Source: Pseudomonadales bacterium (lineage in GTDB: Bacteria; Pseudomonadota; Gammaproteobacteria; Pseudomonadales; UBA7434). From it: 64,000 nucleotides of DNA. How positions within the stretch are numbered: the first letter of the stretch is position 1; each line of letters begins with the position of its first letter. The stretch spans positions 2,650,368 to 2,714,367 of the forward strand of contig OZ244196.1 of assembly GCA_965216795.1 (NCBI GenBank). Reading direction: 5' to 3'. Positions 1-64,000 of the stretch are shown here, one piece after another. The position numbers and the translations under genes are program-made. The notes under the pieces are model-generated. The model saw nothing but the letters and a program-made list of their open reading frames with translations. It made no database searches and was not told where the DNA came from.

Positions 1-1
1 T

Positions 2-133
2 GAGGCGCTACGCAATGTGATCGATGATATCCGCCACGACCGCCTGTACAGCGTGACGCATGATGGCCCCACCGAGGCTTTCCAGCAGCGCAGCGATGCG
101 ATTATGGCGGCGATTGCCAGGGCTGACCGTTAA
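2..133 (+). CDS. 3' end of an unidentified CDS entering from upstream of the window
   Basis: Open frame from the window edge (...RNVIDDIRHDRLYSVTHDGPTEAFQQRSDAIMAAIARADR*) ending at TAA 131-133. No recognisable motif. Confidence 0.3.
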   Translation, partial: EALRNVIDDIRHDRLYSVTHDGPTEAFQQRSDAIMAAIARADR

Positions 134-1050
134 GCGTTGTTTGCCTGATCAGGTAGCGACAGTATTTCCGCGGTTTCGATACAACTTGCCACCGGTCTGC
201 CAACGGTATGGCAAAGCTCAACCGCTTTCTGCGTGAGCGCCAGGTTGGTAGGCTGGTCTTCCCCAAGATGGTCTTCAAGCCCGGTATGAATATGGCCGCC
301 TCTCTCCAGCGCCAGTTTGGCGATGGGCGTGTCAAAAATATCGCCGCCCATGACGGCGACCGACCAGGGCAGCGTGCAGCCTTCGAGCTCCATCATCTCA
401 AGGTAGGCGTTCAGCGCAGTTTCGGTCGGTGGTAAGCCAAAGCTGACGCCTTTGCCCCAGCCCATGTAACCGGAGTCGCCGCCAAAGTAGAATTTGATCA
501 TCGCGCCCGGTGGGATCTTGCCCAGTCGCCAGTATGAAAACGTATTGCGCAGGAAGCCGGGCTCGTAAATCGCCAGGCTGGCACCCAGCCGCCAGCGCTC
601 GCACTGCGCGAGCGCGACTTCCATATCGGCGAAGGTATTGATATAGGCAAAGCTGTCTTTGCTGGGTGTGCCATCGTCATCGGCCCAGCCCAGAATCAGC
701 GAGCCGGGGTCGAGAATGCCGCAGCGAATCGCGCCTGCCTCTGCAAGGATATCGATATGGCGAAGCTTGTCCGCCATGGTCTCTCCGCCACCCAGAGTGG
801 GGTAAAGCAGGGCATCGGGGATCTTCTCGAGTACCTGCCGGTAGCTTTGCAGGTAGACCTGTGCCGCCTCATCACCCGGCAAACCAAAATCGCTCAGTGG
901 CGTGTGAGTGTGGACGATGGCTGCGCCGGCATCGAAGCACTCGATGCTCTGCCGGGCAATGCTGTCGGGCGTTACCGGCACGTGCGGATTGCGTGCTTCC
1001 TGCGTGGCGCCGTTCAGCGCGATTTCGATGATGACCGGTTCTATTGACAT
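130..1050 (-). CDS. 3-keto-5-aminohexanoate cleavage enzyme family (BKACE/DUF849)
   Basis: 306 aa. The N-terminal VIIEIALNGA motif and overall pattern are typical of the BKACE TIM-barrel family. Confidence 0.75.
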   Translation of the reverse strand: MSIEPVIIEIALNGATQEARNPHVPVTPDSIARQSIECFDAGAAIVHTHTPLSDFGLPGDEAAQVYLQSYRQVLEKIPDALLYPTLGGGETMADKLRHIDILAEAGAIRCGILDPGSLILGWADDDGTPSKDSFAYINTFADMEVALAQCERWRLGASLAIYEPGFLRNTFSYWRLGKIPPGAMIKFYFGGDSGYMGWGKGVSFGLPPTETALNAYLEMMELEGCTLPWSVAVMGGDIFDTPIAKLALERGGHIHTGLEDHLGEDQPTNLALTQKAVELCHTVGRPVASCIETAEILSLPDQANNA

Positions 1051-1086
1051 GGTCGCTTCACAAGGGTGGTTGGGAGATGTGGCGGT

Positions 1087-2178
1087 TTAAACCAGCGCCT
1101 GCCACTGGCCGCCACTGGCGTGGGTCGCCCTTGCTGCATCCATCGTCCGCTGGCCGATGACGGCATCTTCAAAGGTCGGGTAGGGTGTGGGGTGGCTCGG
1201 GCTCTGGCCCTGCATAGTCTCGAGAATGCTCTGGTAGAGCCGGGTATACGGCCCGATATTGTTGGCGCCGGCGCAGAGCTTGTCGTAGGTGGTTTCAATA
1301 AATTCCATCGTCTGCGGCTGCATGTTGTGCAATACCAGCTCGGGGCGTATCTCCAGTTTGCGGTCACCGCTCGCATTGCTCACATAGACGTCGCTGCCGA
1401 CCTGCCGGATGGCGCCCTGGGTGCCCGCGACCCTGAGTTCGACCAGCGGCGGCCCAAAATCACTGATGCTGCTCTGGATGATGCCCGAGACGCCACTGAC
1501 AGTGCGAAAGTGAAACGAGAAGGTATCTTCTGCGCTCCAGCCATGTCGGGAAATCGTATCGCAGGAGCCGCTAATGCCGCTGAGCTCGCTGCCCAACACA
1601 AAGCGCGTGGTATCGAACATATGTACGGCGTGGGCGCCGAGCCAGCCGCCGCCCTGGTCGGCATCCTGCCACCACTCGGGCACGGTCGTGCCCTCGTAGG
1701 CAAACATTGGCAGCGACAGTGCGTGGGTCATCATGCGAGGCTCACCGATCATGCCTTCGGCGATTGCCAGGCGCATCAGCGAGTGGTGTGGATCGAAGCG
1801 ATGTTCGTGGCCCAGTACATGAATCAGGCCCGATTCGCGCGCCAGTGCGAGCATTTCTTCAGCCTGGCCAAGATCGCGTGCAAAGGGCTTCTCACAGAGT
1901 ACGTGTTTGCCCGCTGCAAACGCGGCGCGAACGATGTCAAGATGGCTGTGGGGTGGCGTGGTCACACTGACCAGGTCGACGCCTGGCAGGGCCAGCGCCT
2001 CCTCCATCGAGGTTAGCGCCAACGGAATGCCGGCGAATTCAGCACGCGCCTGGGTCTTGGCCGGGTCGCGGCCGACAATGGCTTTCACATCGAAGCCCGC
2101 CGCCTTGAGTGCCACTGCGTGTATGGTTAGCCCCACACTGGTGCCAAAGATTACTGCGCCGGGTGTTTGTTCGCTCAT
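1087..2178 (-). CDS. Gfo/Idh/MocA family oxidoreductase
   Basis: 363 aa. N-terminal Rossmann segment (GAVIFGTSVGLTIHAVALKAAGFDVKAIVGRD) and an EKP motif (VLCEKPFA). Confidence 0.8.
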   Translation of the reverse strand: MSEQTPGAVIFGTSVGLTIHAVALKAAGFDVKAIVGRDPAKTQARAEFAGIPLALTSMEEALALPGVDLVSVTTPPHSHLDIVRAAFAAGKHVLCEKPFARDLGQAEEMLALARESGLIHVLGHEHRFDPHHSLMRLAIAEGMIGEPRMMTHALSLPMFAYEGTTVPEWWQDADQGGGWLGAHAVHMFDTTRFVLGSELSGISGSCDTISRHGWSAEDTFSFHFRTVSGVSGIIQSSISDFGPPLVELRVAGTQGAIRQVGSDVYVSNASGDRKLEIRPELVLHNMQPQTMEFIETTYDKLCAGANNIGPYTRLYQSILETMQGQSPSHPTPYPTFEDAVIGQRTMDAARATHASGGQWQALV

Positions 2179-2379
2179 GGTCCAATCGCCTTCTGTTGGT
2201 CGGGCCGGCCACCGTCGTGGGCCTGGGGCTTGCTGTGCTCGCCATTATATTTGAATTGCAGCAGTGGAATTTAACATTCGGCAAGGTGCGCGGGCGCCAG
2301 ACAGGACATTTGCTAGAATCGGCACAGGCCAGGCAGGCAGTCCCAGCCTCAGCAAGGCCCCTTTATCGGAGAAAACGTC

Positions 2380-4113
2380 ATGTTCGATTTGAAGATCACC
2401 GGCGGCACGATTGTCGATGGCACAGGCGCAGCGCGTTACGTGGGCGATGTAGCGATTAAAGAAGGTGTCATTGTCGAAGTGGGGCCGCAGGTCGCGGGAG
2501 ACGCACGCGAGACAATTGATGCGACCGGCCAGCTGGTCACACCGGGCTTTGTCGATATTCACACGCACTACGATGGGCAGGCTACCTGGGATTCCTTGCT
2601 CGACCCATCGGCCAGCCACGGGGTTACGACCATCGTCGCCGGCAACTGTGGCGTTGGTTTTGCCCCGGTGCGACCCGGTGATGAAAAGCGCCTGATCGAG
2701 ATGATGGAAGGCGTCGAGGATATTCCCGGCACGGCGCTGTATGAGGGCATCCAGTGGGAGTGGGAGAGCTTTCCGGAGTATCTCGATGCCCTGGATCGGC
2801 GCGAGTACGCCATGGATATCGCGGCGTTTGTGCCGCACGCGCCGATCAGGCTGTACGTCATGGGCGATCGCGGCGAGCGCAATGAAGAGGCAACGGCAGA
2901 GGATATCGCCGCCATGTCTGCCCACGTGCATGATGCGATCAAGGCAGGTGCCGTCGGCTTTTCGACTTCGCGCTCGCTGAATCACAAAACCCTCGACGGT
3001 GAACTGGTTGCCGGTACCTACGCCGGGCAAGATGAACTTGAAGGCATGGTCAATGCCATGCTCGAGGCTGGTGGTGGTCTATTCGAGGTCGTGCCGCAGG
3101 GCGAAACCGAAGCCGACGAAGCGCTGATTCTTGGCGAAATCGACATGATGAGCCGGGTCTCGAAAGCGACCGGTGCAGAGATTTCGTTTTTGATGGTGCA
3201 GGCCAATGGCGCTGCCGACCTGTGGCGCAAGCAAATGGCAGCGACCGCCGAGGCCAATGCCAGCGGTGCGAAGCTGGTACCCCAGGTGGGTGGTCGCCCG
3301 GGCGGCATGCTGATCGGGCTTGAGAGTTACCACGGCTTCATGCGCAAACCGACGTTCCGCAAGCTCGAGGCCGAGTACTCTGGCGATGCGCTCAAGGCGG
3401 CACTGCGCGAGCCTGCCAACCGCGCGGCGATTCTTTCCGAGGCCGATGAGCCACTGACCCCGAGCGAGCAGTTCGGCACGATGACCGAAGTGATGGAGAT
3501 GCTGTTCCCGGCGATGTACCCGCTGGGTGACCCACCCAACTACGAGCAGACCCACGATCGATCTATCATGGGCATTGCCGAGTCAACCGGTCGCGACCCC
3601 TGGGAAGTGCATTACGACCTGCTGGTGGAGGGCGACTGGGTGCTGGGTGCGTTTACCAACTACGCGCAGGCCAGCCAGGAGCCCCTGCGCGAGATGATTT
3701 CTGATCCATCAACGGTATTGGGCCTGTCGGATGGTGGTGCCCACGCAAAGATGATCTGTGATGCGTCGGTGCCTACCTATATGCTGACGCACTGGGTGCG
3801 TGATCGCGATCGCGGTGAACGACTTGCGCTGGAGAGCGTGATCAAAAAGCAGTGCGCGGATACAGCGCGCATTGTCGGTATGCGCGATCGTGGCACAATC
3901 GCGGTGGGCAAAAAGGCCGACCTGAACGTCATCGACTTTGAAGGCCTGACATTGCACGCGCCACGGTCGGTCAATGACCTGCCTGCTGGCGGCGCGCGTA
4001 TCTTGCAGGACGCATCGGGTTACACAGCGACGATTGTCAGCGGTGTGGTAACGCGCAGGAACGATTCTGACACAGGCGCGCGACCTGGTCGCCTGGTGCG
4101 CGCAGCGGGTTAA
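2380..4113 (+). CDS. D-aminoacylase-like amidohydrolase (N-acyl-D-amino-acid deacylase family)
   Basis: 577 aa. MFDLKITGGTIVDGTG...PGFVDIHTHYD metal-binding HxH motif, typical of this amidohydrolase subfamily. Confidence 0.8.
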   Translation: MFDLKITGGTIVDGTGAARYVGDVAIKEGVIVEVGPQVAGDARETIDATGQLVTPGFVDIHTHYDGQATWDSLLDPSASHGVTTIVAGNCGVGFAPVRPGDEKRLIEMMEGVEDIPGTALYEGIQWEWESFPEYLDALDRREYAMDIAAFVPHAPIRLYVMGDRGERNEEATAEDIAAMSAHVHDAIKAGAVGFSTSRSLNHKTLDGELVAGTYAGQDELEGMVNAMLEAGGGLFEVVPQGETEADEALILGEIDMMSRVSKATGAEISFLMVQANGAADLWRKQMAATAEANASGAKLVPQVGGRPGGMLIGLESYHGFMRKPTFRKLEAEYSGDALKAALREPANRAAILSEADEPLTPSEQFGTMTEVMEMLFPAMYPLGDPPNYEQTHDRSIMGIAESTGRDPWEVHYDLLVEGDWVLGAFTNYAQASQEPLREMISDPSTVLGLSDGGAHAKMICDASVPTYMLTHWVRDRDRGERLALESVIKKQCADTARIVGMRDRGTIAVGKKADLNVIDFEGLTLHAPRSVNDLPAGGARILQDASGYTATIVSGVVTRRNDSDTGARPGRLVRAAG

Positions 4114-4124
4114 GCGCTATAGTG

Positions 4125-4159
4125 AACCAGGCTGCATCGGTGGCGATGCGTCGTCGCCA
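4125..4159. terminator. Perfect 14-bp-stem hairpin between convergent genes
   Basis: tgcatcggtggcga-tgcgtcg-tcgccaccgatgca lies between the stops at 4113 (+) and 4181 (-). No clear U-tract. Confidence 0.4.
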
Positions 4160-4180
4160 CCGATGCAATGGCCCGGCGGC

Positions 4181-5485
4181 TTACTGCCTGCCAAAGCGCT
4201 GGTAGAAGTCCGTCAGCTCCAGCGTGAAGTTGTCGGCTTCCACAAACTCCTCATCATTCATTTCAGGCTGCTCGTACTGGCGGTACCAGCTCGCGTATTC
4301 ATCGAGCTCCCTGGACTGGACCTTGTAATGTGATGAATAGGTGCTGACGCGCAGCAGCGGTGTGTCGCCGGTAAAGTCAAAGTGCATCAGGCGAAACCAG
4401 CCATCGCCGATGCCGGTGGGTCTGCCCAGTTGTGGGTGCAGCGGCTGCCCGGCATCGACGCCGGATTGCCCACGGTCCTGGTAGTCGGCCATCATCTGGT
4501 AAACCTCGCCGCCCTCAACATTGCCATCAATGCGCAGGCCCTGGCCATGCTGGTGGCCCGACAGCACCATAAAGATCTGTGGGTGTTTCGAGATAAACTT
4601 CTGCCAGAGCATTTCGGCATTGTTGTGGCGCGGGTCAACCGCATGGAAGTCGACGATGGGCGCGGCCTTGCGCTCGCTTTTTGCGTTCAGGAAGTCATGG
4701 GTGGTGAGAATCGTCGGCAGCCCCGGGTTCTTTTCGATCACTGTGCTGGCCCAGGCCAGCGTATCGTCTTTGGGTGACATATCCAGGGCAAGGTGCAAGA
4801 AGGTGTATCCCGCCGCGGAAAAGATCTGCGCGCTACTGGCGCCACCGTCATAACTGTCGATATACCAGTCTTTGCCAGCAAAGAATTCAGAATCGTTGCC
4901 AAATACGCTGCGGAAGTTATCCAGTCCGCCAGCATGGATAATACCCAGTGACTCAGGTGTCATGCGCAGTTTCTTCGGGTCTGTGGTGGGTGGCCAGCGC
5001 GCATCGCCCCACATGGCGTCATAGTCGTGGTTGCCAGGCACCACGCCAAAGGGCAGGCCGGCCTCAGCCAGTATGCGGAAGCCTTCACGCGCAGCGGGCA
5101 TTTCAATACCAAACACTTTGTCCGGTACCGGGTGAAAGTGCGAGCCAAACCAGGGGTTCTCTACCGATTCGAAACCCGCGTGCTTGTGATCATCGTCCAT
5201 ATCGATGGTCTGGTGCTGCCAGACATCGCCCAGGTGGATGGCAAACACGATGTCGCCGCCGCGGGTGACCGCGTTGCGGGCGATGTAATCCATTTGGGCC
5301 ATAAACTGGTCGGCCGCATCGAGCGCAAAGCCTTCAGCGGTCTGGTGCGTATAGTCGAGATAGTTCTGCGTATCGGGGATGGCCGCGACGGTAAAGCGCT
5401 TGAGATCCGGCGCCTGTTGCTCGGGTGCGCTGCAGCTGAGCAGTGCAAACAGGCAAAACAGGCCAACAAGGTTTTTTATGTTCAT
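4181..5485 (-). CDS. Secreted/lipoprotein calcineurin-like metallophosphoesterase
   Basis: 434 aa. Signal peptide with lipobox (LLSCS), plus GDVWQH and VPGNHD phosphoesterase motifs. Confidence 0.75.
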   Translation of the reverse strand: MNIKNLVGLFCLFALLSCSAPEQQAPDLKRFTVAAIPDTQNYLDYTHQTAEGFALDAADQFMAQMDYIARNAVTRGGDIVFAIHLGDVWQHQTIDMDDDHKHAGFESVENPWFGSHFHPVPDKVFGIEMPAAREGFRILAEAGLPFGVVPGNHDYDAMWGDARWPPTTDPKKLRMTPESLGIIHAGGLDNFRSVFGNDSEFFAGKDWYIDSYDGGASSAQIFSAAGYTFLHLALDMSPKDDTLAWASTVIEKNPGLPTILTTHDFLNAKSERKAAPIVDFHAVDPRHNNAEMLWQKFISKHPQIFMVLSGHQHGQGLRIDGNVEGGEVYQMMADYQDRGQSGVDAGQPLHPQLGRPTGIGDGWFRLMHFDFTGDTPLLRVSTYSSHYKVQSRELDEYASWYRQYEQPEMNDEEFVEADNFTLELTDFYQRFGRQ

Positions 5486-5679
5486 TTTTTAACGTCTCGA
5501 TTCTGTTGTTTATGGGTCGTTAGTTTATGGGGCGTTTGTTTAAGGGCGCTCTGGCGCGGTAGCGGGTACTGCGCGCAACCGGCTGTCAACAGCGTGCAAG
5601 CGGGTATAGCCTAACATGCGAATGCAAAGTAAGGTACTCTGCAGGCCTGCCGGGTATCAACACCGGTAGCACAGCGAGA

Positions 5680-7575
<1,896 letters not shown>

Positions 7576-7609
7576 CCAGCGCGACCTGCCTCAGCCGCAG
7601 GAGCGCGGT

Positions 7610-8050
7610 TTAGCGTGCAATTTCTTCCATGATTTTTTCGCGCGCGCTGGTTAGCAGGGCCAGCAGTGCTTTTCGTTCACTGGCCGAAAGCGGTAAAAAC
7701 GTATCGTCCAGGCCTGCGATATCTGTTTTTTCAAAGCGCGTCTTGAGTGCCTTGCCCTTGCTGGTGAGGCTGATCATCACCGTGCGCCGGTCTGCCTCAC
7801 CGTTGTGCCGCTGTACGTAGCCTTTTGACACCAGCTTGTCGATCTGCCGGGTGACGGTCGACGCGCCCTTGATCGACCACAGGTTCAGTTCGGTCTGGCT
7901 CTGGTTATCCCTGTCCCACAACTGGTGCATAAACACGGACTCCTCGGGGGTCAGGTCAATATCCAGCGATTTCATGCGGTGCGCGGTCAGCTGCTGGAGC
8001 AGGTTGCCCGTCTTGGTGAGGTTGTAGCTAATCGATTGGGTCAGGTCCAC
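7610..8050 (-). CDS. MarR family transcriptional regulator
   Basis: 146 aa with a winged-helix MarR pattern (LTPEESVFMHQLW...LVSKGYVQR..GEADRR). Confidence 0.8.
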   Translation of the reverse strand: MDLTQSISYNLTKTGNLLQQLTAHRMKSLDIDLTPEESVFMHQLWDRDNQSQTELNLWSIKGASTVTRQIDKLVSKGYVQRHNGEADRRTVMISLTSKGKALKTRFEKTDIAGLDDTFLPLSASERKALLALLTSAREKIMEEIAR

Positions 8051-8113
8051 GGGTTGCTCCGGGAGGGGCGCAGGCGGCGCGCGGAAACATGAATGATACT
8101 ACATACTTCGATA

Positions 8114-8135
8114 ATGCAATAGTTGCACTATGCAA
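8114..8135. promoter_or_regulatory. Near-palindrome in the MarR/Rieske divergent promoter (candidate MarR operator)
   Basis: atgcaatagt-tgc-actatgcaag, imperfect inverted repeat between divergent genes. Confidence 0.3.
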
Positions 8136-8149
8136 GTAAAACCCGTAGT

Positions 8150-9298
8150 ATGGCGGTCGAATCGGGTCAGATATTGGACAAAGCTATGAACGAGATCAAG
8201 GCAAGAACAGCGGACTATGGGCTTGGGCCCTACACCTATCCCCGGGGCTGGTTTGTCATCGCCGAGGCCAGCCAGCTCAGCCAGGGGCCGATGGCGCTCC
8301 GGTATTTTGGCAAGGAGTTCGCGCTTTACCGGGGCGAAAGTGGGCGAATCGTGCTGCTTGATGCCTACTGCAAGCACATGGGCACGCACCTGACCAAGAG
8401 CCTGTCGGCGCATATCGTGGTGTCGAACCAGAACATTGTCGGTGACAGCATCCTCTGTCCCTACCATGCCTGGCAGTACGGCCCGGACGGCGATCTCGAG
8501 AGCATTCCCTACGAACCGGGCCTGTGCCCGAAATCGGCCAACATCAAGTCTTACCCGGTGCGCGAGCTAATGGGGCTGGTGCTGATGTGGCACGACCCTG
8601 AAGGAGGCGAGCCCGATTTTGACCCGCCATACCTGCCGGCCTGGGATAAAGAAAACGCGGTGCACTGGCAGCTCGATCACCTTGGGCAGGTGCCCATTCA
8701 CCAGCTCGAGATTCTCGACAATATGACCGACGTGCGGCATCTGGGCCCCACGCACGGCTCGCCCTGCGAATACTTTGAGAATGAGTTCAGGGGTCATATC
8801 TCGATCCAGCGCCAGGGCGGCACGCTGGCAACCTACAATGCCCACCTGGATACCGTCACCTGGTACACAGGCCCGGGCATCCTGCTATCCAAGCAGACTT
8901 ACCACGACGTGACGATATTCGAGTTAATCTGCAATACGCCCATTGAAGACGGGCTCACCGAAGCCTGGCACGGCGTGTTGTCCTTCGCGAATAACGTACC
9001 GCCGAGCACCCGCGACCTGGTCGCCGCAAGGCAGGCCCAGGACGCAGCGCTGGCGGCCTTTGCGACGGATTTTGAAGTCTGGAAACACAAAGTGCCCGCG
9101 ATCAAGGTGCTGCAGACCAAACACGATGGACAGTTCAAAACCCAGCGCAAATGGGTAAGCCAGTTCTATATGTCGGCTGAGGATGCCAGTGCACTGCAGC
9201 AGGAGCTCGATGGTGTGCACACGATTGAGAACTTCCCGCAGCCCACCTTCGAAGCGCGCGAGGCGGGCTTTGAAGAGGACTGTTTCGCCTCGGCCTGA
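8150..9298 (+). CDS. Rieske [2Fe-2S] oxygenase, KshA-like (ring/steroid hydroxylase alpha-type)
   Basis: Rieske motif CKHMGTHL...CPYHAWQY. N-terminus resembles KshA (YPRGWFVIAEA). Start uncertain: TTG 8123, ATG 8150 or ATG 8186. Confidence 0.75.
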   Translation: MAVESGQILDKAMNEIKARTADYGLGPYTYPRGWFVIAEASQLSQGPMALRYFGKEFALYRGESGRIVLLDAYCKHMGTHLTKSLSAHIVVSNQNIVGDSILCPYHAWQYGPDGDLESIPYEPGLCPKSANIKSYPVRELMGLVLMWHDPEGGEPDFDPPYLPAWDKENAVHWQLDHLGQVPIHQLEILDNMTDVRHLGPTHGSPCEYFENEFRGHISIQRQGGTLATYNAHLDTVTWYTGPGILLSKQTYHDVTIFELICNTPIEDGLTEAWHGVLSFANNVPPSTRDLVAARQAQDAALAAFATDFEVWKHKVPAIKVLQTKHDGQFKTQRKWVSQFYMSAEDASALQQELDGVHTIENFPQPTFEAREAGFEEDCFASA

Positions 9299-9373
9299 GT
9301 GCGTGGCTGAGCCGCCCGGCAATCGACAGGGTATACTGCCGCTTTTTTCGATCAGGTCGAGGCGGCAAAACCC

Positions 9374-10651
9374 ATGCAGCATCGCGCAGATTATTCTCCA
9401 GCCTATCGGAACTACGTTCTTTTTATACTTTGGCTGGTTTACATACTTAACTTTGTCGACCGCCAGCTGATCAACATTCTGCTCGAGCCGATCAAGCTCG
9501 AGTTTGGCGCCAGCGATACCGCGATGGGTTTCCTGACCGGTTTTGCTTTCGCGCTGTTTTACGCCAGCCTTGGGGTACCCATCGCCCGCCTTGCAGATCG
9601 GTGGTCGCGGCGCAATGTCATCGCCATCTCTGTCGGTATATGGAGTGCGATGACCGCGATCAGCGGCCTGGCCAACAATTTTTTACAGCTGGCCCTGGCC
9701 CGGGTTGGCGTCGGCATTGGCGAGGCAGGCGGCACGCCGCCTTCACACAGCCTTATCGCCGATTATTTTCCGCGTGAGCAGCGCACCACGGCGCTGAGCA
9801 TTCACAGTACGGCGACTCATTTCGGTATTCTCGTTGGCATGATCGTTGGTGCCTATGTGGCGGCGCAGTACGGTTGGCGCATGGCTTTTTTACTGTTCGG
9901 CATTCCTGGCGTGCTTGTCAGTTTGTTGGTGTACCTCACTGTCAGGGAGCCGCCGCGTGTGCAGCCGCCGGCCAGTACCAATATGCTGCAGGACATTCGC
10001 CACGTCTGGCGCCTGCCGGGCTTTGCCCTGATCGCGATTGCCGGGTCGATCACGGCTATCGCGACTTATGGTTTGGGCAACTGGACGCCGGCATTCCTGA
10101 TGCGCACCCACGGTTTGAGCCTGGTACATACCGGTGTATTGATGGGTGTAACCGGCGCATTGAGCGGCATCATTGGCGCGGTGGCCAGTGGCGTACTCTG
10201 CGATCGCCTGTGCCTGCGCGACAAACGCTGGCAGTGCTGGCTGCCGGCACTGGGCGCGCTGGGCACCGCGCCGCTCATGCTGGCCTTTCTGTTGTGGCCT
10301 GAATCGCAGACCTTTGCGCTGGGTGATATCGCAGTGCCGGTTGCGATGCTCTTTACCTTTGTCGGCGGGATCGTTGCCAGCTTCTGGATCGGGCCAACCT
10401 ACGCGGCTATCCAGACGCTGGCGCCGACCCATATGCGCACGCAGGCATCGGCTGTGTTCCTGTTCATGTTCAATTTGCTGGGGCTTGGATTTGGGCCGCT
10501 GCTGGTCGGCATGTTGAGCGATGCGCTGTTGCCTGCGTTTGGTGCAGAGAGCCTGCGCTACGCGCTGTCTATGGCAATGGGCCTGGTGCTGGTGGGCGGG
10601 TACTTTTTCTGGCGAGCCGCACCGCACTACGCCAGTGCAGAGCACCAGTAA
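9374..10651 (+). CDS. MFS transporter
   Basis: 425 aa, about 12 predicted TM segments, MFS loop motif (ADRWSRRNVI). Confidence 0.8.
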   Translation: MQHRADYSPAYRNYVLFILWLVYILNFVDRQLINILLEPIKLEFGASDTAMGFLTGFAFALFYASLGVPIARLADRWSRRNVIAISVGIWSAMTAISGLANNFLQLALARVGVGIGEAGGTPPSHSLIADYFPREQRTTALSIHSTATHFGILVGMIVGAYVAAQYGWRMAFLLFGIPGVLVSLLVYLTVREPPRVQPPASTNMLQDIRHVWRLPGFALIAIAGSITAIATYGLGNWTPAFLMRTHGLSLVHTGVLMGVTGALSGIIGAVASGVLCDRLCLRDKRWQCWLPALGALGTAPLMLAFLLWPESQTFALGDIAVPVAMLFTFVGGIVASFWIGPTYAAIQTLAPTHMRTQASAVFLFMFNLLGLGFGPLLVGMLSDALLPAFGAESLRYALSMAMGLVLVGGYFFWRAAPHYASAEHQ

Positions 10652-10686
10652 ACTGGGCCCGGGCGACGCCTGGCGCAGCAGCGGGC

Positions 10687-11646
10687 TTATTGTTCTTCAG
10701 CAGCGAGTTCGTCAAAGGTGGTCTCTTCAGCGAGCTGCTCAAAGTATTCGTCGACCGAGATGGACCCGGCCAGTTTGAGTGCCGGCGGCTTCATTGCCGA
10801 TGCAAATGTTGGCTGGAAGTTGAAGTCACCACTGTTCTCTATTTGCTGGTAGCTGACGTAAAACACGACGACGGAGACGGCGATGGCCGAGGCGACGGCG
10901 GTGACGTTTTTGATATTGGTCGCGAAAAACAGGTGGATGCGCAGCAGCAGTGCCAATAGCACGAGCGTGGACAGGTAGTCGATGATTTCGTCGGTCAGCA
11001 GACTGTGGGTATTAAATAGCAGCAGCTCCGCGAGCAGCGTCAGGATAATCGACAGGCCGGTAACCAGTGAGACGGCGAGCAAGTGCACGCCGAACCGCGA
11101 CTGGTGGCGAAGAATGCGGCCGGTGATTGCCCAAAGCCCGGCCCACATCAGTACCATGACGCCGCCACTGAGCGTCTCGGTAATATAGGGCGCCCATTCC
11201 AGTGTCGTTGAAGAAGAATAAAACTCAACGAGCAGGGAGGCTGAGCACACCAGCAACAGCGCAGCGAGAGGTATGAAAAGGTTGCCAGCATAGCGTTGCA
11301 GCCTGCCTGGCAGCGCCAGCTTGCGCGTGGGCTCAACCGGGTGTGCGGTCGAGTAAATATCGAGGCTGGTGCGGCCCAGCGTCAGCTGGTCACCGGTCGA
11401 TAACGCAAAAACCGTTTGCCCCGTGCTCTTGCCGTTGACCAGCACGGGGTTGGTCATGTCGAGAACTTCTGCAAACCACTGGTCATCTTCGCGATACAGT
11501 TTCAGCTGCCGTGGTGCGACATAGGCATCGGCCAGCACGATATCGTTGTCGTAGGCTCGGCCGACCGTCATGCTGTCGCCGTGGTTTTTGACCAGCTCGG
11601 CGCCGCGCGCCTGCTTGCCCTCGATTTTGACGACTATTGAATCCAC
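10687..11646 (-). CDS. FHA-domain membrane protein
   Basis: 319 aa. N-terminal FHA fold (TVGRAYDNDIVLAD...VLVNGK...GDQLTLG), then about 5 hydrophobic segments and an acidic tail. Confidence 0.75.
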   Translation of the reverse strand: MDSIVVKIEGKQARGAELVKNHGDSMTVGRAYDNDIVLADAYVAPRQLKLYREDDQWFAEVLDMTNPVLVNGKSTGQTVFALSTGDQLTLGRTSLDIYSTAHPVEPTRKLALPGRLQRYAGNLFIPLAALLLVCSASLLVEFYSSSTTLEWAPYITETLSGGVMVLMWAGLWAITGRILRHQSRFGVHLLAVSLVTGLSIILTLLAELLLFNTHSLLTDEIIDYLSTLVLLALLLRIHLFFATNIKNVTAVASAIAVSVVVFYVSYQQIENSGDFNFQPTFASAMKPPALKLAGSISVDEYFEQLAEETTFDELAAEEQ

Positions 11647-12890
11647 CGGACTTCCTCGACCATACGTTGAATGAAGGCCAGTGCGTTTTCCTTGCTGGCC
11701 GCGGTGACGCTCATTTCTGCGATCGCAGCTTCATTGTTTTCGGCAATCGAGCCCATGACCATCACCGCATCGTAAAGCCCCGCATATTTCTTGTAGGCCC
11801 GCAGGCAGGTGGCAATTTTCCAGTCGCCCGGTGGTAGCGCGATAAACGCCGTGCTGCAGGTAAATTCGGTGATTTCGTCTTCCTCGTAGCTATTGCCCAG
11901 GTAGCTGGGATCAAACCGACCTTCCACATAGTTGTAGAACTGCCAGCGATTGAGTTCGCTGGTGGTGATCCATTCGTAGTTGTAGGCAAAGCTGCCGACC
12001 TGCAGTTCATCGCTGACGTAAACGCTGTCTTCGGAGTTGCAGTGCTGGTGTACGGCCTCGAACTTGTCATCGTCCGCCTCGACGGTATGGCCCCAGCAGT
12101 TGAGTGAGTCCACCAGCTTGCCGAAGACTTCGAGCTTGCCGATGGTTTTTTTCTCAACGTCGCTATTGAGCAGTTGCGTGAAAAACGCTTCCTGGTCTGC
12201 GAGCAATGACTGCTGTATCTGCTCGGCAAAGGGTGCGTTGTTATCGGCGCGCGCCCGTTCAATCAGCGCGGCGAGGTGTTCGGCCGGAACCAGGAAGCTC
12301 AGCTGTTCGCCGCCCTTGGAGACGTTGGTGCCAATGACTTCACCATTGCTGTCGAACGTGGGGCCGCCGCTCATGCCGGGGTTTAGCGAGCCCGAGAACA
12401 GTATGTTCTGGTAGCGGGAGTTCTGGACCAGGCCGTTGTAATTGCCTTCGACGATGGTCATGCCCAGGTCGTGGGGGTTGCCCATCGAATAGATCTTGTC
12501 GCCGTTCTTGAGTGGCTCGGTCCGAATAGGCAGGAACCCCGGCTCTGTAGTCTCCCACTGGACGATGGCCAGGTCGTGCACCACATCGATTGCCAGCAGC
12601 TCAAGGTCGGCCGTCTCGTCGCCCTCGGTAGACAGCTGTAGCTGGTACTTCTCGGGTTCGTGAACATACGATGAGACCACGTGAAAATTCGTGGCGATAA
12701 ACCCGGTATCGGTAACCTGGTAGCCAGAGCCAATGCTGTATTTATCGCCCGAGGCGTTGTCGATCACCCTGATCTGGTAAACGTGCTTGCGGTTTTCTTC
12801 AAAGATGGTCTTCGCACGGGTATCAGCGTGGAGCGGGGCGGCTATCAGGGCAAAGATGGCAAAGGCGATGAGGTGAAAACGTGAATCCAT
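11634..12890 (-). CDS. Secreted trypsin-like (S1/S1C) serine protease with an uncharacterised C-terminal domain
   Basis: 418 aa. Signal peptide; catalytic His (ATNFHVV), Asp (HDLAIV) and Ser (GMSGGP). The stop overlaps the FHA gene start by 13 nt. Confidence 0.75.
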   Translation of the reverse strand: MDSRFHLIAFAIFALIAAPLHADTRAKTIFEENRKHVYQIRVIDNASGDKYSIGSGYQVTDTGFIATNFHVVSSYVHEPEKYQLQLSTEGDETADLELLAIDVVHDLAIVQWETTEPGFLPIRTEPLKNGDKIYSMGNPHDLGMTIVEGNYNGLVQNSRYQNILFSGSLNPGMSGGPTFDSNGEVIGTNVSKGGEQLSFLVPAEHLAALIERARADNNAPFAEQIQQSLLADQEAFFTQLLNSDVEKKTIGKLEVFGKLVDSLNCWGHTVEADDDKFEAVHQHCNSEDSVYVSDELQVGSFAYNYEWITTSELNRWQFYNYVEGRFDPSYLGNSYEEDEITEFTCSTAFIALPPGDWKIATCLRAYKKYAGLYDAVMVMGSIAENNEAAIAEMSVTAASKENALAFIQRMVEEVRWIQ

Positions 12891-13081
12891 GTTTTATTGT
12901 TCTGTCCCGCAGCTGTTATTGCGTCGTATCGACTGGTTCAGGGCAAGGTATGATAGCGCAATCCGGCCGCGGCCATCGCAACCTGCGCTCGATGCTGCCC
13001 AAATGTTGATCGTGACTGGTCTGGCCTTGCAGATTTTTATGCCAGGGTGCAAGCTGTCTGCTGGAGCGATTGCCCTTCAGG

Positions 13082-13438
13082 CTAGATATTATTGCTCTCG
13101 GTCCAGTCTTTGAGTTCCTCCAGAATATCCAGCGCGGACCTGCCAAAGTCGGTAATTTCATAGGCCACGGCGATAGGGCGGGTACTCAGCACTTCGCGCT
13201 CGACCAGCCCGTTGGCTTCCATCTCTTTAAGGCGCTGGTCGACCATTTTCTTGCTCGCGCCGCCGAGCTGTCGGGCCAGGTCGTTAAAGCGTACAGGGCC
13301 ATCTTTCAGGTGCCACAGTATCGAGCCCTTCCATTTGCCGCCGAGGATCCGCATGCCGCGCTCGATGGGACAGGGCTCAAGACAGGCGTTTTCGACGACC
13401 TTTCGGCCATTGCTGCGTTTCTTTACCCGGGTTTCCAT
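13082..13438 (-). CDS. HxlR family transcriptional regulator
   Basis: 118 aa with CPIERGMRILGGKWKGSILWHL, characteristic of HxlR. Confidence 0.8.
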   Translation of the reverse strand: METRVKKRSNGRKVVENACLEPCPIERGMRILGGKWKGSILWHLKDGPVRFNDLARQLGGASKKMVDQRLKEMEANGLVEREVLSTRPIAVAYEITDFGRSALDILEELKDWTESNNI

Positions 13439-13563
13439 TGGTCTGGCCTGCGCGCTTCCAGGTGAGTGATTTTAGGTTACTAAAAGTATACTGGTTGACA
13501 TTAGTATCTTAGGATATCACCATTGCGGCCACTTGTTTAGTCCTGTCTATTTGGAGCATCACG

Positions 13564-14097
13564 ATGGCCACTACCAAAATTGAAGCCGGCTCGGCGTTTC
13601 CCCAGATCAGTGTCACCAGTCTTGCAGGCAATGCAGTGACATTGGGCCAGCCCGCCGATGGTTGCGATTGGCAGCTGGTTGTTGTCTATCGTGGCAGGCA
13701 CTGCCCAATGTGTACGCGGTACTTGAACAACATTGAGTCCATTCGGGCCGGCTTGGCGGATATCGGTGTAGACCTGGTCGCAGTGTCGGGTGACAGCAAG
13801 GCTCAGCTCGAAGAGCACCTCGCCAGACTCGAAGTCAGCTTTGAGCTGTACTATGGCTTATCGCAGTCGCAAATGCAGCAGCTGGGCCTGTACATCTCGA
13901 TTCCCCGATCCGACCAGGAAACTGACCATAACTTTGCCGAACCAGGCATGTTTGTTATTAACGAAGAGGGTAACGTGCAAGTCGTCGATATCTCGAACAA
14001 CCCGTTCGTGCGGCCAGAGATTGATACACTGTTGTCTGGCTTGCAGTGGATCCGCAATCCTGACAACAATTACCCGATCAGGGGTACGTTCAAGTAG
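13564..14097 (+). CDS. Redoxin/peroxiredoxin-like (AhpC/TSA family) protein
   Basis: 177 aa with a thioredoxin-fold CPMC motif (YRGRHCPMCTRYL). Divergent from the HxlR gene. Confidence 0.7.
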   Translation: MATTKIEAGSAFPQISVTSLAGNAVTLGQPADGCDWQLVVVYRGRHCPMCTRYLNNIESIRAGLADIGVDLVAVSGDSKAQLEEHLARLEVSFELYYGLSQSQMQQLGLYISIPRSDQETDHNFAEPGMFVINEEGNVQVVDISNNPFVRPEIDTLLSGLQWIRNPDNNYPIRGTFK

Positions 14098-14156
14098 TTT
14101 CGCGAGTGTCAGGCTGGGCCTGGGCAAGCTGTTCGGGGTAGAGTAAAGCAAAATTT

Positions 14157-14765
14157 ATGACCAAAAACGTTCTCGTCTTATTTGCACACCCCGCCCAGGA
14201 GCAATCCGAAGTCAATGCGCCGCTGTTCGAAGCGGCCCGGGCGGCTGGTGATGTCACCTGCGTCGATCTTTACGCAGAGTACCCCACCCATAATATCGAC
14301 GTGGCCATCGAGCAGCAGAGGCTGGTCGAGCACGATGTGGTGATTTTCCAGTTTCCTTTCTACTGGTATTCAACGCCGGCCATCCTGAAAGACTGGATGG
14401 ACCTGGTGCTGGAATACAATTTTGCCTATGGGGCGCAAGGAAAGGCGCTCGAGGGAAAGTACCTCTTGCCGGTGATCAGCGCTGGCGGCGCCGAGCATGC
14501 CTACCAGCAGGACGGCTACAATCACTTCACACTCCGCGAGCTGCTCAGGCCGCTTGAGCAAACTGCACGGCTCTGCCACATGCGGTTCCTGGCGCCCTTC
14601 GCCATTTTTGGAGCGAGAACGGCCGCCGAAGACCAGCGCATAGAAAATCATATCGGGCAGTACCGCAGGCTGTTGCAGTCGCTCAATAGTGGCCGGTTCA
14701 ATTTCGCCCAGGCGGCAGAGGTTGAATTGCTCGCACAGCAATTTGACGACATTGTTGGTTCATAG
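14157..14765 (+). CDS. kefG: KefG/KefF-type flavodoxin-like NAD(P)H oxidoreductase (K+ efflux ancillary protein)
   Basis: 202 aa with VLVLFAHP...FQFPFYWYS.PAILK motifs. Sits immediately upstream of a KefB/C-type antiporter. Confidence 0.7.
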   Translation: MTKNVLVLFAHPAQEQSEVNAPLFEAARAAGDVTCVDLYAEYPTHNIDVAIEQQRLVEHDVVIFQFPFYWYSTPAILKDWMDLVLEYNFAYGAQGKALEGKYLLPVISAGGAEHAYQQDGYNHFTLRELLRPLEQTARLCHMRFLAPFAIFGARTAAEDQRIENHIGQYRRLLQSLNSGRFNFAQAAEVELLAQQFDDIVGS

Positions 14766-14774
14766 GGGCATGCA

Positions 14775-16682
14775 ATGACGGTCTACTTCATCCAGGCATT
14801 TATCTATCTGTGCGCGGCGGTCATTGCAGTGCCGATCGCCAAGCGACTGGGTCTGGGCTCGGTACTTGGTTATCTGGTCGCAGGTGTTGTTATTGGCCCG
14901 ATGACCGGGCTGGTTGGGTCCGAGACGGTGACTATCCAGCATTTTGCCGAGTTTGGCGTGGTCATGATGCTGTTTCTGGTTGGACTGGAGCTGGAGCCTC
15001 AAAAGTTATGGGAAATGCGCAACCGCCTGGTTGGGCTGGGCGGTCTGCAGGTTTCTCTGAGCACCGCGTTGATCACCGCCGGTTGCCTGTTCCTGGGGCT
15101 TTCCTGGCAGATGGCGCTGGCTATTGGTCTGATGCTGTCGCTCTCGTCAACAGCGATTGTGCTGCAAACCTTCCAGGAGAAGGGGCTGTCAAAAACCGAC
15201 GGGGGTAATTCGGCGTTTTCGGTGCTACTGTTCCAGGATATTGCCGTCATCCCGATGCTCGCGTTTATTCCCTTGCTGGCCATGCCCGAGGTGATGGGCG
15301 TTGCAGCCGCGCACAGCGATGATCACCACGGCTCGATTGACCTGGTCTCGCAGCTGCCCGGCTGGCTCTATGGCATCGTGGTGCTTGGTTCAATTGCCGT
15401 CGTGGTGGTGGGCGGCCATTTTCTCAGCAAACCACTGTTTCGCTTTATTGCCGATACCGGTTTGCGTGAAATGTTTACCGCGACGGCGTTATTGTTGGTC
15501 ATCGGCATTGCAGCGTTGATGAGCCTCGTTGGGCTGTCTCCGGCGCTGGGAACCTTTCTTGCCGGTGTGGTGCTTGCCAACAGTGAATTTCGTCATGAAC
15601 TTGAGACCGACATCGAGCCTTTCAAAGGCATTCTGCTGGGCCTGTTTTTCATTACGGTAGGCGCCGGCATCAACTTCGCGGTCGTCAGCGACAATATTGC
15701 TATCGTGCTGGGGGCGGTCGCTGGCATCATGCTGGTCAAGGCGGCGGTGTTGCTGCTGCTGGCGCGTATTTTCAGGCTCTACCGTAGCGATGGCTGGCTG
15801 CTTACGCTGAGCCTGGCGCAGGCGGGCGAATTTGGTTTCGTGCTGCTGAGCTTCAGTGTCCAGAACAGTGTTGTCAGCCCCGATATCGCGAGCGTGCTTT
15901 CGCCCATTATCGCTATCACGATGTTCCTGACGCCGTTGTTGTTTATTCTGTTCGATAAAGTCGTCAAACGGTTTTACCAGGGCGCTGCCAATGAAGGGGC
16001 TGCCGATCAAATCGATGACCAGGGTACGGTCGTTATCGCAGGCATAGGGCGGTTTGGCCAGATCGTCAATCGCCTGTTGCTGGCCAATGACGTCCCGACC
16101 GTTGTCCTGGATCACTCAGCCTCGATGATCGACAACGCCAGCAAGGTCAATATCAAGACCTGGTATGGCGATGCCAGCCGACCGGATTTGCTCCATAGCG
16201 CCGGCATTGGCGAGGCCGGACTGCTGGTCGTCGCCTTTGATGATCCGCATCGAGCGCTAGAGACGGTCAAGCATGTAAAGCACTTCTATCCGCAGGTAAA
16301 AATACTCGCCAGGGCCTTCGACCGCGGGCATGGCTATGACTTGACTGCGGCGGGTGCCGATATTGTTATTTCGGAAACCTATTTTTCGGCGTTGGAGCTT
16401 GGCGGTGAAGCACTGAAGGCATTGGGTACGCATCCCTTCAAGGTCGAACAGGTTAAAGCCGCATTTCACAAGACCGACGCAAGGCACAGGGACAGTTTCT
16501 ACGAAGAGTGGCACAAGGGCGACGAGGACGATCGCTTTACCCGCAGCTATCTCGACCTGTTTATCGAGATGGAACAGCGCATCATATCGGCGATCAAGCG
16601 CAATCGCATCGATGGCCATGATCTCTCCGAGAGTGGGTGGACTCCGCCGCCCAAAGACTACCTGGACGACTTTGAAAGCTAG
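14775..16682 (+). CDS. kefB: Glutathione-regulated K+-efflux antiporter (CPA2; KefB/KefC type, B vs C not resolved)
   Basis: 635 aa. N-terminal Na+/H+ exchanger membrane domain plus C-terminal TrkA-N/KTN domain (VVIAGIGRFGQIV). Confidence 0.8.
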   Translation: MTVYFIQAFIYLCAAVIAVPIAKRLGLGSVLGYLVAGVVIGPMTGLVGSETVTIQHFAEFGVVMMLFLVGLELEPQKLWEMRNRLVGLGGLQVSLSTALITAGCLFLGLSWQMALAIGLMLSLSSTAIVLQTFQEKGLSKTDGGNSAFSVLLFQDIAVIPMLAFIPLLAMPEVMGVAAAHSDDHHGSIDLVSQLPGWLYGIVVLGSIAVVVVGGHFLSKPLFRFIADTGLREMFTATALLLVIGIAALMSLVGLSPALGTFLAGVVLANSEFRHELETDIEPFKGILLGLFFITVGAGINFAVVSDNIAIVLGAVAGIMLVKAAVLLLLARIFRLYRSDGWLLTLSLAQAGEFGFVLLSFSVQNSVVSPDIASVLSPIIAITMFLTPLLFILFDKVVKRFYQGAANEGAADQIDDQGTVVIAGIGRFGQIVNRLLLANDVPTVVLDHSASMIDNASKVNIKTWYGDASRPDLLHSAGIGEAGLLVVAFDDPHRALETVKHVKHFYPQVKILARAFDRGHGYDLTAAGADIVISETYFSALELGGEALKALGTHPFKVEQVKAAFHKTDARHRDSFYEEWHKGDEDDRFTRSYLDLFIEMEQRIISAIKRNRIDGHDLSESGWTPPPKDYLDDFES

Positions 16683-16830
16683 GCAGTCTTTTTGCGCAAG
16701 GCTTTTCCTGTAAAAGGTATCGCGGGTCGGTAGTGGTCAATTATCGATCACACGTGGGCAAGCCGCACTATTTGGTAGGCTGCTGCCAAGGATTTCGATC
16801 CCGATTGCGTCTTACCGAATAACAGACGGC

Positions 16831-17385
16831 ATGGCAGGTGACACATTGCCCGATAAGGAACTCATCAAACGCGCCCAACGGGGTGACAGCGCTGCCTTTG
16901 CCGAGGTGGTGGACGAATGCTATGCCACGCTTTTTCGGTTTGCGATGAAATATACGGCGCAGCGCGCCGATGCCGAAGATATTGCGCAGCAGGCCTGTAT
17001 CAAGCTTGCGCGCTCTATTCATACCTATCGCTTTGAATCCAAGTTCAGTACCTGGCTATACCGGCTGGTGCTGAATTGCGCGCGGGACTGGCAGCGAAAG
17101 CACCCGCGGGACGAGCAAAGCATCGATGAGCTCAATGGGTCGATGCACGAGTCGCTACTGGTGGCTGGCGGTGCCGCGGAAGACCAGATCCTGCTTGGCC
17201 AGGTGCTTGAGCGTGTCGCGGGATACGGCGATGACTTTTTGGAGACGCTGGTGCTGGTGATGGGCGAGGGCATGAGTCATGCTGATGCCGCCGCCTTGCT
17301 CGATGTGAAAGCGTCGACCGTCTCCTGGCGCATTCATGAAATTCGCAAGCGCCTGTCGGCTGAGCAGCTGAAGGGGGTTCAATAA
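16831..17385 (+). CDS. ECF (sigma-70 family) RNA polymerase sigma factor
   Basis: 184 aa with region 2 (FAEVVDECYATLFRFAMKY...DAEDIAQQA) and a region 4 HTH. Confidence 0.85.
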   Translation: MAGDTLPDKELIKRAQRGDSAAFAEVVDECYATLFRFAMKYTAQRADAEDIAQQACIKLARSIHTYRFESKFSTWLYRLVLNCARDWQRKHPRDEQSIDELNGSMHESLLVAGGAAEDQILLGQVLERVAGYGDDFLETLVLVMGEGMSHADAAALLDVKASTVSWRIHEIRKRLSAEQLKGVQ

Positions 17386-19367
17386 TGCAGCCTGGTGACA
17401 TCGAGAAGCTATTTGACAGCGTGGCTTTGCAAAGCGCAGACGTTGCGCGTGAGCGAGCGAAGCGGGCGGCGATGGCAGCATTTGAAGACATTCACGCTGG
17501 CACAGAGTCAGTTGAGCATGTGACTGGCGATGGCGACCAAGTTTATTGCGAGTTACGCAGTCCTAACTGTATCGATGAGCGACACAGTGGGAGCGACAGC
17601 ATGAGTGTTTTCAAGCAGCGATGGATTTTCAGCGGTATTGCCAGTGCGGCGGTACTGGTGGTGGTAGTCAGCCTGGGGTTCAATGTACTGAGTCCAGGCC
17701 CGGTGTTATACGACCGTGCGCCGCAGCCTGTTGCGGTAGCGGACTTTACAAGGCCCGAGGCGGATGTGCGGGTAGAATCTGAAAGGACTGTAGAAGCACT
17801 GGCCGTCGCATCGGCGCCCCGCCAGCGTATGCCTGATGCTTCTGCCGGTGCCCCGTCCCTTGCCGAGATCTCGATTGTGCCCGAACAGGCGCGTAGCAAG
17901 GGCCTGGCGGTGGCTGATCTCATGCCAACAGTGCCTGTAGACGAGGGGCGAGATCGCTTTCAAGCTGTCGAGCACAACCCGGTTCACTTAACCCGTGAGC
18001 AACCGGTTTCTACGTTCTCTGCCGATGTCGATACTGCGTCGTACAGCTTCGTACGCAGGCAGCTGAACCGGGGCGTGCTGCCGCAAAAAAATGCGGTCCG
18101 GTTAGAGGAGATGGTTAACTACTTCCCCTACGAGTACCCCGAGCCCGCAAACCGACAGAATCCCTTTGCGGCAACGGTGTCCGTGCTCGATTCGCCCTGG
18201 CGCGAGGGCAACAAGCTGGTGCACATCGGCATTCGGGGGTATGACATCGCGGCTGACGATACGCCCGATAGCAACCTGGTATTCTTGCTCGATGTTTCAG
18301 GCTCTATGAACAGTCCGGACAAACTGCCACTGGTGAAGCAGTCTATGAGCCTGCTGCTGAGCCGCCTAAAAGCCACTGATACCGTAGCGATCGTTGTCTA
18401 TGCGGGCGCCGCGGGTGTTGTGCTCGAGCCTACCGAGGTGGCAGACCGGCAGACAATCGTCAGTGCGATGCAGCGCCTGAATGCTGGCGGGTCGACCGCG
18501 GGTGGTGCGGGTATCAAGGCAGCGTACCAGCTTGCCCGCAGCAGCTTCAAGGAAGGTGCAGTGAATCGCGTGATCCTGGCAACCGATGGCGACTTTAACG
18601 TGGGTATTGCCAGTGTCGAGGAATTGCAGGGTTATATCGAGCGTCAACGACACGAGGGTATTTATCTCACGGTGCTGGGTTTTGGCCAGGGTAACTATCA
18701 TGACCATCTGATGCAGGCGCTTGCGCAGAACGGCAATGGCGCAGCTGCCTATATCGATACCCTGGGTGAGGCGCAAAAGGTGCTGGTCGATGAGGCAACG
18801 TCAACGCTGTTTCCGATTGCTGGCGACGTCAAACTGCAGATGGAGTTCAACCCCGACACCGTGAGTGAGTACCGCCTGCTCGGGTATGAGACGCGTGCAC
18901 TCAAGCGCGAGGATTTCAATAACGACAAGGTTGACGCGGGCGACGTCGGAGCAGGGCACAGCGTCACAGCGATTTATGAGATCACGCCGGTGGGCAGTGG
19001 AAGCGGGCTCGTTGAGCCGGGGCGCTACGCGGAGGGCGATGCCAAAGCGGGCGCCTTCAGTGGAGAATACGGGTTTCTGAAAATACGCTACAAGCTGCCT
19101 GGAGAGGACAGCTCAAAGCTGCTCTCGGTCCCTGCATTGGTATCAGGTAGCGAACGCCAGGCTCCTGGACTTGCCCGTGAAATCGATTTTTCTGTCGCTG
19201 TCGCAGGCTTCGCCCAGCTGCTAAGCGGTGGCCAGTACCTGGGTGACTGGAGTTATGACGATGTCATAGAGCTGGCGCAGCCAAACCGGGGCGATGACCC
19301 CTATGGTTACCGCGCAGAGTTTCTGCAGCTGGTGCGAAAAGCGGCGATCGCCGAAGACCTGGACTAG
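17385..19367 (+). CDS. Membrane-anchored von Willebrand factor A protein (YfbK-like), possible anti-sigma partner
   Basis: 660 aa. The start overlaps the sigma gene stop (TAATG). One TM segment, then a vWA MIDAS motif (LDVSGSM). Confidence 0.7.
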   Translation: MQPGDIEKLFDSVALQSADVARERAKRAAMAAFEDIHAGTESVEHVTGDGDQVYCELRSPNCIDERHSGSDSMSVFKQRWIFSGIASAAVLVVVVSLGFNVLSPGPVLYDRAPQPVAVADFTRPEADVRVESERTVEALAVASAPRQRMPDASAGAPSLAEISIVPEQARSKGLAVADLMPTVPVDEGRDRFQAVEHNPVHLTREQPVSTFSADVDTASYSFVRRQLNRGVLPQKNAVRLEEMVNYFPYEYPEPANRQNPFAATVSVLDSPWREGNKLVHIGIRGYDIAADDTPDSNLVFLLDVSGSMNSPDKLPLVKQSMSLLLSRLKATDTVAIVVYAGAAGVVLEPTEVADRQTIVSAMQRLNAGGSTAGGAGIKAAYQLARSSFKEGAVNRVILATDGDFNVGIASVEELQGYIERQRHEGIYLTVLGFGQGNYHDHLMQALAQNGNGAAAYIDTLGEAQKVLVDEATSTLFPIAGDVKLQMEFNPDTVSEYRLLGYETRALKREDFNNDKVDAGDVGAGHSVTAIYEITPVGSGSGLVEPGRYAEGDAKAGAFSGEYGFLKIRYKLPGEDSSKLLSVPALVSGSERQAPGLAREIDFSVAVAGFAQLLSGGQYLGDWSYDDVIELAQPNRGDDPYGYRAEFLQLVRKAAIAEDLD

Positions 19368-19407
19368 CTTTACCGGGCGGCAGCGCATAGTGAGAGGTTA
19401 GATGCAA

Positions 19408-19441
19408 AAGCACCGCTGGCCATTGCTGGCCAGCGGTGCTT
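19408..19441. terminator. 15-bp-stem hairpin between convergent genes
   Basis: aagcaccgctggcca-ttgc-tggccagcggtgctt. A TTTT run follows on the minus strand. Confidence 0.55.
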
Positions 19442-19465
19442 GCTGTGAAGGTTGATCCTGTGAAA

Positions 19466-20161
19466 TCAGCTATTGGCTGATCGACGCATAAAGCCCAGTC
19501 CGCCCAGTGCGCTTGCGAACAGGAGTATGCCCGGGGGCACCGGCACCTGCGTGGTAAAGGCCAGCTGCCCTGTTCCCAGAGCTGTGTTAAAGACCGTGCC
19601 CTGGATCCAGTATTCTGTCAGACCTGACAGGTCATTCTTTTCAAAAAAGTTTTCATCGCTGAGTAACGTGCCGGTATCATCCAGTAGCACAAGTGATGTG
19701 ATCAGCAAGAGATCGGGCCCGATACCCGAGAGGTCAGTGACCTGCGAAAAAGAGTAGTAGTCGCCGTCGGGCGAATCGTCGAACAGGGTAACGATCTGGT
19801 TGATAACCGCAGGTGCGCCCGGGTCGTCGGAACAACCACCGGTGTTCAGGTTACAGGTCTGGCTGCTCATCAAGCCGCTTGAGACCGGGCCAAAGTGATA
19901 GTCGGTGGCCAGCGCGTTCGATGGGTTGGCCAATGGTCCGCTGGGTGTGCCGATGCCGAAGTTGAACTCGATCTGCATCGTGTCGCCAATGGTCGAGGCG
20001 CCCAGGTACCCCGGTCCGTGTGCAGTGATATCCTGTGTGACAACAAGGGCTTGTGATGCGGCGGAAAAGAGCAGTGCCGGTGTCAGTGCGGCGGCTGCAA
20101 TAAATCTGGTTGTTTGATGAGCGATGCTTTTCAGGCGAGTGTTTTCAAGAGACATTTTCAT
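19466..20161 (-). CDS. Secreted hypothetical protein with a PEP-CTERM-like C-terminal anchor
   Basis: Start moved to the ATG at 20161 (GGAGAA RBS; MKMSLENTRL...). The C-terminus is VPVPPGILLFASALGGLGFMRRS: motif, hydrophobic helix, then basic cluster. Confidence 0.6.
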   Translation of the reverse strand: MKMSLENTRLKSIAHQTTRFIAAAALTPALLFSAASQALVVTQDITAHGPGYLGASTIGDTMQIEFNFGIGTPSGPLANPSNALATDYHFGPVSSGLMSSQTCNLNTGGCSDDPGAPAVINQIVTLFDDSPDGDYYSFSQVTDLSGIGPDLLLITSLVLLDDTGTLLSDENFFEKNDLSGLTEYWIQGTVFNTALGTGQLAFTTQVPVPPGILLFASALGGLGFMRRSANS

Positions 20162-20342
20162 GGTTTTGTTCTCCAGGTTTGTTGGTATATGTTCTCGCAA
20201 GGGGGGCGCGATGGAATGAATACTGCCGCTCATCGGGTTGCGGAGCCACTTATACTTAATTAATTCGTTAGCTGTCTTGCGCGTGCTTAAATGGCTGGAT
20301 AAGTCTTTTTTGGCGCGCCCTGGACAGGTTTTTGGGGGTGAT

Positions 20343-21860
20343 ATGTCGGTCAGGCACGGTCCGGTTAATCGATTTCTGCACAGGCTAGAGTTCTGGGGTA
20401 ACCGCTTACCGCATCCCACGATGCTGTTTGTCTATTTGTGCGCTCTGGTGTTGGCAGGCTCTGCCCTTGCAGCCTGGCTTGACGCAGGTGCGATGCACCC
20501 GATCACTGGAGAGGCAATACTGGCGAAGAGCCTGCTCTCTGCTGCTGGCTTGCGCGAAATACTTTCGCACGCAGTCAGCAACTTTACCGATTTTGCACCC
20601 GTAGGTACCGTGCTGGTGGCCGTGATGGGCATCGGCGTTGCAGAGCACAGTGGTTTGTTAGCCGTGGTGCTGCGCTCGTTGGTTGTAAACGCATCGCAAA
20701 AAATGACGACCTTCCTGGTGGTGCTTGCCGGTGTGCTCTCCAGTCTTGCTGCTGATACTGGCTATGTGGTCCTGGTGCCGCTGGCGGGCATTGTCTTCCT
20801 CGCGGCCGGTCGGCACCCCGTTGCCGGTATCGCCGCCGCTTTCGCCGGCGTATCGGGCGGTTACAGTGCCAACCTGCTGATAGGGCCGCTCGATGCCATC
20901 CTGGCGGGAATCTCTACCGAGGCGGCCGCGCTGGTGCAGCCTGCCTATGAGGTTACCGCTGCGGGCAACTACTATTTCATAGCGGTATCCACATTGTTGA
21001 TTGCTGCAGTGGGTACCTTTGTCACGGAGCGTTGGATCTGCCCATTGCTGGGTGATTACCAGGGCAAGGCCGATCCGGTCGAGGCGATTTCGGCGGCTGA
21101 TCGCAGGGGTCTGCGTGTGGTTGGCGTTTTTACGCTGGTTTTCGTTGGCCTGCTGTTGCTCAGCGTGGTGCCCGAGTCTGGTGTACTCAGAGACCCGGAA
21201 ACCGGAGGGGTGCTCAAGTCGCCCTTTATCAGCGGTATCGTCGTCATTATTGCCGTGTATGCGGCGGTGAGTGGTTGGCTGTTTGGCAAGGCCAGTGGCC
21301 GGTTCGATTCTTCGCGCGATTTTATTGCCGGCATGGAGGCGGCGATGGCAACGATGGCCTCTTACCTGGTGCTGATGTTTTTCGCCGCGCAGTTCGTCAA
21401 CTGGTTTGGCTGGAGCCAGTTGGGCACGATCACGGCAATAAAGGGCGCGTTGGCGCTGCAGTCATTCGACCCCAACGCAGCGCTGCTGCTGGTTTGCTTC
21501 ATGCTGCTTGCGGCGTTCATCAATTTATTGGTCGGCAGTGCATCAGCCAAGTGGGCACTGCTGGGCCCGATCTTTGTGCCGATGCTGTTGCTTGCGGGTA
21601 TTTCACCCGAGGCCACGCAGGTCGCCTACCGGATTGGCGATAGCACGACGAACATCATCACGCCGCTGATGCCTTACTTCGGCGTGGTGGTCACCTTTGT
21701 GCAGAAGTATGACGAGTCGGCCGGCATCGGCACGCTGTTGGCCATCATGCTGCCCTTCAGCCTGATTTTCCTGTTGAGCTGGTCGCTGTTGCTTGCGGCC
21801 TGGATCGTGTTGGGTATCCCGCTGGGCCCGGGCGCGCCGGTCTTTATTGGCCAGGGTTGA
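20343..21860 (+). CDS. AbgT family (p-aminobenzoyl-glutamate-type) transporter
   Basis: About 505 aa polytopic protein with an N-terminus (RFLHRLEFWGNRLPHPTMLF) typical of AbgT. Start at the first ATG, 20343. Confidence 0.75.
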   Translation: MSVRHGPVNRFLHRLEFWGNRLPHPTMLFVYLCALVLAGSALAAWLDAGAMHPITGEAILAKSLLSAAGLREILSHAVSNFTDFAPVGTVLVAVMGIGVAEHSGLLAVVLRSLVVNASQKMTTFLVVLAGVLSSLAADTGYVVLVPLAGIVFLAAGRHPVAGIAAAFAGVSGGYSANLLIGPLDAILAGISTEAAALVQPAYEVTAAGNYYFIAVSTLLIAAVGTFVTERWICPLLGDYQGKADPVEAISAADRRGLRVVGVFTLVFVGLLLLSVVPESGVLRDPETGGVLKSPFISGIVVIIAVYAAVSGWLFGKASGRFDSSRDFIAGMEAAMATMASYLVLMFFAAQFVNWFGWSQLGTITAIKGALALQSFDPNAALLLVCFMLLAAFINLLVGSASAKWALLGPIFVPMLLLAGISPEATQVAYRIGDSTTNIITPLMPYFGVVVTFVQKYDESAGIGTLLAIMLPFSLIFLLSWSLLLAAWIVLGIPLGPGAPVFIGQG

Positions 21861-21889
21861 ACAAAGCCTGGCGTCGACACGCGCCCCAT

Positions 21890-22570
21890 TCAGGCCAGTA
21901 CGGCAATCATTTTCCGCAGCAGTTTTTTCTGCCGATCTATGTTGGTCGATGTCAGTATGGACTGCTCATCGCCAGTGAGTGTGGTGAAGGCGCGCTGCGC
22001 CAGGAAGTAACCGGTAACGAGGTTGAACAGGGCGATAATCTGGATCGCCATCGTCTCGCGGTTGGGCCTGCCCTGCAGGCCCTGCGCTTGCATGTTTTGC
22101 GATCCCAGCAACAGCAGCCGATCGAGCCATTGCTTCATCAGCTGGTTGCCCAGCGAATCGGCTTCGCCCTGCAGCGCCTGCTGGAAAAGCGCCGCCATGT
22201 GCGGGTGATCGACCAGCAGGTCAGTCATCCTCGCGGGTAGTTCTTTCAGCGGGTGCCCCGCTGTGCCACCGCCATCCCCGGGCTCACCAAGCTGCGATTC
22301 CAGAACGCTGGCCATGGGCTCGAGGGCGCGATCCAGCACGGCGGCATAGAGTGCCTGTTTATCCCTGAAATGATTGTAGAGCGCAGGTTCAGTGAGCTGG
22401 GCCTCATGAGCAATCTGGCGCAACGATGTGGCCTCGAAGCCGCGCACGGCAAACAGCTGTTCGGCCACATCCATGATGCGCGCTGCTGTGCGCTGGCCCT
22501 TGGTCATCGGCCTGGGCTGGGCGGGCAAATCGCCGGAGCTGTCAGTGGATCGAGCGCTCACCGTGTTCAT
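21890..22570 (-). CDS. TetR family transcriptional regulator
   Basis: 226 aa with a TetR HTH (RIMDVAEQLFAVRGFEATSLRQIAHEAQLTEPALYNHF). Divergent from the dioxygenase genes. Confidence 0.8.
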   Translation of the reverse strand: MNTVSARSTDSSGDLPAQPRPMTKGQRTAARIMDVAEQLFAVRGFEATSLRQIAHEAQLTEPALYNHFRDKQALYAAVLDRALEPMASVLESQLGEPGDGGGTAGHPLKELPARMTDLLVDHPHMAALFQQALQGEADSLGNQLMKQWLDRLLLLGSQNMQAQGLQGRPNRETMAIQIIALFNLVTGYFLAQRAFTTLTGDEQSILTSTNIDRQKKLLRKMIAVLA

Positions 22571-22747
22571 CTCCCCAAACCCCCATTAAATGATCAAATA
22601 TTAATAAAATGGCTCGCCCAGTGCCTGCCAGCGCGGCACGGACGGGCATTGCGTTCAATTATGCGCATCGAACTGCCACTGGACAAGCAATAAATTAATA
22701 GTCGATAATATTTTCACGATTTTGAGTCCGTTTTCGGGGAGTCACCG

Positions 22748-24037
22748 ATGCCTGTATCCGTTGCCAAGCTGGTCAGCGAGGACGCCTGCTATGTCAGCCG
22801 CCGCGCCTGGGCCGATCACGATGTCTATACACTTGAAAAGAAAGGCATTTTTGGCAGGTCCTGGCTGTTCCTGGGCCATGAATCGCAGATCCCCGAGCCG
22901 GGTGATTTTGTCCAGGCCTACATGTGCGAAACCCCCATTATTCTTTCACGCGGGCAGGACGGCAAAGTTCGGGCGCTGGTGAACAGCTGTTCTCACCGGG
23001 GTTTGCCGGTCTGTCGCTCAGACCATGGCAACACCAAGCGCTTCATTTGCCCTTACCACAGCTGGGCCTACAGCGTGGAGGGTGAGTTGGTGACCATCCC
23101 ACAGGAGTCGGAGGTCTGCAACAAGCCGGATAAATCGCGACTGGGCCTGAAGCCTGTGCCCCGGCTCGAGAGCTGGCACGGCATGTACTTTGGCAGTTTC
23201 AATGAGGATATTGAGTCGCTTGATGACTATCTGGGCGACCAGCGCTTTTACCTCGAGGCCTTCTTCGGCCGGTTCGAAAATGGCATCGAGTTTATGGGGG
23301 CGCCGCATCGCTGGGTGCTGAACGCCAACTGGAAATTGCCCGTAGAGAACCAGATTGGCGATGTGAATCACGGCGCGTTCCTGCACAGTACGCTGATTCC
23401 GCGCGAAGCGCAGGACCAGATCGAAGCGCTCGGCTACAGCGCCGTCGTTGGCGAGGGCGGCCATGGCGCAACCTTCAGGCTCATGCCTGAAGATGCTCCC
23501 GTTGAAGAGGTTGCCTGGGGGTTTGAAGGTATGGGCGCGGCGCTGGGCGGGGCAGAAGTGCAGGAGTACCTGCGCGAAGTGCAGGCCAAAGCCGCAGAGC
23601 GAGTTGGTGCGCTGCGCGCGCGCTTCAAGGGCCTGACCTTTGGCGTGTACCCCAACCTGTCTTTCCTGTGGTCGAATACCTCCTTCAAAGTGTCGCATCC
23701 GCGCGGGCCCCACAAAGTCGAGTACTGGTCCTGGTCGGCGGTCCCCGCCGATGCGCCGGATGCTATCAAGAAAGTCCTGCGCACCAACTACAGTTCGTTC
23801 TTCGGGCCCGGCGGCCTGGTCGAGCAGGAAGACTCTGAAGCCTGGATGCAGCAGCTGGTGGGCAGTCGCATCGATTTCGTCGATGACAGGCCTTACTTTT
23901 ATGGCCTGGGCGAGGGTATGGAAAAACCACACCCCGAGATGCCCGGGCTGGTTAGCGTGACGGCCAACGAGTACTACGCCCGCGCATTCTTCAAGCGCTG
24001 GCAGCGCGAGCTGGCTGCCGTGGAGGGTGTGCAATGA
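22748..24037 (+). CDS. Aromatic ring-hydroxylating dioxygenase, alpha (Rieske) subunit
   Basis: 429 aa with Rieske motif CSHRGLPV...CPYHSWAY, followed by a catalytic domain. Confidence 0.85.
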   Translation: MPVSVAKLVSEDACYVSRRAWADHDVYTLEKKGIFGRSWLFLGHESQIPEPGDFVQAYMCETPIILSRGQDGKVRALVNSCSHRGLPVCRSDHGNTKRFICPYHSWAYSVEGELVTIPQESEVCNKPDKSRLGLKPVPRLESWHGMYFGSFNEDIESLDDYLGDQRFYLEAFFGRFENGIEFMGAPHRWVLNANWKLPVENQIGDVNHGAFLHSTLIPREAQDQIEALGYSAVVGEGGHGATFRLMPEDAPVEEVAWGFEGMGAALGGAEVQEYLREVQAKAAERVGALRARFKGLTFGVYPNLSFLWSNTSFKVSHPRGPHKVEYWSWSAVPADAPDAIKKVLRTNYSSFFGPGGLVEQEDSEAWMQQLVGSRIDFVDDRPYFYGLGEGMEKPHPEMPGLVSVTANEYYARAFFKRWQRELAAVEGVQ

Positions 24038-24600
24038 GTGCCGCCTTCCCCCGCCGCGTCGTGAGCGCGGACGAGCAGTTTGCGATAGAGCAATTCTATT
24101 TCTACGAGGCGCGGCTGCTGGATGGCCGCCAGTTCAAAACCTGGTTGACACTGCTGGACCCGGGCATACAGTACCTGATGCCATCGCGCATCAACACGCA
24201 GGTAAATAACCGCGATAAGGGCAACGAATCGATGCTCGGCGTAGAGCGCGAGCTGGAAAACAGTGATTCGATGGGTTGCCCGCTGCGCGAGGAAAACATC
24301 ATTCACCTGACCCTGCGAGCTGAGCGCGGGTACATGATTAATGCCTGGGCTGAAAACCCGCCCGCGAGAACGCGGCGCATTATCGGCAATGTCGAGGTGC
24401 TAGCGAGCAGCGAAGAATGCTTCGAGGTCGTGAGTAACTTCCACCTGTACTTCAGCCGGCCAAGCAGCGCCGACTTTATCTACAGTGGGCAGCGCAGTGA
24501 CCGGCTGCTAAGGCAGGATGATGGTTTGCTGCTGGGCAGGCGAGAGGTCGTCATGGACTACTCGGTGATCGAGGTGCCGACCATGGGGCTCATCTTCTAG
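24034..24600 (+). CDS. Aromatic ring-hydroxylating dioxygenase, beta subunit
   Basis: 188 aa. The start overlaps the alpha stop (ATGA). NTF2-like beta-subunit pattern (QFYFYEARLLDGRQFKTWL). Confidence 0.8.
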   Translation: MSAAFPRRVVSADEQFAIEQFYFYEARLLDGRQFKTWLTLLDPGIQYLMPSRINTQVNNRDKGNESMLGVERELENSDSMGCPLREENIIHLTLRAERGYMINAWAENPPARTRRIIGNVEVLASSEECFEVVSNFHLYFSRPSSADFIYSGQRSDRLLRQDDGLLLGRREVVMDYSVIEVPTMGLIF

Positions 24601-24717
24601 CGACTGCGGCCAGGCTGCCGGTGCCAGGGTCAAGCCCGCGGGTAGATCGATTTGCGCTAGAATACGCGCCTATGCTGTAGCATAAGCGTAATCTTGGCGT
24701 CGTCACCCGGACCGATT

Positions 24718-25665
24718 ATGAGCACCTTTCCCAAGTTCAAGCCCACAGACTACCCGACGGTTTACCTCGAGCAGACCGACAAGGACTTCTCGGACTCCCT
24801 GCAGTCGAATTTTCGTTACGCCTATTTCAAGACCATTGCCAAAGGTGGCAAGTCGCTGATTCAGTCGTGCAAGGATATGCATCTGGGGCGGGTGGTGTGC
24901 TACAAATCGCTGCTGCCTGAAGTTGCCGACGACCCCATAGAGCAAAAACGCCTGCTGCGCGAAGCGCGGATTTCGGCCATGCTGCAGCATCCAAATACGA
25001 TGCCCACCTATGAGCTGGGTCGCGATCGCAAAGGGCACTACTACTTTACTATGAAGCTGGTGCATGGTTATACCTTCCGTGAAATTATCGATTTTCGCGA
25101 GCGCTATGACCTCGGCCAGTTGCTCGATATTTTGGTACAGGTCGCCTATGCGCTCGATTATGCACACACGCATGGCGTCGTGCATCGCGATATCAAACCT
25201 GAAAACATTCTCGTGGGCCCGTTTGGCGAGGTGCTACTACTCGACTGGGGGCTCGCCAAGGTGCGCAGTGAAACAGGGCAGGCCGCCGATATTGATGCCG
25301 TCGACCCGCAAGTGAGCGCGCCCGAAAAAACCATGACAGGGTTCCAGAAGCTGCAGGGTACCGTGAGTTATATGTCGCCCGAGCAGATGGACAAGTCACC
25401 CGATATCGATGGCCGCACCGACATATACAGCCTGGGCGTCGTGCTTTATGAGGCGATCTGCGGAGAGCTGCCGGTATCGGGCGACACCGTCGACAAGGTC
25501 ATGGCCAGCGTGCGCAACGATGTGCCGCCATTGCCATCGACCTTGACCACAATGCCGGTGCCGACCCTGCTCGAAGAGACCGTCATGCATTGCCTGCAAA
25601 AATCGCCGGCGCAGCGACTGGCGACGATGGGCGACTTTGTCCGGCAGCTAAAACACTGTTACTGA
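24718..25665 (+). CDS. Ser/Thr protein kinase (kinase domain only)
   Basis: HRDIKPENILV catalytic loop, DWG (DFG-like), SYMSPE (APE-like). First ATG at 24718; the ORF opens at TTG 24694. Confidence 0.8.
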   Translation: MSTFPKFKPTDYPTVYLEQTDKDFSDSLQSNFRYAYFKTIAKGGKSLIQSCKDMHLGRVVCYKSLLPEVADDPIEQKRLLREARISAMLQHPNTMPTYELGRDRKGHYYFTMKLVHGYTFREIIDFRERYDLGQLLDILVQVAYALDYAHTHGVVHRDIKPENILVGPFGEVLLLDWGLAKVRSETGQAADIDAVDPQVSAPEKTMTGFQKLQGTVSYMSPEQMDKSPDIDGRTDIYSLGVVLYEAICGELPVSGDTVDKVMASVRNDVPPLPSTLTTMPVPTLLEETVMHCLQKSPAQRLATMGDFVRQLKHCY

Positions 25666-26414
25666 CCGCCGCTCAGTCGCGCGAGAATTAGCGAGATATT
25701 GTCCTGCCCGCCGCAATCGAGCGCGCGGTCGAGTAGCTGTTCGGCGAGATCATCGAGATTGTCGGCGTGACGTGTGGCGTATTCGAGCAGTCTTTCATCA
25801 TCGACTTTGTCTGACAGGCCGTCGGTGCAGGCCAGGATAATATCGTGCTCGTCGACCGTTGCGGTGCCCGTACCCGGTTGCAATAGCAGTATGCTGCCAA
25901 CGCGCTGGGTCAGTATTCTCCCTGCCGACCTGTGCAGTTTCGGCGCCGTTTTGCGATCGATTTTGTCCGGGTCGAGTGTGTGGTCGCTACTGAGCTGCTT
26001 AACCTCGTTGGTGTGCGGGCGAATGCGATAGATACGCGAATCACCGACCCATGAGTAGGTCAGCTGCTGCTCCTGCAAAGTGAAGCAACTTAGCGTGCAG
26101 CCCATCTTGCTGTAATCGGGGTTGTTTTGCTGCACAGCGATGATCGCCTCGTTGGCAAACTTCACCGCGTTGGCAAGTACCATTTCACGGTCACGCTGTG
26201 CCTTACCCGTGTCGCCGCCGGCGTCAGCCAGAAACTCCATGCAGGCATCGACCGCCATCTGGCTGGCCACTTCGCCGTGGGCGTTGCCGCCGATGCCATC
26301 GGCGATCGCCGCAACGCCCTGCGGGGCGTTGATCGCCAGGCAGTCTTCATTCTTGCGACGGACTTTGCCGCGGTCGCTGCGACTGGCAAACTCGATAGAA
26401 CAAGGTTTTGACAT
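25659..26414 (-). CDS. PP2C-family Ser/Thr phosphatase
   Basis: SDRGKVRRKNEDC, DGIGG, CTDGLSD and GGQDNISLILARL motifs. Start set at MSKPCSIEF. The 3' end overlaps the kinase 3' end by 7 nt. Confidence 0.8.
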   Translation of the reverse strand: MSKPCSIEFASRSDRGKVRRKNEDCLAINAPQGVAAIADGIGGNAHGEVASQMAVDACMEFLADAGGDTGKAQRDREMVLANAVKFANEAIIAVQQNNPDYSKMGCTLSCFTLQEQQLTYSWVGDSRIYRIRPHTNEVKQLSSDHTLDPDKIDRKTAPKLHRSAGRILTQRVGSILLLQPGTGTATVDEHDIILACTDGLSDKVDDERLLEYATRHADNLDDLAEQLLDRALDCGGQDNISLILARLSGGQ

Positions 26415-26489
26415 GGGGCTAGTGTAGCCAATCTCGCCGGCTAAGCCCACCGTCCGGGGCTAAGTAGCGGGCGGTGCCTGTCTCGCCGC

Positions 26490-26900
26490 TTAGCCGAAAA
26501 ACAGTTCTGCGGCGAGAAAGGCGAAGAAAAAACCAACGAGATACACCAGCACCGAAAACCACAGGATGGCCCAACTCAACCGGCGTAGCCTCATGCATGC
26601 CCGGGCCTTGACTGGGTCGGCCGGGCAGGGATCGTTGCGGGCGCGCCATTGCGCAGCGCCTGCCAGTGCCAGCAGAATACCTGCAGCAGCGAACACTGCA
26701 GCTTTATACTCGGAGATTGCCGTGATCCATGGCGCTGCGCCAATCAGCCCAGCCAGTGAGGCGCCCATGCCGAGCGTGACCAGCAGGGCGGGCAGGGCGC
26801 AGCACACGAGCGTGCCCATGGATGTGAACAAGCTCAACGAGGGCAGGATCGTTTGCCGCCACAGTGACGGCTCTTCGCTGAGCGGGGCCTCATTCATCAT
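26490..26900 (-). CDS. MerT-like three-TM heavy-metal transport protein
   Basis: 136 aa. CC pair in TM1 (GTLVCCALPALL) and a second Cys pair between TM2 and TM3 (DPCPADPVKARAC), the same architecture as remembered MerT. Confidence 0.55.
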   Translation of the reverse strand: MMNEAPLSEEPSLWRQTILPSLSLFTSMGTLVCCALPALLVTLGMGASLAGLIGAAPWITAISEYKAAVFAAAGILLALAGAAQWRARNDPCPADPVKARACMRLRRLSWAILWFSVLVYLVGFFFAFLAAELFFG

Positions 26901-27186
26901 GGCGTAGCGCCCTTACATCGTAACCGGCGTCGTTGATCACGCTGATAATCGTTTCATCATCAAGCTGCTTGCCCTCGTGGAAGTGAATGCTGATGACTTT
27001 GGTGTCGAGATTGACCTCGATTGACTCTACCGCGTCCTCGCGTTTGAACATCTTTTCCAGTGCGCGGGCGCAGAAGTCACAGACCAGGCCGTTGACGTCG
27101 GCGTGGACGGTGCCGCCGGGGTGAGCAGCGCCAATGTGTACGGAGAAAAGCAGTGCGCATAGCGCGGTAACCAATAATCTATTCAT
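26890..27186 (-). CDS. Periplasmic heavy-metal-associated (HMA, MerP/CopZ-like) protein
   Basis: 98 aa. Signal peptide plus a CxxC metal loop (VNGLVCDFCA) in a ferredoxin-like-sized domain. Confidence 0.7.
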   Translation of the reverse strand: MNRLLVTALCALLFSVHIGAAHPGGTVHADVNGLVCDFCARALEKMFKREDAVESIEVNLDTKVISIHFHEGKQLDDETIISVINDAGYDVRALRHDE

Positions 27187-27202
27187 GTGGCAGGTCTCCG
27201 GG

Positions 27203-27835
27203 TTAGTACCTGAAAATATAGTTGAACATCACATCGCCATGGTTGCTGATACCAATTTCGACCATATGCACATCCTTGAACAGCCTGGCCATCGGTGTCA
27301 CCGTGAAGGTATTGCGCGACTCGGGCATGTGGCGTGCCTCGAGCATCAGCCAGGTGTGCAGGTCGCCGTAGTCACCTTCATACGGCGCCCAGCCAATGCG
27401 GGCGGTCTGCTGGTAAAAGGCGTCGATATCACCGGCGTGGGTGTAGCGGTTTTCGTAGGCCACAAAGTAGCGACGATCTTCCCAGTCCAACGCGAGGCCT
27501 GTGAATGCGGCCAGCTCTTCGCTGCCACCAAAGTCACTCCTGGCGGCACCGATACCGGATTTCAGATAGATGTTTGCCTGGCTCTCTTTCTGGTTCCAGC
27601 GCTGTAGCAGGCGGTTGACCTGCACGGCGTTGATCCTGAAATCCCTGTCGTGCCAGTCTTCAAACTTGTAGCCGATCGATGTTTTGACCGTCGGTGAATA
27701 ATGAAGGTGGGCAGAGCGTCGGTTGCCATCGTTCATTGACATCAGTGTCCAGCCGCCCGGGTACGATACGGGGCGAGCGTCGACATGCTGGGTAACCAGC
27801 CCGAGCACAGCCAGGGCCAGTGTATAGATTCGCAT
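27203..27835 (-). CDS. Putative small outer-membrane beta-barrel protein
   Basis: 210 aa. Signal peptide, alternating aromatic/polar pattern, C-terminal ...FNYIFRY. No family recognised. Confidence 0.4.
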   Translation of the reverse strand: MRIYTLALAVLGLVTQHVDARPVSYPGGWTLMSMNDGNRRSAHLHYSPTVKTSIGYKFEDWHDRDFRINAVQVNRLLQRWNQKESQANIYLKSGIGAARSDFGGSEELAAFTGLALDWEDRRYFVAYENRYTHAGDIDAFYQQTARIGWAPYEGDYGDLHTWLMLEARHMPESRNTFTVTPMARLFKDVHMVEIGISNHGDVMFNYIFRY

Positions 27836-27872
27836 GGAATCCTCCTGTTCAGTTGCAGTACTTATGCAAGAA

Positions 27873-28232
27873 TCAGGAGGGTGCTTTAGGTGGGCGTCTT
27901 GGTGGTGATGGGATTAAAGAGGCAAAGTCTTGCTGCGCAGTGTTAATGCGTGCTTTGCCCAAAGCGGCAAACTCGATGGCTGGCAGCCCTTCGAGCATGG
28001 GCGTATTCTGGAAAGAGGCGTGGACGCAAAGGCATGCGCCTTCGCAGTGGTTGGGCTGCTCGGGCGTAACGGCGTCCCCTTGTTCATGGCAGGGCGCGTT
28101 GGCAGGCTCAATATCCAACACCTGGCTGGGGCCACCATCATGGCTGCCGTGGCAGCTGCCCGACAGCGCTGCGGCGGCAAATGCGTTTGCCGAAAGCAGC
28201 GCTACGAGCGCGAAAACGATGAAATTCTTCAT
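27873..28232 (-). CDS. Small secreted Cys/His-rich protein (DUF2946/CopL-like?)
   Basis: 119 aa. Signal peptide; SCHGSHD, PCHEQGD and HCEGACLCVH clusters; proline/arginine tail (SPPRRPPKAPS), as remembered for DUF2946-type proteins. Confidence 0.45.
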   Translation of the reverse strand: MKNFIVFALVALLSANAFAAAALSGSCHGSHDGGPSQVLDIEPANAPCHEQGDAVTPEQPNHCEGACLCVHASFQNTPMLEGLPAIEFAALGKARINTAQQDFASLIPSPPRRPPKAPS

Positions 28233-28317
28233 ACCTTAAGACTATACCAGCCTGGGGCCAAAAAGTTCATCGCGTTTTGCTGACTGTGAGCGCATGCGCA
28301 TTTCGCGCGGGTGTCGC

Positions 28318-28746
28318 CTAGGCTGCGTCGACTTCTTTCAGCGTTGCCAGGCCTTCGTCCCACTCCCAGAAGCCGCGCAGGTTGGCCAGTTTGCCCTCGT
28401 CGTTAATGCGGTAAGTGAAGATACCTTCAACGGTCTGCTGGTACTTTTTACCGCCCATATCCATCGTGATCTTGAGGGTCAGGCGATTGGCGCATTCACG
28501 CGCGGCGGTGTGTGACTCATGAATCGTAATGTTGATATCGGAGTTGGCGATGCTTGTGTTCCAGAAGGCCTCGCGCGCCTCGGGCGTGCCGTGGCCTTTG
28601 CCCGACGGGTCGAGGTCAGAGACGCCAATAGGGTCCTCGATCAGGCCATCTTCGGCAAACATGCCCAGCCAGCCTTCTTTGTTATGGGTGTGAACGTACT
28701 CGCGTGATTTCAATGCCATTTGGTAGGCAACATTATCTTCTTTCAT
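28318..28746 (-). CDS. SnoaL/NTF2-like (ketosteroid-isomerase-fold) protein
   Basis: 142 aa. Size and pattern fit the NTF2-like fold (WLGMFAEDGLIEDPIG). Confidence 0.55.
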   Translation of the reverse strand: MKEDNVAYQMALKSREYVHTHNKEGWLGMFAEDGLIEDPIGVSDLDPSGKGHGTPEAREAFWNTSIANSDINITIHESHTAARECANRLTLKITMDMGGKKYQQTVEGIFTYRINDEGKLANLRGFWEWDEGLATLKEVDAA

Positions 28747-29032
28747 TGCGTGCTCCGGTGTGTTGGTTCGAGCAGGTTGCGGCGGGTATTGCCAGTAACC
28801 CAGGCGTGGCTATGTGCGCAAGGCATCTGGCACCCGCGGCCACGAACGGAGCTAATTTATCAGAAGTCATTGCTGCAGTCGCGCTTTTTTCCATTACCTA
28901 ACCTTACATGCTGATAACCCGCCCGGCGGGGTAAACTGGCGCTGAATCCGGCGTTGGCAGTGCGGCGATATGGCGAGCTGCACAGCTTGCGATGCCGGCC
29001 TGACGCAAAAGATCAATGAATCGGGCGGGACA

Positions 29033-29596
29033 ATGAACAGCTCTCATCAATCACCATCGGTCCACCCTTTGGCAGTAATAGATAAGGCGCTCGCGTTTGC
29101 TGCGCGGGTCTTTGCCCGCCGCTATGCTGTTATGGTCGCGCTCGCGCTGTCTGCAATGTTGGCAGGCTGTAGCAGTATAGGGTCATCGTCGAGCGGCCTG
29201 GGCGCAGAAGACCTTGCCGAGATACGCCAACTGCTGGCGCGCTATACCCTGCTTGCTGATGTTGAAAAGGATCACGCGGGCGAGGGTATGCGTGAGATCT
29301 TCACGGAAGACGGCACCTTCCAGGTGCCCGGTATTGATCTCTACGTGAACGGCATCGATGCCATTGTTGCGTTCTTTCGGGACAGGCCTGGCGGAGACCA
29401 CCATATCAACAGCAACCTGGTTATCGAGGGAGATGGCGAGCGTGCGCAGGTGATGAGCTATGTCCACATCATCAAGGCAGAGCAGGGTGTCGAATCTTTA
29501 GTGTTTGGTTACTACGAAGATAGCCTGGTCAAGACGGCGCAGGGCTGGCGAATCCAGCTGCGCAATACCGTGTTGTTGGGGTTCTCCCCTGAGTAG
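29033..29596 (+). CDS. Lipoprotein with a SnoaL/NTF2-like domain
   Basis: Start at ATG 29033. Lipobox LAGCS. IRQLLARYTLLADV..., typical of SnoaL_4-like domains. Confidence 0.5.
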   Translation: MNSSHQSPSVHPLAVIDKALAFAARVFARRYAVMVALALSAMLAGCSSIGSSSSGLGAEDLAEIRQLLARYTLLADVEKDHAGEGMREIFTEDGTFQVPGIDLYVNGIDAIVAFFRDRPGGDHHINSNLVIEGDGERAQVMSYVHIIKAEQGVESLVFGYYEDSLVKTAQGWRIQLRNTVLLGFSPE

Positions 29597-29665
29597 CGTC
29601 GGAAAAGTCCGCTATTGATTTGATAGCTGGCCCCTTTCCTGCTTTCCTGATTGTCTTCCGGCGAA

Positions 29666-32335
29666 TCAACTGCCGCTGGCGTTGTTCCAGCGCCTGCGCT
29701 GCAGCCGCAGCGCTGCGAGCACCAGGCCTGCCAGCAAGCTGGCGAGCCCCCAGGGTCCCATCGCGGGGACGTTTTTCCCGGCAAGATCGGGCACAAGCGG
29801 GTTGGAGCCCTGGCTGATTTCCTGGCCATCCGGGGTGCCATCGCCATCGGTGTCAGCATTGAACGGGTCTGTTCCGGCCAGTGCTTCGTCCGTAGCGCTA
29901 AGACCATCATGGTCGTGATCATTAAACAGCGGGTCAAAGCCGTTATCGACCTCAAACTTGTCGAGAATGCCGTCGCCGTCGGTGTCGTTATTGGTTGGGT
30001 CAGTGCCGGCGGTTTGTTCTTCCAGAGACGTGAGCCCGTCGCCGTCGGGGTCTGAGCTGGCGCTGTCGGCAACCAGCGGGTTCAGCCCGAACTGCACTTC
30101 AAACCCGTCTTCCAGCAGGTCGTTATCGGTATCGTTGTCACCCGGGTCAGTGCCGGCGGCCTGCTCCTGAAGGTTATTGAGGCCGTCATTATCGCCATCC
30201 AGTGATTGCTCGCCCGCTGCAAAGGGATCCAGGCTGTTGTCTGTCTCGAACACATTGAGCAGGCCGTCCCCGTCAATATCCATCTCAAAGATGTACGTCG
30301 AACCGGTATCGACGGCGACGCCATCGTCAAAATAGGCACCAACCAGTACCGTGTTTCCTGACAATGCGACGGTCGTGCCGAAGATATCATCAGGTGCAGC
30401 GTCTGTTGCTATGAGCTTTTGATGCTGGGTCCAGGCCTGGCCCTGCTTGATGAACACATAGGCCGAGCCTGCGTCGGTGGCCGCCGCGCCGTCTTGCCAT
30501 GCGCCGAATATCGCCCGGTCGCCATCGACTGCGACGCTTACGCCCAGTTCCGAGCTGGCGATGTCACTGGCCAGTAAAATATCCTGCTGCGTCCAGCTTG
30601 TGCCCGCGCGTTCATAGACATAAACAGCCCCTGCGCGTGGGGTAGCGCCTTCATCCCGTTTGAAAGCACCGACCATGGCGGTATCGCCGCTGACAGAGAC
30701 AGACAGTCCGAATAGATTGCCCGCAGCAGCATCGGAGGCGACCAGTTTTTGCTGCTCTGTCCAGGTCGCCAGGCTATTGGTAAAGACGTAAGCAGAACCC
30801 ACCAGGTCGCCGGTTTGGTGAGCACCCACGATAATCGTGTCGGCGTTTATAGAGACTGCGACGCCAAACAGGTCCTGCACAGCGCCATCACTTGCCGTGA
30901 GTATCTGTTGTTCGGACCAGCTGACCCCCGCGCGGGTAAAGACATAGGCCGCGCCGGTATCCGAAGCGGTGCTATCTTCGAATACCGCGCCCGCGACAAC
31001 GGTATCGCCCTCTAATGCGACTGCGCCTGCAAAATTGTCACCCGCGCCTGCATTGCTTGCGGTCAGCTTGGCTTGCTGCGTCCACACCCCCGCGTTGCGC
31101 ACAAACACGTAGGCAGCGCCAGAATCCGTGCCATCGTCGTCGTCTTTTGGCGCGCCAACGACAATCGTATCGCCACTAATATCGACGGCGGTGCCAAAGT
31201 TGTCATCAGCAGCAGCGTCACTGGCCACGAGTTTTGCCTGTTCGACCCAGGTGCCACCGCTGCGAACATAGACGTATGCCGCGCCTGAACCGGCGGCGAC
31301 ACCGTCTTCTTGCCAGGCGCCCACGACTACAGTGTCGCCGTCCATACGAACCTGGGTGCCAAACTGGTCTTCGAATGCTGCGTCACTGGCGACCAGTTTC
31401 TGTTGCAGCGGCGTGTCGTTCGGGTCGAGTGGGTCGGCGCCAAAGCTGACCTCGTTGCCGTCGGTTGTGCCGTCGCTGTCGGTATCAGGGTTTCGAGGGT
31501 CGGTCCCTGCCGATTGCTCCTGCAGGTTATTCAGGCCGTCGCCATCCGTATCCAGTAGCGCTTCGCCCGCTGCCCAGGGCAGAAAACCGTTGCTGAGTTC
31601 GAAGTCATCGAACAGGCCGTCTGCATCCGCGTCACTGCTTCCGCCTGCTGAGACAAAATAGTTATCGAAAGTCGTCTCTGCACTGGCAGACAGTGTTGTT
31701 GATAGTGCGATGACCGCGCCCAGTGGGTCAGATGACAGCAGGGCGTTGGTTGCAGACAGCGTTTCAAGAAGGACCGGGCTGCTACCGACAGGCAGTTCAT
31801 AGAGCCGGGCCTCCAGCTCGTCAATGCCGGCGCCGCTCCTTCGCAAAACAAGACGATATTGATTGCCAGCGTTGAGTGAGACCGTACCGGTGTCCAGCGT
31901 TGTGCCAAACGCATAGGTTGAGCCCGACTCGTGCACCAGCAGGAAAAACGTGCCGAACACCGTTGCGCGGTAATTCGCGTTGCCGGCGGCATTTGCCAGC
32001 GCCAGGCTGGTTGCAGAATTGCTACCCCAGTCGGTGAAATCGACCGAAGCGGTTGCCGTGTTGTAATTGCTGGCGGTGCCACGCGCATAAGCACTGTAGG
32101 GTGCCGAGCCGCCGGTGACACTCAGGCGGTAGCGAAATTCGCCCGCGTTATTCGGGTCGGCCGGGTAATCAATGGTGGTGGTGCCACTGGCCGCGTTGGT
32201 TTCAGTCCAGTTTGTTACAGGGCTTGTGCCGCTGTCGAAGTTTTCGTACTGCTGGGCAAGGGTGGGTAGCGACAGGCTGGCAAGAAGACTGGCGGCAAGC
32301 CATCGGGTAAAGCAGTAGCGCATTGAGATTCTCAC
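29666..32335 (-). CDS. Large exported FG-GAP beta-propeller / thrombospondin-type-3 Ca-binding repeat protein with an IPTL/PEP-CTERM-like anchor
   Basis: 889 aa. Signal peptide; repeated ~55-aa units (L.ASD.A..D.FG..V...GDT..VGA...D....SGAAYVF); DTDGDGL.N..E...GTDP repeats on both sides; C-terminus [27 protein letters not shown]. Confidence 0.8.
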
Positions 32336-32599
32336 CGGTTCGACTCCCTGGCTTCCTCATCACGGTGCTTTATCGATGCCCTTGGCAATGAGGAATGACT
32401 AGGTGACTGGTGCCCGGGGTGGGCAGGATGCCAGCCACTGGCCCGACCTAGGATAATGGGGTCGGGTTAGCGTGAAAAGCAGCTGGCCTCCGAAATCGGC
32501 TGGACAATGTAAAAAATGGGCCCGGATCAGCGGGGTTCCAGGCCATGGTGAGCAGTGCTTAAGGCCGTTGCTGCACTAATATGGGTCGCAGAGAGGTTG

Positions 32600-33424
32600 C
32601 TACCCTGACGGCTGGCAGTCAGCACAGCGGTAGATGCGCCGCGCGCCCGCTTCGCTGCGTTTGATCTTCGTGCCGCAAACGTGGCAGGGCAGGTTGGCAC
32701 GCCCAAACACCATGAACCTTGCCTGGGCGTGGTTCAGGCCCTCGTTGCGCAGCCAGCGATATTGCTTGTCGGGCAGTGTAACGCCGCCACTCTTATAGCT
32801 GCGATGGCTCACGCTGAGCGTCTGGCGGGCGAGTTTATTGAGCTGGTTCTGGTTGAGATCTTTGGGCCTGGCTGCAGGGTCGATGCCCGCGGCAAAGAGA
32901 ATCTCACTGCGCAGGTAATTGCCGAGGCCGGCCAGAAACTGCTGGTCGAGATACAGCGCCGAGAGCGAGCGTCCAGCAAACGCTTTACTGCGTAGTCGCT
33001 TCGCCACGTCCTGCCAGGTCAGTGCCGGGGCCAGGATGTCAGGGCCAATGCGTGCCAGAAACGGGTGCTCATCCAGCGCATCCTGTTGCCAGACGCTGAT
33101 ATCCGAGGCGCTGTATAGCAGTGCACTGTTTGCCGCAGTATGCAGGGCAAGCCTCAGCTGGCGCTTTGTGGCAGGTAGCTTGCCGCGTTTGCAGGTCTGC
33201 CATACGCCGTACAGTTGATTGTGCGAGTAAATGGCAAGCCCGTTATCAAAATGCGTCAGCAGCGCTTTGCCGCGCGTCTCTATATGCGTTACCCGGTGGC
33301 CTCGCAGCTGCGCAGCATAGCGCTTCAACCGGGGCAGGCCGAAGGCAATATCCTCGATAACCTGGTCTTTGAGTACTGCTTCGATCTTGTCGGCGGCGCG
33401 ACGAATCTCTGGGCCTTCAGGCAT
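32600..33424 (-). CDS. nei: Endonuclease VIII / Fpg-Nei family DNA glycosylase
   Basis: 274 aa. N-terminal MPEGPEIRR catalytic motif and a C-terminal zinc finger (CHVCGT...CADC). Confidence 0.8.
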   Translation of the reverse strand: MPEGPEIRRAADKIEAVLKDQVIEDIAFGLPRLKRYAAQLRGHRVTHIETRGKALLTHFDNGLAIYSHNQLYGVWQTCKRGKLPATKRQLRLALHTAANSALLYSASDISVWQQDALDEHPFLARIGPDILAPALTWQDVAKRLRSKAFAGRSLSALYLDQQFLAGLGNYLRSEILFAAGIDPAARPKDLNQNQLNKLARQTLSVSHRSYKSGGVTLPDKQYRWLRNEGLNHAQARFMVFGRANLPCHVCGTKIKRSEAGARRIYRCADCQPSG

Positions 33425-33566
33425 AAGATGTTCTCATCGGTGAATGCTAGAGGCTTGCCAGCGATGGAAGGCGGTGGCGGCCTGGCAGGTTTGCTGGGAA
33501 TTCTACGATGGCTGTGCTGAAATGGTTCAATGCCGTCAGTAAGCTCTATGTGAGGAATGCAGGGCT

Positions 33567-34280
33567 GTGTGGGATCATCTTATAACCTTGTCGTTGGGAC
33601 CACTGCTGCTGGCTCAGGGTTGGAAAGTGCGCCGCGACACACCGGTCCTGCCTGAGCCACCCGGGCCCAGAAGCGGGGAGCTGGGCGCAGGGCGACGGCT
33701 GAGCGTGCTCATCCTTGGCGATTCGGCCGCCGCCGGGGTCGGGGCAGATCACCAGGACGATGCATTGTCAGGGCAGATCGTGCAGCGCCTGCAATGTGAC
33801 TACACCGTCTCGTGGCGGCTGGCTGCACAGACCGGCGCTACGACCCTGTCGACGATCGATGACCTCGAGGCCATAGCGCCACAAAGGTACGATGTTATCG
33901 TCACCTCATTGGGCGTTAATGACGTGACCTCGGGGGTGGCGCTGTCACACTGGCTAGAGCGACAGCGCCTGCTGCGCGAGCGCTGTTTCCAACGTTTTGA
34001 TGCCGGGATGATCGTCAACGCAGGTCTGCCGCCGGTGCACGGGTTTCCGGCATTGCCACAACCGCTGCGCTGGTATCTGGGGCGCCGGGCCAGCCAATTT
34101 GATGTTGCCTGTGAACAGGCGCTCGAGCAGGAGCCTGCGGTGCGCTATTTGAGCCTGCGCTTTAGTGAAGAGATGTCACTGATGGCCAGCGACGGCTTTC
34201 ATCCTGGCCCGGAAGTCTATAGCCGCTGGGCTGAGCGGGTTGTTGATATTATCCGTGCTTGCATGCCGCCGACTGCCTGA
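33567..34280 (+). CDS. SGNH/GDSL hydrolase family protein
   Basis: 237 aa with a block I GDS motif (LILGDSAAAGVGA) and a GVND block. Confidence 0.7.
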   Translation: MWDHLITLSLGPLLLAQGWKVRRDTPVLPEPPGPRSGELGAGRRLSVLILGDSAAAGVGADHQDDALSGQIVQRLQCDYTVSWRLAAQTGATTLSTIDDLEAIAPQRYDVIVTSLGVNDVTSGVALSHWLERQRLLRERCFQRFDAGMIVNAGLPPVHGFPALPQPLRWYLGRRASQFDVACEQALEQEPAVRYLSLRFSEEMSLMASDGFHPGPEVYSRWAERVVDIIRACMPPTA

Positions 34281-34289
34281 GCGAGCACA

Positions 34290-35393
34290 TTAGTCCGCTA
34301 CGCGAAGCACGATCTTGCCTTCGACCGCGCGCTCCTCAATGAGCCGATGGGCTGCCGCCGCATCGGCCAGCGGCATGGTTTTCCACACCTGTGGCGCGAT
34401 CTTCCCGCTATTTGCCAGGTCGAACAGCGTCGCCAGGTCTTCGCGAAACCTGTGGGGTTGTTCTTCGCGCAAGCCAGTAATCAGGTAGAACGCCGTGGTT
34501 TTGTCAGCGTCGGGGAACAGCTTCCACTTCCATTGTTGCCAGTACCAGCGGGCGAACTCGCCGAGCAGGGCAGACTTGTCGCCAGCGCTGCCAGACAGCG
34601 AGTTCTTGTAGAAGCCATAGATAACCAGCTGGCCAGACTCACCCAGTGCCTGGTAGGAGCGCTTGAAGTTGGCGACACTGATCGCATCGAACACCGCATC
34701 CACACCGCGTTCATCGGTCAGTTGCCGGGTGCGCTCAACAAAGTCTTCTGTGCGGTAGTCTATTGGTACAACGCCCAACGACTGCACATAGGCGTGTTTC
34801 GCCGCCGAGGCCGTGCCGATCATATCCAGCCCTGCAAGTTTGCCAAGCTGCGCCAGCGCAGTACCCACGGCACCGCTGGCGCCATGAATCAATATCGTCT
34901 GGCCGGGCTTCACCTCGGCCAGCCTGTGCAGCATCTGGTAAGCCGTGGTGTAAGACAGAATCAGCGTCACCGCGGCTTCGTCGTCCAGGCCATCGGGTAC
35001 CGCAACCAGGCTCTCGGCTGGTAGTGTGGTGTATTCGGTGTAAGCCCCCCAGACGGTGAGCGCGGCAACACGCTGCCCGACTTCAAGGTCATCGACGCCC
35101 TCGCCGAGTTTGTCCACGACGCCGACCAGGTCGTAGCCGGGCGTTATCGGTGGCTCGCCCGGGGCTTCGGCGTAGATGCCTTTGCGCACCATGATGTCGG
35201 TAAACGAAGCGCTGGCCGTCAGCACCCGGACGCGAACTTCGCCCGCGGCAGGCTCCGGGAGTGAGTCTTCGACGACCAGTTGCAGCACATCGGCATCGCC
35301 GAACTCGCTGGCGACAATTTTCTGGAAGCCCTCGGCGGCGCTAATGAGTGGTAGTAGAGCGAGCAAGCATGCCGCGAGTATGGGATTTTTCAT
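34290..35393 (-). CDS. Exported MDR-superfamily quinone oxidoreductase / Zn-type alcohol dehydrogenase
   Basis: Start moved to ATG 35393 (MKNPILAACLLALLPLISAAEG signal). GEVRVRV..A..NF.D and HGASGAVG NAD(P)-binding motifs. The 90-aa upstream extension in the ORF track is not credible. Confidence 0.8.
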   Translation of the reverse strand: MKNPILAACLLALLPLISAAEGFQKIVASEFGDADVLQLVVEDSLPEPAAGEVRVRVLTASASFTDIMVRKGIYAEAPGEPPITPGYDLVGVVDKLGEGVDDLEVGQRVAALTVWGAYTEYTTLPAESLVAVPDGLDDEAAVTLILSYTTAYQMLHRLAEVKPGQTILIHGASGAVGTALAQLGKLAGLDMIGTASAAKHAYVQSLGVVPIDYRTEDFVERTRQLTDERGVDAVFDAISVANFKRSYQALGESGQLVIYGFYKNSLSGSAGDKSALLGEFARWYWQQWKWKLFPDADKTTAFYLITGLREEQPHRFREDLATLFDLANSGKIAPQVWKTMPLADAAAAHRLIEERAVEGKIVLRVAD

Positions 35394-35409
35394 GATTGCT
35401 AATTTCCGA

Positions 35410-36093
35410 TCAATCAATGCTGAGGTTTTTTGCGAACACCAACTGGACGCTGTTCGTATCATCGCCGGGCTTGTTGACGTGCTGCCATTGCAGACCGATT
35501 GTCGTGGCGGGCAGCCATGTCTCCGGCAGTTTCCCGCCAATAAAAAACCGGTTCTGGTCAAGGCCGCGGCGCACGCCGTTACGCATCGCATTGGCACTGT
35601 AGAAGTATTCGTTCCTGATAATCCAGTGAAGCTTTTTATCCTTTGTCTGGCCGCTGAGTTCAAGGCCGAGCCGTGGCCTCAGGCCAATCGAAGAAATGCT
35701 TTCAATGCGTCGCTGCTCTAGACGAAGTTTTAGCCGGGCAGTTGTGCTGCCCAGCTCGTATGCCCTGCCGATCTGTTGCCATGTTCTGTGCTCGAGGCTG
35801 GTGCCCGCTGGCCGGATGAAGTGGGCATCGTAGCCAAGGGCCCAGGTGTAATCGCCTTTGGTCCCAGCGACGAATGGCCTGAGTAGCGTTCGCTCGAGAT
35901 TCTGCACATCATCATTCCAGCGTAGCTGGATGTCGAGGTTGTAACTCGGTTTGCCTGGCTCGCTGTTGCGCAGTCCCAGCGTGGTCCACGCGCCAAGGTC
36001 TGTCTGTGCCCAGGCTGGGCTGGTTAGCACGCCCGATAGTGTGGTAAGCCAAAGTATGCGTGTTGCGATGTTTTTAACCTGGTTGTGACCCAA
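35410..36093 (-). CDS. Putative outer-membrane protein (DUF2490-like)
   Basis: 227 aa. Signal peptide (SPAWAQ), beta-strand-like alternation. The family call is from memory only. Confidence 0.45.
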   Translation of the reverse strand: MGHNQVKNIATRILWLTTLSGVLTSPAWAQTDLGAWTTLGLRNSEPGKPSYNLDIQLRWNDDVQNLERTLLRPFVAGTKGDYTWALGYDAHFIRPAGTSLEHRTWQQIGRAYELGSTTARLKLRLEQRRIESISSIGLRPRLGLELSGQTKDKKLHWIIRNEYFYSANAMRNGVRRGLDQNRFFIGGKLPETWLPATTIGLQWQHVNKPGDDTNSVQLVFAKNLSID

Positions 36094-36233
36094 TGCCTCT
36101 GCCTCTTCGTTGCTTTACTCTTTGTGCGCATTTGCCAGGCGTGGGGCGCGCTGTGAAGCGACGCTGAATACTGATATTGAGTGGTATTATGGAGCCCCAT
36201 CACCCACAGTATACGTTACTTCTATTATCCGTT

Positions 36234-36914
36234 ATGCACCCAACCCTGAATGCGCGTGTTTTTTGGGTAGTTATTGCATGTTGCGCTATCGCACCTTTGC
36301 CTGCTGTTGCTCTCGATATGGGTCTGGGGCTGGATAGTAGATACATTACCGAAGGTCGTGATAATACCGAGGGTCGTGGTATTGCCTACGCACAGCTTGG
36401 TATGGACGTCGACGGTACGCAGCTCCAGCTTTGGTATGCAAACGCCGGCGAAGGTAATTACCAGGAAGTGAACGTGGGCGCCCGTCGAGCCTGGGATGTT
36501 TCGGGGTTTGAACTTGGCCTGGGTGTTACATACCTGTCCGTCATTGATGCAGGTCTGGATGATCTTGAGCTGGATGCCAGCGCACGCAGGCATCTTTCGA
36601 AGAATTTTGAAGCAGGTGTTGGCCTGACCTATAGCCACCAAAGCCAGGGTGTCTACGGCATGCTCGAGCTTGTTTACAGCCGCCGCGGTGAGCGTGTAAT
36701 CGCAGAGCCCTATATCAGCGTGGGCATTAATAGCGGCTATGTCGTTGAGGAGCACGCAGGCCCCGACAACGTTCAGGCGGGGCTCAGCATCAGGGATAGT
36801 CGCACAGAACAGCTGGTGCTGCACTTTGCCTTTGTTGAACCAGTCAGGGCGCGATCATCTGATTCGCTTGTCCGGGCTCAATGGGCGAGCCTGTCCTACA
36901 TCAAGCGCTTTTAA
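36234..36914 (+). CDS. Putative outer-membrane beta-barrel protein
   Basis: Start at ATG 36234 (signal MHPTLNARVFWVVIACCAIAPLPAVA). Alternating pattern; ends ...SYIKRF. Confidence 0.4.
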   Translation: MHPTLNARVFWVVIACCAIAPLPAVALDMGLGLDSRYITEGRDNTEGRGIAYAQLGMDVDGTQLQLWYANAGEGNYQEVNVGARRAWDVSGFELGLGVTYLSVIDAGLDDLELDASARRHLSKNFEAGVGLTYSHQSQGVYGMLELVYSRRGERVIAEPYISVGINSGYVVEEHAGPDNVQAGLSIRDSRTEQLVLHFAFVEPVRARSSDSLVRAQWASLSYIKRF

Positions 36915-36977
36915 ATCAGGCGGCAACCCGCAGTGAGGAGTGCGGCGGTTCGTGGCCCCGTCTATACCAGGCCCTGC

Positions 36978-37829
36978 CTATTCCAGGCCATAGAACGGCG
37001 CACCGGTACCCTCATCGCGGAACCATTTGGTGATAATGGTCTTGCGCCCCTCTTTGACCGGCATACCCTCGTGGATCGTAGCGGGGTTCAGTGTGCCTTC
37101 GGCTGTCAGGTTAAACCATGCGACGGCGCGACCCAGCCTGGGTGCGATGTCGATATCCAGTTCGGTAAATCGCGTCGCGCCGCCTTGTTTGGGTACTTCG
37201 ATGTAGACCATGAACGTCCAGGTACGCTGGCCGGGATGAAGCAGGGTCTGACGTGCCTCTTGCATGACGCGGGGGCCAAAGTAATCGGCATGTGCCTTGA
37301 ACTCTTCGCCAACGTCGTACACCTGGGCCTGTATCAGCTCTGAATAGCCCAGTTGCACGCCCAGCCGTCGTGAAATCGCCCGGTCGACGTCGGCTACGGC
37401 ATCGCCATAATCGGACGTAAGGAAGCAGGTTTTACTGGTGCGCACCGGGTCCTCGGCGCCGGTGGCGACCACCGATCGCCTCGCGTGCCGCACGCTGATC
37501 TCAACCAGCGCATCGCACTGCTCAGGGCTCAGGAAGTTATCGATCACAACCAGTGGGAAGCGCCCACCGGTATCGACGAACTGTGCTTCGGGGGCTTCGG
37601 CAACGAACTCGCTGCGCGTGAGCCAGGCCGGATAGTTCTGGTAGGCGGTCATCTCCAGCTCGAGGCCGGGGTAGCTCGCACCCATCGCCTCCACGATGGC
37701 AGGTTCAGCGTAGCCATTGTGCCTGAGCGTGTCGCGAACCAGGCAGGGTACCCGCCCGGTGCTCATGCAGTTGTCGACCCACTGCTGGACTTCGTGTTCT
37801 ACCTGTCGTTTCAAAGCGTTATGCACCAA
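36978..37829 (-). CDS. 2OG-Fe(II) oxygenase (prolyl 4-hydroxylase-like)
   Basis: 283 aa. HADYF (HxD) and ATIHEGMPV (distal His) motifs in a P4H-type C-terminal domain. Confidence 0.65.
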   Translation of the reverse strand: MVHNALKRQVEHEVQQWVDNCMSTGRVPCLVRDTLRHNGYAEPAIVEAMGASYPGLELEMTAYQNYPAWLTRSEFVAEAPEAQFVDTGGRFPLVVIDNFLSPEQCDALVEISVRHARRSVVATGAEDPVRTSKTCFLTSDYGDAVADVDRAISRRLGVQLGYSELIQAQVYDVGEEFKAHADYFGPRVMQEARQTLLHPGQRTWTFMVYIEVPKQGGATRFTELDIDIAPRLGRAVAWFNLTAEGTLNPATIHEGMPVKEGRKTIITKWFRDEGTGAPFYGLE

Positions 37830-38330
37830 ATAAGGTCAGCCATAAGGCGACGAATAACCTTGAGTCGTCGTTTTACGATTGGTTGAAGCGAGAGGTTCAT
37901 TCGCGTGAGTGCGCCTGTCGGCCACGCGATGGATGCCTTGTGCCTTACGAGCGTTCCATTTGATAGCCTGGCATTGTCGTTACCCACAGCGACGGCTGTC
38001 TGACCTCGGCAGGAAATGCGGTTCGAACGCGCAGGCGTTCGCGCAAGCCACTCAACACGCTACAGAGTGTTGTTCGTGGCTCCGCCAAGGCGGTTGGTAT
38101 TGGACTTCAGGAAAGGAGACAAAATGGATACAACTGGATTCCAATCTTGATCTAAGGATAGACCCGGGTGCGGGTTTATCCAATCGCAAAAGGCGGCGAT
38201 CGTGAGTCTCTGGATGACCGAAGGAGCAAATTCAGGGAGGCGGCCGACCTGAATTGCAAAGACTTGCTGGCCTTGCGCGTCTTCGGGGCAGGGCATATGT
38301 CATGCCCGGGTATTGGACGGGTAATCGGTA

Positions 38331-38369
38331 AGGTGCATTTGGGGTTTGGCCTGACCGGACCCCAAATGC
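38331..38369 (-). terminator. 13-bp-stem hairpin just downstream of DUF3604 gene 1
   Basis: gtgcatttggggt-ttggcctgaccgg-accccaaatgcac, 15 nt after the stop at 38384. No strong U-tract. Confidence 0.45.
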
Positions 38370-38383
38370 ACCCGAAGCATGGA

Positions 38384-40336
38384 TCAGTTTGGATCAAACC
38401 AGATAGGCGAGGTATAGGCACGTTCCTGGCCAAACTTGGGTGACTGTTCTGGCGCGGCTTCACCGAAGTGTTTCTCGTCAATGGTAGTCCATCGCGGTGT
38501 AGGAATCTCGAGTACCCTTGCGTAGTAAAACGCGCGAAGGTTTGGGTCAAAATCAGGGTCACGCCACACCACGCTCAGTGACGTGTCACCAATGGTGTTG
38601 GTATAACTGGCCGATGCGACATCGACGGTATTGCCCACCGGCTTGACCTTGTTCCGTTTGATTTTGCGACCGTCAGAAGCTGCGACGTTGTATACCTGCT
38701 CCTGGGTGTTGCCTTCGGCATCGACCCAGCCCTTGATGATCTGGATGCGATCGAGATTGGCGCCGATCGGGTCTTTCAGTGCTGAGACTATAAACGTGGG
38801 TGCCTTGTCGCCGCCCGGTGACTGGAGGGTTCCCCCCATGGGCACGCCATTGCGATAGGCATGGGTAACATAATCGTGGCGATCGACCGTGCTGTGGTCA
38901 TAGTCCCAGCCACCAAAAAAGCGCACCGTCATGCGTGGCCCGGTAGTCGCGTAGACTTCTTTGCGCTGCATCGCATCAAACAGCGCCTTGCGGGTGTTCT
39001 CGCGAGCCCAGACCGCTGCGTAGCCCGAAGATGCAGTCTCCCAGTGATGAACACTGATGCCAGAACCCGCATCGTCTTCAAAAAAGCTCTTATGCGCTCG
39101 CCCGGGCATGGGCTCGACCGACGTCATTTTGCCGAAGAAGTTATCTTCATCGCTGGTGGCAAGGCCGGTGTGCGAGTCGGTGCTGCCGATCATGCCGAAC
39201 TTGTAGGGGTTAACCCCGATTTGTTCTTCGAGCGCCAATCCATTTTTGAGCGCAGATCGCGCGTACTCAAACTCGAGCATGTTGTCTTCTTTTGCGGCCA
39301 GGAAAGACAGGTTGCTCATATCCCAGGTTTCATAATCGGCAAACTCGTCGCTGGGCGATAAAACCGGGTGTGCCTCGCCATCGCCCTTGATCTGGGTCAC
39401 CTCAATAATGGGCTCGTATTTCACGCGCAATGCGGCTTGCTCGGCGGTCAGGGGCTCGCCGGAAAAGGTGGTTTCGGCAAACATCAGGCCGTTGCTGACG
39501 TTGCCGTTGTGCGGAATCGACAGAACCCTGCCGCCGGTTGTGGATTCATAATTGGCCAGATATGCCCAGAGATCCTCCGGGTTGCCGCTATCCATTGATG
39601 AAAAGGGTACAACCTGTCCGGTTGTTTGCGCATCGTCGGCAAACAGCACATTGCGGTGCAGGTTGTTACCGCCCGGCATCGATGTGTATTCATAGCCAAT
39701 AAACGCCGTAAATGTGCCTGGCCGGTTATAGGCATCGGCCGTAGCGCCGACTTGCTTCCAGACAGACTCGACCACCGGGGCCGGTACCTCAAGGCCCTGC
39801 AGGGAGCGGATATGCTCAACGGTGATCCAGGAGCTCCCCTGGGTATAAATCTCGGGGTTTTCAGCGGTTGTTGCGCCCATGGACATGAGGCCGAACTCCA
39901 TCACAACGAGTTGGTGCTTTCCCTCGGCTACGTATTTGGCCCAGCGTTTGCCCAGGTTGGTCTCCGCGATATCGGGTGAGCCGGCAAATACCTTGGGGAA
40001 AATGCCCATAAACTCGGCGTGGTCCGACACCATCAAAAAGTCCAGTGGCCTTGCGAGTTTGGCCTTGACGCCCGTCTGGGAGGTGACCGTTTCGCCCATC
40101 GCAAAGCGATACGCATCTGCTGGCGTAATCGTGCGGTTGCCGAAGGTAAAAGCATCCGGAGACTGGTTGGTATGCAGGTGGGTATCGCCCCAAAAAACCT
40201 GGGCCGGAAAATCGTTGGCAACCGGCGGTGAGTATTCATGTTCTTTGGCCTGTGAGCCAGCCGTGGCAAGCACCAGGGCTGTAGAACACAGGAAGCTGCA
40301 AATTACTTTGATCGAACGCGCGCGCATATTAGACAT
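38384..40336 (-). CDS. Exported DUF3604 family protein (paralogue 1)
   Basis: 650 aa. Signal peptide; FWGDTHLHT metal-type motif; conserved C-terminus WRDPDFDP...YYARVLEIPTPRW...SPIW. Confidence 0.8.
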   Translation of the reverse strand: MSNMRARSIKVICSFLCSTALVLATAGSQAKEHEYSPPVANDFPAQVFWGDTHLHTNQSPDAFTFGNRTITPADAYRFAMGETVTSQTGVKAKLARPLDFLMVSDHAEFMGIFPKVFAGSPDIAETNLGKRWAKYVAEGKHQLVVMEFGLMSMGATTAENPEIYTQGSSWITVEHIRSLQGLEVPAPVVESVWKQVGATADAYNRPGTFTAFIGYEYTSMPGGNNLHRNVLFADDAQTTGQVVPFSSMDSGNPEDLWAYLANYESTTGGRVLSIPHNGNVSNGLMFAETTFSGEPLTAEQAALRVKYEPIIEVTQIKGDGEAHPVLSPSDEFADYETWDMSNLSFLAAKEDNMLEFEYARSALKNGLALEEQIGVNPYKFGMIGSTDSHTGLATSDEDNFFGKMTSVEPMPGRAHKSFFEDDAGSGISVHHWETASSGYAAVWARENTRKALFDAMQRKEVYATTGPRMTVRFFGGWDYDHSTVDRHDYVTHAYRNGVPMGGTLQSPGGDKAPTFIVSALKDPIGANLDRIQIIKGWVDAEGNTQEQVYNVAASDGRKIKRNKVKPVGNTVDVASASYTNTIGDTSLSVVWRDPDFDPNLRAFYYARVLEIPTPRWTTIDEKHFGEAAPEQSPKFGQERAYTSPIWFDPN

Positions 40337-40596
40337 AGCCAGCTCTCACCTGGGTTGGGTTGGGGGCATTTGCAGTGCCACTCAAGGGTAAATCTGCGGC
40401 CAATTCTAACGGATTTTCAAAACAAGAAGGAGTTCGTTTCTTTCATTTATTCCTCAGGCCGGGCGCTTGAAAAAGCACCGTATCTCTAGCAGCGATATCT
40501 GTGGGCTTTATCCGTGAAGGCCATTCAATGAACGGGTGCAGGGAAGGCGAATTCAGGTTACTCTAGGCGGAATTGGAGATACGGCAGGTATGATCA

Positions 40597-42441
40597 ATGC
40601 GAACGCCGACTGGAACGCCAACAAAAGCCAAAAAATGCTACGCACGTTCATTGGAATACTCCGCTCTTATTTTTACCACGTTACTGGTTAGCGGCGCGAG
40701 CATCGCGCTAGACACCGATGGCGATGGGCTTTCGAATACCGTCGAAACCAACACGGGCACCTTTGTTTCAGCTTCCGACACCGGCAGTGATCCGGTGGTT
40801 GCAGACACCGATATCGATGATTTTAATGACGGCATTGAGGTGTCATTGGGCACCGACCCGAATTCCGCACTGAATAGCCCGCGTGAAACGCACCTTGAGC
40901 CAGCTTACCCCGAAGTCTTTGGCCGCTTTGGTTTTAGCGTCGCGGTCGATGTCGACACGTCCGGCGCTTGCCAGATAAGGTTGGGCGCTAGTAGCGGTGT
41001 TGCCCAGATTTTTACAAGAGTAGGGGCGCAATGGTTGGAGCAAGGCCAGCTATTCACTGGCGGACTGGCCACCGGCCTGTTTTGCTGGAGTATCGCTTTG
41101 TCGGGTGACAGTGCCGCGATTGGCGCTCCGGGCGATGCGACCGGAGGCGTGGTTTATATTTTTGACCGGACGGGTTCCACCTGGCCATTCACCTCGACTC
41201 CTCTCGTTCCCGGCGATTCAGCAGGTGGCGATAGCTTTGGCTATGCCGTTGACATCGATGGTGACACGCTGTTCGTGGGCGCTCCGTTTGATGATGACAA
41301 TGGCAGCGCATCGGGCTCGGTCTACGTTTTCACGCGAACCGCCGGGGTTTGGAGCGAGCAAGCCAAGATTACCGCTGGCGATGGCACTGCCAACGACAAT
41401 TTTGGTCAAGACCTTGAATTCTCGGCAGGTTCGCTGATTGTCGGTGCGCCTGGTGATTCTGATAGTGCCAGCAATGCTGGGTCAGCTTACATTTTCACCG
41501 GCTCGGGGAGCAGCTGGACACAGCAAGCGAAACTTTCAGCGAGCACGCCCGCTGCCGATGATGCCTTTGGCACTGCAGTCAGTATTTCAAGCGATAGCGT
41601 ACTGATCGGCGCTCCTGGAGATGCTGCGAATGGCGCAGGTGCAGGTGCTGCCTATGTGTTCACGGGCTCCGGTTCATCCTGGGCCCAGCAGCAAAAATTG
41701 TTGCCCGGCGACGGTGCCAGTAATGATGTGTTTGGCGATGATGTTGCGCTCTGGGGAGAGGTTGCCGTCGTTAGTGCACCCTTTGATGATGGCCCCACCG
41801 ATTCAGGTTCAGCCTATGTTTTTTTACGCTCTGGCACAGCGTGGGTGCAAATTGATAAGTTCAAGCCCGCCGCTAGTGGGCAATCCGACAATTTTGGAGA
41901 GCGAATCGCTATTGATAATGGCACTGTAGCGCTTGGCGCTCCTACGCGGCAAGGTGCAACCGGCGCAGCTTATATCGTTGATCTGGACATCGATAAAGAT
42001 GGTTTGCTTAACGCGGTAGAGAGTGGCACTGGCATATTCGTATCGCAATTCGACACGGGGACTGACCGCCTCGACGCCGACAGCGATGAAGACAACGTCA
42101 TCGACGGCGATGAAACGCAAATTCATGGCACTGACCCGAATGCCAATGATACCGATGGGGACGGCATCCTTGATGATGCCGAGATTGCAATTGGTTGGAA
42201 CCCTTTGTCAGATGACATTGATAACGATGGCCTGACCGATGCTGAAGAGTCAGGCCTTGGTACTGACCCGCTACTTGCTGACACCGACATGGATGGCATT
42301 AGCGATGGTGATGAAATCGCGAGCGGCACGGACCCACTCATAGTTGATAACGGTACAAAGAGTGTTCCAGCAATGGGTGCGATGGGTTTATTTGCATTGA
42401 TGTTGGGGTTATTGTTTCTCGGCGTGAGGGTGAAGGCTTGA
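40597..42441 (+). CDS. Exported FG-GAP beta-propeller / TSP3-repeat protein with an IPTL/PEP-CTERM-like anchor (paralogue of 29666-32335)
   Basis: 614 aa with the same repeat types (GD...FG.AV.I.GDT..VGAP.DD....SGS.YVF; DTDGDG). C-terminus [26 protein letters not shown]. Confidence 0.8.
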
Positions 42442-42475
42442 AGCCTGATAGACCAGACCAAAATACGACAGAAGT

Positions 42476-43207
42476 ATGATGATGATATTCAAGAAACATC
42501 TTGGGGCGAGCCTGTTGTTCCTTTCACTATTGGGTGGTTGCAGCGGCCTATCGGTTGAGAAAGCCCTGCAAACTGGTTTGGCGATAAATCAGGCGCTGCT
42601 TGATAATTCCGAAGCAAGTTATTCGCAAGCGGTTAAGGAAACGCTTGAGCTCAGTAGCACTCGCGCCGCGCAGGCTCTGTCGCAGCCCGGTGGGTACAGT
42701 GGTAACCCGGCGTTCAAAATCACCATGCCTGAGCAGCTCGATACGGTTACCAGTACACTGCGGGCTTTTGGTTTGAATCGCCAGATCGATGAGATCGAGC
42801 TGCTGATGAACCAGGGCGCGGAAGCTGCGGCCGTAGAGGCGAAGGCTGTGTTCATTGATGCAGTCAGGCAAATGACCATTAGTGATGCGTTGGGCATTAT
42901 CCAGGGCAGCGATACAGCCGCTACTGAATACTTTGAGTCCAAAACCGAGAATATTCTCAGGCAAAGATACCAGCCCATCATTGAAAGCCATTTAAGCAAG
43001 GTGGGTTTTTACAACGAGTACCGGCAGTTTCTAACGGCCTACAATCGGCTGCCCATAGCAGACAAGCCCGAGCTGGGCCTGCAACAACACGTCTTGCGTG
43101 AAAGCCTGGACGGCTTGTTTGCACAGGTGGCCAAAGAAGAGGCGCTGATTCGACAAGACCCGGTAGGGAAGGGCAGCGCTTTTTTGGGGTCGGTGTTTGG
43201 AAGGTAG
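42476..43207 (+). CDS. DUF4197 family lipoprotein
   Basis: 243 aa. Lipobox LLGGCS. NPAFKITMPEQL...LMNQGAEAA...MTISDALGIIQGSDTAATEYF matches the remembered DUF4197 pattern. Confidence 0.65.
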   Translation: MMMIFKKHLGASLLFLSLLGGCSGLSVEKALQTGLAINQALLDNSEASYSQAVKETLELSSTRAAQALSQPGGYSGNPAFKITMPEQLDTVTSTLRAFGLNRQIDEIELLMNQGAEAAAVEAKAVFIDAVRQMTISDALGIIQGSDTAATEYFESKTENILRQRYQPIIESHLSKVGFYNEYRQFLTAYNRLPIADKPELGLQQHVLRESLDGLFAQVAKEEALIRQDPVGKGSAFLGSVFGR

Positions 43208-43276
43208 CGGGCTTTTGGGCAGGCTTGTATATGCAAAAAATCCGCGATTACGTAGCCGGACTGGATCTGTCGTTGG

Positions 43277-44002
43277 TCAAGAGGTTGCAGGCCTGCCGGC
43301 GCTTGCTTTGTGTCCCAGAAGTAGAAGCCATATACCCAGTACCAGATGAGTAAAAAAAGGCATAGGCACGTTCACAGGTACGGGAAGGATTTGTGCAGTC
43401 GCCTGGGTGCCCTCGGGGGTAAATGAGCGACCCCAGCCAAACCAGCTCAAGACGTTGTTTGGAACGGGTACAGCAGATCCAAAAACGGGGGCGACATCTG
43501 GATCTTGCAGAGTAAACGTGGAACCATCGAAGTGAATGCTTGAAGCAAACCAGATCGACTCGTTATTGTAAGTGAAAAAAGCGACATAGCGCAGAACATC
43601 CCACTGATTCACGCCGGCGTTGTCGCGAATGGAAAACTCGCTGTGTGACAGGTGCTGCGGCTCTCCATCAATCGTTAGCGATGTCAGCACTATCTCATAG
43701 TCATAGTGAAATGACGGCCCGCCCGTATTGGAAGAGCTGCCCTCGATCTCGGTTTCAGCCACAATCTCTAGTGAATCAACGCTCACTGAAATAGTAAAGG
43801 GTATCGAATGAGCTGGGTCGGAACTGTGGCCCGCGGGCGGCTCAGGCGTAAAAATGCCATCGTTGACATACCCGCTCCATTCGTATTGCAAAAGTCCAGC
43901 GCATGCGATGTGGCTGGCAAAGGTGAAGAGGAGCAGTACAGCTACATTTCTAAGCATGTTGCCTATTGCTGTTCCCAGCGATACAGCTTTTATTATTCTC
44001 AT
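43277..44002 (-). CDS. Hypothetical exported protein with a PEP-CTERM-like anchor
   Basis: Start probably ATG 44002 (AGGGAG RBS). The C-terminus is LPVPVNVPMPFFTHLVLGIWLLLLGHK: motif, then a hydrophobic helix. Confidence 0.5.
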   Translation of the reverse strand: MRIIKAVSLGTAIGNMLRNVAVLLLFTFASHIACAGLLQYEWSGYVNDGIFTPEPPAGHSSDPAHSIPFTISVSVDSLEIVAETEIEGSSSNTGGPSFHYDYEIVLTSLTIDGEPQHLSHSEFSIRDNAGVNQWDVLRYVAFFTYNNESIWFASSIHFDGSTFTLQDPDVAPVFGSAVPVPNNVLSWFGWGRSFTPEGTQATAQILPVPVNVPMPFFTHLVLGIWLLLLGHKASAGRPATS

Positions 44003-44152
44003 GGCCATCTCCCTGTTCATTCACCTGGTGAGTGATCCAGGATTCAAACTAAACGAACGTTACCAGGCTTTCAAGTGACTTGGCCATTGGTGTGCGGCGC
44101 TTTCCCGTGTGGTTCCTGATTGGCACATAGGCAGCACTTGTAGTCTGCCTGA

Positions 44153-44453
44153 TTCCAGCCGCAATAACCCCATGAATAGTAAAGAGATTGGTGGGTATCA
44201 GGACTTGCTACGTGCCCTGGGGGTAATCCTGGGACCTGCCGATGACTACTTGGCCCATGGCTATGAGTCCAGCGAACAATACGTATCAGTCCCCATAAGC
44301 CTAAGCAATGTGAGAGGTTATCCGAAGGGCTTAATTGAGGCTTACCCCGACCGAAACATATCCGAACCTGCTGCCTGAGATTTCCTGGCCCGAGTGTTGC
44401 TGCGCTATGGACATCAAGGTCGGGGTGGGGTGGGCTGCCGAACCTGGGCCGAA
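44153..44453 (-). repeat. attP-like repeat unit, copy A (degenerate tRNA 3'-half fragment 44189-44269 plus L and R arms)
   Basis: L arm ttccagccgcaataaccccatgaatagtaaagagat. The tRNA-like core carries two 18-nt insertions. The R arm is colinear with copies C and D, including CCGAAM pairs at 44351/44362 and 44438/44449. Confidence 0.8.
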
Positions 44454-44680
44454 CCGCGCAATCAGGATAGCATGTCGTCATCTCAACTATCGGAAGTGGC
44501 CAGGCGCACGTTAGGTAACCCGAGTCTTCAGACAGAATACTCCCCGTTTCCAGTGCGCTCACCAAAACATCATGGGGGTCACACGGCTGTGGCCGCAGCT
44601 AACTGGACTATCTGAAAAGACAGTTGATTTTCTTCGCTAAAGAAGAACAATGTAGGCTTTCGCTCGCCACGAGAGAAACT

Positions 44681-46603
44681 ATGCAAAACAACCAGCTATG
44701 CGCTGTGTGGAGCCCCAATTCCCCCTCAAGGGACGATTTCGTTCTTTTTACTGCAATGATTGTTATATCACTCAGTGTTCTACTTACTGGGTGCGAGAGG
44801 CTTGATGATCCGTCGGTCCAGCCAGGTTTCGTTCAGGGCCAGGCTGTCAAATCTATGCAGCGTACGCCCGCACCTAAAAATACACAGAGAAATCTGTACT
44901 TTGGCGATTTGCATATACATACCAGCCTGTCAACAGACGCCTATGTTTTTGGCGTTCGCTCGCAGCCTGAAGACGTCTACACCTTTGCAAAGGGCGGCGT
45001 CATTGAGCATGCAGTGGGCTATCCTATCCAGATCGACCGTCCTCTGGATTTCGCTGCGGTAACTGATCACGCCGAGTACCTGGGTCAGGCTCGTTTGGCG
45101 GGCCTTGATATACCTACGAACATGCACCCGCTGCGCGATGTGCTTGCTGGCGGCAATGTCATTAGCGTGACAAAGCAGTGGTTGATTTCCAGTGCATTTG
45201 TGCTTCGAAAAGGTGCCGGCTATGGCGTCGACGAAATTGATCTGTCTGTGAATCGCGCTGCATGGCAGCAAGTTATTAACGCCGCAGAGGCGGCTAATGT
45301 ACCGGGAGAATTTAGCGCATTTATCGGCTATGAATGGACGTCGTTTGTCGATAACAATCCGTCGATTCACATTCATCGTAACGTTATATACCGTGGCAGT
45401 GATGTGTCTGATCTGCCGTATAGTGCACTTGATAGCAACCGGCCAGAAGATCTATGGAGGTTTCTTGAGGGTGAGCAGCTCGCTGGAAAAGAAGCGATCG
45501 CTATTTCACATAATGCGAACATTAGCGCCGGCAATATGTACTCGGTCGTGGATAGTGACGGGGAGCCGTTAACCGACGCATATGCACGATTGAGGAATCG
45601 CTATGAGCCAATTAGCGAGATCCTGCAGATCAAGGGCGCCTCAGAGACGCACCCGATGATGTCGAATCTCGATGAGTTCGCAAGCTTTGAGCTGCTGTCC
45701 AACAGTCCACCGGAAGACCAGCTGCAAGGCTCATACGCACGCAGCGGCTTGCGTCTTGGTCTGGAAACTTCAGCCCGGCAGGGATTTAACCCGTATCAAT
45801 TCGGTGTGATAGGGTCCAGTGACAGCCATAATGCCAGCTCTCCTTCTCAGGAGAATCGTTATCATGGCAAGCTGCCCGTGCTGGATGGAACCGCTGGCTT
45901 GCGCACCAACAAAGCACTGCTAATACCTGAGTTGATCAACCCCGCTATGCGCTGGGGATCGGGAGGGCTGGCAGCAGTTTGGGCGGAAGAGAACACGCGC
46001 GGTGCTGTGTTTGATGCGCTACGCCGCCGTGAGTGCTATGCAACCTCGGGTCCCAGAATCAGTGTGAGGCTATTTGGTGGCTGGCAGTATACCCAGGCCA
46101 TGCTTGACACTGGGAATGTTATTGAACAAGCCTACAAGCACGGTGTTCCAATGGGTGGGCAGCTGGGCCCAGCACCCAAAGACGGTGCCCCGACCTTTAT
46201 GATTATCGCGGCAAAAGACCCTGAAGGCGCAAACCTTGACCGTGTGCAGATTATTAAAGCGTGGGTCGATTCTGTCGGTGAGAGTCACGAAAAAGTTTAC
46301 GACGTGGCCGCAGCCGGTGGGCGGACAGTGAGCAAAGAGACAGGAAAACTAGAGCCTGTGGGTAACACGGTTGACGCAGCTGAGGCTAGCTACAGTAATA
46401 CAATCGGTGCGGCTTCGCTGGCGGCGATTTGGCGAGACCCTGATTTCGATGTGTCCAGTGAAGCTGTTTACTATGCGCGGGTCATCGAAATTCCCACGCC
46501 ACGATGGTCGACATACGATGCTAAATTGTTAGGCGATGAACCTATGAATCCAGCGTGGATTCAGGAGCGTGCCATTACATCGGCGATCTGGTATTCGCCT
46601 TGA
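44681..46603 (+). CDS. Exported DUF3604 family protein (paralogue 2; lipoprotein-like)
   Basis: YFGDLHIHT motif and C-terminus WRDPDFD...YYARVIEIPTPRW...SAIWYSP. Possible lipobox LLTGC. Start uncertain: TTG 44624, ATG 44681 or ATG 44756. Confidence 0.8.
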   Translation: MQNNQLCAVWSPNSPSRDDFVLFTAMIVISLSVLLTGCERLDDPSVQPGFVQGQAVKSMQRTPAPKNTQRNLYFGDLHIHTSLSTDAYVFGVRSQPEDVYTFAKGGVIEHAVGYPIQIDRPLDFAAVTDHAEYLGQARLAGLDIPTNMHPLRDVLAGGNVISVTKQWLISSAFVLRKGAGYGVDEIDLSVNRAAWQQVINAAEAANVPGEFSAFIGYEWTSFVDNNPSIHIHRNVIYRGSDVSDLPYSALDSNRPEDLWRFLEGEQLAGKEAIAISHNANISAGNMYSVVDSDGEPLTDAYARLRNRYEPISEILQIKGASETHPMMSNLDEFASFELLSNSPPEDQLQGSYARSGLRLGLETSARQGFNPYQFGVIGSSDSHNASSPSQENRYHGKLPVLDGTAGLRTNKALLIPELINPAMRWGSGGLAAVWAEENTRGAVFDALRRRECYATSGPRISVRLFGGWQYTQAMLDTGNVIEQAYKHGVPMGGQLGPAPKDGAPTFMIIAAKDPEGANLDRVQIIKAWVDSVGESHEKVYDVAAAGGRTVSKETGKLEPVGNTVDAAEASYSNTIGAASLAAIWRDPDFDVSSEAVYYARVIEIPTPRWSTYDAKLLGDEPMNPAWIQERAITSAIWYSP

Positions 46604-46622
46604 GGTCAAAAGTTGCCATCGA

Positions 46623-46722
46623 CTCCAGCCGCAATGACCCTATGAATAGTAAAGAGAATGGTGGGCCCACCAGGACTTGCTACGTGCCCTCGGGGTAAAC
46701 CTGGGACCTGCCGATTATGAGT
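46623..46722 (-). repeat. attP-like repeat unit, copy B (L arm + tRNA 3'-half fragment; R arm missing)
   Basis: ctccagccgcaatgaccctatgaatagtaaagagaa, then the tRNA 3' half with the 18-nt T-loop insertion (46680-46697). Homology stops abruptly after ...gattatgagt. Confidence 0.85.
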
Positions 46723-46932
46723 AATTAGCCTACCGTATTTACTGAGATTGATCTACGTTGATTTAGATCGATATTGGAATCAATTCAATCACTTGGTCTT
46801 TTACCTGGGTCTATCCAGGTTGATACAGATTGATTTCATCTGCTTACATAGCGCTTACACGCATTTGATAATATGTCTGCCCAATTTGATATACGCCAAC
46901 CGGTACTTGAACTATAATTCTTGGTGTGATAT

Positions 46933-49245
46933 ATGCTGGGTGCGCGCGCTACTCTGCTCAGCCATAACAAAAAGGAGATAATCTCGCTCAGGATTATGCC
47001 GATGCCCCAGATCTTAAGAAAAGACCTTTATCTTAAATTTAGACTTCAGCGCGTCTTGGTGTCAGGAGTGTTAAAAGTTCTAGCAGGCTTATATTGTCTT
47101 GCACTCCAGCACGCAGCCATAGCGGCTGCGCTCGACCCCGACGACTTTACCTCACTGGGGACGCTTAACCTGGCGAGTGGCGATTACACTTTTGATACCA
47201 CGGCGATGACGATCGTTGAAAACAGCGCGCCAGGCACCGTACTGTTTACCGGTGTTGAGGACGACCAGAACGGTCAGGCCGACAGCTTTGCGGGTGGTAG
47301 CGATACAGTAGGTGTTAATGGCATTCCACATATCGCAGTCTTTACCTTTGATGACATCAACATTGATGGGACCAACAGTATTACCATCACCGGTAATCGA
47401 GCTATTGCGCTGTTATCAAAGAGCAATTTCTATCTGGATGAAACGCTATCGGTGGATGCCGTGCCGGCCCCTGCCCCAGATGCGCCGGAAGCGCAGTTTG
47501 GTGGCAAAGCTGGCCCTGGCGGCTTTGACGGCGGTACGCCCGGCATCAACAATGGCGATGGTGAGGGGCCAGGTGGCGCGCTTGGCAATGATGGTTTTAC
47601 TGGCGCACACGGCGCAAGTGGAGGATTCGGTGGTGATGGGGTTGGCCCCTTGCCAGGCCTATTAGGCATGTCCTACGGTGATCTGCTGCAAGCACTGCAA
47701 GGTGGAAGTGGCGGCGGTGATAGCGATGATTTTTTGACCCCTGAAAATCGAGGCCCCGGTGGTGGTGGTGGTGGCGCGATCATGCTGGTTGCCAGCCAGG
47801 CAATAACCATCGACAGCAATGGCGTTGTCAGCGCACAAGGAGCGGATGGTTACCAGCGAGAACCCCCCTCCATACCGGGGTTTACAGGATTATACGGGGG
47901 TGGCGGTAGTGGTGGTGGGATTATCCTGTCGGCACTAAACGTAGTCATTAACGGCCAGCTATTAGCAAAAGGGCTCGACGGCAGCGGTACTTACACTGGC
48001 GGTGGTGGCCGTGTGTTGGTCGCAGGCTATAACAGCTTCCTGTTCGGTAGCACGCCTGACGTCAACAGTTTTATCGCCAATATCGACGTCGACCCTCCTT
48101 TTGCATCCGCTGAGGGCGGATGGATTTCTGTGGTGCCTCGCACAACACTCGTCTCATTTGGCGAGTCGCTGGCACTTAACAACGCAACCATTCAGATTCA
48201 GGGCAACATCGGAGCTCCCGGTGTCGAATTCATACCAGGCAACCTTGTTGCAACAGGCGAGCTTACCGTGCCTGCTGGAGGCACGAGCTACGCGTTTGAC
48301 ATTAGCCTTACCGGTCCAACCGAAACCACCGTTATTAACGGCAACGATCCGCTACAAATCCAGACGTCGCTATCAGGTTCCGGCACGGTCAACGTACCAC
48401 TGGTGATCGACGCCGATGCCGAGCTGAATATGGTTAATGATGAGCTCACCTTTCAGGGCGACGGCATTGCCAACGACGACGGGCTGGTAAACAACGGCAC
48501 CATGAACCTGATCAACGCAATTATCAATGGTGATGTACGCTCACCGGCTGGGTCACAGATAAACGTTGCAGGTAGTGCGACATTTAACGGCCTGTTTTCA
48601 GGTGCCGGTACATTTTCGGGCACTAGCAACCTGGTCACCTTTAACGGCGGCTACTCACCCGGTGATAGCCCTGCGGCTATTAACTTTGGTGGCGATGTGT
48701 CGTTGAGTTCAGGGAACACGCTGCTGATGGAGATCTTCGGCAGCGTTGCGGGCAGTGGTTACGACCAGCTCACTGTTGCCGGTAACCTGGCAATGAATGG
48801 CGTGATCGATTTATTTGTTGATCCGCTGTTAACACTCAACGCGGGCGACAGCTTTACTTTGCTCAACTGGAGCTCGGTCGCAGGCGAGTTTGCATCGGTG
48901 CTTGGCATTCAACAAGCAAATGATCTGGACATCGGTATTCGTTATAACGCCGGCAATATGGTGGCTAAGGTTGTGCCGCGTGGTGACGTGAATGATGACG
49001 GCGTTGTTAACGGTGATGACCTGGCGATTATTGCCAGCAATGCAGGCGTGAACACAAGCAGCTACTTTAGCGGCGACGTAAACGGCGATGGCGTGGTCGA
49101 TAATTCCAGCAATTCTGGCTCAGACCGATCGTTAGTCGAGGCGGCTATTCTCAATGCGAATACCCAAACTGTACCTCTGCCTTTCTGGCTGCCATTGATA
49201 CTGTTGATGGGCGCTACCATTACGTATAGGTTGAGTGCCCGGTGA
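46933..49245 (+). CDS. Large exported glycine-rich (beta-helix-like) protein with dockerin-like Ca-binding repeats and a VPLP-type C-terminal anchor
   Basis: 770 aa. Gly-rich blocks (GGFGGDG, GPGGGGGGAIML, GGGGSGGGIIL). GDVNDDGVVNGDDL and GDVNGDGVVDN dockerin/EF-hand-like repeats. C-terminus TVPLPFWLPLILLMGATITYRLSAR. Start uncertain (46933 or 46996). Confidence 0.65.
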   Translation: MLGARATLLSHNKKEIISLRIMPMPQILRKDLYLKFRLQRVLVSGVLKVLAGLYCLALQHAAIAAALDPDDFTSLGTLNLASGDYTFDTTAMTIVENSAPGTVLFTGVEDDQNGQADSFAGGSDTVGVNGIPHIAVFTFDDINIDGTNSITITGNRAIALLSKSNFYLDETLSVDAVPAPAPDAPEAQFGGKAGPGGFDGGTPGINNGDGEGPGGALGNDGFTGAHGASGGFGGDGVGPLPGLLGMSYGDLLQALQGGSGGGDSDDFLTPENRGPGGGGGGAIMLVASQAITIDSNGVVSAQGADGYQREPPSIPGFTGLYGGGGSGGGIILSALNVVINGQLLAKGLDGSGTYTGGGGRVLVAGYNSFLFGSTPDVNSFIANIDVDPPFASAEGGWISVVPRTTLVSFGESLALNNATIQIQGNIGAPGVEFIPGNLVATGELTVPAGGTSYAFDISLTGPTETTVINGNDPLQIQTSLSGSGTVNVPLVIDADAELNMVNDELTFQGDGIANDDGLVNNGTMNLINAIINGDVRSPAGSQINVAGSATFNGLFSGAGTFSGTSNLVTFNGGYSPGDSPAAINFGGDVSLSSGNTLLMEIFGSVAGSGYDQLTVAGNLAMNGVIDLFVDPLLTLNAGDSFTLLNWSSVAGEFASVLGIQQANDLDIGIRYNAGNMVAKVVPRGDVNDDGVVNGDDLAIIASNAGVNTSSYFSGDVNGDGVVDNSSNSGSDRSLVEAAILNANTQTVPLPFWLPLILLMGATITYRLSAR

Positions 49246-49340
49246 AGCCGACAGGTTTGTTGGCGCTCGAGCTGAGCGGGCGATAAAAGTAATCAGTTCA
49301 GGACAGTCTTGGCCGTATTGATCCCTGAGGGTACGCCAGA

Positions 49341-49575
49341 TTGAAAAATGAATGGTGGGCCCACCAGGACTTGCTACGTGCCCTCGGGGTAAACCTGGGA
49401 CCTGCCGATTATGAGTCCAGCGAACAATACGTGCCCATCTCCATAAGTCTAAGAAGTGGGAGGGGTTATCGGCGGGGTATCTCTGGGGCTTTCTTCGACC
49501 GAACCATATCCGAACCTGTCGCCTTGAGAGTCGCGTGCCTGAGTGTCACCCCGCTGAGGGCATGTGGCCGAAGGC
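49341..49575 (-). repeat. attP-like repeat unit, copy C (truncated L arm + tRNA 3'-half fragment 49353-49417 + R arm)
   Basis: tRNA 3' half with the 18-nt insertion (49374-49391). The R arm is colinear with A and D, with a ~20-nt internal deletion near its end. Confidence 0.85.
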
Positions 49576-49790
49576 TCTCTCATTCTCCTAAGTTGTTGAT
49601 ATCCTGGGCTAATTAACTCCTTCCCCATCCCCTGAGATTGCCTCAGAAGCAGCATTGGCTGCGTCCTGCAGCGTGCCAGTGGACAGGTGAGTCGACTGCT
49701 GTACGCCTGTTGGCTACATATTGACGGCTAGCTGCGAATTGAAGATACTGGTTGCACCCCTTGGCTCCGAATGACAACGGAGCACCTCCC

Positions 49791-50504
49791 ATGCCTGCCA
49801 CTAACGTGCCTGCGTCCATTACGGTTGTTAGACAGGCGAGCCCGATTTTCTTGAGCGCCCAGCTGCTGCGCAGGGACTTCCTGGCGATTTTGCTGCTTGT
49901 GAATGTCTCGATGGCGCAGGCGTATGTTGAAGCGCCGCGCGTGATGTCTGCCCAATTGACAACGTATCAGTCCAGTATCAGTTATCTGATACACAATGAT
50001 TCGGATTGGCTTCTGGACCAGCTCGGTATGCAGTTTGCTGGCGTCCTGCCACTGGGCACCTATGCACTCGATTTATCTTATGATTGGGATTCGTTGCGCG
50101 ATATCTATGATGATGATCCCACATTCGATGAGATCATGGGCCCCCAGTGGGATCTTTTCGTCAGGTTTTGGTTCGATTCTCGTGATGATCCTCTCTATCC
50201 CGGTGAGTCTTTCACCCTGACGATCGATTTCAATAGCGCATTGCTGGCTGCAGAATATGGTGTTACGGATATCAGGCAGCTGAACACTGCTTTCTACTCC
50301 GGAGTGCTGGGCGGTTCTAACGCAGAGCATGGCGTTGAAACCCCTGTCGAGTTGCTGGAGGTGCCGGTGTTCCCAGAGCGTATCGTCGTCCCTCTGCCGG
50401 GGTCTTTCGGATTGCTACTTGCCCCGATGTGTCTTTTGGTTTACCTGCGGCGCCCATGGAGTCGGGCGCACCGCTCACAGAGTCGGCTGCTCCAGCCGCA
50501 ATAA
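49791..50504 (+). CDS. Hypothetical exported protein with a VPLP-type (PEP-CTERM-like) anchor
   Basis: Start at ATG 49791 (GGAG RBS). C-terminus VVPLPGSFGLLLAPMCLLVYLRRPW. The stop codon lies inside the L arm of repeat D. Confidence 0.55.
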   Translation: MPATNVPASITVVRQASPIFLSAQLLRRDFLAILLLVNVSMAQAYVEAPRVMSAQLTTYQSSISYLIHNDSDWLLDQLGMQFAGVLPLGTYALDLSYDWDSLRDIYDDDPTFDEIMGPQWDLFVRFWFDSRDDPLYPGESFTLTIDFNSALLAAEYGVTDIRQLNTAFYSGVLGGSNAEHGVETPVELLEVPVFPERIVVPLPGSFGLLLAPMCLLVYLRRPWSRAHRSQSRLLQPQ

Positions 50505-50757
50505 CCCTATGAATAGCAAAGAGATTGGTGGGCCCACCAGGACTTGAACCTGGGACCTGCCGATTATGAGTCCAGCGAACAATAAGAACCCGTCTTCATA
50601 AGTCCAAGAAATGGGAGGGGTTATCCCGGAGCCCTCATTAGGGTTCACGCCGACCGAACCATATCCGAACCTGTCGCCTTGAAAAACGCTCGCCCGAGTG
50701 TCACTGGGCTATGGGCATCAAGGCTGGGGAGGGGAGGGTTGCCGAAACTGGACCGAA
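50489..50757 (-). repeat. attP-like repeat unit, copy D (L arm + exact tRNA 3' 47 nt at 50526-50572 + full R arm)
   Basis: The 47-nt core is identical to the tRNA gene 3' end, with no insertion. CCGAAM pairs at 50654/50665 and 50742/50753. Confidence 0.9.
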
Positions 50758-50793
50758 ATTCGAGAGGTATTCTGTGGATAGGGCCATGTTAGA

Positions 50794-51432
50794 TTATTTC
50801 TTTTCTGCAGAAAGTATGGATACAACCGTCTCAATCATTACAGAAATAAATGTGTCTCGATACCTTTTGTCGTTTTCAGGCGACTCTTGAATTAGTGCAC
50901 AGTAGTCGGCAAGGTTGGTGACTACCAAATTTCGAATGGTGCGATACCGAATAGTTTTTTCAGTCTCTGGTACCCCTTCTAAGCTGTTTGATAGCAGCGC
51001 ACTTAAATCTGATAAAGATGAGTAGGAGCGTTGGTCTTCAGATTCTACCGGATTCATCTGGTGCCCATCCATGAGCGCGAGTATCCGCAAGTAGGCTCTT
51101 CCATCATCTTTGTTGTCCAGTTCACCTATCAGCGGTAATAAAAGTACCTTGGCCGTTTCTTCCAGGCTAGGTGTTGGGCCGAAGACATTCAACAGTTTCT
51201 GCCGGCGTTGCTCTATACCTGATCTGTGCTTATCAAAAATGGCCTGTAAGAGGCCGGCCTTGTTCTCGAAGTGGTAATTGAGTGCGGACGCATTGCGCTG
51301 ACCAGAGGCTTTCACAATTTCATTCATTGACACGGCGTCAATGCCACGTGCAGCCATTAGCTTCATTGCGGTACGCAGAATTTTGGCCTTGGTCTGTCTG
51401 GCGGCTTCTTCCTTTTTGCAATTCATTGGCAT
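50794..51432 (-). CDS. TetR family transcriptional regulator (low-GC islet)
   Basis: 212 aa with a TetR HTH (KILRTAMKLMAARGIDAVSMNEIVKASGQRNASALNYHF). Confidence 0.8.
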   Translation of the reverse strand: MPMNCKKEEAARQTKAKILRTAMKLMAARGIDAVSMNEIVKASGQRNASALNYHFENKAGLLQAIFDKHRSGIEQRRQKLLNVFGPTPSLEETAKVLLLPLIGELDNKDDGRAYLRILALMDGHQMNPVESEDQRSYSSLSDLSALLSNSLEGVPETEKTIRYRTIRNLVVTNLADYCALIQESPENDKRYRDTFISVMIETVVSILSAEKK

Positions 51433-51468
51433 ACCAGGTCCGATTACATTAAATCCAGCTTTATTGAT

Positions 51469-51515
51469 AATGAAGTCTCATTATAATAACCTACCAAAAT
51501 TAATGAGATCTCATT
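51469..51515. promoter_or_regulatory. Two copies of a 14-bp palindrome (candidate TetR operators) in the divergent promoter
   Basis: aatgaagtctcatt (51469-51482) and the perfect palindrome aatgagatctcatt (51502-51515), 33 bp apart, between the TetR and MBL genes. Confidence 0.5.
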
Positions 51516-51632
51516 AGAATATTCATGGGTAGATGGTGGCGTAAGCCATTGAAATAATAAGGTTTATCGGTTTTGGGCCTGGGTTCATATCCTGAAGCCA
51601 CACAGTTGACGACATATATTGAGGCAATAGTT

Positions 51633-53015
51633 ATGCGGCAGTTAGTGCAATTCACAGCGGTAATTTTTGGTTCTCTGCTGGTAATCAATGCTATGGCTGG
51701 TTCGGGCGTCGATGTCCATTCCGAAGAGTACCAGAATGTGCGTGTTCCCAAGGACTTCAATGGCCGCGCTAGTGACATCATGCTCTATAAGCCGAAGTTG
51801 GAAAAGATTAGCGATGAAGTCTATGTCGCGTCTGGTACGGGTAATGCGTTTCTGGTGAAAACGCCGGAAGGGAATGTTATTTTTGATACAGGCGTCCCCT
51901 GGCAAGGGGAGGCGCTTAGGGAACTTCTGCTTTTCGTTGGTCATGAAAAAACGACACATATTATTGTTTCACATGCGCACGGTGATCATATGGGCGGGCT
52001 CACGGCCTGGCAGCAGGAGATCAATGATGGCGCTGAAATTATCGCGCATAGTCGTTATCCATATACCAACAAGATATACGGGGATACCGATGTTTATCTA
52101 TGGCAACAACGAACGGCATCTATTTACCCATCACCGGGGACGGGGGCTGCAGAAATGGTTCGACAGGCTAGGGCGATCGAGCCGACCCGTTTGGTTTATC
52201 CAGACCATGACTACAGCTTTACTGTTGGCGGTGTAGAGTTTGTTGTCATCGCTATGCAGGGAGGCGCAGAAGGTGAAGATAACCTGGTACTTTGGTTGCC
52301 GGAGCAGGAAGTTGCTTTTACTGGCGATTTGTTCGGCCCCCTGTATCCTATGGTGCCAAACTTGTACACAGTGCGGGGTGAAAAGCTGAGAGATCCGCTG
52401 GCCTACATTGACGCGCTTGATCGAATGATAGAGCTTGAGCCTAGTATCATGCTCCCGAGCCATTTCGGTGCTGTTAAAGGGAAAAACTATATCCACAAAT
52501 CGCTGACTGTGACTCGTGACGGGACAGAATATGTCTACAAAGAAACTGTTAAGGGGATGAACGAAGGTAAGAGTGTCTACGAGTTGATGGAATCTGTACG
52601 GCTTCCTGAATCACTTGAAATCAGCCAGGGACATGGAAAGACGTCCTGGAATGTTAGGGCAATTTGGGAATTGCTAGCGGGTTGGTTTTACTTTGATACC
52701 GTTGCTGACCTGTACTCTGTTCCTGTCAGTGCTGTTTACGCCGACATTGTTGAGCTTGTAGATGGCCCAGACAAGCTGATTGCTAGCGCTGAAAGATATG
52801 CTTCAGAAGGCGACAACCTTAAGGCAATCAGGCTATTGGATATAGCTCAGGGCGCCGGACAGGAAACTACGGATGCCATCAAATTACGTGTAAAACTTTA
52901 CTCTGCACTTATTGAGGAGTCTAAAGATACGCACAGCAATGTCAGTTTGGATGATATTCTCGAGGCGGCGTTGAGGTCATCAAATGCTGAATTGAAAAAA
53001 CGTGCTGACAAGTAA
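51633..53015 (+). CDS. Exported MBL-fold metallo-hydrolase, alkyl/aryl-sulfatase-like
   Basis: Start at ATG 51633 (GAGG RBS; signal MRQLVQFTAVIFGSLLVINAMA). HAHGDHMGG metallo-beta-lactamase motif. Helical C-terminal domain reminiscent of the alkyl-sulfatase dimerisation region. Confidence 0.65.
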   Translation: MRQLVQFTAVIFGSLLVINAMAGSGVDVHSEEYQNVRVPKDFNGRASDIMLYKPKLEKISDEVYVASGTGNAFLVKTPEGNVIFDTGVPWQGEALRELLLFVGHEKTTHIIVSHAHGDHMGGLTAWQQEINDGAEIIAHSRYPYTNKIYGDTDVYLWQQRTASIYPSPGTGAAEMVRQARAIEPTRLVYPDHDYSFTVGGVEFVVIAMQGGAEGEDNLVLWLPEQEVAFTGDLFGPLYPMVPNLYTVRGEKLRDPLAYIDALDRMIELEPSIMLPSHFGAVKGKNYIHKSLTVTRDGTEYVYKETVKGMNEGKSVYELMESVRLPESLEISQGHGKTSWNVRAIWELLAGWFYFDTVADLYSVPVSAVYADIVELVDGPDKLIASAERYASEGDNLKAIRLLDIAQGAGQETTDAIKLRVKLYSALIEESKDTHSNVSLDDILEAALRSSNAELKKRADK

Positions 53016-53177
53016 TTGTGGGTCTTTGATGCTTGTTGTCTACACTGCGGTTCGAGAATGCGCGTCAAAACGATGCCTATGGGCATAAGTCACGATAGCG
53101 TCGCAGCTATGGTGCCAGAATGCACACTCAAAAGTATGGTCCTTTTATTTCTATAACCTTAAGAAATCAAAGAAGAT

Positions 53178-53254
53178 TGGTGGGCCCACCAGGACTTGAA
53201 CCTGGGACCTGCCGATTATGAGTCGGATGCTCTAACCAACTGAGCTATGGGCCC
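53178..53254 (-). tRNA. tRNA with anticodon CAU (Met or, more likely, lysidine-type Ile2)
   Basis: 77-nt cloverleaf read by hand: GGGCCCA-TA-GCTC-AGTTGGTTA-GAGC-A-TCCGA-CTCATAA-TCGGC-AGGTC-CCAGG-TTCAAGT-CCTGG-TGGGCCC-ACCA. C4 and C5 in the acceptor stem match the remembered E. coli ileX. Confidence 0.9.
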
Positions 53255-53415
53255 TTGTTTACGCTGGTCTTTTGCCCGGCTGAGCTTCGTTGCTGCTCCT
53301 CTCTCGATCGGTCATGTACTCGATGTACACTCCCTCACTCGTTCGTCGCGCGCCTCGTCAGCCAGGCAAAATCCTGCGCCTAAACAGTTTCGAGGAACCT
53401 GCAGGGTTCTTCGAA

Positions 53416-53439
53416 GGCCGCGCAGTATAAGGCGCGGCC
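53416..53439 (-). terminator. Hairpin downstream of cysK
   Basis: ggccgcgc-agtataag-gcgcggcc, 19 nt after the cysK stop. Weak U-tract. Confidence 0.4.
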
Positions 53440-53457
53440 CGGTAAACGCCAAGGCGA

Positions 53458-54423
53458 TTATTGAACGGTTTCAGCCTCGGTAAATTTGCCTTCGAACAGC
53501 GGGGTGCTGAGGTAGCGCTCGGCCGAGTCGGGCAGTATCACAACGATCGTTTTGCCCTTGTGTTCGGGCTGGTTGGCGACCCTGTCGGCAATCGCCATGG
53601 CCGCGCCACTCGAAATGCCAGCCAGTATGCCTTCCTCGGTCATCAACTTGTGCGCCCACTCGATGGCATCTTCATTGGTGACCTGTTCCACCTGGTCGAC
53701 CATCTCAAGGTCGAGGTTCTTCGGCAATATGCCCGCGCCAATGCCCTGGATCTTGTGCGGGGCGTGCTCGGGCTCTTCACCCTTCATGCCGGCGGTAATC
53801 ATCGTTGAAGTAATCGGCTCAATCGCCACCGAGGTGATGGCCTTGCCTTTGGTGTTCTTGATGTAGCGCGAAATACCGGTCAGCGTGCCGCCAGTGCCGA
53901 CGCCGCTAACCAGCACGTCGATCTCGCCGTTGGTATCTTCCCAGATCTCGGGGCCGGTGGTCTGCTCGTGAATCGCCGGGTTGGCGGGGTTGTCGAACTG
54001 GCTGGGCATCCAGCGCGAGGCCGGGTCTTCGGCCACTAGTTCTTCGGCTTTGGCGATCGCCGCTTTTACGCCCTGCGCGGCTGGCGTTAACACCAGGTTG
54101 GCGCCAAAGGCTTTCATGATCTGCCGGCGCTCAAGGCTCATGCTGTCGGGCATGGTCAGCGTGACCTTGTAGCCCTTGGATGCACCGACGAAGGCCAGCG
54201 CAATGCCGGTGTTGCCACTGGTCGGCTCGATAATTTCCATGCCGGGCTTGAGCTTGCCCGACTTTTCAGCATCCCAGATCATGCTCGCGCCAATGCGGCA
54301 CTTCACGCAGTTGGCGGGGTTGCGGCTTTCGAGTTTGGCCCAGATGTTGCCGCCGCTAATGCGGTTAATCTTGACCAGCGGCGTGTTGCCGATCGACAGG
54401 CTGTTATCGTCAAAGGCGCTCAT
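53458..54423 (-). CDS. cysK: Cysteine synthase A (O-acetylserine sulfhydrylase)
   Basis: 321 aa. IGNTPLV, PLP-lysine region ([16 protein letters not shown]), [15 protein letters not shown] loop. Confidence 0.85.
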
Positions 54424-54492
54424 TGTGACTCTCCCGTGGGCCCACGGCTGTGCGGGCTGTTAGGTGGGGCGGTTTCCAGCGGCTAACTTAGC

Positions 54493-54523
54493 CAAAAAAA
54501 ACGGGCCGGTAAACCGGCCCGTT
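54493..54523 (-). terminator. Rho-independent terminator of rpoD
   Basis: On the minus strand: AACGGGCCGG-TTTA-CCGGCCCGTT followed by TTTTTTTT, about 50 nt after the rpoD stop. Confidence 0.75.
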
Positions 54524-54570
54524 GAAATTATCGTTAATGTCGTGTGCAGCGCACAATAAATGGCCTGCCG

Positions 54571-56382
<1,812 letters not shown>

Positions 56383-56624
56383 GAAGCGAGTTCCTGGTAG
56401 TCGTCGATACTGCGGGTTGGTGGCTTGCCGCCACGCGCGACTTGCTGCCAGCCTGTCCGGTAGCGGGCCGGGCGGCTTGTGACAAAAGCGCAAATTAGCC
56501 AGCCATTATAACTCAACATGGCAATTTATGGCCGATTTGCAAGGGCTGCCGCTATAAAAAAGTTAGTGCAAATATTGACCAAATTCGAGCCGGCAGTGCC
56601 GCGATGTGCGCTAGCCCCGGCCCG

Positions 56625-58502
56625 CTAGGGTTTATTGCGCGCTGTTCGACGTTCTTTGACCGCAGTCATGGCCTTGAGTTGCTCGCGTTCGGCCGGGTCG
56701 AGCTCGCTGAGCGGGCGGCCCTGCAGGCGTTCGAGCAGTGAGTCGAGCTGCTGCTGCTCGAGGTTGTGTTCAATATGGTGCAGGGTTTCCTGGAGTTCCT
56801 GGCGGGCCAGCGCCAGGTCATCGGGCGGGCTGTGCCGGCTGGCACAGTGATTGAGGATGCGGCCCTGCTCGGTACCGTACCAGTGGCCGAGCAGCGCCGG
56901 GGTCAGCACCTGGTGGGGCTGGGCGTCGATGAAGGCGACCAGTTCGCGCAGCAGGCTGGCCTCGGGGTCGTCTTCGCCGGCCAGGGCCTCGGGTAGCACC
57001 AGTGACTGGGCAAGCTCCGGGTAGTGCAGCACGATGGCGATCGCCCAGACGATCGGGGTTTTCTCGATACCGGCGCTCGCAGGCTCCAGCGCCGGGTTAG
57101 CGGCTGCCGCCGGCGCAGGGCTGTCGCGCTCCGGGGCGGCGTGCTCGCGCGATTCGGGGCGGGGCTCGGGCGCTGAAGCCTTGAGTGTGCCAACATCGAC
57201 CCCGGTCAGCTCTCCCAGGCGCTGCAGCTGCAGCTGTTTGAACACCCCGTCGGGCAGGCGTTGCAGCTGGGGTAGCAGGCGCTGGCTGAAGCTGGCCTTG
57301 CCCGCGTCCGAATCCATCGCCAGGCCTTCGGTCGCCGATTCAAACAGCAGCTGCTCGAGCGGCATCGCGGCATCGACCGCGGCGGCAAAGCGATCCTTGC
57401 CGTGGTTGCGCACAAAGGTATCCGGGTCATCACCAGGGGGCAAAAATAGAAAACGCACTTCGCGCCCATCGCTGAGCACCGGCAGCGCTGTCTCGAGCAG
57501 GCGCAGTGCCGCCTTGTTGCCCGCATCGTCGCCGTCAAAACAGACCACCAGGCGGTTGCAGTGCCGAAAAATCTTTTCCAGGTGAAAGCGGCTGCTGGCC
57601 GTGCCCAGCGTGGCGACCGCGTTGGTCACGCCATGCTGTACCAGCGAGACGACATCCATATAACCCTCGACCAGCAGCAGGTGGTCGAGCTGGCGATTGC
57701 TGCGTCGGGCCTCGTAAAGGCCGTAGAGCTCGCGCTGTTTGTGGAACACCGGCGACTCGGGCGAGTTCAGGTACTTGGGCTTTTCATCGCCCAGCACGCG
57801 ACCGCCAAAGGCCACCACCCGACCGCGATTGTCGCGAATCGGGAACATGATGCGCTCGCGAAAGCGATCGTAGTGGCGGCGCTTGCTGTTGCCTCCATCA
57901 CCGCCTTCCTTCTCGATAATCATGCCGCTGGTTTCAAGCAGCGCCAGTAACTCATCGCGCGAGCAGTTCAGTGGCGGCTCTTCAAGCGCGGCGTTCAACA
58001 GGTTGTCCCAGCCAGGTGGTGCGTAACCCAGGCCAAAGTCGCGGGCGATCTCACCGCTGAGGCCGCGGCCCTTGAGGTAACTCACCGCGGTATCGCGCTG
58101 TGCGTGGCGGCGCAACTGGCCCTGGAAGAAGCGATTGGCCCACTCGAGCAGCGTAAACAGCTGCTGGCTTTTGGCCTGTTGCTGGCGGGGTTTTTCGCCG
58201 CTTTCGCGCGGCACTTCAAGCCCCAGCGAATTGGCCAGCGTCTCTACCGCCTGCGGAAAGTCGACATTGTCATAGTCCATGACAAAGCCGATGCTGTTGC
58301 CGCCGGCACCGCAGCCAAAGCAGTAAAAAAACTGTTTGTCGGGGTTAACGCTGAAAGAGGGCGTTTTTTCCTGATGAAAAGGGCAGCAGGCGGTGTAGTT
58401 GCGGCCGCTTTTCTTGAGCGTGACGCGGCGATCGATCACCTCGACGATATCGGTGCGCTCGAGCAGCTCGTCGATAAAGTCCTGGGGGATCAGCCCGGCC
58501 AT
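56625..58502 (-). CDS. dnaG: DNA primase
   Basis: 625 aa. Zinc-ribbon CPFHQEKTPSF...CFGCGAGG, Toprim domain (LVEGYMDV...DGDDAG). Confidence 0.95.
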   Translation of the reverse strand: MAGLIPQDFIDELLERTDIVEVIDRRVTLKKSGRNYTACCPFHQEKTPSFSVNPDKQFFYCFGCGAGGNSIGFVMDYDNVDFPQAVETLANSLGLEVPRESGEKPRQQQAKSQQLFTLLEWANRFFQGQLRRHAQRDTAVSYLKGRGLSGEIARDFGLGYAPPGWDNLLNAALEEPPLNCSRDELLALLETSGMIIEKEGGDGGNSKRRHYDRFRERIMFPIRDNRGRVVAFGGRVLGDEKPKYLNSPESPVFHKQRELYGLYEARRSNRQLDHLLLVEGYMDVVSLVQHGVTNAVATLGTASSRFHLEKIFRHCNRLVVCFDGDDAGNKAALRLLETALPVLSDGREVRFLFLPPGDDPDTFVRNHGKDRFAAAVDAAMPLEQLLFESATEGLAMDSDAGKASFSQRLLPQLQRLPDGVFKQLQLQRLGELTGVDVGTLKASAPEPRPESREHAAPERDSPAPAAAANPALEPASAGIEKTPIVWAIAIVLHYPELAQSLVLPEALAGEDDPEASLLRELVAFIDAQPHQVLTPALLGHWYGTEQGRILNHCASRHSPPDDLALARQELQETLHHIEHNLEQQQLDSLLERLQGRPLSELDPAEREQLKAMTAVKERRTARNKP

Positions 58503-58524
58503 GCCTGTGCCTGCGTTGCCGGGC

Positions 58525-58977
58525 CTAGCCCAGCTTGGCCTTGATGGCAGCGCTCACCGCACCCATGTCAGCACGGCCCTGCAGCTGTGGTTTGAGCACA
58601 GCCATCACCTTGCCCATGTCGCGCATGCTCTCGGCGCCTGTGCTGGTAATTGCCTCTGCGATTAACTGCTCAATCTCGGCAGCGTCGAGCTGGGCGGGCA
58701 TGAAGCCCTGGATGACCTCCATCTCACTGCGTTCCTGGGCGGCCAGTTCATCGCGGCCGGCCTTTTCAAACTGTTCGATGGAGTCGCGACGCTGCTTGAG
58801 CATTTTATCGAGCACCGCAAGGATGCGAGCGTCGTCCAGCTCGATGCGCTCATCGACCTCGATGCGCTTGATCTCGGCGAGCATCAGCCGAATCGTTGCC
58901 AGCCGCTCTTTTTCTTTTGCGCGCATGGCCGCTTTCATGGCGGTATCGATTTCAATCCGTTTTTCAGCTTTGCTCAC
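58525..58977 (-). CDS. yqeY: GatB/YqeY domain protein
   Basis: Start placed at the in-frame GTG 58977 (VSKAEKRIEIDTAMKAAMRAKEKERLATIRL...), giving 150 aa, typical of YqeY. The longer ORF would run into the hairpin element. Confidence 0.75.
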   Translation of the reverse strand: MSKAEKRIEIDTAMKAAMRAKEKERLATIRLMLAEIKRIEVDERIELDDARILAVLDKMLKQRRDSIEQFEKAGRDELAAQERSEMEVIQGFMPAQLDAAEIEQLIAEAITSTGAESMRDMGKVMAVLKPQLQGRADMGAVSAAIKAKLG

Positions 58978-59046
58978 AATAACGATCTCGATGCAGTTCG
59001 GCGGTATTTCCGCATTATATATGCCCCAAAAGCATTGCGGGGGCGA

Positions 59047-59155
59047 GTTCTGTGCTTGAGCTATCAGGTCGGGAACGTCGCCCGCACGGATGCGGGCGCC
59101 GAGCGTGCAGGACGCATTCAAAGCGATTCCCGACCTGATAGCTCAAGCACAGAAC
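59047..59155. repeat. Long-hairpin element 1 (29-bp perfect arms, 51-nt core)
   Basis: gttctgtgcttgagctatcaggtcgggaa ... ttcccgacctgatagctcaagcacagaac. The core contains the sub-hairpin cgcccgca-cgga-tgcgggcg. Confidence 0.85.
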
Positions 59156-59210
59156 GGCGGCTCACTATGTAAAGGCCTGTTGATCAGGCTGGGGGCGGAA
59201 TCCCGGCCGC

Positions 59211-59302
59211 GCAAAGCCCTTTGACGAGAACCGCTGTGAATGCATCCATGCACGCTCAACGCCCGCATCCCTGCGGTCGATGTTCTCGTCAAAGGGCTTT
59301 GC
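59211..59302. repeat. Long-hairpin element 2 (21-bp perfect arms, 50-nt core homologous to the reverse complement of core 1)
   Basis: gcaaagccctttgacgagaac ... gttctcgtcaaagggctttgc. Core cgctgtgaatgcatccatgcacgctcaacgcccgcatccctgcggtcgat aligns to the reverse complement of core 1. Confidence 0.85.
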
Positions 59303-59445
59303 ACAGCCGGAACTCCTTTGCTCTGCAAATTCGGGACGTAGCTATGTCTGGCGCCAAAACGCCGTAGGGAAATATCAGTGTTGGAAAGCGCTCGAACCAG
59401 GCCGGCTCGAGCGCTAAAAGTCGCTGGGGAGGGGAGAGCGTCGGC

Positions 59446-59661
59446 CTAGTAGAGGCGAACGCGTGAACGCATCTCGCGGCTGACTTTCTTCTGGTGACGC
59501 TTCACCGCAGCAGCGGCTTTGCGCTTGCGCACCGACGTGGGCTTCTCGTAGAACTCGCGGCGGCGGGCTTCGGCGATGACGCCGGCTTTTTCACAGGAGC
59601 GTTTGAAGCGACGCAGCGCGATATCAAACGGCTCGTTATCTTTGACTTTGACTTGCGGCAT
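59446..59661 (-). CDS. rpsU: 30S ribosomal protein S21
   Basis: 71 aa: [27 protein letters not shown]... Confidence 0.95.
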
Positions 59662-59795
59662 TCAATAGACCTTCGCAACAGGTTGATTTTTCTGGCGCTG
59701 GCGCCCAGCGCGATATACAGCCTAGCGCAACCGGGGCGGTGCTGCCCGGGGCGCAAGGCGCGGCATTCTATACAGGCTGGCGGAAAATTGCAAAA

Positions 59796-61694
59796 TCAGC
59801 GTGGGGCGGCCTGCTGGCTGGCCTGGTACCAGATCGGCGAACTCCAGGCCCGCTCCTGGATCGTCCGCTGGAGCTGGCTGGATTGGCACCAGTTGGGCAG
59901 TTTTGCCCGCTCTTCGGCCGATTTGCCGGCGCTGGTGCAGGCCCAGTCGGTGCTGCGACAGCTGGGGTTCTCCACCACCCGGGCGTAGTAGACCGCGTCC
60001 TGGGCGGGGTCGAAATCGGGGTCGCGCCACAGCGTGCACAGGCGGGCGTGGCCGGGGCCGCGGGGCTTGCAGCTGTCCAGGTCGACACTGGCCTTATTGG
60101 GCCCGCCGGCGATATCGATCACCTGCTGGTGCAGCTGGCCATCGCTGTCGGTCCAGCCCTTGATGATCTGGGCCCGCTGCAGCGCCGTGCCCGGATGTCG
60201 GGGCGTGCCTGGGTCCTGGCTGGCGACCAGCAGGAACTGCGGCGCCTGGTCTGCGAGCGTTCCGGCATCGAGCTTGCCGCCCATCGGCACGCCATCGCGG
60301 TAGGCCCCGGCCAGCCAGTCACTGCGGGCGCAGCTGTCGCTCTCGAACGAGGGGCCGGCGAACAGGCGCAGGGCAATGCGCGGCCCGCTGGTGCCATAGG
60401 CCTCGCGACGGCGCATTGCATCAAACAGTGAGGCGCGCGAATTCTCCTCGGCCCAGACCGCCACCAGGCCGCCGTTGTTGCGACCCTGGCGCGGGTTAGG
60501 TTGGTTGCCCGGCAGGTCGCGGCGCCACTCCTCGACGCTGCCCGGCGTCGCATCGTGGGTATCGGTCGAGGCGATAAAGCCCAGCTGGAAGGGGTTGATG
60601 CCCAGTCGCTGCTGTTCTTTGAGGCCCTCAAGCAGGGCATAGCGCGCAAAGTCCTGGGTCGCCACGCAGCCTTCATCCAGCAGCGAACCCACGCCCGTAT
60701 TGCGTTGGCACTGCTCGGTATCCGGCAGGCGCAGCTTTTCAAAGTTGCACAACTCGTCGTTGCCGCCGAGCACATTCCACATGCCGTTGCGACACTCAGA
60801 GTCGCCTTTCATCTGCATCATTTCAACCAGGGGCTCGATACGGGCACGCAGCGCCGCCAGTTCGCGCTGGGCGTCGATATCCAGTGCCGGGTCAGGCACA
60901 GTCGTAAACAGGTTGCCGTTCGACAGGTTGGGGTTGTGGGGAATCGCCAGCACGTCGCAGCCGTTGTCGGCATCCATGCATTCATCGCGCAATCGCTGCC
61001 AAAGCACGGTCTCATCCGGTTCGTCGTTATAGCTGATCGGCCGCTCGATCACGGTCTCGTTCTTGAAAATGACGTTGCGGTGGATCTTGGTCAGCTCGGG
61101 GTTGGCGGTGTACTCGTAGGCGACAAAGGTTGAAAACGCACAGCTGTCGGTCTCGTCCTGGTGGCGGGCCGCCGCAGCCTGGATCTGCTGCCAAATCTGC
61201 AGCTCGACATCGCGGCACAGCGCGCCGTCTTTGCCGCATACCTCGGCGTTCGACAGTCGGCCGCCGGTCTGCTCCACCATCCGCCGGACGATTTCCTTGA
61301 CGTTCTTGGCACCGCGCAGATCGACCGGGCTGCGAAAGCGCTCGCAGGTTTCGCTGCTGTAGGCGGGGCTGTCCGGGTCGGCGCACAGCCGGGTGGCGCC
61401 CGCATCCGAGGCGTGGTCGGTGGTGGCGGCAAAGTCCAGCGCGCGTTCCAGCTGCACGCTGTGCGCGCCGGGCTTCAGTGCAATGGCTTCGCCTTTGGCG
61501 AAGCGATAGGCATCGTCCGGGGTATTGCGGGTGCCAAAGGTCCAGGCGTCCATCGACAGCGCGGTATGGACATGCAGGTCGCCCCAGAACAGCTGGCGCA
61601 GCGGCTCATGATCGGCGCAGCGCGGGTCTGCTGCAAAGGCTTTGACTTGGCATACAATGGCCAGCAGGATGGGCAGGCTATGGCGCGGCAGCAT
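59796..61694 (-). CDS. Exported DUF3604 family protein (paralogue 3)
   Basis: 632 aa. Signal peptide; LFWGDLHVHT motif; C-terminus WRDPDFDP..DAVYYARVVENP...SSPIWY. Confidence 0.8.
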   Translation of the reverse strand: MLPRHSLPILLAIVCQVKAFAADPRCADHEPLRQLFWGDLHVHTALSMDAWTFGTRNTPDDAYRFAKGEAIALKPGAHSVQLERALDFAATTDHASDAGATRLCADPDSPAYSSETCERFRSPVDLRGAKNVKEIVRRMVEQTGGRLSNAEVCGKDGALCRDVELQIWQQIQAAAARHQDETDSCAFSTFVAYEYTANPELTKIHRNVIFKNETVIERPISYNDEPDETVLWQRLRDECMDADNGCDVLAIPHNPNLSNGNLFTTVPDPALDIDAQRELAALRARIEPLVEMMQMKGDSECRNGMWNVLGGNDELCNFEKLRLPDTEQCQRNTGVGSLLDEGCVATQDFARYALLEGLKEQQRLGINPFQLGFIASTDTHDATPGSVEEWRRDLPGNQPNPRQGRNNGGLVAVWAEENSRASLFDAMRRREAYGTSGPRIALRLFAGPSFESDSCARSDWLAGAYRDGVPMGGKLDAGTLADQAPQFLLVASQDPGTPRHPGTALQRAQIIKGWTDSDGQLHQQVIDIAGGPNKASVDLDSCKPRGPGHARLCTLWRDPDFDPAQDAVYYARVVENPSCRSTDWACTSAGKSAEERAKLPNWCQSSQLQRTIQERAWSSPIWYQASQQAAPR

Positions 61695-61734
61695 ATCGGC
61701 TCTCCAGCGGGTGAGCTAAAGCCAGGAGATAACC

Positions 61735-62565
61735 ATGATACTCGATAAATTCAGGCTCGATGGCAAGACGGCCATTGTCACCGGTGCGGGCAAGGGCTGT
61801 GGTTACAGCATCGCGCATGCGCTGGCGCAAGTCGGTGCCAGGGTGCTGTGCGTGGCGCGCACCGGTGCTGATGTCGAGGTCACGGCCGATGAGATCCGCG
61901 CGCAGGGCGGAGAGGCGGCGGCGCTTGCGGCGGATGTCACCAACGAAGCGGACCGCGAGCGCATTATTGCTGCGGCGCTCGATCATTTTGGCCGGCTCGA
62001 TGTGCTGGTCAACAATGCCGGCGGCACCGGCCACGGGCCAACTGCGCAGATCGACGACGCCCAGGTCTACCAGACCATGCAGGTAAATTTTATGGCGCCG
62101 GTTTACCTGATACGCTCGGCAGTGCCCGCGATGCGCAACGTGGGCGGTGGATCGATCGTCAATATATCTTCGGGTATGTCGCGCATCGCCAATATTGGTT
62201 CGGTACCCTATGGCGGGGCCAAGGCAGCGCAGGAACAGGCCACGCGCATGCTCGCGCTGGAGTACAGCCCCGAGGTGCGCATCAATGCCCTGCGGCTGGG
62301 TGCGATCCGCACCCAAAACATGGAGGACAACCTGCTCAAGGCCATGCCGGGTATCGGTGAAAAGCTCAGTGACTGGACGCCAGTGGGGCGGTTGGGTGAG
62401 CCCGATGATATCGCCGCCGCAGTCGTGTATTTGGCGACGCCGGCCTCGGGCTATGTTACCGGCAAGATACTCGACGTCGACGGCGGTATGATTATCGAGC
62501 GCTCGCTGATGGAAGTCATCGCCACGGCCGAGCGCCTGCACGGTGGTGGCACGTCCGGGGCATGA
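61735..62565 (+). CDS. SDR family oxidoreductase (FabG-like)
   Basis: 276 aa. TGAGKGCG cofactor motif, NNAG, catalytic YGGAKAA (YxxxK). Confidence 0.8.
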   Translation: MILDKFRLDGKTAIVTGAGKGCGYSIAHALAQVGARVLCVARTGADVEVTADEIRAQGGEAAALAADVTNEADRERIIAAALDHFGRLDVLVNNAGGTGHGPTAQIDDAQVYQTMQVNFMAPVYLIRSAVPAMRNVGGGSIVNISSGMSRIANIGSVPYGGAKAAQEQATRMLALEYSPEVRINALRLGAIRTQNMEDNLLKAMPGIGEKLSDWTPVGRLGEPDDIAAAVVYLATPASGYVTGKILDVDGGMIIERSLMEVIATAERLHGGGTSGA

Positions 62566-62679
62566 AACTCGTGGCGCCCGGGCCAGTCAGACACTGCAGT
62601 GGCCAGCGTCGCCGGGTCCTCGCGGCTGCCGATCAATAAACCCGTTACGATCATTAGAGACACGATGAGGAGAGACACT

Positions 62680-63171
62680 ATGAACACTCAGATGTTGCTG
62701 CAGGCGCCCCTGGCCCTGCTGTTGGCGATCACGTTATCGGCCTGTGTGCCGGCTACCCAGACGGGCACCAGTTATTCGCGCGATGAAGTGCGCACCGTGC
62801 AAAACGTCAAGCTGGGCACCGTGATCGATGCGGTAGCGGTAAAAATCGAAGGGACCAACTCCGGCGCCGGTGGTGCTGTGGGTGGTGCGATCGGCGGGCT
62901 TGCCGGTTCGACCGTCGATGATGGCACAACCGCAGACATCGCCGCTGTCGTTGCCGGTGCAGCCGGCGCAATCATTGGCGCCAAAACCGAAGACGCACTG
63001 ACCCGCGCCAACGGTACCGAGTATACGATCCAGCTTGAGGACGGTGAGTTGATTTCGGTGGTCCAGGCCAATGACAAAGATGCCGAGCCGATCGTGGCGG
63101 GTGATCGCGTCAAGCTGCTGGCCCAGGGTGGTACCTACCGCGTCAGCAAACTTGGCGCGCAGGCGCTGTAG
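62680..63171 (+). CDS. Outer-membrane lipoprotein, glycine-zipper (SlyB-like)
   Basis: Start at ATG 62680 (GAGGAG RBS). Lipobox LSAC. Gly-zipper GAGGAVGGAIGGLAGS. Confidence 0.7.
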   Translation: MNTQMLLQAPLALLLAITLSACVPATQTGTSYSRDEVRTVQNVKLGTVIDAVAVKIEGTNSGAGGAVGGAIGGLAGSTVDDGTTADIAAVVAGAAGAIIGAKTEDALTRANGTEYTIQLEDGELISVVQANDKDAEPIVAGDRVKLLAQGGTYRVSKLGAQAL

Positions 63172-63186
63172 GGCATCGCATCGACC

Positions 63187-64000
63187 ATGTTGGTGCTGGG
63201 TATAGAGACCTCCTGCGACGAAACCGGCGTTGCGCTATACGATACCGAGCGCGGTTTGCTCGGTGACCTGTTGCACAGCCAGGTCGATATGCACGCCGTC
63301 TATGGCGGCGTCGTGCCGGAGCTGGCATCGCGCGATCACGTGCGCAAGACCATGCCGCTGGTCAGGCAACTGCTCGAAGACAGTGGCGTCACCGCACAGC
63401 AGATCGATGGTGTTGCCTACACGGCAGGGCCTGGTCTGGTCGGCGCCTTGCTGGTGGGTGCTTCACTGGGCCGGGCATTGGCGATGGGCTGGGGCGTGCC
63501 GGCCGTTGCCGTGCATCACATGGAGGGCCATCTGCTGGCACCGATGCTCTCGGGCGAGGCCTGCGAATTACCCTTCGTCGCGTTACTGGTATCCGGTGGA
63601 CATACCCAGTTAATCGACGTCGCCGAAATTGGCCATTACCACTTGCTCGGTGAGTCGCTCGATGATGCCGCCGGTGAGGCCTTTGATAAAACCGCCAAGT
63701 TGCTTGGCCTCCCGTATCCCGGTGGGCCGCAGATTGCGAAGCTTGCCGAGCGCGGCGTTGCCGGTCGCTTTGAGTTTCCGCGGCCAATGGTCAACCGGCC
63801 TGGCCTGGATTTCAGTTTCAGCGGCCTGAAAACCTTTGCCCGCAACACGATTGCCGAGCAGCGTGATGCCAGTGGTGAGCTCGATGCGCAAACCGCTGCG
63901 GACATTGCGCTGGCCTTTGAGTTGGCCGTCGTCAGTACCCTTGAAATCAAATGCCGGCGAGCGCTGGAGCAAAGTGGCCGACAGCGGCTGGTGGTCGCCG
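63187..64000 (+). CDS. tsaD: tRNA N6-adenosine threonylcarbamoyltransferase TsaD (5' part; runs off the window)
   Basis: Not in the ORF track because it has no stop. Hand translation from ATG 63187: [51 protein letters not shown]...[13 protein letters not shown]. Confidence 0.9.

Follow-up and report, generated by a model that had tools for sequence, protein, structure and literature searches.

In the DegS-RseA system of the sigma-E pathway, a periplasmic protease is linked to a membrane-spanning protein and information flows across the membrane. The gene pair described here may be regarded as analogous, since it too would combine an HtrA-type periplasmic protease with a membrane-spanning partner that has a protein-binding cytoplasmic domain. 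However, this domain is an FHA domain and not an anti-sigma domain, the partner has five transmembrane (TM) helices instead of one, and the two genes are translationally coupled while degS and rseA are unlinked.

With the HtrA family (DegS, DegP, DegQ, HtrA2; MEROPS S1C) the protease shares the chymotrypsin-fold core, the catalytic triad and a GNSGGP-like motif, here GMSGGP. In the PDB it matches HtrA2, DegQ and DegS best (1e-13 to 1e-8). It differs from them in lacking a PDZ domain, in carrying a four-Cys alpha/beta domain of about 200 residues and in having an obligatory FHA membrane partner. In MarP (Rv3671c), too, a polytopic TM segment keeps a periplasmic protease of the chymotrypsin fold at the membrane, but there the TM helices and the protease form one polypeptide that has no FHA domain, whereas the window (the whole 64-kb stretch of DNA analysed) has two coupled genes. 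The match of the window protease to the MarP profile NF033740 is weak (8.5e-11, 41.5 bits, cut-off 250).

Membrane-attached FHA domains are known from other contexts. SctD (YscD/PrgH/EscD) of type III secretion systems (T3SS) begins, like the window protein, with an FHA-fold domain in the cytoplasm and then crosses the membrane. SctD FHA domains also lack the residues that bind phosphothreonine (pThr) and act without phosphorylation. SctD differs in having a single TM helix, large periplasmic ring-building domains and a T3SS gene cluster, none of which accompanies the window protein; the latter scores 19.7 bits against TIGR02500 (SctD; cut-off 86), over aa 13-58 only. Its score against TIGR03354, the TagH/Fha protein of type VI secretion systems (T6SS), is 24.2 bits (cut-off 120.25), with no T6SS neighbourhood. 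In sequence the FHA domain is closest to actinobacterial ones, such as those of mycobacterial FhaB/FipA (Rv0019c) and GarA/OdhI, and reads GR..DNDIVL as in EmbR and GarA; in FipA the FHA domain is also joined to a TM segment. These FHA domains, however, keep the pThr-binding Ser and His, bind pThr and have Hanks kinases, not a protease, as partners, and the match to the FhaB/FipA profile NF049868 is 43.6 bits (cut-off 125). The pocket of GarA can bind non-phosphorylated partners as well. Full-text literature searches found no published description of a protease paired with an FHA membrane protein of this kind.

The gene pair and its overlap

The two genes and their junction are located as follows.

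11634-12890, minus strand: protease gene (ORF with ATG start, 418 aa), coding for a secreted HtrA-like (S1C) serine protease
10687-11646, minus strand: gene for the FHA / five-TM inner-membrane protein (ORF with GTG start, 319 aa)
11634-11646, minus strand: 13-nt overlap of the protease stop with the GTG start of the FHA membrane protein gene, read as translational coupling
11652-11657, minus strand: Shine-Dalgarno sequence GAGGAA, 5 nt upstream of this GTG

The 13-nt overlap had been reported in an earlier note made from the DNA letters, and the coordinates bear it out. The Shine-Dalgarno sequence of the downstream gene sits within the protease codons for a conserved C-terminal E-x-V-x-W motif, and GGAG-like motifs occupy the same place in relatives. 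The coupled overlap with a ribosome binding site inside the protease C-terminus fits production of the two proteins at 1:1. Scanning of the locus for promoter consensus sequences gave no promoters, and terminator consensus matches were fewer than in shuffled sequence.

The pair is surrounded by genes for an MFS transporter, a Rieske oxygenase, MarR and HxlR regulators, a peroxiredoxin and KefF/KefC-like proteins. No T3SS or T6SS genes are present among the neighbours within the 64-kb window, as the earlier note had also stated. A Hanks kinase gene (24694-25665; Pkinase 2.3e-38) and a PP2C phosphatase gene lie 13 kb from the pair, so phospho-signalling exists in the host genome.

The protease

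The following features were located in the protease gene.

12825-12890, minus strand: predicted Sec signal peptide, aa 1-22, ending ...APLHA/DT (read from sequence)
12246-12788, minus strand: chymotrypsin-fold catalytic domain, aa ~35-215 (alignment to HtrA2, 5tnz)
12681-12683, 12573-12575 and 12369-12371, minus strand: catalytic triad H70, D106 and S174, respectively (HtrA2, DegS and DegQ alignments)
11637-12245, minus strand: family-specific C-terminal domain (C-domain), aa 216-418 (203 aa), which has no Pfam match and stands in place of the HtrA PDZ domain

As read from the sequence, the N-terminus MDSRFHLIAFAIFALIAAPLHA, with a cut before DT, resembles a Sec signal peptide. It contains no lipobox Cys, and a hydrophobic N-terminal 12-mer is found in 68 of the 77 protease family members. 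Residues 54-187 match Pfam Trypsin_2 (6.5e-22), while no PDZ domain was matched in Pfam at E<=1, and the score against TIGR02037 is 63.1 bits (cut-off 416.2). The signal peptide and the His/Asp/Ser triad proposed earlier thus hold, the former as a prediction and the latter by alignment. There are 1956 protease homologues at E<=0.001, the best among the matches listed having 46-62% identity. H70, D106 and the G-M-S174-G-G-P motif are unchanged in 77/77 family members, and so are four cysteines of the C-domain, C265, C284, C345 and C362. Such invariance of the triad and the cysteines across the aligned sequences indicates that catalysis matters.

The extra C-terminal domain of about 200 residues noticed earlier is real and belongs to no Pfam or NCBIfam family found. 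Its AF2 model is a confident alpha/beta structure (pLDDT 91.2, pTM 0.87). The best PDB matches of this model are weak ones to the PsbP / Mog1p / MTC28 / DUF1795 (Eag, SciW) fold: PsbP comes first (E 7.6e-4 to 5e-3, probability ~1.0), followed by Mog1p, MTC28, Apa, SciW and Tsi3, and the superpositions give TM-score 0.38-0.50, rmsd 7-9 A and identity 5-11%. Unlike these folds, the C-domain has four invariant cysteines and a long N-terminal helix, and no sequence-level relationship to PsbP/Mog1p-type proteins was found. PsbP, Mog1p, MTC28, Apa, SciW and Tsi3 are all protein- or peptide-binding alpha/beta sandwiches.

The C-domain fragment used alone as a query gave no matches owing to a word-index limitation, while a profile query gave 626 clusters (50% identity level). 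The 150 top-scoring ones include 114 full-length representatives, and every one of these has the protease domain as well. The only family-wide constants of the C-domain are the four cysteines, W266, R364, Y366 and D374. A conserved metal site was considered and rejected, as the CWGH and HQHC motifs are kept solely in the subclade of the window protein.

The FHA domain and its binding pocket

The partner protein comprises the following features.

11353-11646, minus strand: cytoplasmic FHA domain, aa 1-98 (Pfam; alignments to 1uht, EmbR and GarA)
11506-11517, minus strand: A44-P45-R46-Q47, at the canonical pThr-binding S-R-x-H site (1uht, EmbR and GarA alignments)
11446-11454, minus strand: T65-N66-P67, at the canonical S/T-N-G site (1uht, EmbR and GarA alignments)
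10843-11286, minus strand: five TM helices, aa ~121-268, N-in/C-out (hydropathy, positive-inside analysis, AF2)
10690-10842, minus strand: acidic periplasmic C-terminal tail, aa 269-319, about 50 aa (topology prediction, column statistics)

Residues 27-91 match Pfam FHA (PF00498; 1.2e-10, 42.1 bits, cut-off 20.7), and the FHA profile matches the structures of EmbR, GarA, Rv1747 and FhaA. The best Pfam match of the FHA domain is Yop-YscD_cpl (3.7e-13, 50 bits, cut-off 33.2), which reflects the FHA fold only.

The earlier note had read the domain as keeping the Gly-Arg and the Asn of the classical pocket, with S-x-x-H replaced by A-P-R-Q and NG by NP, and the alignments to 1uht, EmbR and GarA agree on every one of these positions. 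G29-R30 falls on the canonical Gly-Arg of the beta3-beta4 loop (alignment to 1uht, profile alignment to EmbR/GarA), is part of the invariant family motif G29-R30-A-Y-D-N-D and is kept in 105/105 family sequences covering both positions (106 aligned). N66 in the beta6-beta7 loop is nearly invariant (104/106). In the beta4-beta5 loop, A44-P45-R46-Q47 lies opposite S-T-K-H of 1uht and S-R-H-H of EmbR. The residue after N66 is Pro in the window protein; across the family it is Gly in 70% and Pro in 25% of sequences. No pThr-binding residues were found at shifted positions, and none of residues 41-47 offers a substitute Ser or Thr, so the degenerate pocket stands. In Rad53, EmbR and GarA, pThr binding is reportedly lost when the Ser at this position is changed to Ala.

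Judging by the family alignment, the degenerate pocket is not peculiar to the window protein, as the Ser position is variable family-wide (A 51%, S 25%, C 13%, D 8%). The pockets form a series from fully canonical (24/102 members, 24%) through Ser-less to triple-substituted as in the window, and the combined His to Gln and Gly to Pro changes mark the subclade of the window protein (28/102). The invariance of Arg30 and Asn66, together with the fully canonical pockets, suggests that pThr binding may be ancestral and may still be used in some members.

The membrane domain and the periplasmic tail

No Pfam or NCBIfam family was found for the TM domain, and comparison of its model to PDB with Foldseek gave no meaningful match (best E 1.3). 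AF2 models its helices with pLDDT 84, and W168, W172, R177 and F185 are its conserved residues. By column statistics the tail contains a conserved motif, F275-x3-P279-x-(Y/F)281-x3-L285-K-P287-P288, followed by an amphipathic helix; the predicted topology places this motif in the periplasm. In the AF2 model the terminal helix (298-318) is confident. Around the motif the pLDDT is low, which is what one would expect of a stretch that becomes ordered on contact with a partner.

Conservation of the pair

Homologues of the FHA membrane protein fall into 25 clusters, and 269 relatives were found among GTDB species genomes; these were recovered with an alignment as the query, while a single-protein query of the genomes gave none. 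In all 86 loci recovered by the FHA membrane protein, a protease with the C-domain is encoded directly upstream on the same strand, and in 3/3 loci recovered by the protease the FHA membrane protein gene is directly downstream. Start/stop overlaps of 1-22 nt, most often 13 nt, are found in 67 of 76 related loci. The pair occurs in Alpha-, Beta- and Gammaproteobacteria, Myxococcota, Gemmatimonadota, Acidobacteriota and Lentisphaeria, at least seven lineages at the level of phylum or class. Species in culture that carry it include Dokdonella soli, Thalassotalea euphylliae, Catenovulum sediminis and Elongatibacter sediminis, besides Rheinheimera. Their flanking genes are unrelated to each other and are housekeeping genes, e.g., dnaKJ, thrS-infC and glyQS.

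ORF clustering across 82 loci revealed no third conserved gene, be it a kinase, a phosphatase, a sigma factor or a site-2 protease: the recurrent extras are antisense shadow ORFs of the two genes themselves, and no real family is present in more than 10 loci. No Hanks kinase motif was found within +-5 kb in any of 86 related loci, no secretion genes in the window or any related locus and no protease-FHA gene fusions among the related loci.

Distance matrices of the C-domain and of the partner TM domain are correlated, with r=0.92 confounded by shared phylogeny and a partial correlation of 0.43, close to the value of 0.48 for the catalytic domain and C-domain within the protease. This is suggestive only as support for an association. 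Sequence divergence is faster in the partner than in the protease (mean p-distance 0.65-0.79 vs 0.52-0.70).

Conservation of the two genes as overlapping neighbours in the loci examined points to a functional unit spanning the membrane, and retention of the pairing across phyla implies a selected, shared function. The signalling pair suspected in the earlier note is thus supported in part, as a conserved cross-membrane unit, one unrelated to T3SS or T6SS.

Possible mechanisms

We tentatively favour, as quite possible though short of probable, a dedicated co-translated cassette for a protease complex that extends across the inner membrane, with 1:1 stoichiometry, an FHA anchor and probably phospho-independent recognition in the clade of the window protein. 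The protease, with its HtrA-type catalytic core intact, would be exported by Sec to the periplasm, where a C-domain presumably stabilised by disulfides takes the place of PDZ. The partner would lie in the inner membrane with its five helices, the FHA domain in the cytoplasm and the tail of about 50 residues in the periplasm. We speculate that the periplasmic face and the tail of the partner dock on the protease via the C-domain, and that docking both tethers and gates the protease, tying its activity or location to the cytoplasmic ligand of the FHA domain. The pocket in this clade retains Arg30 and Asn66 but has lost Ser, His and Gly, so this ligand is probably bound without phosphothreonine or by means of an acidic mimic.

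The strict pairing in an operon would be explained equally well if the membrane protein were the substrate of the protease and not its anchor, in a regulated proteolysis resembling DegS-RseA or NfeD-stomatin, an option we rate as unlikely but worth retaining. An envelope cue sensed by the C-domain would lead to cleavage of the periplasmic tail or loops of the partner; the cut partner would be destabilised, and a protein held by the FHA domain in the cytoplasm would be released or altered. The invariant triad, an HtrA-type core closest to DegS/HtrA2/DegQ, a sensor-like C-domain in place of PDZ and the faster evolution of the partner are all consistent with this, and the conserved disordered tail with its hydrophobic residues could be an accessible cleavage site as easily as a docking site. 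On the other hand, typical substrates of regulated intramembrane proteolysis are single-pass proteins while the partner has five TM helices, and the pair is accompanied by neither a site-2 protease nor a sigma factor. It is also unusual for a protease to be translationally coupled to its own substrate, although NfeD/stomatin is a known case.

It is improbable that the FHA domain takes part in classical phosphothreonine signalling, i.e., binds a pThr protein produced by a Hanks kinase such as that encoded at 24694-25665 and passes the kinase signal on to the protease in the periplasm, in the way that PpkA-Fha works for T6SS. The conserved G29-R30 and N66, the fully canonical minority of family members and the presence of Pkinase and PP2C genes in the window would suit such a role. 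However, Ser, His and Gly are all replaced in the window protein, the Ser position varies among A, S, C and D across the family, and the related loci have no kinase nearby.

Still less probable is a shared operon of two independently acting proteins, one a protease for general quality control in the periplasm and the other an FHA membrane protein unrelated to it. The HtrA-like core does resemble housekeeping proteases, but adjacency and overlap are kept across phyla while every flanking gene changes, the C-domain is known solely on this protease (best 150 of 626 clusters), and its distances are correlated with those of the partner TM domain.

Finally, it is scarcely credible that the pair belongs to a secretion system as an accessory or remnant (SctD/YscD-like for T3SS, TagH/Fha-like for T6SS) or forms a mobile anti-phage or conflict cassette, and such identities are largely refuted, for although Yop-YscD_cpl is the best Pfam match, TagH and SctD give weak NCBIfam matches and the protease domain matches PADLOC RT-Protease_XI at 3e-15, the NCBIfam scores are far under their cut-offs, five TM helices and a 50-aa tail come without ring-building domains, secretion genes are absent, the PADLOC match covers the generic trypsin domain only with none for the FHA membrane protein, the flanks are housekeeping, and the C-domain occurs in none of the 72,556 plasmids and 50,697 phage records searched.

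Significance

Much is known about FHA domains and about HtrA proteases, yet their obligate, translationally coupled pairing across the membrane is not described in the literature searched. Two uncatalogued domains are involved, the four-Cys C-domain and the five-TM domain, neither of which is in Pfam or NCBIfam. The two genes apparently make up a hitherto undescribed module for cross-membrane proteolysis. If the membrane-spanning complex that we favour does exist, it would be a new way in which proteolysis in the periplasm and signalling in the cytoplasm are coupled, in one direction or the other.

With more reserve, we consider it possible that the family constitutes an unrecognised and widespread trans-envelope device. 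In it, a dedicated HtrA-type protease that lacks PDZ but brings a sensor or docking domain of its own would be connected mechanically, by a novel five-helix transducer, to an FHA domain that has abandoned phosphothreonine recognition in most lineages. Such a device would provide a route independent of sigma/anti-sigma, two-component and Hanks-kinase logic. The series of FHA pockets within the family constitutes a useful system for the shift from phospho-dependent to phospho-independent recognition.

Organisation and conservation of the gene pair

The predicted secreted HtrA-like protease and its partner, the FHA-TM protein (an N-terminal FHA domain, five TM helices and a periplasmic tail), are encoded as follows:

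11634-12890, minus: protease ORF, 418 aa, ATG start
10687-11646, minus: FHA-TM ORF, 319 aa, most upstream start GTG at 11646
11657-11652, minus: GAGGAA in the Shine-Dalgarno (SD) position for the FHA-TM gene, 5 nt upstream of the GTG

Both ORFs and their 13 nt overlap are located as the earlier note had read them. The GTG start is supported by the N-terminal M-D/E-x-I/L-V of the FHA-TM protein, which keeps its position across relatives.

Three divergent FHA-side homologues (36%, 26%, and 24% identity) have a 416-433-aa Trypsin_2 gene directly upstream, with overlaps of 10-22 nt and unrelated flanks. Scanning one genome per GTDB species for a sequence pattern returned 269 relatives of the FHA-TM protein, and 80 loci were kept, a set biased to sequences with GRAY[DS]ND, the pattern used for scanning. 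They come from Cellvibrionales/Halieaceae, Lysobacterales (Dokdonella and Rhodanobacter), Alteromonadales (Thalassotalea, Psychrosphaera, Catenovulum, and Rheinheimera), Burkholderiales, Gallionella, Azoarcus, Stellaceae, Desulfuromonadales, Myxococcota, Gemmatimonadota, Acidobacteriota, and Lentisphaeria. Both proteins have their closest relatives in Cellvibrionales/Halieaceae-type gammaproteobacterial MAGs.

The earlier note proposed a signalling pair, and the two genes do remain neighbours: in 86/86 loci (three cut by contig ends) tblastn found the protease, including its C-terminal domain, as the co-oriented gene directly upstream. From the protease side, 3/3 homologues on long contigs are followed by the FHA-TM gene with a 13 nt overlap, next to dnaK-dnaJ, thiSG or thrS-infC-rpmI-rplT. 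With homology-supported start codons, 67 of 76 loci show an overlap of 1-22 nt, most often 13 nt (36 loci), 10 nt (14), 4 nt (7) or 16 nt (6). The GGAG-type SD sits within the conserved C-terminal (M/L)-E-x-V-x-W codons of the protease. In loci L007-L086 the SD (GGAG/GAGG, ~16 nt upstream of the start) is encoded by the Glu codon; the end of the protein and the ribosome-binding site are therefore mutually constrained.

Clustering of all ORFs from 82 loci gave no third recurrent gene beside the pair, no protease/FHA-TM fusions were seen, and searches of 72,556 plasmid and 50,697 phage records did not find the C-terminal domain. This constant pairing, the lack of a third gene and the plasmid and phage searches identify the cassette as a chromosomal, self-contained two-gene unit.

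The protease

Trypsin_2 is the Pfam match of the protease (6.5e-22, aa 54-187), while residues 216-418 match nothing in Pfam. All NCBIfam matches to HtrA, DegS, DegQ, and MarP are sub-threshold (TIGR02037 scores 63 bits vs a cut-off of 416). The closest solved structures are HtrA2, DegQ, DegS, and HtrA1 (1e-13 to 1e-8). Alignment to these relatives assigns the His/Asp/Ser triad of the earlier note to H70 (TNFHVV), D106 (HDLAIV), and S174 (GMSGGP). The triad and the flanking G-M-S-G-G-P are invariant among 77 family members, each from an independent genome, which argues that catalysis is under selection. As for the signal peptide, the N-terminal sequence (MDSRFHLIAFAIFALIAAPLHA followed by DT) looks like one of the Sec type that has no lipobox, and 68/77 relatives have a similar hydrophobic N-terminal segment.

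The additional C-terminal domain of ~200 aa spans aa 216-418. Its AF2 model is of high confidence (pLDDT 91.2, pTM 0.87) and shows a long helix, then a beta-sheet sandwich that has two more helices; the weak PsbP/Mog1-like fold assignment comes from a single Foldseek run. A word-indexed homology search with the 203-aa fragment found nothing, but negative results of such searches on fragments are not to be trusted: an index-free profile search of 1.84 billion representatives matched 626 clusters, 444 of them at E<=1e-10. In the top 150 of these clusters the domain is always C-terminal, and all 114 full-length proteins (114/114) carry an N-terminal protease domain. The domain thus stands where HtrA proteases have PDZ domains and appears exclusive to this protease family. 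Its C265, C284, C345, and C362 are invariant (77/77) and would fit two periplasmic disulfides; conservation of the CWGH and HQHC motifs is limited to the window's subclade.

The FHA-TM protein

Pfam matches are confined to aa 15-98 (Yop-YscD_cpl, 3.7e-13; FHA, 1.2e-10), with none in the rest of the protein. Hydropathy of this protein, and of an alignment of 106 family sequences, gave five hydrophobic cores (125-138, 158-172, 192-205, 225-237, and 253-262). Loops 177-186 and 243-249 are Lys/Arg-rich, while loops 144-156 and 210-220 and the tail are acidic. With the FHA domain, which has no signal sequence, placed in the cytoplasm, this predicts an N-in/C-out protein whose residues 269-319 lie in the periplasm. 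In the AF2 model of aa 101-319 (pLDDT 84), a short amphipathic helix comes first, then five long helices; confidence is low over the stretch 273-297 and good again in the terminal helix (298-318). The model of the TM domain has no meaningful match in PDB (best E 1.3). The best-conserved periplasmic residues (F275, P279, Y/F281, L285, K286, P287, P288, L290, L292, and S/T297) fall in the low-confidence stretch, a pattern typical of a linear motif that would fold on a partner; F/Y301-F302 belong to the same set.

The pThr pocket was placed by aligning the protein with phmmer to 1uht, an FHA structure from Arabidopsis, and by profile alignments to the domains of EmbR and GarA/OdhI, which bind pThr. 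All three agree: the canonical Gly-Arg is G29-R30, A44-P45-R46-Q47 occupies the S-R-x-H position, and T65-N66-P67 that of S-N-G. No Ser/Thr at residues 41-47 could substitute for the pThr contact, so the degenerate pocket described in the earlier note, with Gly-Arg and Asn kept, is correct and is not an effect of shifted positions.

Arg30, Asn66, and the GRAY(D/S)ND(I/V/L) motif, which resembles GRLHDNDIVL of EmbR, are essentially invariant among 102 unique members. In the full alignment (106 sequences) the pThr-contacting Ser position holds A (51%), S (25%), C (13%) or D (8%), the His position H (72%), Q (24%) or E (5%), and the Gly position G (70%) or P (25%). Only 24/102 members have a fully canonical pocket; 28/102, including the window's protein and its closest relatives, combine H->Q/E with G->P/Q and nearly always lack the Ser. 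In Rad53 FHA1, EmbR, and GarA, binding of pThr is lost when this Ser is changed to Ala, so the function conserved in the family is unlikely to be pThr recognition, least of all in the window's clade. Because Arg and Asn are invariant, this surface may still have a ligand, possibly an acidic mimic.

At the position of A44, nine family sequences have Asp (V-D-A-H-H), which may build an acidic substitution into the pocket; most of them are from Wenzhouxiangellaceae, Gemmatimonadales, and unclassified gammaproteobacterial MAGs.

Possible mechanism

Strict co-occurrence, conserved translational coupling, the exclusive C-terminal domain, the intact active site and the conserved periplasmic motif indicate that the two proteins act 1:1 across the inner membrane as one functional, and probably also physical, unit. 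Our preferred, though tentative, model is that the five-TM protein would anchor and regulate the protease dedicated to it, docking onto the C-terminal domain with its periplasmic face or tail, and that the FHA domain would tie the complex to a cytoplasmic protein, in the window's clade without phosphothreonine. The pairwise distances of the C-terminal domain have their highest correlation with the TM domain of the partner (r 0.92, partial 0.43), against a partial of 0.48 between the catalytic and C-terminal domains within the protease; this is weakly suggestive of the anchor model, with shared phylogeny as a confounder.

The main alternative, less probable, is an outside-in arrangement, DegS-RseA-like or NfeD-stomatin-like, with the partner as the substrate of the protease. 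Classical pThr-dependent signalling through the FHA domain seems improbable. It agrees with the invariant Arg and Asn and with the canonical pockets in a quarter of the family, but 0/86 related loci have a linked kinase. It also agrees with a kinase and a phosphatase gene 13 kb away in the window:

24694-25665, plus: Hanks-type Ser/Thr kinase (Pkinase 2.3e-38), DWG instead of DFG
25659-26450, minus: PP2C phosphatase, convergent with the kinase gene, 3' ends overlapping by 7 nt

No FHA gene lies beside these two (24694-26450), the FHA-TM gene being ~13 kb off. Secretion-system and defence roles are effectively excluded; PADLOC matched only the generic trypsin fold.

Other features of the window

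13082-13438, minus: HxlR-family regulator, divergent from the Redoxin/AhpC-like gene
13564-14097, plus: Redoxin/AhpC-like gene
14157-14765: KefF-like flavodoxin-fold gene, after the Redoxin/AhpC-like gene
14775-16682: KefC-like Na_H_Exchanger/TrkA_N gene, after the KefF-like gene
16831-17385: ECF sigma factor (Sigma70_r2, Sigma70_ECF)
17385-19367: vWA/YfbK_C-domain protein, 660 aa
29666-32335, minus: protein of 889 aa that combines seven FG-GAP_2 repeats and bacterial thrombospondin type-3 repeats with a hydrophobic anchor at its C-terminus

Directly upstream of the protease gene, 13082-16682 looks like an electrophile or oxidative-stress cluster. The start of the vWA/YfbK_C gene overlaps the stop codon of the sigma factor gene, and the two may form an unusual sigma/anti-sigma-like pair. 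G+C is 0.49-0.54 at 42000-54000 vs 0.58-0.65 elsewhere in the window; this segment may be horizontally acquired.

Relation to known systems

The components are of known kinds, an FHA fold and an S1C protease core. By the membership tests of each, the pair falls outside SctD/YscD, TagH/Fha, FhaB/FipA, and MarP, as well as the HtrA/Deg proteases, from which this protease differs in lacking PDZ. Neither the C-terminal nor the five-TM domain has a family in Pfam or NCBIfam, and the pair was not described in the papers reached by full-text literature search. Its synteny is unusually clean, and the series of FHA pockets is instructive. We consider the pair to be an undescribed, widely conserved architecture which, in its inferred function, would connect a protease in the periplasm with an FHA domain in the cytoplasm.

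Follow-up and report, generated by a model that had tools for sequence, protein, structure and literature searches.

Results

A four-gene cassette on the minus strand

The DNA analysed here (the window) is a 64-kb stretch from a Pseudomonadales bacterium. At 26490-28232 it carries four co-directional genes, designated A to D in the direction of transcription (Table 1). An ORF check found all four where the original prediction had placed them, and two details noted there are borne out as well: the first ORF is a protein with five Cys and five His that contains HCEGACLCVH (residues 62-71), and the C and D ORFs share 11 nt. The remaining gaps are operon-like, with 37 nt between A and B and 16 nt between B and C. 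An Rfam scan of 24000-31000 returned no known RNA family; a match to AAC_AAD_leader at 29655-29722 was discarded as weak and at chance level. No description of this gene set was found in a literature search.

Table 1. Features of the cassette, with coordinates in the window
Feature	Position	Strand	Description or basis
Gene A	27873-28232	-	119 aa; most likely an exported Cys/His leader peptide, CutF/CruR-like; 5 Cys, 5 His
Gene B	27203-27835	-	210 aa; secreted, predicted 12-stranded outer-membrane beta-barrel, new family
Gene C	26890-27186	-	98 aa; secreted HMA-domain metallochaperone (MerP/CopZ-like), metal loop VNGLVCDFCARALEK
Gene D	26490-26900	-	136 aa; 3-TM inner-membrane protein, MerT-like
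Putative -35 hexamer TGAACT	28264-28269	-	By eye and by analogy with related loci
Putative -10 hexamer TATAGT	28241-28246	-	Comparison of related loci
HCEGACLCVH codons (presumed metal-sensing motif of A)	28020-28049	-	Cys conservation, fixed spacing
R112-R-P-P-K116 codons (presumed ribosome-arrest motif of A)	27885-27899	-	Conserved Pro, tail length
mRNA hairpin, end of A with Shine-Dalgarno of B	27841-27880	-	Folding and covariation

The putative -10 box ends 8 nt before the ATG of A, and the -35 hexamer lies 17 nt further upstream. This placement recurs: 40 of 55 related loci have a TATAAT-like hexamer (five or six of six positions; perfect in 25 loci) whose end lies 6-9 nt ahead of an in-frame ATG of A, compared with only 26 of 474 other ORF starts in the same loci. 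Because the -10 box sits so close to the start codon, the position suggests that the mRNA of A is leaderless or nearly so. Related loci carry (A/T)TGACA 17 nt from the -10 box, to which the TGAACT of the window is a weak match (3/6). A consensus promoter scanner called no promoter here, and the putative promoter was recognised only through the comparison of loci. A consensus terminator scan gave one irrelevant terminator-like site only.

The cassette is conserved as a unit

The gene arrangement is conserved far beyond chance. Of 80 related loci, all 80 have B, 79 have C and 73 have D, with order and orientation unchanged, and an ORF resembling A lies upstream in at least 56. The original prediction would have fallen had the four genes not been conserved together; they are, in loci that span Alpha-, Beta- and Gammaproteobacteria, Bdellovibrionales and Verrucomicrobiota. 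TARA-derived Alphaproteobacteria have the same four genes down to an identical 11-nt C/D overlap. Overall, the cassette occurs in hundreds of mostly marine Gram-negative species and is commonest in MAGs from marine metagenomes. There is no other conserved neighbour, no further family being found in more than 10 of the 80 loci. A "response regulator" cluster present in 10 of them was considered as a fifth gene or linked regulator and rejected: its position and orientation vary and it lies 2-6 kb away. A gene for a glutaredoxin-MauE/DoxX fusion directly follows D in 7 of the 80 loci.

The locus had been described as an orphan MerT-like/MerP-like operon without MerA or MerR, and this holds across the 64-kb window. 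Pfam scans of its 40 largest ORFs found neither protein, and tblastn of the window with Tn21 MerR, MerT, MerP, MerC and MerA gave nothing (best E 1.6 for MerA and 0.16 for MerR). Nor does any reductase- or regulator-like family recur beside the cassette in the 80 loci.

The C-D pair also exists on other replicons, where it stands without any A. On Vibrio and Variovorax plasmids, a D-family gene lies beside a gene for a periplasmic HMA protein; on the Vibrio plasmid the two adjoin a divergent MerR-family regulator (an activator) and a Tn3 transposase, a setting that is resistance-like. A 243-aa protein encoded after the Vibrio HMA gene was tried as a third lineage of the triad and dismissed, being unrelated to B (hhalign probability 0.2%) and without a Pfam match. 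The GDCCVxC (seleno)proteins were likewise rejected as relatives of D: they are small, cytoplasmic and Cys-rich but unrelated to it, and the tblastn match near one such gene is an unannotated D-like ORF beside that gene.

C and D resemble MerP and MerT, and D forms a family of its own

C passes the Pfam threshold for the HMA domain (PF00403; 31.6 bits against 24.8, E 2e-7) and its motif VNGLVCDFCA, including C36 and C39, is invariant across 29 sequences, in agreement with the periplasmic HMA protein with a GLVCDFC loop that had been anticipated. It falls well below the cut-off of the NCBIfam MerP model (TIGR02052; 27.1 bits against 92.55) and below those of all NCBIfam CopZ models.

For D, the MerT model (PF02411) aligns over 96 of 116 positions with an E-value of 3.5e-5, at 24.2 bits compared with a threshold of 32.9. 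A failure against MerT models had been named as what would undo the assignment, and the outcome is divided: the protein does match the model, and it does so below the curated cut-off. None of 25 relatives of D improves on this sub-threshold E-value. The only NCBIfam hit is MerTP_fusion (E 0.48), and hhalign of D against authentic MerT gives a probability of 60.6% (E 8e-5). The predicted architecture is nevertheless that of MerT: hydropathy reveals three hydrophobic blocks and a positive-inside loop (85-108) with seven Lys/Arg, a vicinal Cys pair (33-34) sits in TM1, and C92-P-x-D-P-x5-C102 lies in the TM2-TM3 loop. All four Cys residues are invariant in the family, whose mean column identity is 61%. 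The 3-TM protein with MerT-style CC and CxnC pairs was thus correctly anticipated, and judged by its sequence D is a three-helix relative of MerT that constitutes a separate, strongly conserved family.

The likeness to the Tn21/Tn501 MerT/MerP pair extends to gene order: the gene for a secreted HMA protein of the CxxC type comes first and the gene for an inner-membrane protein of three helices second. The latter protein has vicinal Cys residues in its first helix and another Cys pair in a basic cytoplasmic loop, and the two genes are adjacent and translationally coupled in mer as in C-D. There are also clear differences: (i), the second Cys pair of D is C-x9-C, compared with C-x5-C in Tn21 MerT; (ii), the loop of C reads GLVCDFC and not the GMTCxxC of MerP; (iii), unlike mer operons, the cassette is without MerR, MerA and MerD and has an outer-membrane barrel and a leader peptide in addition.

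B represents a new family of predicted outer-membrane barrels

B has no match to a Pfam or NCBIfam family at E-values up to 1, and none of its 1374 homologues is named. Its conservation is unusual among outer-membrane proteins: mean column identity reaches 73%, and 17 sequences from different classes share 66 invariant positions, among them His45, His160, His169, His190 and the loop PYEGDYGDLHTW. AlphaFold2 (AF2) predicts 12 strands (pLDDT 85.8) and the protein ends in F-R-Y, with an aromatic final residue. Foldseek retrieves KdgM, NanC, invasin and PcoB barrels (TM 0.41-0.58), so that the barrel proposed originally for this 210-aa protein is predicted here by AF2 and Foldseek alike. The closest parallels are KdgM and NanC (probability 1.0, TM 0.44-0.58); like them, B would be monomeric, about 200 residues long and folded into a 12-strand barrel, and it too has a signal peptide and ends in an aromatic residue. 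PcoB (7pge), a copper-resistance outer-membrane protein and hence tied to copper, shares the barrel fold class and ranks only 32nd (TM 0.41-0.43, 9% identity); there is no sequence match of B to PcoB/CopB, and a close structural likeness to them was not found. KdgM, NanC and PcoB have no detectable sequence relationship with B, which on the predicted model represents a new, highly conserved family of outer-membrane barrels.

A has the features of a leader peptide

The N-terminus of A (MKNFIVFALVALLSANAFAAAA) was judged by eye to be a signal peptide (residues 1-24 approximately). It is followed by C27, PCH (47-49) and the HCEGACLCVH motif, and the C-terminal half consists of a 44-residue spacer, PPRRPPK (110-116) and a short APS tail before the stop codon. 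The family alignment has few conserved columns (mean identity 23%): C63, C67 and C69 are invariant or nearly so, P114 and P115 are invariant, and the C-terminus is conserved as PPxRPPKxxS, which places the presumed arrest motif four codons before the stop. What is kept is distance. Of the 63 candidate upstream ORFs listed, 33 have exactly 44 residues from C-x-C to the terminal PP and another 21 have 41-46, which makes 54 in total; the tail after PP is exactly 4 residues long in 44 of the 63. In the family, the segment from the first Cys to PCH is rich in Met (11.3% of residues, compared with about 2% elsewhere), although the window's own A has no Met in this sensor segment. AF2 predicts no fold for A (pLDDT 53, pTM 0.21).

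The protein is difficult to find by routine searches. A matches no Pfam or NCBIfam family. A check against DUF2946 (PF11162) had been proposed: the window's protein has no match at E up to 10, and sub-threshold matches only were obtained for relatives, in 5 of 33 (best E 0.015) and, among the cluster representatives described below, in 10 of 47 (best E 7e-4). A collection of 15 billion proteins does not contain the exact sequence, a search with the single sequence gave no match in a 5.8-billion-protein index, and a profile built from locus-derived A sequences recovered 9 proteins only. The family became visible only in an exhaustive profile search, which returned 463 cluster representatives sharing this layout. 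Gene callers often fail to annotate the leader gene. Against solved structures, the profiles of A and D gave noise only.

This layout is not unprecedented: it recalls CutF-cutO of Rhodobacter capsulatus and CruR-bfrG of Bordetella pertussis, copper-sensing upstream ORFs of the DUF2946 type (PMC9973294, PMC9426467). In both, a small Sec-exported peptide heads the operon, a Cys motif lies about 45 residues before a proline arrest motif (the 45-residue ruler) and that motif is found a few residues before the stop (PMC9426467, PMC9973294). CutF-like peptides have been defined as having fewer than 150 residues, a signal peptide, PP in the last 15 residues and a next gene on the same strand within 1000 nt (PMC9973294), and A falls inside this definition with its 119 residues, its PPRRPPKAPS terminus and B 37 nt downstream. 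Copper genes mostly lie downstream of Cys-type CutF-like leaders (PMC9973294). The motifs themselves differ, C...PCH...HCxGxCxCxH and x-R-P-P-K in A standing against CxxxC/PPP in CutF and CxxC/RAPP in CruR. The mRNA of A is apparently leaderless, unlike those of CutF and CruR, and the genes that A would control (new-family barrel, HMA, MerT-like) are outside the neighbour classes named in the text of the CutF and CruR papers; the supplements of PMC9973294 contain nothing on HMA or MerT neighbours. A further parallel is offered by SecM, VemP, MifM and ApdA/ApdP, exported nascent chains with a C-terminal arrest motif, in which the stalled ribosome opens a helix masking the ribosome-binding site downstream. 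These peptides monitor the secretion machinery and have secA, secDF or yidC downstream, whereas the Cys/His/Met sensor segment of A and the genes that follow it point to a metal signal.

The end of A pairs with the ribosome-binding site of B

CCUCCUG at the end of A, which includes the Ser codon UCC and the UG of the stop codon, pairs with CAGGAGG, the Shine-Dalgarno (SD) sequence of B located 5 nt before its ATG. In the window the 79-nt stretch folds at -18 kcal/mol, and most loci have the same pairing with intergenic lengths of 35-139 nt. Across 58 loci, 69.3% of cells are paired, compared with 64.3 +/- 1.0 in shuffled controls (0/500 reach this value), and the covariation score is 0.209, whereas shuffling gives 0.139 (0/500) and slid registers no more than 0.101. 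Covariation includes the stop codon, whose second base forms G-C with its partner in 24 loci and A-U in 11. The whole-region fold of the A-B junction is unremarkable (z-score -1.31); judged from these sequences, support for the helix is comparative, not thermodynamic. A CutF-like stem-loop, with covariation, is found at the position given in Table 1. As in cutF-cutO, it hides the ribosome-binding site of the next gene within a short intergenic region. It differs from CutF and CruR in that the anti-SD arm is the leader's own last sense codon and stop codon.

Since only short motifs are conserved, the spacer is fixed, the proline motif is near the stop, the 3' end pairs with the SD of B and no fold is predicted, A is most likely, by analogy with known arrest peptides, a metal-sensing ribosome-stalling leader that regulates B, C and D and not itself a part of a transport chain. 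The original prediction had made A a periplasmic Cys/His relay protein. That view finds no support here: A bears the hallmarks of an exported arrest-peptide sensor of the CutF/CruR type.

Discussion

The comparisons above show four genes that are conserved as a unit, a fixed spacing of motifs in A, a covarying SD-sequestering helix, the position of the putative promoter and the predicted fold class of B; ribosome stalling, the identity of the metal, the direction of transport and the sign of regulation are inferred. We propose that the four genes are a self-contained cassette that takes up a thiophilic metal, probably Cu(I), under translational gating, a proposal for which we consider the case evenly balanced. 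A would be translated from a probably leaderless mRNA and would sense periplasmic metal while still attached to the ribosome. By analogy with RAPP and poly-Pro arrest motifs (PMC9426467, PMC9973294, PMC10987492), arrest is assumed to occur at RPPK. A ribosome at this position would leave the Cys/His motif 44 residues back, approximately at the periplasmic mouth of the Sec channel, and would itself sit on the foot of the helix, which would thus be held open. The length of the pause, set by metal binding, would then determine how much B is made; C and D, close downstream, would probably be affected too. B would serve as a small 12-stranded outer-membrane channel, C as an HMA chaperone of the periplasm whose CxxC loop receives the metal, and D as a MerT-like permease that passes it from the Cys-Cys pair in the membrane to the cytoplasmic Cys pair. 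The cargo would most likely be Cu(I) and the direction inward, as in scavenging of a scarce metal without TonB or ATP. An envelope-spanning route for a thiophilic metal, as envisaged at the outset, thus stands as the best functional reading of the locus, still a proposal, and it stands without the part that had been given to A.

Copper is favoured as cargo because the A family has a Met-rich sensor segment and because Cys-type CutF-like leaders mostly precede copper genes. Against this, both C (CDFC) and D (CPxDP) have a conserved Asp next to their Cys pairs, and A has an acidic residue in HC[ED]G; such residues may indicate that the metal is Zn(II) or Cd(II) and not Cu(I). OprC/NosA (TonB-dependent), CcoA (MFS) and CopCD/YcnJ belong to unrelated protein families and share with the cassette the role proposed here, delivery of scarce copper to periplasm and cytoplasm; unlike these known importers, the cassette would require neither TonB nor a proton-coupled carrier and would cross both membranes by means of three small proteins. 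We know of no MerT-type protein shown to carry copper. In its boldest form, the hypothesis is that the cassette is a hitherto unrecognised kind of metal acquisition system, in which three small proteins import Cu(I) through both membranes with neither TonB nor ATP and a leaderless exported arrest peptide, gauging periplasmic metal from inside the translocon, is the sole regulator; that MerT-type permeases can also be nutritional; and that copper enters abundant marine lineages, whose genomes are small and regulators few, mainly by this and perhaps other such routes. We put this forward tentatively and lean somewhat against it.

Alternatively, the cassette could be induced by metal for protection: excess periplasmic metal would prolong the stall and turn B, C and D on, C and D would clear the thiophilic metal from the vulnerable periplasm to a buffered cytoplasm, as MerP and MerT do with Hg(II), and B may let metal out across the outer membrane, as proposed for PcoB, which is among the structural neighbours of B. 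The mer paradigm is indeed one of MerT and MerP in a metal-induced resistance operon, and the Vibrio plasmid, with its divergent MerR-family regulator and Tn3 transposase beside the D-family and HMA genes, speaks in the same direction. So does CutF: it is the only characterised leader with an SD-shielding stem-loop and it is copper-induced (PMC9973294; bioRxiv 10.1101/2025.02.05.636593), its downstream gene being turned on by metal, a response better suited to detoxification than to scavenging. The opposite sign is, however, equally possible for such leaders, as CruR indicates (PMC9426467). Moreover, in none of the 80 loci does the cassette have a linked reductase, oxidase, efflux pump or cytoplasmic sink, and import of copper without a sink is no detoxification. 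Trace metals are generally scarce in marine settings, and it is in MAGs from marine metagenomes that the cassette is commonest. Protection is in our view unlikely. A true mercury uptake module, with MerT and MerP feeding a MerA encoded elsewhere in the genome, is very improbable. The Cys-pair arrangement and sub-threshold MerT match of D and the MerP-like signal peptide and HMA domain of C would suit it, but C and D stay under the curated cut-offs, the loop of C departs from GMTCxxC, merA and merR are missing from the window and no reductase or regulator family recurs in the 80 loci. Import of Hg(II) without an adjacent reductase would be harmful, and the CutF-like leader class is tied to copper, not mercury (PMC9973294).

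Two further alternatives reassign individual parts of the cassette. In one, A is a stable periplasmic Cys/His protein, the fourth member of the relay, that carries metal from B or the medium to C, as first proposed. Its signal peptide and its five Cys and five His, some in conserved motifs, are compatible with this, the Met-rich segments of many homologues resemble periplasmic copper-binding proteins, and A may have a dual role as sensor and binder. A binding protein would not account for a sequence that is free to vary outside the motifs at a fixed length, nor for the PPxRPPKxxS terminus and the nucleotide-level conservation of the UCC-stop, which arrest and RNA pairing explain and a fold does not; the low AF2 scores, the C-D pairs that do without A on other replicons and the fate of CutF, which is degraded after export and undetectable in cells (PMC9973294), also argue against it. 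We regard a stable relay protein as quite improbable. In the other, the Cys pairs of C and D form a thiol/disulfide or other redox relay across the envelope and not a metal transporter. All the conserved chemistry is Cys-based, and the glutaredoxin-MauE/DoxX fusion gene behind D could be read in this way. It occurs in a minority of loci, though, and could equally well serve to keep metal-binding thiols reduced; both the HMA fold and the MerT-like layout are established metal-handling modules, and an outer-membrane channel would have no obvious role. We give a redox relay hardly any credence.

The preferred reading, gated uptake of a thiophilic metal, has to accommodate several observations. 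A remains below the DUF2946 threshold and its motifs are unlike those of CruR and CutF; D scores under the MerT family cut-off; the cassette has no linked cytoplasmic acceptor; and the plasmid variant in Vibrio is found in a resistance-like setting.

To our knowledge, the passage of copper across the outer and inner membranes is largely an open matter for most Gram-negative bacteria: few routes are known (OprC/NosA, CcoA, CopCD), and we know of none that is obviously that of the abundant small-genome marine lineages in which the cassette is common. If the proposed uptake route is true, the cassette would provide a compact and testable candidate for a copper route in these lineages, give MerT-like proteins a physiological role outside mercury resistance and add a new, very conserved family of outer-membrane proteins with a defined set of partners. 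A would then be among the clearest natural nascent-chain metal sensors and, with ruler length, arrest-motif position and anti-SD helix fixed and covarying across phyla, would make the CutF/CruR mechanism testable by compensatory mutations.

Organisation of the cassette

The four minus-strand ORFs of the cassette, namely the Cys/His-rich exported ORF A, the predicted outer-membrane barrel B, the HMA protein C and the MerT-like protein D, lie where the original prediction had placed them. Its finer details are also borne out: five Cys, five His and the motif HCEGACLCVH in A, the loop GLVCDFC in C, the Cys pairs CC and C-x9-C in D, and an 11-nt overlap of C and D. The gaps between A and B (37 nt) and between B and C (16 nt) each contain a GGAG, an operon-like packing. 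Pfam scans of the 40 largest ORFs and tblastn with authentic Tn21 Mer proteins found neither MerA nor MerR in the whole 64-kb window, and no recognisable copper gene anywhere in it. The presence of rpoD and dnaG at 54.5-58.5 kb marks the window as chromosomal, and the immediate neighbours of the cassette are unrelated to it (SnoaL-like proteins, a Ser/Thr kinase and a PP2C phosphatase, a Rieske dioxygenase, FG-GAP repeat proteins). The kinase and phosphatase genes are convergent, with a 3'-end overlap of 7 nt; because the phosphatase gene starts only about 40 nt past the stop of D and no terminator-like site intervenes, it may share a transcript with the cassette in this genome, an arrangement not conserved in other loci. 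Elsewhere in the window, three DUF3604 paralogues occur within 23 kb and G+C falls to 49-54% from about 42 to 54 kb.

Features of the window and of related loci (L-numbers) from other genomes
Feature	Position	Strand	Remarks
Gene A	27873-28232	minus	119 aa
Gene B	27203-27835	minus	210 aa
Gene C	26890-27186	minus	98 aa
Gene D	26490-26900	minus	136 aa
Putative -10, TATAGT	28241-28246	minus	ends 8 nt before the A ATG
Putative -35, TGAACT	28264-28269	minus	17 nt upstream of the -10 box
A-B hairpin	27841-27880		CCUCCUG pairs with CAGGAGG (folding)
Ser/Thr protein kinase	24694-25665	plus	
PP2C phosphatase	25659-26450	minus	
DUF3604 paralogues	38384-40336; 44624-46603; 59796-61694	minus; plus; minus	E 1e-162 to 4e-243
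Large FG-GAP/bacterial TSP3 repeat proteins (two)	29666-32335; 40597-42441	minus; plus	
D-family ORF, not annotated	L085 4854-5426		Vibrio diabolicus plasmid pSLV18-213K, NZ_CP069194.1; hhalign probability 99.8%
MerR-family regulator, unassigned specificity	L085 4320-4733		divergent from D-like ORF
Secreted HMA-like protein (VDGLNCALC) and D-family protein	L089 3630-4306		Variovorax sp. SRS16 plasmid 2; 7-nt overlap, both annotated hypothetical
Glutaredoxin-MauE/DoxX fusion gene	L017 7452-8024; L043 7338-8084; L050 4165-4905		also L024, L025, L029, L057
C homologues with His/Asp/Met-rich extensions after signal peptide	L009, L017, L079, L080, L081, L084		e.g. HHEGMDHSQQQE, HGKNHNHSKDMD
GTAAC/CGAATT upstream elements	L010, L014, L025, L029, L006, L012, L017, L030, L034, L041, L050		

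Gene A has the anatomy of an exported leader

Neither A nor B matches any Pfam or NCBIfam family. An A-like ORF lies directly upstream of B in most loci and is highly divergent (mean column identity 23%), with these conserved elements: a signal peptide, a Cys right after it, P-C-H, H-C-x-G-x-C-x-C-x-H and a terminal P-P-x-R-P-P-K-x-x-S. The spacer from C-x-C to the final PP is kept in length and not in sequence (44 residues in 33 ORFs, 41-46 in 21 more), and exactly four residues follow PP in 44 ORFs; the subfamily of C homologues that ends in a C-terminal Cys goes with leaders that carry CC...CDGCDCQHC motifs and a 41-residue distance from Cys motif to proline motif. An exhaustive profile search with A gathered 463 cluster representatives, all of 100-160 aa and of common layout. 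In the AlphaFold model, A has its signal helix and a single short helix but otherwise no fold (pLDDT 53, pTM 0.21). Its exact sequence is missing from a 15-billion-protein collection that does include B, C and D from this 3.4-Mb contig, so that A was evidently not called as a gene, and the leader appears to be routinely overlooked by gene callers.

This layout recalls the characterised copper-sensing upstream ORFs of the DUF2946 family, CruR and CutF (PMC9426467, PMC9973294). In Bordetella CruR, 45 residues separate CxxC from a RAPP that lies three residues before the end (PMC9426467); in Rhodobacter CutF, a spacer of 45 residues leads from CxxxC to a proline-rich motif with flanking basic residues (PMC9973294). 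A shares with them a Cys motif, a spacer of fixed length (44 versus 45 residues) and a proline motif near the C-terminus, and falls within the rule-based definition of 'CutF-like' (PMC9973294). All the architectural features of this class are thus present in A, whereas the DUF2946 model fails: the window protein does not match, and relatives match below threshold only (5/33, best E 0.015; 10/47, best E 7e-4), which makes A by sequence only a marginal DUF2946 relative. In CruR and CutF it is the exported nascent chain that senses copper in the periplasm, and the next gene is governed by how long the ribosome pauses (PMC9426467, PMC9973294). Thus, while the original prediction took A for a periplasmic relay protein, its short motifs, fixed spacer length, terminal PPxRPPK and lack of fold are those of a leader, and A is most likely the regulator of the cassette.

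A helix and a putative promoter frame gene A

In the window hairpin, the 5' arm comprises the end of the penultimate codon of A, the Ser codon UCC and the UG of the stop, and the 3' arm is formed by the Shine-Dalgarno sequence that lies 5 nt ahead of the B ATG; because of this pairing the last residue of A is nearly always Ser, encoded by UCC. An equivalent long-range pairing closes the A-B intergenic region (35 to 139 nt, often with an inner hairpin) in most loci. To avoid bias, pairs were counted in 58 loci with the stop codon as anchor of the 5' arm and the GGAG/GGAA core as anchor of the 3' arm. The helix has a core of 7 bp, and 69.3% of cells were paired, versus 64.3 +/- 1.0 in shuffled controls (0/500 reach 69.3%) and 37-47% in slid registers; the covariation score was 0.209, versus 0.139 in shuffled controls (0/500 reach 0.209) and at most 0.101 in slid registers. 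Covariation includes the middle base of the stop codon, which changes together with its pairing partner (UGA with C in 24 loci, UAA with U in 11), and UUCC arms co-occur with GGAA cores. RAPP-type peptides stall the ribosome once the first Pro codon has reached its P site (PMC10987492). Were A to stall in this way, the 5' arm would start 12-14 nt further on, where mRNA enters the paused ribosome, and in that position the pause would keep the helix open and free the ribosome-binding site of B. The geometry of the junction fits such a stall-operated switch, and helix opening by a paused ribosome has been proposed for cutF-cutO (PMC9973294; bioRxiv 10.1101/2025.02.05.636593).

Upstream of A, a sigma-70-type -10 box ends 6-9 nt before the ATG in 40/55 loci (perfect TATAAT in 25) versus only 26/474 other ORF starts in the same loci, and a good (A/T)TGACA lies 17 nt further upstream in 24 of the 40. 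From this position, transcription would begin at or beside the AUG, leaving A leaderless. Some loci carry two further short elements within 60 nt upstream of A: GTAAC, immediately preceding the -35 box, and CGAATT, in the 17-nt spacer; neither is in the window, and they might be an operator for a transcription factor or a trace of common ancestry.

A predicted barrel and a MerT/MerP-like pair that travel together

B has a signal peptide, a C-terminal F-R-Y and a modelled 12-stranded barrel (AF2, pLDDT 85.8) that resembles the small outer-membrane barrels KdgM, NanC and the invasin beta-domain, with PcoB ranked lower. Its conservation is exceptional among outer-membrane proteins: 66 positions do not vary between classes, among them four His, many in-strand polar residues and the loop PYEGDYGDLHTW, which speaks for a specific pore and against a general one. 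C is secreted, passes the Pfam HMA threshold and has the invariant motif VNGLVCDFCARALEK; some homologues have His-rich N-terminal extensions, and one subfamily ends in a C-terminal Cys. D matches nearly the whole Pfam MerT model below the gathering score (24.2 versus 32.9 bits) and aligns with authentic MerT from helix 1 to helix 2 in profile-profile comparison (probability 60.6%, E 8e-5). Of its three hydrophobic segments, the first holds the invariant C33-C34, while the invariant C92-P...C102 lies in a loop that is predicted to be cytoplasmic since it holds 7 K/R, the topology of MerT. D is thus MerT-like, yet belongs to a separate, tightly conserved family. The MerT/MerP-like pair originally proposed stands in that C has an HMA domain and D resembles MerT, although both score under the curated cut-offs of the Mer families.

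For B, 1374 homologues are detectable, typically of 60-68% identity and none of them named. When one genome per GTDB species was scanned, relatives of B turned up in 266 species; in the best 80 loci, B (80/80), C (79/80) and D (73/80) always follow in this order on a single strand, and missing cases are mostly truncated contigs. With B-C-D kept in 73-79 of the 80 loci, a lack of joint conservation, which would have spoken against the original prediction, is not what was found. The cassette moves alone through diverse genomic contexts, as no other family recurs in more than 10 of the 80 loci and the most frequent, response-regulator domains (10 loci), has no fixed position. Among the hosts, uncultured marine Alphaproteobacteria predominate (Micavibrio-like, Rickettsiales-like, one Pelagibacteraceae), joined by Gamma- and Betaproteobacteria, Bdellovibrionales and one Verrucomicrobiota MAG; a TARA Oceans alphaproteobacterial contig has the identical four-gene set and 11-nt overlap. 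In 7/80 loci, and not in the window, a fifth co-directional gene 50-70 nt past the MerT-like gene fuses a glutaredoxin domain to a MauE/DoxX membrane domain (Pfam E 4e-7 and 1e-14); its product may keep the Cys pairs of the cassette reduced.

The C-D pair also exists as a smaller unit, as Variovorax megaplasmids carry it without barrel or leader. On Vibrio plasmids, a D-family gene and a periplasmic HMA gene adjoin a divergent MerR-family regulator and a GDCCVxC protein; the record NZ_CP069194.1 extends the HMA gene, which lies downstream of the D-family ORF, upstream in a different frame (5072-5743 of L085), and the true HMA protein probably starts at MKRWLAL, giving it a signal peptide.

Cargo, direction and standing of the cassette

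The cassette joins a MerT/MerP-like pair, an outer-membrane barrel of a new sequence family and a CutF/CruR-like leader, a combination of which we found no description in the literature; it is best called a variant of known elements and not a categorically new system. The orphan MerT/MerP-like operon of the original prediction is real, with A most likely its regulator instead of a relay protein. Our confidence is high for the cassette and its cis-regulatory anatomy and moderate for metal transport.

Cu(I)/Ag(I) sites of the periplasm tend to be rich in Met, and the segment from the first Cys to PCH has 11.3% Met in the A family versus about 2% elsewhere. Acidic residues beside the Cys pairs, kept in C, D and A each, recall Zn/Cd/Pb sites such as GMDCxxC of ZntA and, with the absence of Met from this segment in the window A, count against Cu(I). 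Cys-type CutF-like leaders are mostly upstream of copper genes (PMC9973294). We put copper as the cargo at about an even chance, and likewise inward transport, suggested by the MerP/MerT paradigm. Sequence alone does not reveal the sign of regulation: copper lengthens the CutF pause and turns the downstream gene on (PMC9973294), and relieves the CruR arrest and turns it off (PMC9426467). A metal-induced protective system is a serious rival, to which the stem-loop type of leader and the MerR-linked Vibrio variant both point, but the cassette is self-contained, has no linked sink or efflux partner and is commonest in MAGs from marine metagenomes, and for these reasons we favour a role in metal scavenging.

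Follow-up and report, generated by a model that had tools for sequence, protein, structure and literature searches.

Two proteins encoded in the stretch of DNA analyzed here (the window, 64,000 nucleotides) share a C-terminal VPAMG tail, and we judge, with a probability of roughly 0.6, that this tail is an uncurated exosortase-type sorting signal whose likeliest enzyme is a short exosortase encoded beside yebC in other genomes. The two proteins themselves are most likely calcium-binding, integrin-like propeller proteins, predicted to be exported by Sec. To our knowledge, exosortase systems are widespread and have barely been studied experimentally, each signal/enzyme pair having so far been defined by curation.

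Architecture of the two window proteins and their tails

Both reading frames were found with the coordinates, lengths and C-termini given in a preliminary description of this DNA, and Pfam recognized the FG-GAP and TSP3 repeats that it had reported; calling them giants was an overstatement for proteins of 889 and 614 amino acids. Their features are as follows.

29666-32335, minus strand: protein 1 gene, an 889-aa reading frame with a GTG start at 32335 and its stop codon at 29666-29668
32255-32323, minus strand: protein 1 signal peptide, 23 aa followed by QQ (sequence reading and hydrophobic N-terminus)
31619-32254, minus strand: protein 1 all-beta N-terminal domain, approximately residues 24-235 of the 885-aa gene call (~210 aa); no family match, low-confidence models
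31409-31618, minus strand: protein 1 N-side TSP3 calcium-binding repeats (Pfam TSP3_bac and alignment to protein 2)
30278-31408, minus strand: protein 1 seven-blade FG-GAP_2 beta-propeller (seven Pfam stretches, model, integrin alpha fold matches)
29777-30277, minus strand: protein 1 C-side TSP3 repeat array (Pfam TSP3_bac)
29669-29776, minus strand: protein 1 tail, 36 aa, with motif, helix and basic cluster (motif scan; modelled helix at residues 857-880)
40597-42441, plus strand: protein 2 gene, 614 aa, identical to a sequence in the public collection (P0121)
40708-40881, plus strand: protein 2 N-side TSP3 repeats, behind a signal peptide at residues 1-37 (Pfam and alignment)
40882-41985, plus strand: protein 2 FG-GAP_2 beta-propeller (six Pfam stretches)
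41986-42357, plus strand: protein 2 C-side TSP3 repeat array (Pfam)
42358-42438, plus strand: protein 2 tail, 27 aa, with a weak basic cluster (R..K) (motif scan)

The public gene call for protein 1 (P0001) begins at the ATG at 32323 and is 885 aa long. Signal peptide, TSP3 repeats, FG-GAP propeller, TSP3 repeats and tail follow one another in the same order in both proteins. Their alignment begins at the first TSP3 repeat and extends to the tail (634 aa, 39% identity), and judging by it they are collinear paralogs, the paralogy having been proposed before. Pfam scores for FG-GAP_2 (PF14312, gathering score 23) were 366.7 bits (E 4e-112, seven stretches) for protein 1 and 253.2 bits (E 1e-76, six stretches) for protein 2, and those for TSP3_bac (PF18884, gathering score 25) were 76.4 bits over six stretches and 70.6 bits over five, respectively. 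The protein 1 propeller is confident in the AlphaFold model (pLDDT 70-95), and integrin alpha headpieces lead the PDB fold matches of this model (E 1e-15 to 1e-12). The N-terminal domain of protein 1, which had been described as a domain of ~230 aa without assignment, is real and somewhat smaller, at ~210 aa; it found zero matches in Pfam, NCBIfam and PDB sequences, and its sole detectable relative is in the ortholog P0002 (53% identity).

Both tails follow the signature K[NS]-VPAMG-x-[WM]-G-L-x-A-L and continue with a helix and, last, basic residues, the motif starting 34 (protein 1) and 25 (protein 2) residues before the C-terminus. Hydropathy of the helix is 2.15 and 2.47, and the C-terminus is RLQRRR in protein 1 and the weaker RVK in protein 2. 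The DNA pattern of the motif occurs twice in the 64-kb window versus 0.00 times expected from 100 shuffles, but because the two proteins are paralogs this pair is explained by shared descent. Better evidence is the constancy of the motif in orthologs at 62% and >90% identity, where K[NS]VPA[MI]Gx[WIM]GL.AL is retained while the helix drifts; K, V, P, A, G, G and L do not vary among the four orthologs and paralogs. The tails were also compared with the eight attributes of sorting domains listed by Haft (bioRxiv 10.1101/2023.06.07.544157). Two of these, the helix and the basic cluster, are present in both window tails. Homologs with no tail or a different one, another attribute, are found among the propeller homologs, whose C-termini are of many other kinds, among them different helix-plus-Arg tails (e.g. 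P0020, P0031, P0044, P0084) and VPLPLW (P0090).

Position of the tails among curated sorting domains

The tails had initially been called IPTL-CTERM-like rather than classical PEP-CTERM. IPTL-CTERM (TIGR04174) is indeed consistently the nearest curated model to VPAMG tails, and PEP-CTERM (TIGR02595), VPLPA-CTERM (TIGR03370), VPAMP-CTERM (TIGR04513) and GlyGly-CTERM were all absent from the window tails at E<=10. However, membership in IPTL-CTERM found no support, with every VPAMG tail scoring below the 20.5-bit cutoff. The alignment covers all 27 positions and places V-P-A-M-G-P-W-G in register with I-P-T-L-S-E-W-G, scoring 12.7 bits for the whole of protein 1 and 18.4 bits for its tail alone. 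Protein 2 and its ortholog gave no IPTL-CTERM match, and seven further VPAMG tails scored 11.2-15.4 bits or gave no match. As for other models, midcut_by_XrtH touches the protein 1 tail at 20.9 bits, MYXO-CTERM reached 11.2 bits on the window tails (cutoff 20), and the sole weak match of VPAMP-CTERM was to the VPLPLW tail of P0090 (14.1 bits vs 32). The curated models failed likewise on the VPAMG tails of MAGs, with no match or scores far under cutoff. The HMM check that had been proposed for the tails thus returned no more than sub-threshold sorting-domain matches; set beside the recurrence of the tail described below, the outcome of the refuting conditions named at the same time is mixed.

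It could be argued that VPAMG tails are divergent but true IPTL-CTERM domains handled by XrtH proper, and that the curated model has been drawn too tightly to include them. The full-length alignment of the protein 1 tail with P, W and G in register and its midcut_by_XrtH match point in this direction, as do short exosortases near the linked family described below, for which XrtH is often the top-scoring model (54-77 bits vs 86). Nevertheless, we regard this as unlikely given the missing or weak IPTL-CTERM matches of protein 2, its ortholog and the seven other tails. Moreover, the only VPAMG-linked enzyme found falls short of the XrtH cutoff and scores equally on XrtX and XrtM, and PGAP gives family member P0134 a generic name only. 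As to the earlier remark that an enzyme for IPTL signals is not established, NCBIfam does contain exosortase H (TIGR04177), which NCBI names 'IPTLxxWG-CTERM-specific', along with the midcut-by-XrtH model; the pairing is computational, and a literature search found no experimental paper on it.

Recurrence of the tail and linkage to a short exosortase

Scanning genomes with the DNA motif identified 17 genuine C-terminal tails among the matches listed (at least 120); in a viral-contig null for the pattern, one of 21 passed, and that one poorly. The motif-bearing genomes are mostly marine Cellvibrionales/Pseudomonadales MAGs. The listed matches comprise 31 distinct sequences, ~23 of them genuine tails, and several residues not imposed by the pattern were conserved: Lys at -2 (20 sequences), Asn at -1 (14) and Ala at +10 (19), all of them present in both window proteins. 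The x positions are P-W or A-M in the window tails, whereas the dominant MAG forms are G-I and A-F, and many MAG tails have G-G directly before the helix (e.g. VPAMGGIG).

With the tails removed, 22 carriers fell into 9 unrelated groups (at least 9 overall), and 198 of the 231 carrier pairs had no BLASTP similarity. Nearly all 22 have signal peptides by inspection and hydropathy, and their passenger domains include FG-GAP with TSP3, TSP3 only, an HExxH protein and six without a Pfam match. One locus (L067) contains four VPAMG carriers in 8 kb, and the MAGs Co_bin_195 and REMEI108 bin.3 have at least two VPAMG tails each; L033 and L069 come from one MAG, as do L085 and L105, with carriers on both members of each pair. 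Haft's attributes of tail position, motif conservation, signal peptides and tail-only sharing were observed as well. Genes with VPAMG and with VPLPA-CTERM tails are interleaved in MAG loci, and the VPLPA-CTERM model passes on the neighboring tails (26-29 bits vs 25.35). Because the same genomes carry tails that pass this model, VPAMG is a separate class and not noisy VPLPA.

The enzyme linked to these tails was found at L033:3683-4246 and passes TIGR04178 with 52.9 bits (cutoff 23). Its family comprises 33 proteins, most of them with a precomputed PF09721 match, and the linked exosortases are 177-223 aa long and encoded beside yebC, among housekeeping genes. Cys96, Asn134/Arg137 and His156 are invariant, as seen for Cys96, Arg137 and His156 in 25 sequences. 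The L033 enzyme scored under the cutoff of each named subfamily: XrtH (59/86), XrtX (64.3/170), XrtM (64.6/125), XrtF (43/90) and XrtY (35/160). The ten nearest library representatives were also under all subfamily cutoffs, and the family is most likely a sister of XrtH, XrtX and XrtM.

A VPAMG gene lies 0.6-3.5 kb from the exosortase gene on seven independent contigs (L033, L143, L145, L147, L156, L161 and L164), and enzyme and tail occur within one genome in Co_bin_195 (L033+L069) and in the SAG AM-377-L22 (L163+L066). About half of the contexts (L148, L150-L155, L163, L165) have no VPAMG gene within 10 kb of the enzyme, and VPLPA-type tails are also found near it (1.3 kb away in L147 and 9.5 kb in L145). 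A search for a co-distributed exosortase had been suggested; the exosortase found is gene-linked in other genomes, and none is encoded in the 64-kb window, where the polytopic reading frames are AbgT, MFS and KefC; a word-indexed search in which 236 candidates were scored traced no family member on the window's contig. The enzyme family extends to a lineage with a GC content of 0.55, the window having 0.58, and we infer that the window's own genome encodes an ortholog.

These observations bear on three further alternatives. The tail could be a plain, uncleaved anchor of tail-anchored periplasmic proteins, as might be suspected from every curated sorting-domain model being under cutoff and from the two lone basic residues at the end of protein 2. 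An anchor of this kind has no use for an 8-12-residue motif that stays invariant on unrelated proteins across genomes and leaves the linkage to a Cys/Arg/His exosortase gene unexplained, making it very improbable; the same recurrence and linkage argue against the ordinary TM helix that the preliminary description had named as the opposing outcome. Alternatively, there may be no dedicated system, with a general XrtA- or XrtD-like exosortase processing all VP-type tails and VPAMG being a tolerated variant. The window does contain four more VP-x-x tails with helix and basic residues, one of these, from the reading frame at 19466-20419, passes PEP_CTERM when only the tail is scored (16.8 bits vs cutoff 16), and the interleaving with VPLPA-CTERM genes fits such an arrangement. 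We doubt it about as much as the XrtH alternative, because the PEP_CTERM and VPLPA models miss the VPAMG tails, the Lys-Asn flank and G-L-x-A-L are conserved more sharply than a tolerated variant needs, and the repeated linkage is to a different, short exosortase. Finally, the Gly-rich motif before the helix, with G-G just ahead of it in many MAG tails, is reminiscent of GlyGly-CTERM, in which case a rhombosortase would do the cutting. We give this next to no credence: GlyGly-CTERM was absent at E<=10 for any tail, no rhomboid-like gene was found in the 64-kb window or the tail-bearing loci, the window tails have no G-G, and the linked enzyme is an exosortase.

Proposed mechanism and comparison with known systems

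The VPAMG-CTERM/short-exosortase pair is most likely a sister to IPTL-CTERM/XrtH. Modelling its mechanism by analogy on the PEP-CTERM/exosortase and PGF-CTERM/archaeosortase systems, we infer cleavage, attachment, a surface location and an adhesin role along the following lines. The sorting signal would be the last 27-36 residues, a tripartite segment with the signature K-N-V-P-A-M-G-x-(hydrophobic)-G-L-x-A-L, then a membrane helix and basic residues. After export, the protein would stay anchored to the inner membrane by the helix, whose basic end lies in the cytoplasm. The small polytopic exosortase, with its Cys/Arg/His site, would recognize VPAMG at the outer face and remove the helix, and the new C-terminus would probably be transferred to some acceptor. 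The propeller and TSP3 array would be displayed on the cell surface and may function in adhesion or ligand binding.

More tentatively, and at slightly less than even odds, VPAMG-CTERM and the yebC-side exosortase may constitute an undescribed many-to-one system of marine Cellvibrionales/Pseudomonadales that operates in parallel to VPLPA-CTERM in the same cells, with the window propellers as substrates in a higher-GC lineage and VPAMGPWG as an intermediate between IPTLxxWG and VPAMGxxG that records how signal and enzyme diverged together from an ancestor resembling XrtH. The new signal would allow annotation to flag a class of surface proteins, now 'hypothetical', in abundant marine gammaproteobacteria. 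For the window, the prediction is surface display of its two integrin-like, calcium-binding propeller proteins. The ~180-aa candidate enzyme and its signal would be a compact pair for testing exosortase target recognition and processing, and cells with both VPLPA and VPAMG tails offer a natural setting in which to test how specific sorting is.

The window propellers resemble integrin alpha in having a seven-blade FG-GAP fold, with alpha4, alphaX, alphaM and alphaV as best PDB matches, but identity is <=16% and there is no beta-subunit partner. The DxDxDG calcium-binding TSP3 repeats of the two proteins are also seen in CglD and MtsC/D, which are adhesion proteins of Myxococcus, although the repeat regions alone match CglD and MtsD (66 and 54 bits vs cutoffs of 400 and 800). 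Like IPTL-CTERM, which is paired with exosortase H, the VPAMG tail is tripartite, starts with [IV]-P and has a G just before the helix, with protein 1 also keeping W-G in register; the linked enzyme is short like XrtH (~180 aa vs a 158-position model) and has XrtH among its three best models. Unlike that pair, the motif is VPAMGxxG with Lys-Asn in front, not IPTLxxWG, and the enzyme scores 59 bits vs the XrtH cutoff of 86. The PEP-CTERM/exosortase A (XrtA, EpsH) system has the same succession of signal peptide, passenger, short motif, helix and Arg/Lys cluster, an enzyme that shares the superfamily (PF09721, TIGR04178) and the Cys/Arg/His site, and one enzyme for many substrates. However, VPAMG tails have neither a P-E-P motif nor a PEP_CTERM match, and the linked enzyme has ~180 aa rather than ~300-500 aa and lies beside yebC, not in an EPS locus. 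VPLPA-CTERM shares the V-P start and the same genomes, often in neighboring genes, but its model misses VPAMG tails, and within one genome the two classes separate cleanly. VPAMP-CTERM, by its name, has the same first four signature letters, V-P-A-M, but its model matches no VPAMG tail at E<=10. In Haloferax volcanii, removal of the C-terminal helix of PGF-CTERM proteins by archaeosortase A is coupled to lipid attachment (bioRxiv 10.1101/2023.06.07.544157). Although archaeal and different in motif and enzyme subfamily, archaeosortase A is a homologous Cys/Arg/His enzyme, and among relatives of the mechanism proposed here this system has the best experimental support.

Two propeller proteins with a conserved C-terminal motif

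The preliminary description had placed two paralogous FG-GAP/TSP3 proteins in the window, and both were confirmed by their open reading frames, by Pfam matches and by alignment:

29666-32335 (-), protein 1, open reading frame of 889 aa
40597-42441 (+), protein 2, open reading frame of 614 aa

The public gene call for protein 1 is 885 aa long (database record P0001, 100% identical), and protein 2 is identical in sequence to its public record, P0121. Pfam detects seven FG-GAP_2 stretches and six bacterial TSP3 repeat stretches in protein 1, and six and five, respectively, in protein 2. The proteins are collinear paralogs: an alignment that starts at the first TSP3 repeat and takes in the tail shows 39% identity over 634 residues. 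In the AlphaFold model of protein 1, the propeller and TSP3 arrays are confident (pLDDT 70-95) and a terminal helix spans residues 857-880; in a PDB fold comparison, integrin alpha headpieces match this model best (E 1e-15 to 1e-12). The passenger portion suggests a role in adhesion or ligand binding. At its N-terminus, protein 1 carries a further domain of ~210 aa, with a pLDDT below 50 in the full-length model and of 35 when modelled alone, for which a sequence search of the PDB returned no match.

Both proteins end in a VPAMG tail, consisting of a short motif, a membrane helix and basic residues. The window contains two occurrences of the DNA pattern that encodes V-P-A-M-G-x-x-G-L/F-x-x-L/F, versus 0.00 expected in shuffles. 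Orthologs of both proteins (62% and >90% identity to the window pair) lie ~1.5 kb apart on a related metagenome contig, L001, in the order DUF3604, protein 1 ortholog, two small genes, protein 2 ortholog, DUF4197. In the window pair and their orthologs, K, V, P, A, G, G and L of the motif K[NS]VPA[MI]Gx[WIM]GL are invariant, and the helix and the end vary across the same four tails. Propeller homologs elsewhere have diverse ends, some with other helix-plus-Arg tails and others with no tail at all. A DUF3604 gene adjoins a propeller gene both in the window and in L001 (7698-9647); the window has three such paralogs:

38384-40336 (-), DUF3604 protein
44624-46603 (+), DUF3604 protein
59796-61694 (-), DUF3604 protein

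Recurrence of the VPAMG tail on unrelated proteins

A word-indexed search for protein homologs of the tail alone gave 30 candidates and no match because the word index is blind to short, drifting tails. Genomes were therefore scanned with the DNA pattern, and matches were filtered for those that were in frame, 18-45 codons from a stop and hydrophobic. Viral contigs, which served as the null, yielded 21 pattern matches, about the chance expectation, and the filter left one weak pass. In the genome collection, with at least 120 pattern matches, at least 17 genuine C-terminal tails were found among the matches listed; the window's own genome was absent from that list. Fourteen of these come from marine MAGs and SAGs, nearly all labelled Cellvibrionales or Pseudomonadales, and the remaining three from a deltaproteobacterium, a Hydrogenedentota and a Comamonas. 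Carriers can be clustered, with four in 8 kb at one locus (L067) and two at another (L061), and two MAGs each give two VPAMG loci among the matches listed.

With their tails removed, 22 carriers fell into nine unrelated groups, and 198 of the 231 pairs had no other similarity. Nearly all 22 begin with a signal peptide. One carrier, from L061, pairs FG-GAP with TSP3 as the window proteins do; among the other carriers are TSP3-only proteins and a HExxH protein, and six lack any Pfam match. At three positions outside the scan pattern, the 31 distinct sequences listed, of which ~23 are genuine tails, often agree: 20 have Lys at -2, 14 have Asn at -1 and 19 have Ala at +10. Proteins 1 and 2 both carry these three residues; their variable positions read P-W and A-M, unlike the two dominant MAG forms. 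The VPAMG tails display the attributes that have been described for tripartite sorting domains (bioRxiv 10.1101/2023.06.07.544157), with several carriers per genome seen in other genomes and two in the 64 kb of the window.

Variant tails were seen adjacent or close to VPAMG-system genes at L081 1977-2690 (-), which ends ...EVSMMGGLGLSILFACLGLVGLRLKSKK, and at L163 1241-2245 (+), a TSP3 protein ending ...YVPMLPSIGFGLLSMLLAAVSLNANRKR 8.7 kb from the exosortase described below. The range of the motif may extend beyond what the scan pattern covers. Two loci, L051 (a MAG labelled Rhodospirillaceae) and L061 (Cellvibrionales UBA1969), have the VPAMG tail and two flanking genes in common, the flanking products of 262 and 329 aa having near-identical C-termini; the L051 contig may be mis-binned.

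Relation to curated tail classes

The preliminary description had called the tails IPTL-CTERM-like rather than classical PEP-CTERM. The second half of that statement held, as the PEP-CTERM model gave no match to the window VPAMG tails, nor did the VPLPA-CTERM, VPAMP-CTERM or GlyGly-CTERM models. The first half held for form only: the VPAMG tail is closest to IPTL-CTERM yet fails the curated membership test. IPTL_CTERM scored 12.7 bits on whole protein 1 (cutoff 20.5) and did not match whole protein 2. When the tail of protein 1 was scored alone, the matches were:

IPTL_CTERM, 18.4 bits over model positions 1-27 of 27, cutoff 20.5
midcut_by_XrtH, 20.9 bits, cutoff 45
MYXO-CTERM, 11.2 bits, cutoff 20

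The sole match to the protein 2 tail alone was LPXTG, at chance level, and no curated model matched the tail of P0002, the public ortholog of protein 1 (NVPAIGTIG...). None of seven representative MAG tails reached any curated cutoff, and their nearest model was again IPTL_CTERM (11-15 bits). Literature searches found no paper with 'VPAMG', a sole mention of IPTL-CTERM, concerning an S-layer protein, and 'Exosortase H' only in a tool preprint.

VPAMG genes in the MAG loci are interspersed with genes ending VPLPAGIY... or VPVPAAAW.... Several of these neighbors clear the curated VPLPA-CTERM model (26-29 bits versus 25.35), so the VPAMG and VPLPA classes are separable within one genome. The window is mixed likewise, with four further Pfam-less proteins ending in a VP motif, a helix and basic residues:

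19466-20419 (-), ends ...QVPVPPGILLFASALGGLGFMRRS
43277-44020 (-), ends ...NVPMPFFTHLVLGIWLLLLGHK
46933-49245 (+), ends ...TVPLPFWLPLILLMGATITYRLSAR
49752-50504 (+), ends ...VVPLPGSFGLLLAPMCLLVYLRR

Scored alone, the first of these tails passes PEP_CTERM (16.8 versus 16) and comes near VPLPA (20.9 versus 25.35); the other three match no curated model. Also in the window, at 16831-19367 (+), lie an ORF for an ECF-type sigma factor and, after it, one for a 660-aa protein that has a single membrane helix and a VWA-like region; this region has a weak, far sub-threshold similarity to the 'marine proteobacterial sortase target protein' model (45.7 bits, cutoff 551.65). Part of the window is further divided by four direct repeats, whose opening part in each case duplicates the 3' half of a nearby tRNA-Met gene:

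44153-44376, direct repeat
46623-46722, direct repeat
49317-49563, direct repeat
50490-50718, direct repeat
53178-53254 (-), tRNA-Met

The 45-nt tRNA-Met match is exact at 50.49 kb and has an 18-nt insertion in the other three copies. A stretch of lower GC (0.49-0.55) is split by the repeats into segments that contain one or two genes each: DUF3604, a 770-aa tailed protein, a 250-aa tailed protein, and TetR together with an MBL-fold protein. No integrase was seen, and the repeats look like a series of att-site scars or a repeat derived from a tRNA.

A candidate short exosortase and its relation to known systems

No exosortase or rhomboid was found in the 64-kb window, where the polytopic ORFs proved to be AbgT, MFS and KefC. 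On another contig, L033, a 187-aa membrane protein encoded 2.2 kb from a VPAMG-tailed gene passed TIGR04178, the exosortase/archaeosortase signature model (52.9 bits versus 23). It passed no named exosortase subfamily model, including:

XrtX, 64.3 bits, cutoff 170
XrtM, 64.6 bits, cutoff 125
XrtH, 59 bits, cutoff 86

We found 33 homologs of this short exosortase, which are 177-223 aa long and 48-68% identical; every one comes from a marine sample, and one homolog bears only PGAP's generic name. The Cys of VVEGCDALRI, the Asn and Arg of N..RIS and the His of FHH are invariant. A full-sensitivity profile search gave six representatives at E<=1e-30 and 782 at E<=1e-10. Past the six, the matches form a wide continuum of further short exosortases; the ten nearest representatives likewise fail all named subfamilies. 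None of the 33 homologs and ten near representatives was traced to the window's own contig. The GC content of the exosortase and VPAMG loci is 0.31-0.47, save one member at 0.55 (L166), versus 0.58 for the window.

Divergent yebC adjoins the exosortase in 11 of the 13 contexts examined that had enough flank. On seven independent contigs (L033, L143, L145, L147, L156, L161, L164), the gene for a 373-402-aa protein that lacks a Pfam match and ends KNVPAMGAFGLAALFGGLVAVAARLRRRVS lies 0.6-3.5 kb away. The other contexts (L148, L150-L155, L163, L165) have no substrate within 10 kb of the exosortase, as expected where substrates are dispersed, and their neighbors are housekeeping genes (GDPD, ygfZ, sdhE, nadB, rpoE, rseA). 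Both the enzyme and VPAMG tails are present in the genome of Co_bin_195 (L033 and L069), as they are in that of SAG AM-377-L22 (L163 and L066). The short exosortase is a candidate enzyme for VPAMG tails; VPLPA-type tails are also found near it, in two loci.

Beside the enzyme, four contigs have a conserved cluster:

L143 11171-17206
L145 12780-19420
L147 11544-18491
L164 11475-18028

It comprises (a 2OG-Fe oxygenase), a ~250-aa Pfam-less protein, the 373-402-aa VPAMG-tailed protein, a TonB-dependent receptor and an OMP beta-barrel. The VPAMG protein of this cluster may be a dedicated substrate with ties to an uptake system of the outer membrane. Another DUF3604 gene (L143 18917-20549) lies 9 kb from the short exosortase. 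Other polytopic neighbors in the MAG loci were ruled out as sortases, being Lnt, a CDP-alcohol phosphatidyltransferase and an SLC13-like transporter. The phosphatidyltransferase (L069 492-1298, -) is separated by ~0.4 kb from a VPAMG tail at the end of a contig, and it has a very weak similarity (22 bits versus 200) to the archaeal 'protein sorting system archaetidylserine synthase'. This is probably a coincidence, but archaeosortase anchoring has a link to lipid-head-group enzymes.

New exosortase signal classes turn up from time to time. The VPAMG class is sharply defined, apparently uncurated and frequent in marine gammaproteobacteria, and it comes with a compact candidate enzyme. By analogy with related systems (bioRxiv 10.1101/2023.06.07.544157), a VPAMG carrier would be exported, retained after export by its C-terminal helix, cleaved by a Cys/Arg/His enzyme, probably attached to an anchor, and displayed on the cell surface. 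Among curated signals IPTL is the nearest, and XrtH is among the nearest curated enzymes; the two agree in direction, and the simplest reading is that the VPAMG-type signal and its own short exosortase form a sister pair to IPTL/XrtH that is missing from NCBIfam release 20.0.

Follow-up and report, generated by a model that had tools for sequence, protein, structure and literature searches.

The 64-kb stretch of DNA analysed here, referred to as the window, carries three genes within 23 kb that encode similar proteins with putative export signals. This raises the questions of whether the copies arose by local duplication, whether they act together with surface proteins encoded nearby, and which reaction they may catalyse.

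Family membership and export

All three reading frames translate without interruption:

38384..40336, minus strand: DUF3604 copy A, 650 aa, predicted Sec-type signal peptide, 2 Cys; PF12228 match of 808.5 bits
44681..46603, plus strand: DUF3604 copy B, 640 aa, predicted lipoprotein with lipobox LLTGC; PF12228 match of 678.4 bits
59796..61694, minus strand: DUF3604 copy C, 632 aa, predicted Sec-type signal peptide, 18 conserved Cys; PF12228 match of 542.5 bits

The matches to the Pfam model extend from profile position 2 or 3 to position 590 or 591 of 591, with a gathering cut-off of 20.4 bits, which confirms the DUF3604 assignment made in a previous sequence-only reading of this DNA. Pairwise BLASTP comparisons yielded 41% identity for A and B (E 6e-159), 33% for A and C (E 1e-100) and 37% for B and C (E 2e-106), and judged from these alignments the likeness is homology and not chance. 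No fourth copy was detected in the window by tblastn. The N-terminal motif noted in that reading is present as VFWGDTHLHT in A, LYFGDLHIHT in B and LFWGDLHVHT in C, and the C-terminal WRDPDFD...YYARV is likewise common to all three, whereas the SPIW said to follow it is found in A and C but is replaced by SAIW in B.

In length, motifs and export signals, the three proteins are typical of PF12228, a family of uncharacterised bacterial proteins of about 600 aa, and no family-level difference was observed. They are further members of this known family and represent three subfamilies, of a soluble (A), a lipoprotein (B) and an 18-Cys (C) type. The family was previously said to have no assigned function, and this holds: we found no biochemical or genetic characterisation of any DUF3604 protein in the literature, where the name appears only incidentally, and no solved structure was detectable through sequence similarity. 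With 14,945 representative clusters at 50% identity in a profile search, DUF3604 is among the larger bacterial families without known function, with an expansion in marine Gammaproteobacteria involved in the turnover of organic matter. The window contributes three further members and one case of a gene carried horizontally on a tRNA-Met islet, and leaves the understanding of the family unchanged.

Signal peptides were judged by inspection and a hydropathy heuristic, which predict Sec-type signals ending in SQA before K in A and in AFA before A in C, and a lipobox with LLTG before C in copy B. By the hydropathy heuristic, an N-terminal hydrophobic segment is present in >90% of the relatives; Tat motifs are rare, and a lipobox was identified in 74 of the 118 B-group relatives. 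These features suggest that A and C are periplasmic by way of their Sec signals and that B is lipid-anchored. In the C subfamily, 17 of the 18 cysteines occur in every sampled member and Cys26 in 96%, all 18 are invariant in an alignment of 33 C-group sequences (A4), and none occurs in the relatives of A and B. The conserved cysteines of the C group point to disulfides and hence to an oxidising compartment.

Three subfamilies with separate genomic histories

To place the copies among their relatives, we compared each with about 120 relatives among the matches listed, which were 49-68% identical to the copy in question, while identities to the other two groups were 31-47%. The A, B and C groups were each monophyletic in a neighbour-joining tree, and comparing the A group with the C group profile against profile gave 100% probability at 36% identity. 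The GC content at third codon positions (GC3) is 0.66 in A, 0.53 in B and 0.82 in C, compared to 0.70-0.82 in core genes.

A recent duplication inside this chromosomal region would fit the proximity of the copies within 23 kb, and DUF3604 genes often occur in tandem pairs elsewhere: 10 of 71 loci with A-like genes from other genomes contained at least two full-length copies, and L087 has four in 14 kb. The copies are, however, only 33-41% identical to each other while relatives at 49-90% identity are found in other organisms, the three clades are monophyletic, GC3 is unequal among them and the 18-Cys signature is confined to the C subfamily. Recent local duplication was rejected on the basis of the monophyletic clades and the subfamily identities, and we regard it as exceedingly improbable. 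Judged from the tree and the identities, A, B and C are three anciently diverged subfamilies rather than local duplicates. The phylogeny that had been proposed for separating duplication from transfer thus settles the question: the subfamilies are ancient, and signs of horizontal acquisition are limited to B. Since multiple nearby copies are usual in DUF3604, the finding of three copies is real but ordinary.

The three different genomic contexts described earlier were confirmed as positions, with an FG-GAP gene next to A, partial tRNA-Met copies around B and rpsU next to C:

40597..42441, plus strand: gene with six FG-GAP_2 domains and TSP3_bac (Pfam), C-terminal hydrophobic helix and basic tail in the translation, divergent from A; GC3 0.53
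44151..44453, no strand: left junction of the B cassette, with a degenerate tRNA-Met 3'-half copy (about 44191), flank and a conserved segment of about 200 nt; repeat families D1, D3, D5 and D6, alignment A2
46621..46722, no strand: right junction of the B cassette, with an exact 45-nt tRNA-Met 3' half split by an 18-nt insert (46660-46722), and conserved flank
49340..49563, no strand: third islet junction, with a tRNA-Met 3' half containing the same 18-nt insert (49354-49416), followed by the conserved segment
50488..50757, no strand: fourth islet junction, with an uninterrupted 45-nt tRNA-Met 3' half (50527-50571), followed by the conserved segment
53178..53254, minus strand: intact tRNA-Met(CAT), anchor of the islet array (ARAGORN; Rfam tRNA 73.2 bits), 3' end facing the island
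59446..59661, minus strand: rpsU, at the head of the rpsU-yqeY-dnaG-rpoD block and lying downstream of C at a distance of 134 nt
61735..62565, plus strand: SDR oxidoreductase (Pfam), divergent from C and syntenic with C in relatives

Copy A has orthologues at 90% and 80% identity. Two FG-GAP/TSP3 genes adjoin the former (L083) and no FG-GAP neighbour is present beside the latter (L082). Copy A was probably inherited vertically, next to a variable region.

Copy B is alone in its cassette, which lies in a low-GC island and has tRNA-Met 3'-half repeats at its ends; the best non-self relative of B is only 65% identical. The mechanically called reading frame reaches upstream to a TTG at 44624; a start at the ATG at 44681, which is preceded by GAGAGAAAC, is likelier. 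The 45-nt tRNA-Met 3' half occurs in three exact copies at the second to fourth junctions, with at most 0.02 matches expected by chance, so that direct repeats of the tRNA 3' part flank the insert and the intact tRNA lies adjacent, as in tRNA-targeted islands. The next cassette after that of B encodes a Gly-rich protein of 770 aa that ends in a hydrophobic/basic tail. In tycheposon-bearing islands of marine bacteria, successive integrations leave partial tRNA copies between the cargo beside an intact tRNA (bioRxiv 10.1101/2020.12.28.424599). The array around B has the same layout, cargo cassettes being parted by partial tRNA copies with the intact tRNA adjacent, but differs from such islands in that the cassettes are only 1-2.6 kb, three of the fragments have a common 18-nt T-loop insertion, and the ORFs from 40 to 54 kb contain neither a recombinase domain nor an integrase or other mobility gene. 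We suggest that B was brought in as single-gene cargo by an islet that targets tRNA-Met.

Copy C had been described as inserted immediately upstream of rpsU. The position is right, and a sigma-70-like promoter match is located ahead of rpsU at 59794-59765, but the arrangement is old and conserved in relatives. The order tsaD, small protein, SDR and, divergently, DUF3604, rpsU, yqeY and dnaG is also found around a 62%-identical C orthologue, and SDR orthologues of 88% (L081) and 71% (L084) identity have the same position next to C, with the order from tsaD to rpsU kept in L084. The insertion between tsaD and rpsU in which C lies is an old one that has been conserved.

Gene neighbourhoods and the surface proteins

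The sequence-only reading took the pairing with surface or C-terminally anchored proteins as a hint that DUF3604 acts in surface processing, and proposed neighbourhood statistics as a check. To quantify such associations, we used the 71 A-like loci from other genomes, 53 of which had enough downstream sequence to be judged. Among the A-like loci, a PPIase-like gene (Rotamase_2) was next to DUF3604 in 25, a HupE_UreJ_2 gene in 20 and both in 19. The PPIase-like protein and the HupE/UreJ-type membrane protein were the sole recurrent partners; neither occurs in the window.

The idea that DUF3604 proteins mature neighbouring surface proteins (FG-GAP/TSP3 or Gly-rich dockerin-like) at the cell surface draws on the divergent FG-GAP/TSP3 gene next to A, on the two such genes at the 90% relative and on the tailed 770-aa protein encoded in the cassette after that of B. 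The counts argue otherwise. FG-GAP, TSP3 or anchored proteins did not recur among the 135 immediate neighbours of A-like genes, and C-terminal anchor-like tails, recognised by a heuristic, were predicted for 1 of 130 near genes and 0 of 391 far genes at these loci. Signal-bearing genes were more frequent near DUF3604 than far from it (27% versus 14%, p=0.002), but the excess was lost after removal of the two recurrent partners (19% versus 14%, p=0.23). Moreover, no FG-GAP gene adjoins the 80% orthologue of A, the 770-aa gene and B sit in separate cassettes, each bounded by tRNA halves, and no surface or anchored neighbours were found in the B- and C-subfamily loci examined. The surface-processing reading is largely refuted by the neighbourhood counts, and we consider it improbable.

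Predicted fold and proposed activity

Structural models were inferred with AF2 for A (pLDDT 86.1, pTM 0.87) and C (pLDDT 90.4, pTM 0.91) and compared to the PDB using Foldseek. For both models the best match was 3e38 (probability 1.00, E 2e-6 and 3e-5), followed by the PHP domain of RNase AM (7ug9, probability 0.93-0.94). The TM-scores to 3e38 were low (0.44-0.48 relative to the target), a consequence of the large insertions in DUF3604. The predicted architecture, as seen in the models of A and C, is a distorted PHP-type (beta/alpha)7 barrel, interrupted by large helical insertions, with an Ig-like beta-sandwich C-terminal to it.

Nine invariant residues in the order HxH..D..H..E..H..H..DxH fit the pattern of a PHP trinuclear metal site. 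They correspond to H53, H55, D61, H106, E216, H227, H276, D387 and H389 of A (invariant in A1, an alignment of 32 mixed sequences) and to H41, H43, D49, H94, E194, H205, H253, D378 and H380 of C (invariant in A4), as assigned from sequence order and predicted strand positions and ends rather than from three-dimensional superposition. The earlier suggestion of a PHP-like metal site at the HxH motif is supported by these residues and by the Foldseek match of two independent models. Six further basic residues (R228, R304, K317, R360, R449 and R468) are also invariant. The Pfam PHP model PF02811 yielded no match to A, B or C even at E<=10, only DUF3604 being reported, and the PHP relationship is therefore one of fold and motif only.

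The metal ligands of E. coli YcdX, a classical PHP phosphoesterase, are H7, H9, H15, H40, E73, H101, H131, D192 and H194. The ordered set of nine ligand-like residues is shared with YcdX, histidinol-phosphate phosphatase and RNase AM/YciV, except that the third position is Asp in DUF3604 and H15 in YcdX; these classical enzymes are also cytoplasmic and about 250 aa in size, and DUF3604 is unmatched by their Pfam model. The protein in 3e38, BVU_3505 of Bacteroides vulgatus, is a two-domain predicted PHP-like metal-dependent phosphoesterase and has the same succession of PHP barrel and beta-sandwich, but it contains 342 residues as compared to 630-650 in DUF3604, with about 300 extra residues of insertions in the latter, sequence identity is 9-11%, and a search by sequence reveals no similarity. 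A weak but consistent similarity was observed to the CehA/McbA carbaryl hydrolases (NF038032; 22.6, 15.7 and 17.6 bits for A, B and C, E 6e-5 to 8e-3). These scores are far under the 80-bit cut-off, so that the three proteins are distant relatives at best and not members, and no carbaryl or naphthol pathway genes are located nearby. McbA is periplasmic and has a PHP-like domain with essential histidines (PMC8292978), and CehA/McbA provide a precedent for periplasmic PHP enzymes that act on carbamate or carboxyl esters and feed cytoplasmic catabolism.

Genes near DUF3604 at the loci examined code for enzymes (SDR, P450, aldehyde dehydrogenase, alpha/beta hydrolases, acyl-CoA ligase, enoyl-CoA hydratase and acyl-CoA dehydrogenase), for uptake and transport (TonB-dependent receptors, Phenol_MetA_deg channels and MFS transporters) and for AraC/TetR regulators. 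The most likely role of A, B and C is that of metal-dependent hydrolases of esters, located in the periplasm or anchored to lipid. The proteins would be exported unfolded and take up divalent metal in the periplasm, a step for which the PPIase-like and HupE/UreJ-type partners at A-like loci speak. There, metal-activated water would hydrolyse an ester in an organic substrate that has been imported. Our preferred reading is a carboxyl, carbamate or similar ester, as for the periplasmic CehA/McbA, with a phosphoester as the main alternative; the products would be passed to cytoplasmic oxidoreductases such as the SDR adjoining C, and the subfamilies presumably differ in substrate. This catabolic reading is weakly constrained, since gene content varies among the neighbourhoods and SDRs are common in these genomes.

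Classical PHP chemistry would instead make the proteins periplasmic phosphoesterases or nucleases that obtain phosphate from organophosphates or from nucleic acids outside the cell. The top structural matches are annotated as PHP phosphoesterase and RNase AM PHP domain, and the invariant Arg and Lys residues could serve as contacts for an anionic group. Yet 3e38 itself is without demonstrated function or substrate and is described in its PDB title as "predicted" only. The recurrent neighbours in 80 loci include no gene of the phosphate regulon (pst, pho or other), and oxidoreductases and uptake genes for hydrophobic substrates predominate in the contexts. Phosphate scavenging is a serious but rather unlikely alternative. 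Very improbable, in our view, is a non-enzymatic role in periplasmic metal binding, storage or sensing in partnership with the HupE/UreJ-type permease. The frequent operon with HupE_UreJ_2 and the multi-histidine site would agree with such a role, but the full PHP catalytic constellation is conserved, together with many more invariant polar residues, across some 15,000 clusters at 50% identity, the many paralogous subfamilies per genome are typical of enzymes with differing substrates, and the permease is missing beside most copies, including A, B and C.

Taken together, an account in which ancient subfamilies of exported PHP-type hydrolases have had separate genomic histories appears rather probable. 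A broader picture is offered tentatively, as possible but doubtful: DUF3604 may constitute an unrecognised major class of periplasmic trinuclear-metal hydrolases in many phyla, matured by a dedicated module in which a PPIase-like chaperone anchored in the membrane is joined by a metal permease of the HupE/UreJ type. Its subfamilies, one of them with nine disulfides, would be directed at different environmental esters and take part in marine carbon turnover, and its single genes would move between genomes as integrase-less mini-cassettes that recombine at tRNA-Met half-sites. Testable handles are provided by the predicted periplasmic PHP-type metal site, the three recognisable subfamilies, the recurrent operon with chaperone and metal permease, and the conserved SDR partner of the Cys-rich subfamily.

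Sequence divergence and subfamilies of the three DUF3604 genes

The open reading frames of the three DUF3604 paralogues, here called A, B and C, were each translated without interruption:

38384-40336 (-), A
44681-46603 (+), B
59796-61694 (-), C

All three matched PF12228 (DUF3604) from end to end, with scores of 808.5 bits for A, 678.4 bits for B and 542.5 bits for C (Pfam cut-off 20.4), which confirms the family assignment of the sequence-only reading. No second Pfam domain was detected in the paralogues even at E <= 10, and tblastn recovered no further DUF3604 copy in the 64-kb window. The motifs reported in that reading were found, with the exception that the C-terminal SPIW said to be common to all three is present in A and C and reads SAIW in B. 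The family is known but uncharacterised, and A, B and C add new members to it. The best-named relatives were from Halioglobus, Parahaliea and Pseudomonadales MAGs. When 1.84 billion representative proteins were searched with a profile, 14,945 clusters passed E <= 1e-3, of which 2,878 also passed E <= 1e-30. At least 596 relatives were identified when a single genome of each species was scanned, and these belong to Gamma- and Alphaproteobacteria, Acidobacteriota, Planctomycetota, Gemmatimonadota, Bacteroidota, Myxococcota and Chloroflexota. The terms DUF3604, PF12228 and IPR022028 returned a single incidental mention in the searchable literature, a Chlamydia transposon table in which the C. trachomatis gene CT_425/CTL0684, annotated as DUF3604, tolerated insertion (PMC11925237). 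No other experimental record of the family seems to exist there.

To quantify the divergence of the three copies, we compared them with each other and with their relatives. Pairwise identities were 41% (A-B), 33% (A-C) and 37% (B-C), with E-values of 1e-100 to 6e-159. Each copy had about 120 relatives at 49-68% identity among the matches listed, plus closer orthologues, and the relatives of one copy shared only 31-47% identity with the other two. In a neighbour-joining tree of 77 sequences they formed three monophyletic groups, referred to as A-, B- and C-type. The GC3 values also differed (A, 0.66; B, 0.53; C, 0.82), as compared to 0.70-0.82 for core genes such as rpoD, dnaG and rpsU. We therefore rejected a recent local duplication, which had been weighed against transfer in the phylogenetic comparison; for B, a horizontal origin is most likely.

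The C-type proteins are distinguished by 18 conserved cysteines, none of which occurs in the relatives of A or B. In a sample of 26 sequences, 17 of these were present in every member and Cys26 in 96%, and all 18 were invariant in an alignment of 33 C-type sequences. The pattern suggests about nine disulfides and hence an oxidising compartment.

Two or three full-length DUF3604 copies were present in 10 of 71 loci. Clustering is thus a trait of the family, and three copies within 23 kb are unremarkable, multiple nearby copies being normal in this lineage. On the metagenomic contig of locus L087 (ENA contig NODE_105, 74.6 kb), P450, aldehyde dehydrogenase, SDR, DUF1214 and GH5-like genes are interspersed among four DUF3604 genes within 14 kb. 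Two copies each were observed at the loci L085 and L089/L090, together with acyl-CoA ligase, WS/DGAT, Abhydrolase_10 and MFS genes.

Predicted fold and metal site

No meaningful match to a solved structure was obtained by sequence in the PDB, neither with A alone nor with a profile of 32 sequences (A, B, C and 29 relatives); the top hit, a segment of LSD1, was spurious (E = 0.2). We computed AlphaFold models of A (pLDDT 86.1, pTM 0.87) and C (pLDDT 90.4, pTM 0.91) from the subfamily alignments. The top PDB match of both models was 3e38 (probability 1.00; E = 2.3e-6 and 3.3e-5), a Bacteroides vulgatus protein of two domains described as a "PHP-like metal-dependent phosphoesterase", followed by 7ug9, the PHP domain of RNase AM (probability 0.93-0.94). 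The TM-scores to 3e38 were low (0.44-0.48 on the target) because the DUF3604 proteins are almost twice its length. The C-terminal segment of about 150 residues in the models matched Ig-like beta-sandwiches.

Across the 32 aligned sequences, the residues H53, H55, D61, D105-H106, E216, H227, H276, D387 and H389 (A numbering) were invariant, and the nine ligand-like positions were likewise invariant in the separate alignment of 33 C-type proteins. In the models of A and C, these nine residues lie at or just past the predicted strands of the barrel. Their order is that of the nine ligands at the trinuclear site of PHP enzymes, which are H7, H9, H15, H40, E73, H101, H131, D192 and H194 in YcdX. 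None of the three paralogues matched a PHP HMM, and all three gave weak matches, far under the threshold, to the NCBIfam "CehA/McbA family metallohydrolase". The McbA protein is a periplasmic carbaryl hydrolase in which the histidines of the PHP-like domain are essential (PMC8292978). On the basis of the predicted fold and the motifs, rather than a PHP HMM, we concluded that A, B and C are putative PHP-fold metalloenzymes. The PHP-like metal site proposed from the sequence thereby gains support from the 3e38 match of two models and the nine invariant residues.

Gene neighbourhoods and possible activity

A repeated pairing of these genes with surface proteins had previously been taken as a hint at a role in periplasmic or surface processing. 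A is divergent from a gene for a protein with six FG-GAP_2 repeats and TSP3_bac repeats (Pfam), the C-terminus of which consists of a hydrophobic helix with a basic tail. A CTERM sorting domain was not matched in NCBIfam by this protein or by a 770-aa protein encoded downstream of B, and their anchoring is thus putative. The locus of one A orthologue (L083, 90% identical) contains two FG-GAP/TSP3 genes and the DUF4197 gene that also accompanies A, whereas that of another (L082, 80% identical) contains genes for an alpha/beta hydrolase, SDRs, a cupin, an AraC regulator and an acyl-CoA ligase instead. These differences, along with a fall in GC3 to 0.48-0.61 from the FG-GAP gene onward, indicate that A borders a variable region.

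For a broader comparison, we called open reading frames in 80 loci around A-like genes, clustered the neighbours and scanned the cluster representatives and all 135 immediate neighbours against Pfam. No recurrent FG-GAP, TSP3 or C-terminally anchored protein was found among the 135 immediate neighbours, and a crude heuristic detected anchor-like C-terminal tails in 1 of 130 near and 0 of 391 far genes. The partners that did recur strongly were confined to an operon in which DUF3604 is followed by a PPIC-type PPIase-like gene (Rotamase_2) and a gene for a HupE_UreJ_2 membrane protein. In 71 A-like loci, the downstream sequence of which could be judged in 53, the PPIase-like gene was present in 25, the HupE gene in 20 and both in 19. 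The operon is spread across several phyla (L007, L016, L022, L057, L060, L062, L072, L076 and others), and no homologue of either partner was identified in the window by tblastn. Signal-bearing genes were enriched among near neighbours (27% versus 14% of far genes, p = 0.002), but the enrichment was lost when these two partners were removed (19% versus 14%, p = 0.23). The A-like neighbourhood counts thus led us to reject a functional pairing with anchored proteins as a property of the family. Rarer neighbours were sulfatases (11 loci), TonB-dependent receptors (8 loci), AraC regulators, MscS channels, enoyl-CoA hydratases, SDRs and acyl-CoA dehydrogenases.

By inspection and a hydropathy heuristic, the N-termini of A and C have a basic n-region and a hydrophobic core followed by SQA|K and AFA|A, respectively, and B has a lipobox (LLTG|C). 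The start of B is better placed at the ATG at 44681 than at an upstream TTG, since the former is preceded by GAGAGAAAC. A lipobox was present in 74 of 118 B-type proteins, most of which are predicted lipoproteins by that count. Signals of the Sec or lipoprotein type, rather than Tat, suggest that the DUF3604 proteins would cross the membrane unfolded and that the metal centre would be assembled in the periplasm. Such an assembly would fit the frequent presence of a chaperone-like PPIase anchored in the membrane and a HupE-type permease as operon partners; the HupE/UreJ-type permease family is associated with Ni/Co transport.

The PHP site may then activate water for the hydrolysis of an ester. 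We tentatively favour a catabolic hydrolase of carboxyl- or carbamate-type esters, since the contexts are rich in genes for uptake and oxidation of organic substrates and hold no phosphate-regulon genes. The latter absence speaks against a phosphoesterase or nuclease, the next candidate, which we consider somewhat less likely. As by-products, the analysis offers above all a scheme of three subfamilies, the subfamily with a putative nine disulfides, the operon with PPIase-like and HupE genes, and the array of tRNA-Met mini-cassettes in which B is carried.

Chromosomal settings of C and B

The rpsU gene lies 134 nt downstream of C, with yqeY, dnaG and rpoD after it; a sigma-70-like promoter match, and no terminator-like site, was found between C and rpsU. 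On the other flank of C are a divergent SDR gene, a gene encoding a glycine-zipper protein of 190 aa, and tsaD, which extends past the window edge. The locus of a 62% identical C orthologue (L084) has the order tsaD-small protein-SDR-DUF3604-rpsU-yqeY-dnaG, as in the window, again with the SDR and DUF3604 genes divergent, and the SDR and the small protein have orthologues at 69-88% in relatives. The shared gene order indicates an old insertion between tsaD and rpsU, so that the earlier placement of C as inserted upstream of rpsU holds for its position, in an arrangement already shared with L084. In the more distant C-type loci L085 and L086, an SDR gene is located immediately upstream and divergent. 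In L086 this is a fragment of 141 residues, 43% identical to the window SDR over 97 aa, and a second SDR gene lies immediately downstream; in L085 the adjacent SDR is 29% identical to that in the window and the next gene out is closer, at 47%. Synteny of C and the SDR is clear among closer relatives, while farther out only an adjacent SDR recurs. The three genes between tsaD and rpsU (59662-63190) form a block that is kept in both L084 and L081; in E. coli, tsaD and rpsU are adjacent and divergent.

B is located in an array of partial tRNA-Met copies.

Features of the tRNA-Met array, in window coordinates
near 44191 (44191-44265), degenerate copy of the tRNA-Met 3' part, sharing the 18-nt insert
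cassette 1, B alone
46660-46722, exact copy of the tRNA-Met 3' 45 nt, 18-nt insert at 46680-46697
cassette 2, 770-aa Gly-rich protein with dockerin-like repeats
49354-49416, exact copy of the 3' 45 nt, 18-nt insert at 49374-49391
cassette 3, 250-aa protein of unknown type
50527-50571, exact copy of the 3' 45 nt, without the insert
cassette 4, TetR and MBL-fold, alkylsulfatase-like gene
53178-53254 (-), intact tRNA-Met(CAT), at which the array ends

The repeated 45 nt extend from the anticodon loop to the acceptor end of tRNA-Met(CAT), with <0.02 matches expected by chance, and the fragments split the segment at 44.2-53.2 kb (44151-53254) into four cassettes of 1.1-2.6 kb. The GC3 of the array is 0.48-0.61, as compared to 0.70-0.82 for core genes, and no recombinase or integrase gene was found at 40-54 kb. 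The best relative of B reached at most 65% identity, whereas those of A and C reached 80-90%, among the matches listed. The array looks like the outcome of serial site-specific integration of integrase-less islets, a process described for tRNA-linked islands (bioRxiv 10.1101/2020.12.28.424599), and B was most likely acquired horizontally in this manner.

Three of the tRNA-Met fragments have in common an 18-nt insertion (CTACGTGCCCT[C/G]GGGGTA) at the would-be T-loop, which is absent from the fragment at 50527-50571 and from the live tRNA-Met. A simple displacement of functional tRNA 3' halves fails to account for this shared insertion. A non-coding segment of about 200 nt, 77-83% conserved, follows three of the fragments (44262-44453, 49410-49563 and 50565-50757). 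No RNA-fold signal, no Rfam family and no exact copy in metagenome contigs was found for this segment, a sub-threshold match to Plastid-ycf2 (50528-50605) being mostly on the tRNA half-copy. The open reading frames at 44071-44565 (-) and 49341-49616 (+), which overlap these repeats, are probably not genes.

The 770-aa protein (46933-49245, +) matched no Pfam family above threshold. It contains a Gly-rich stretch and DxNxDG repeats of dockerin/EF-hand-like type (Dockerin_1, E = 0.015). Its C-terminus is reminiscent of a sorting signal of the PEP-CTERM type, with VPLP, a hydrophobic helix and a basic tail. The cassette beside the live tRNA-Met (50794-53015) encodes the TetR regulator along with an exported protein that combines an MBL fold and an alkyl-sulfatase dimerisation domain; these two are the lowest-GC genes of the window (GC3 0.48).
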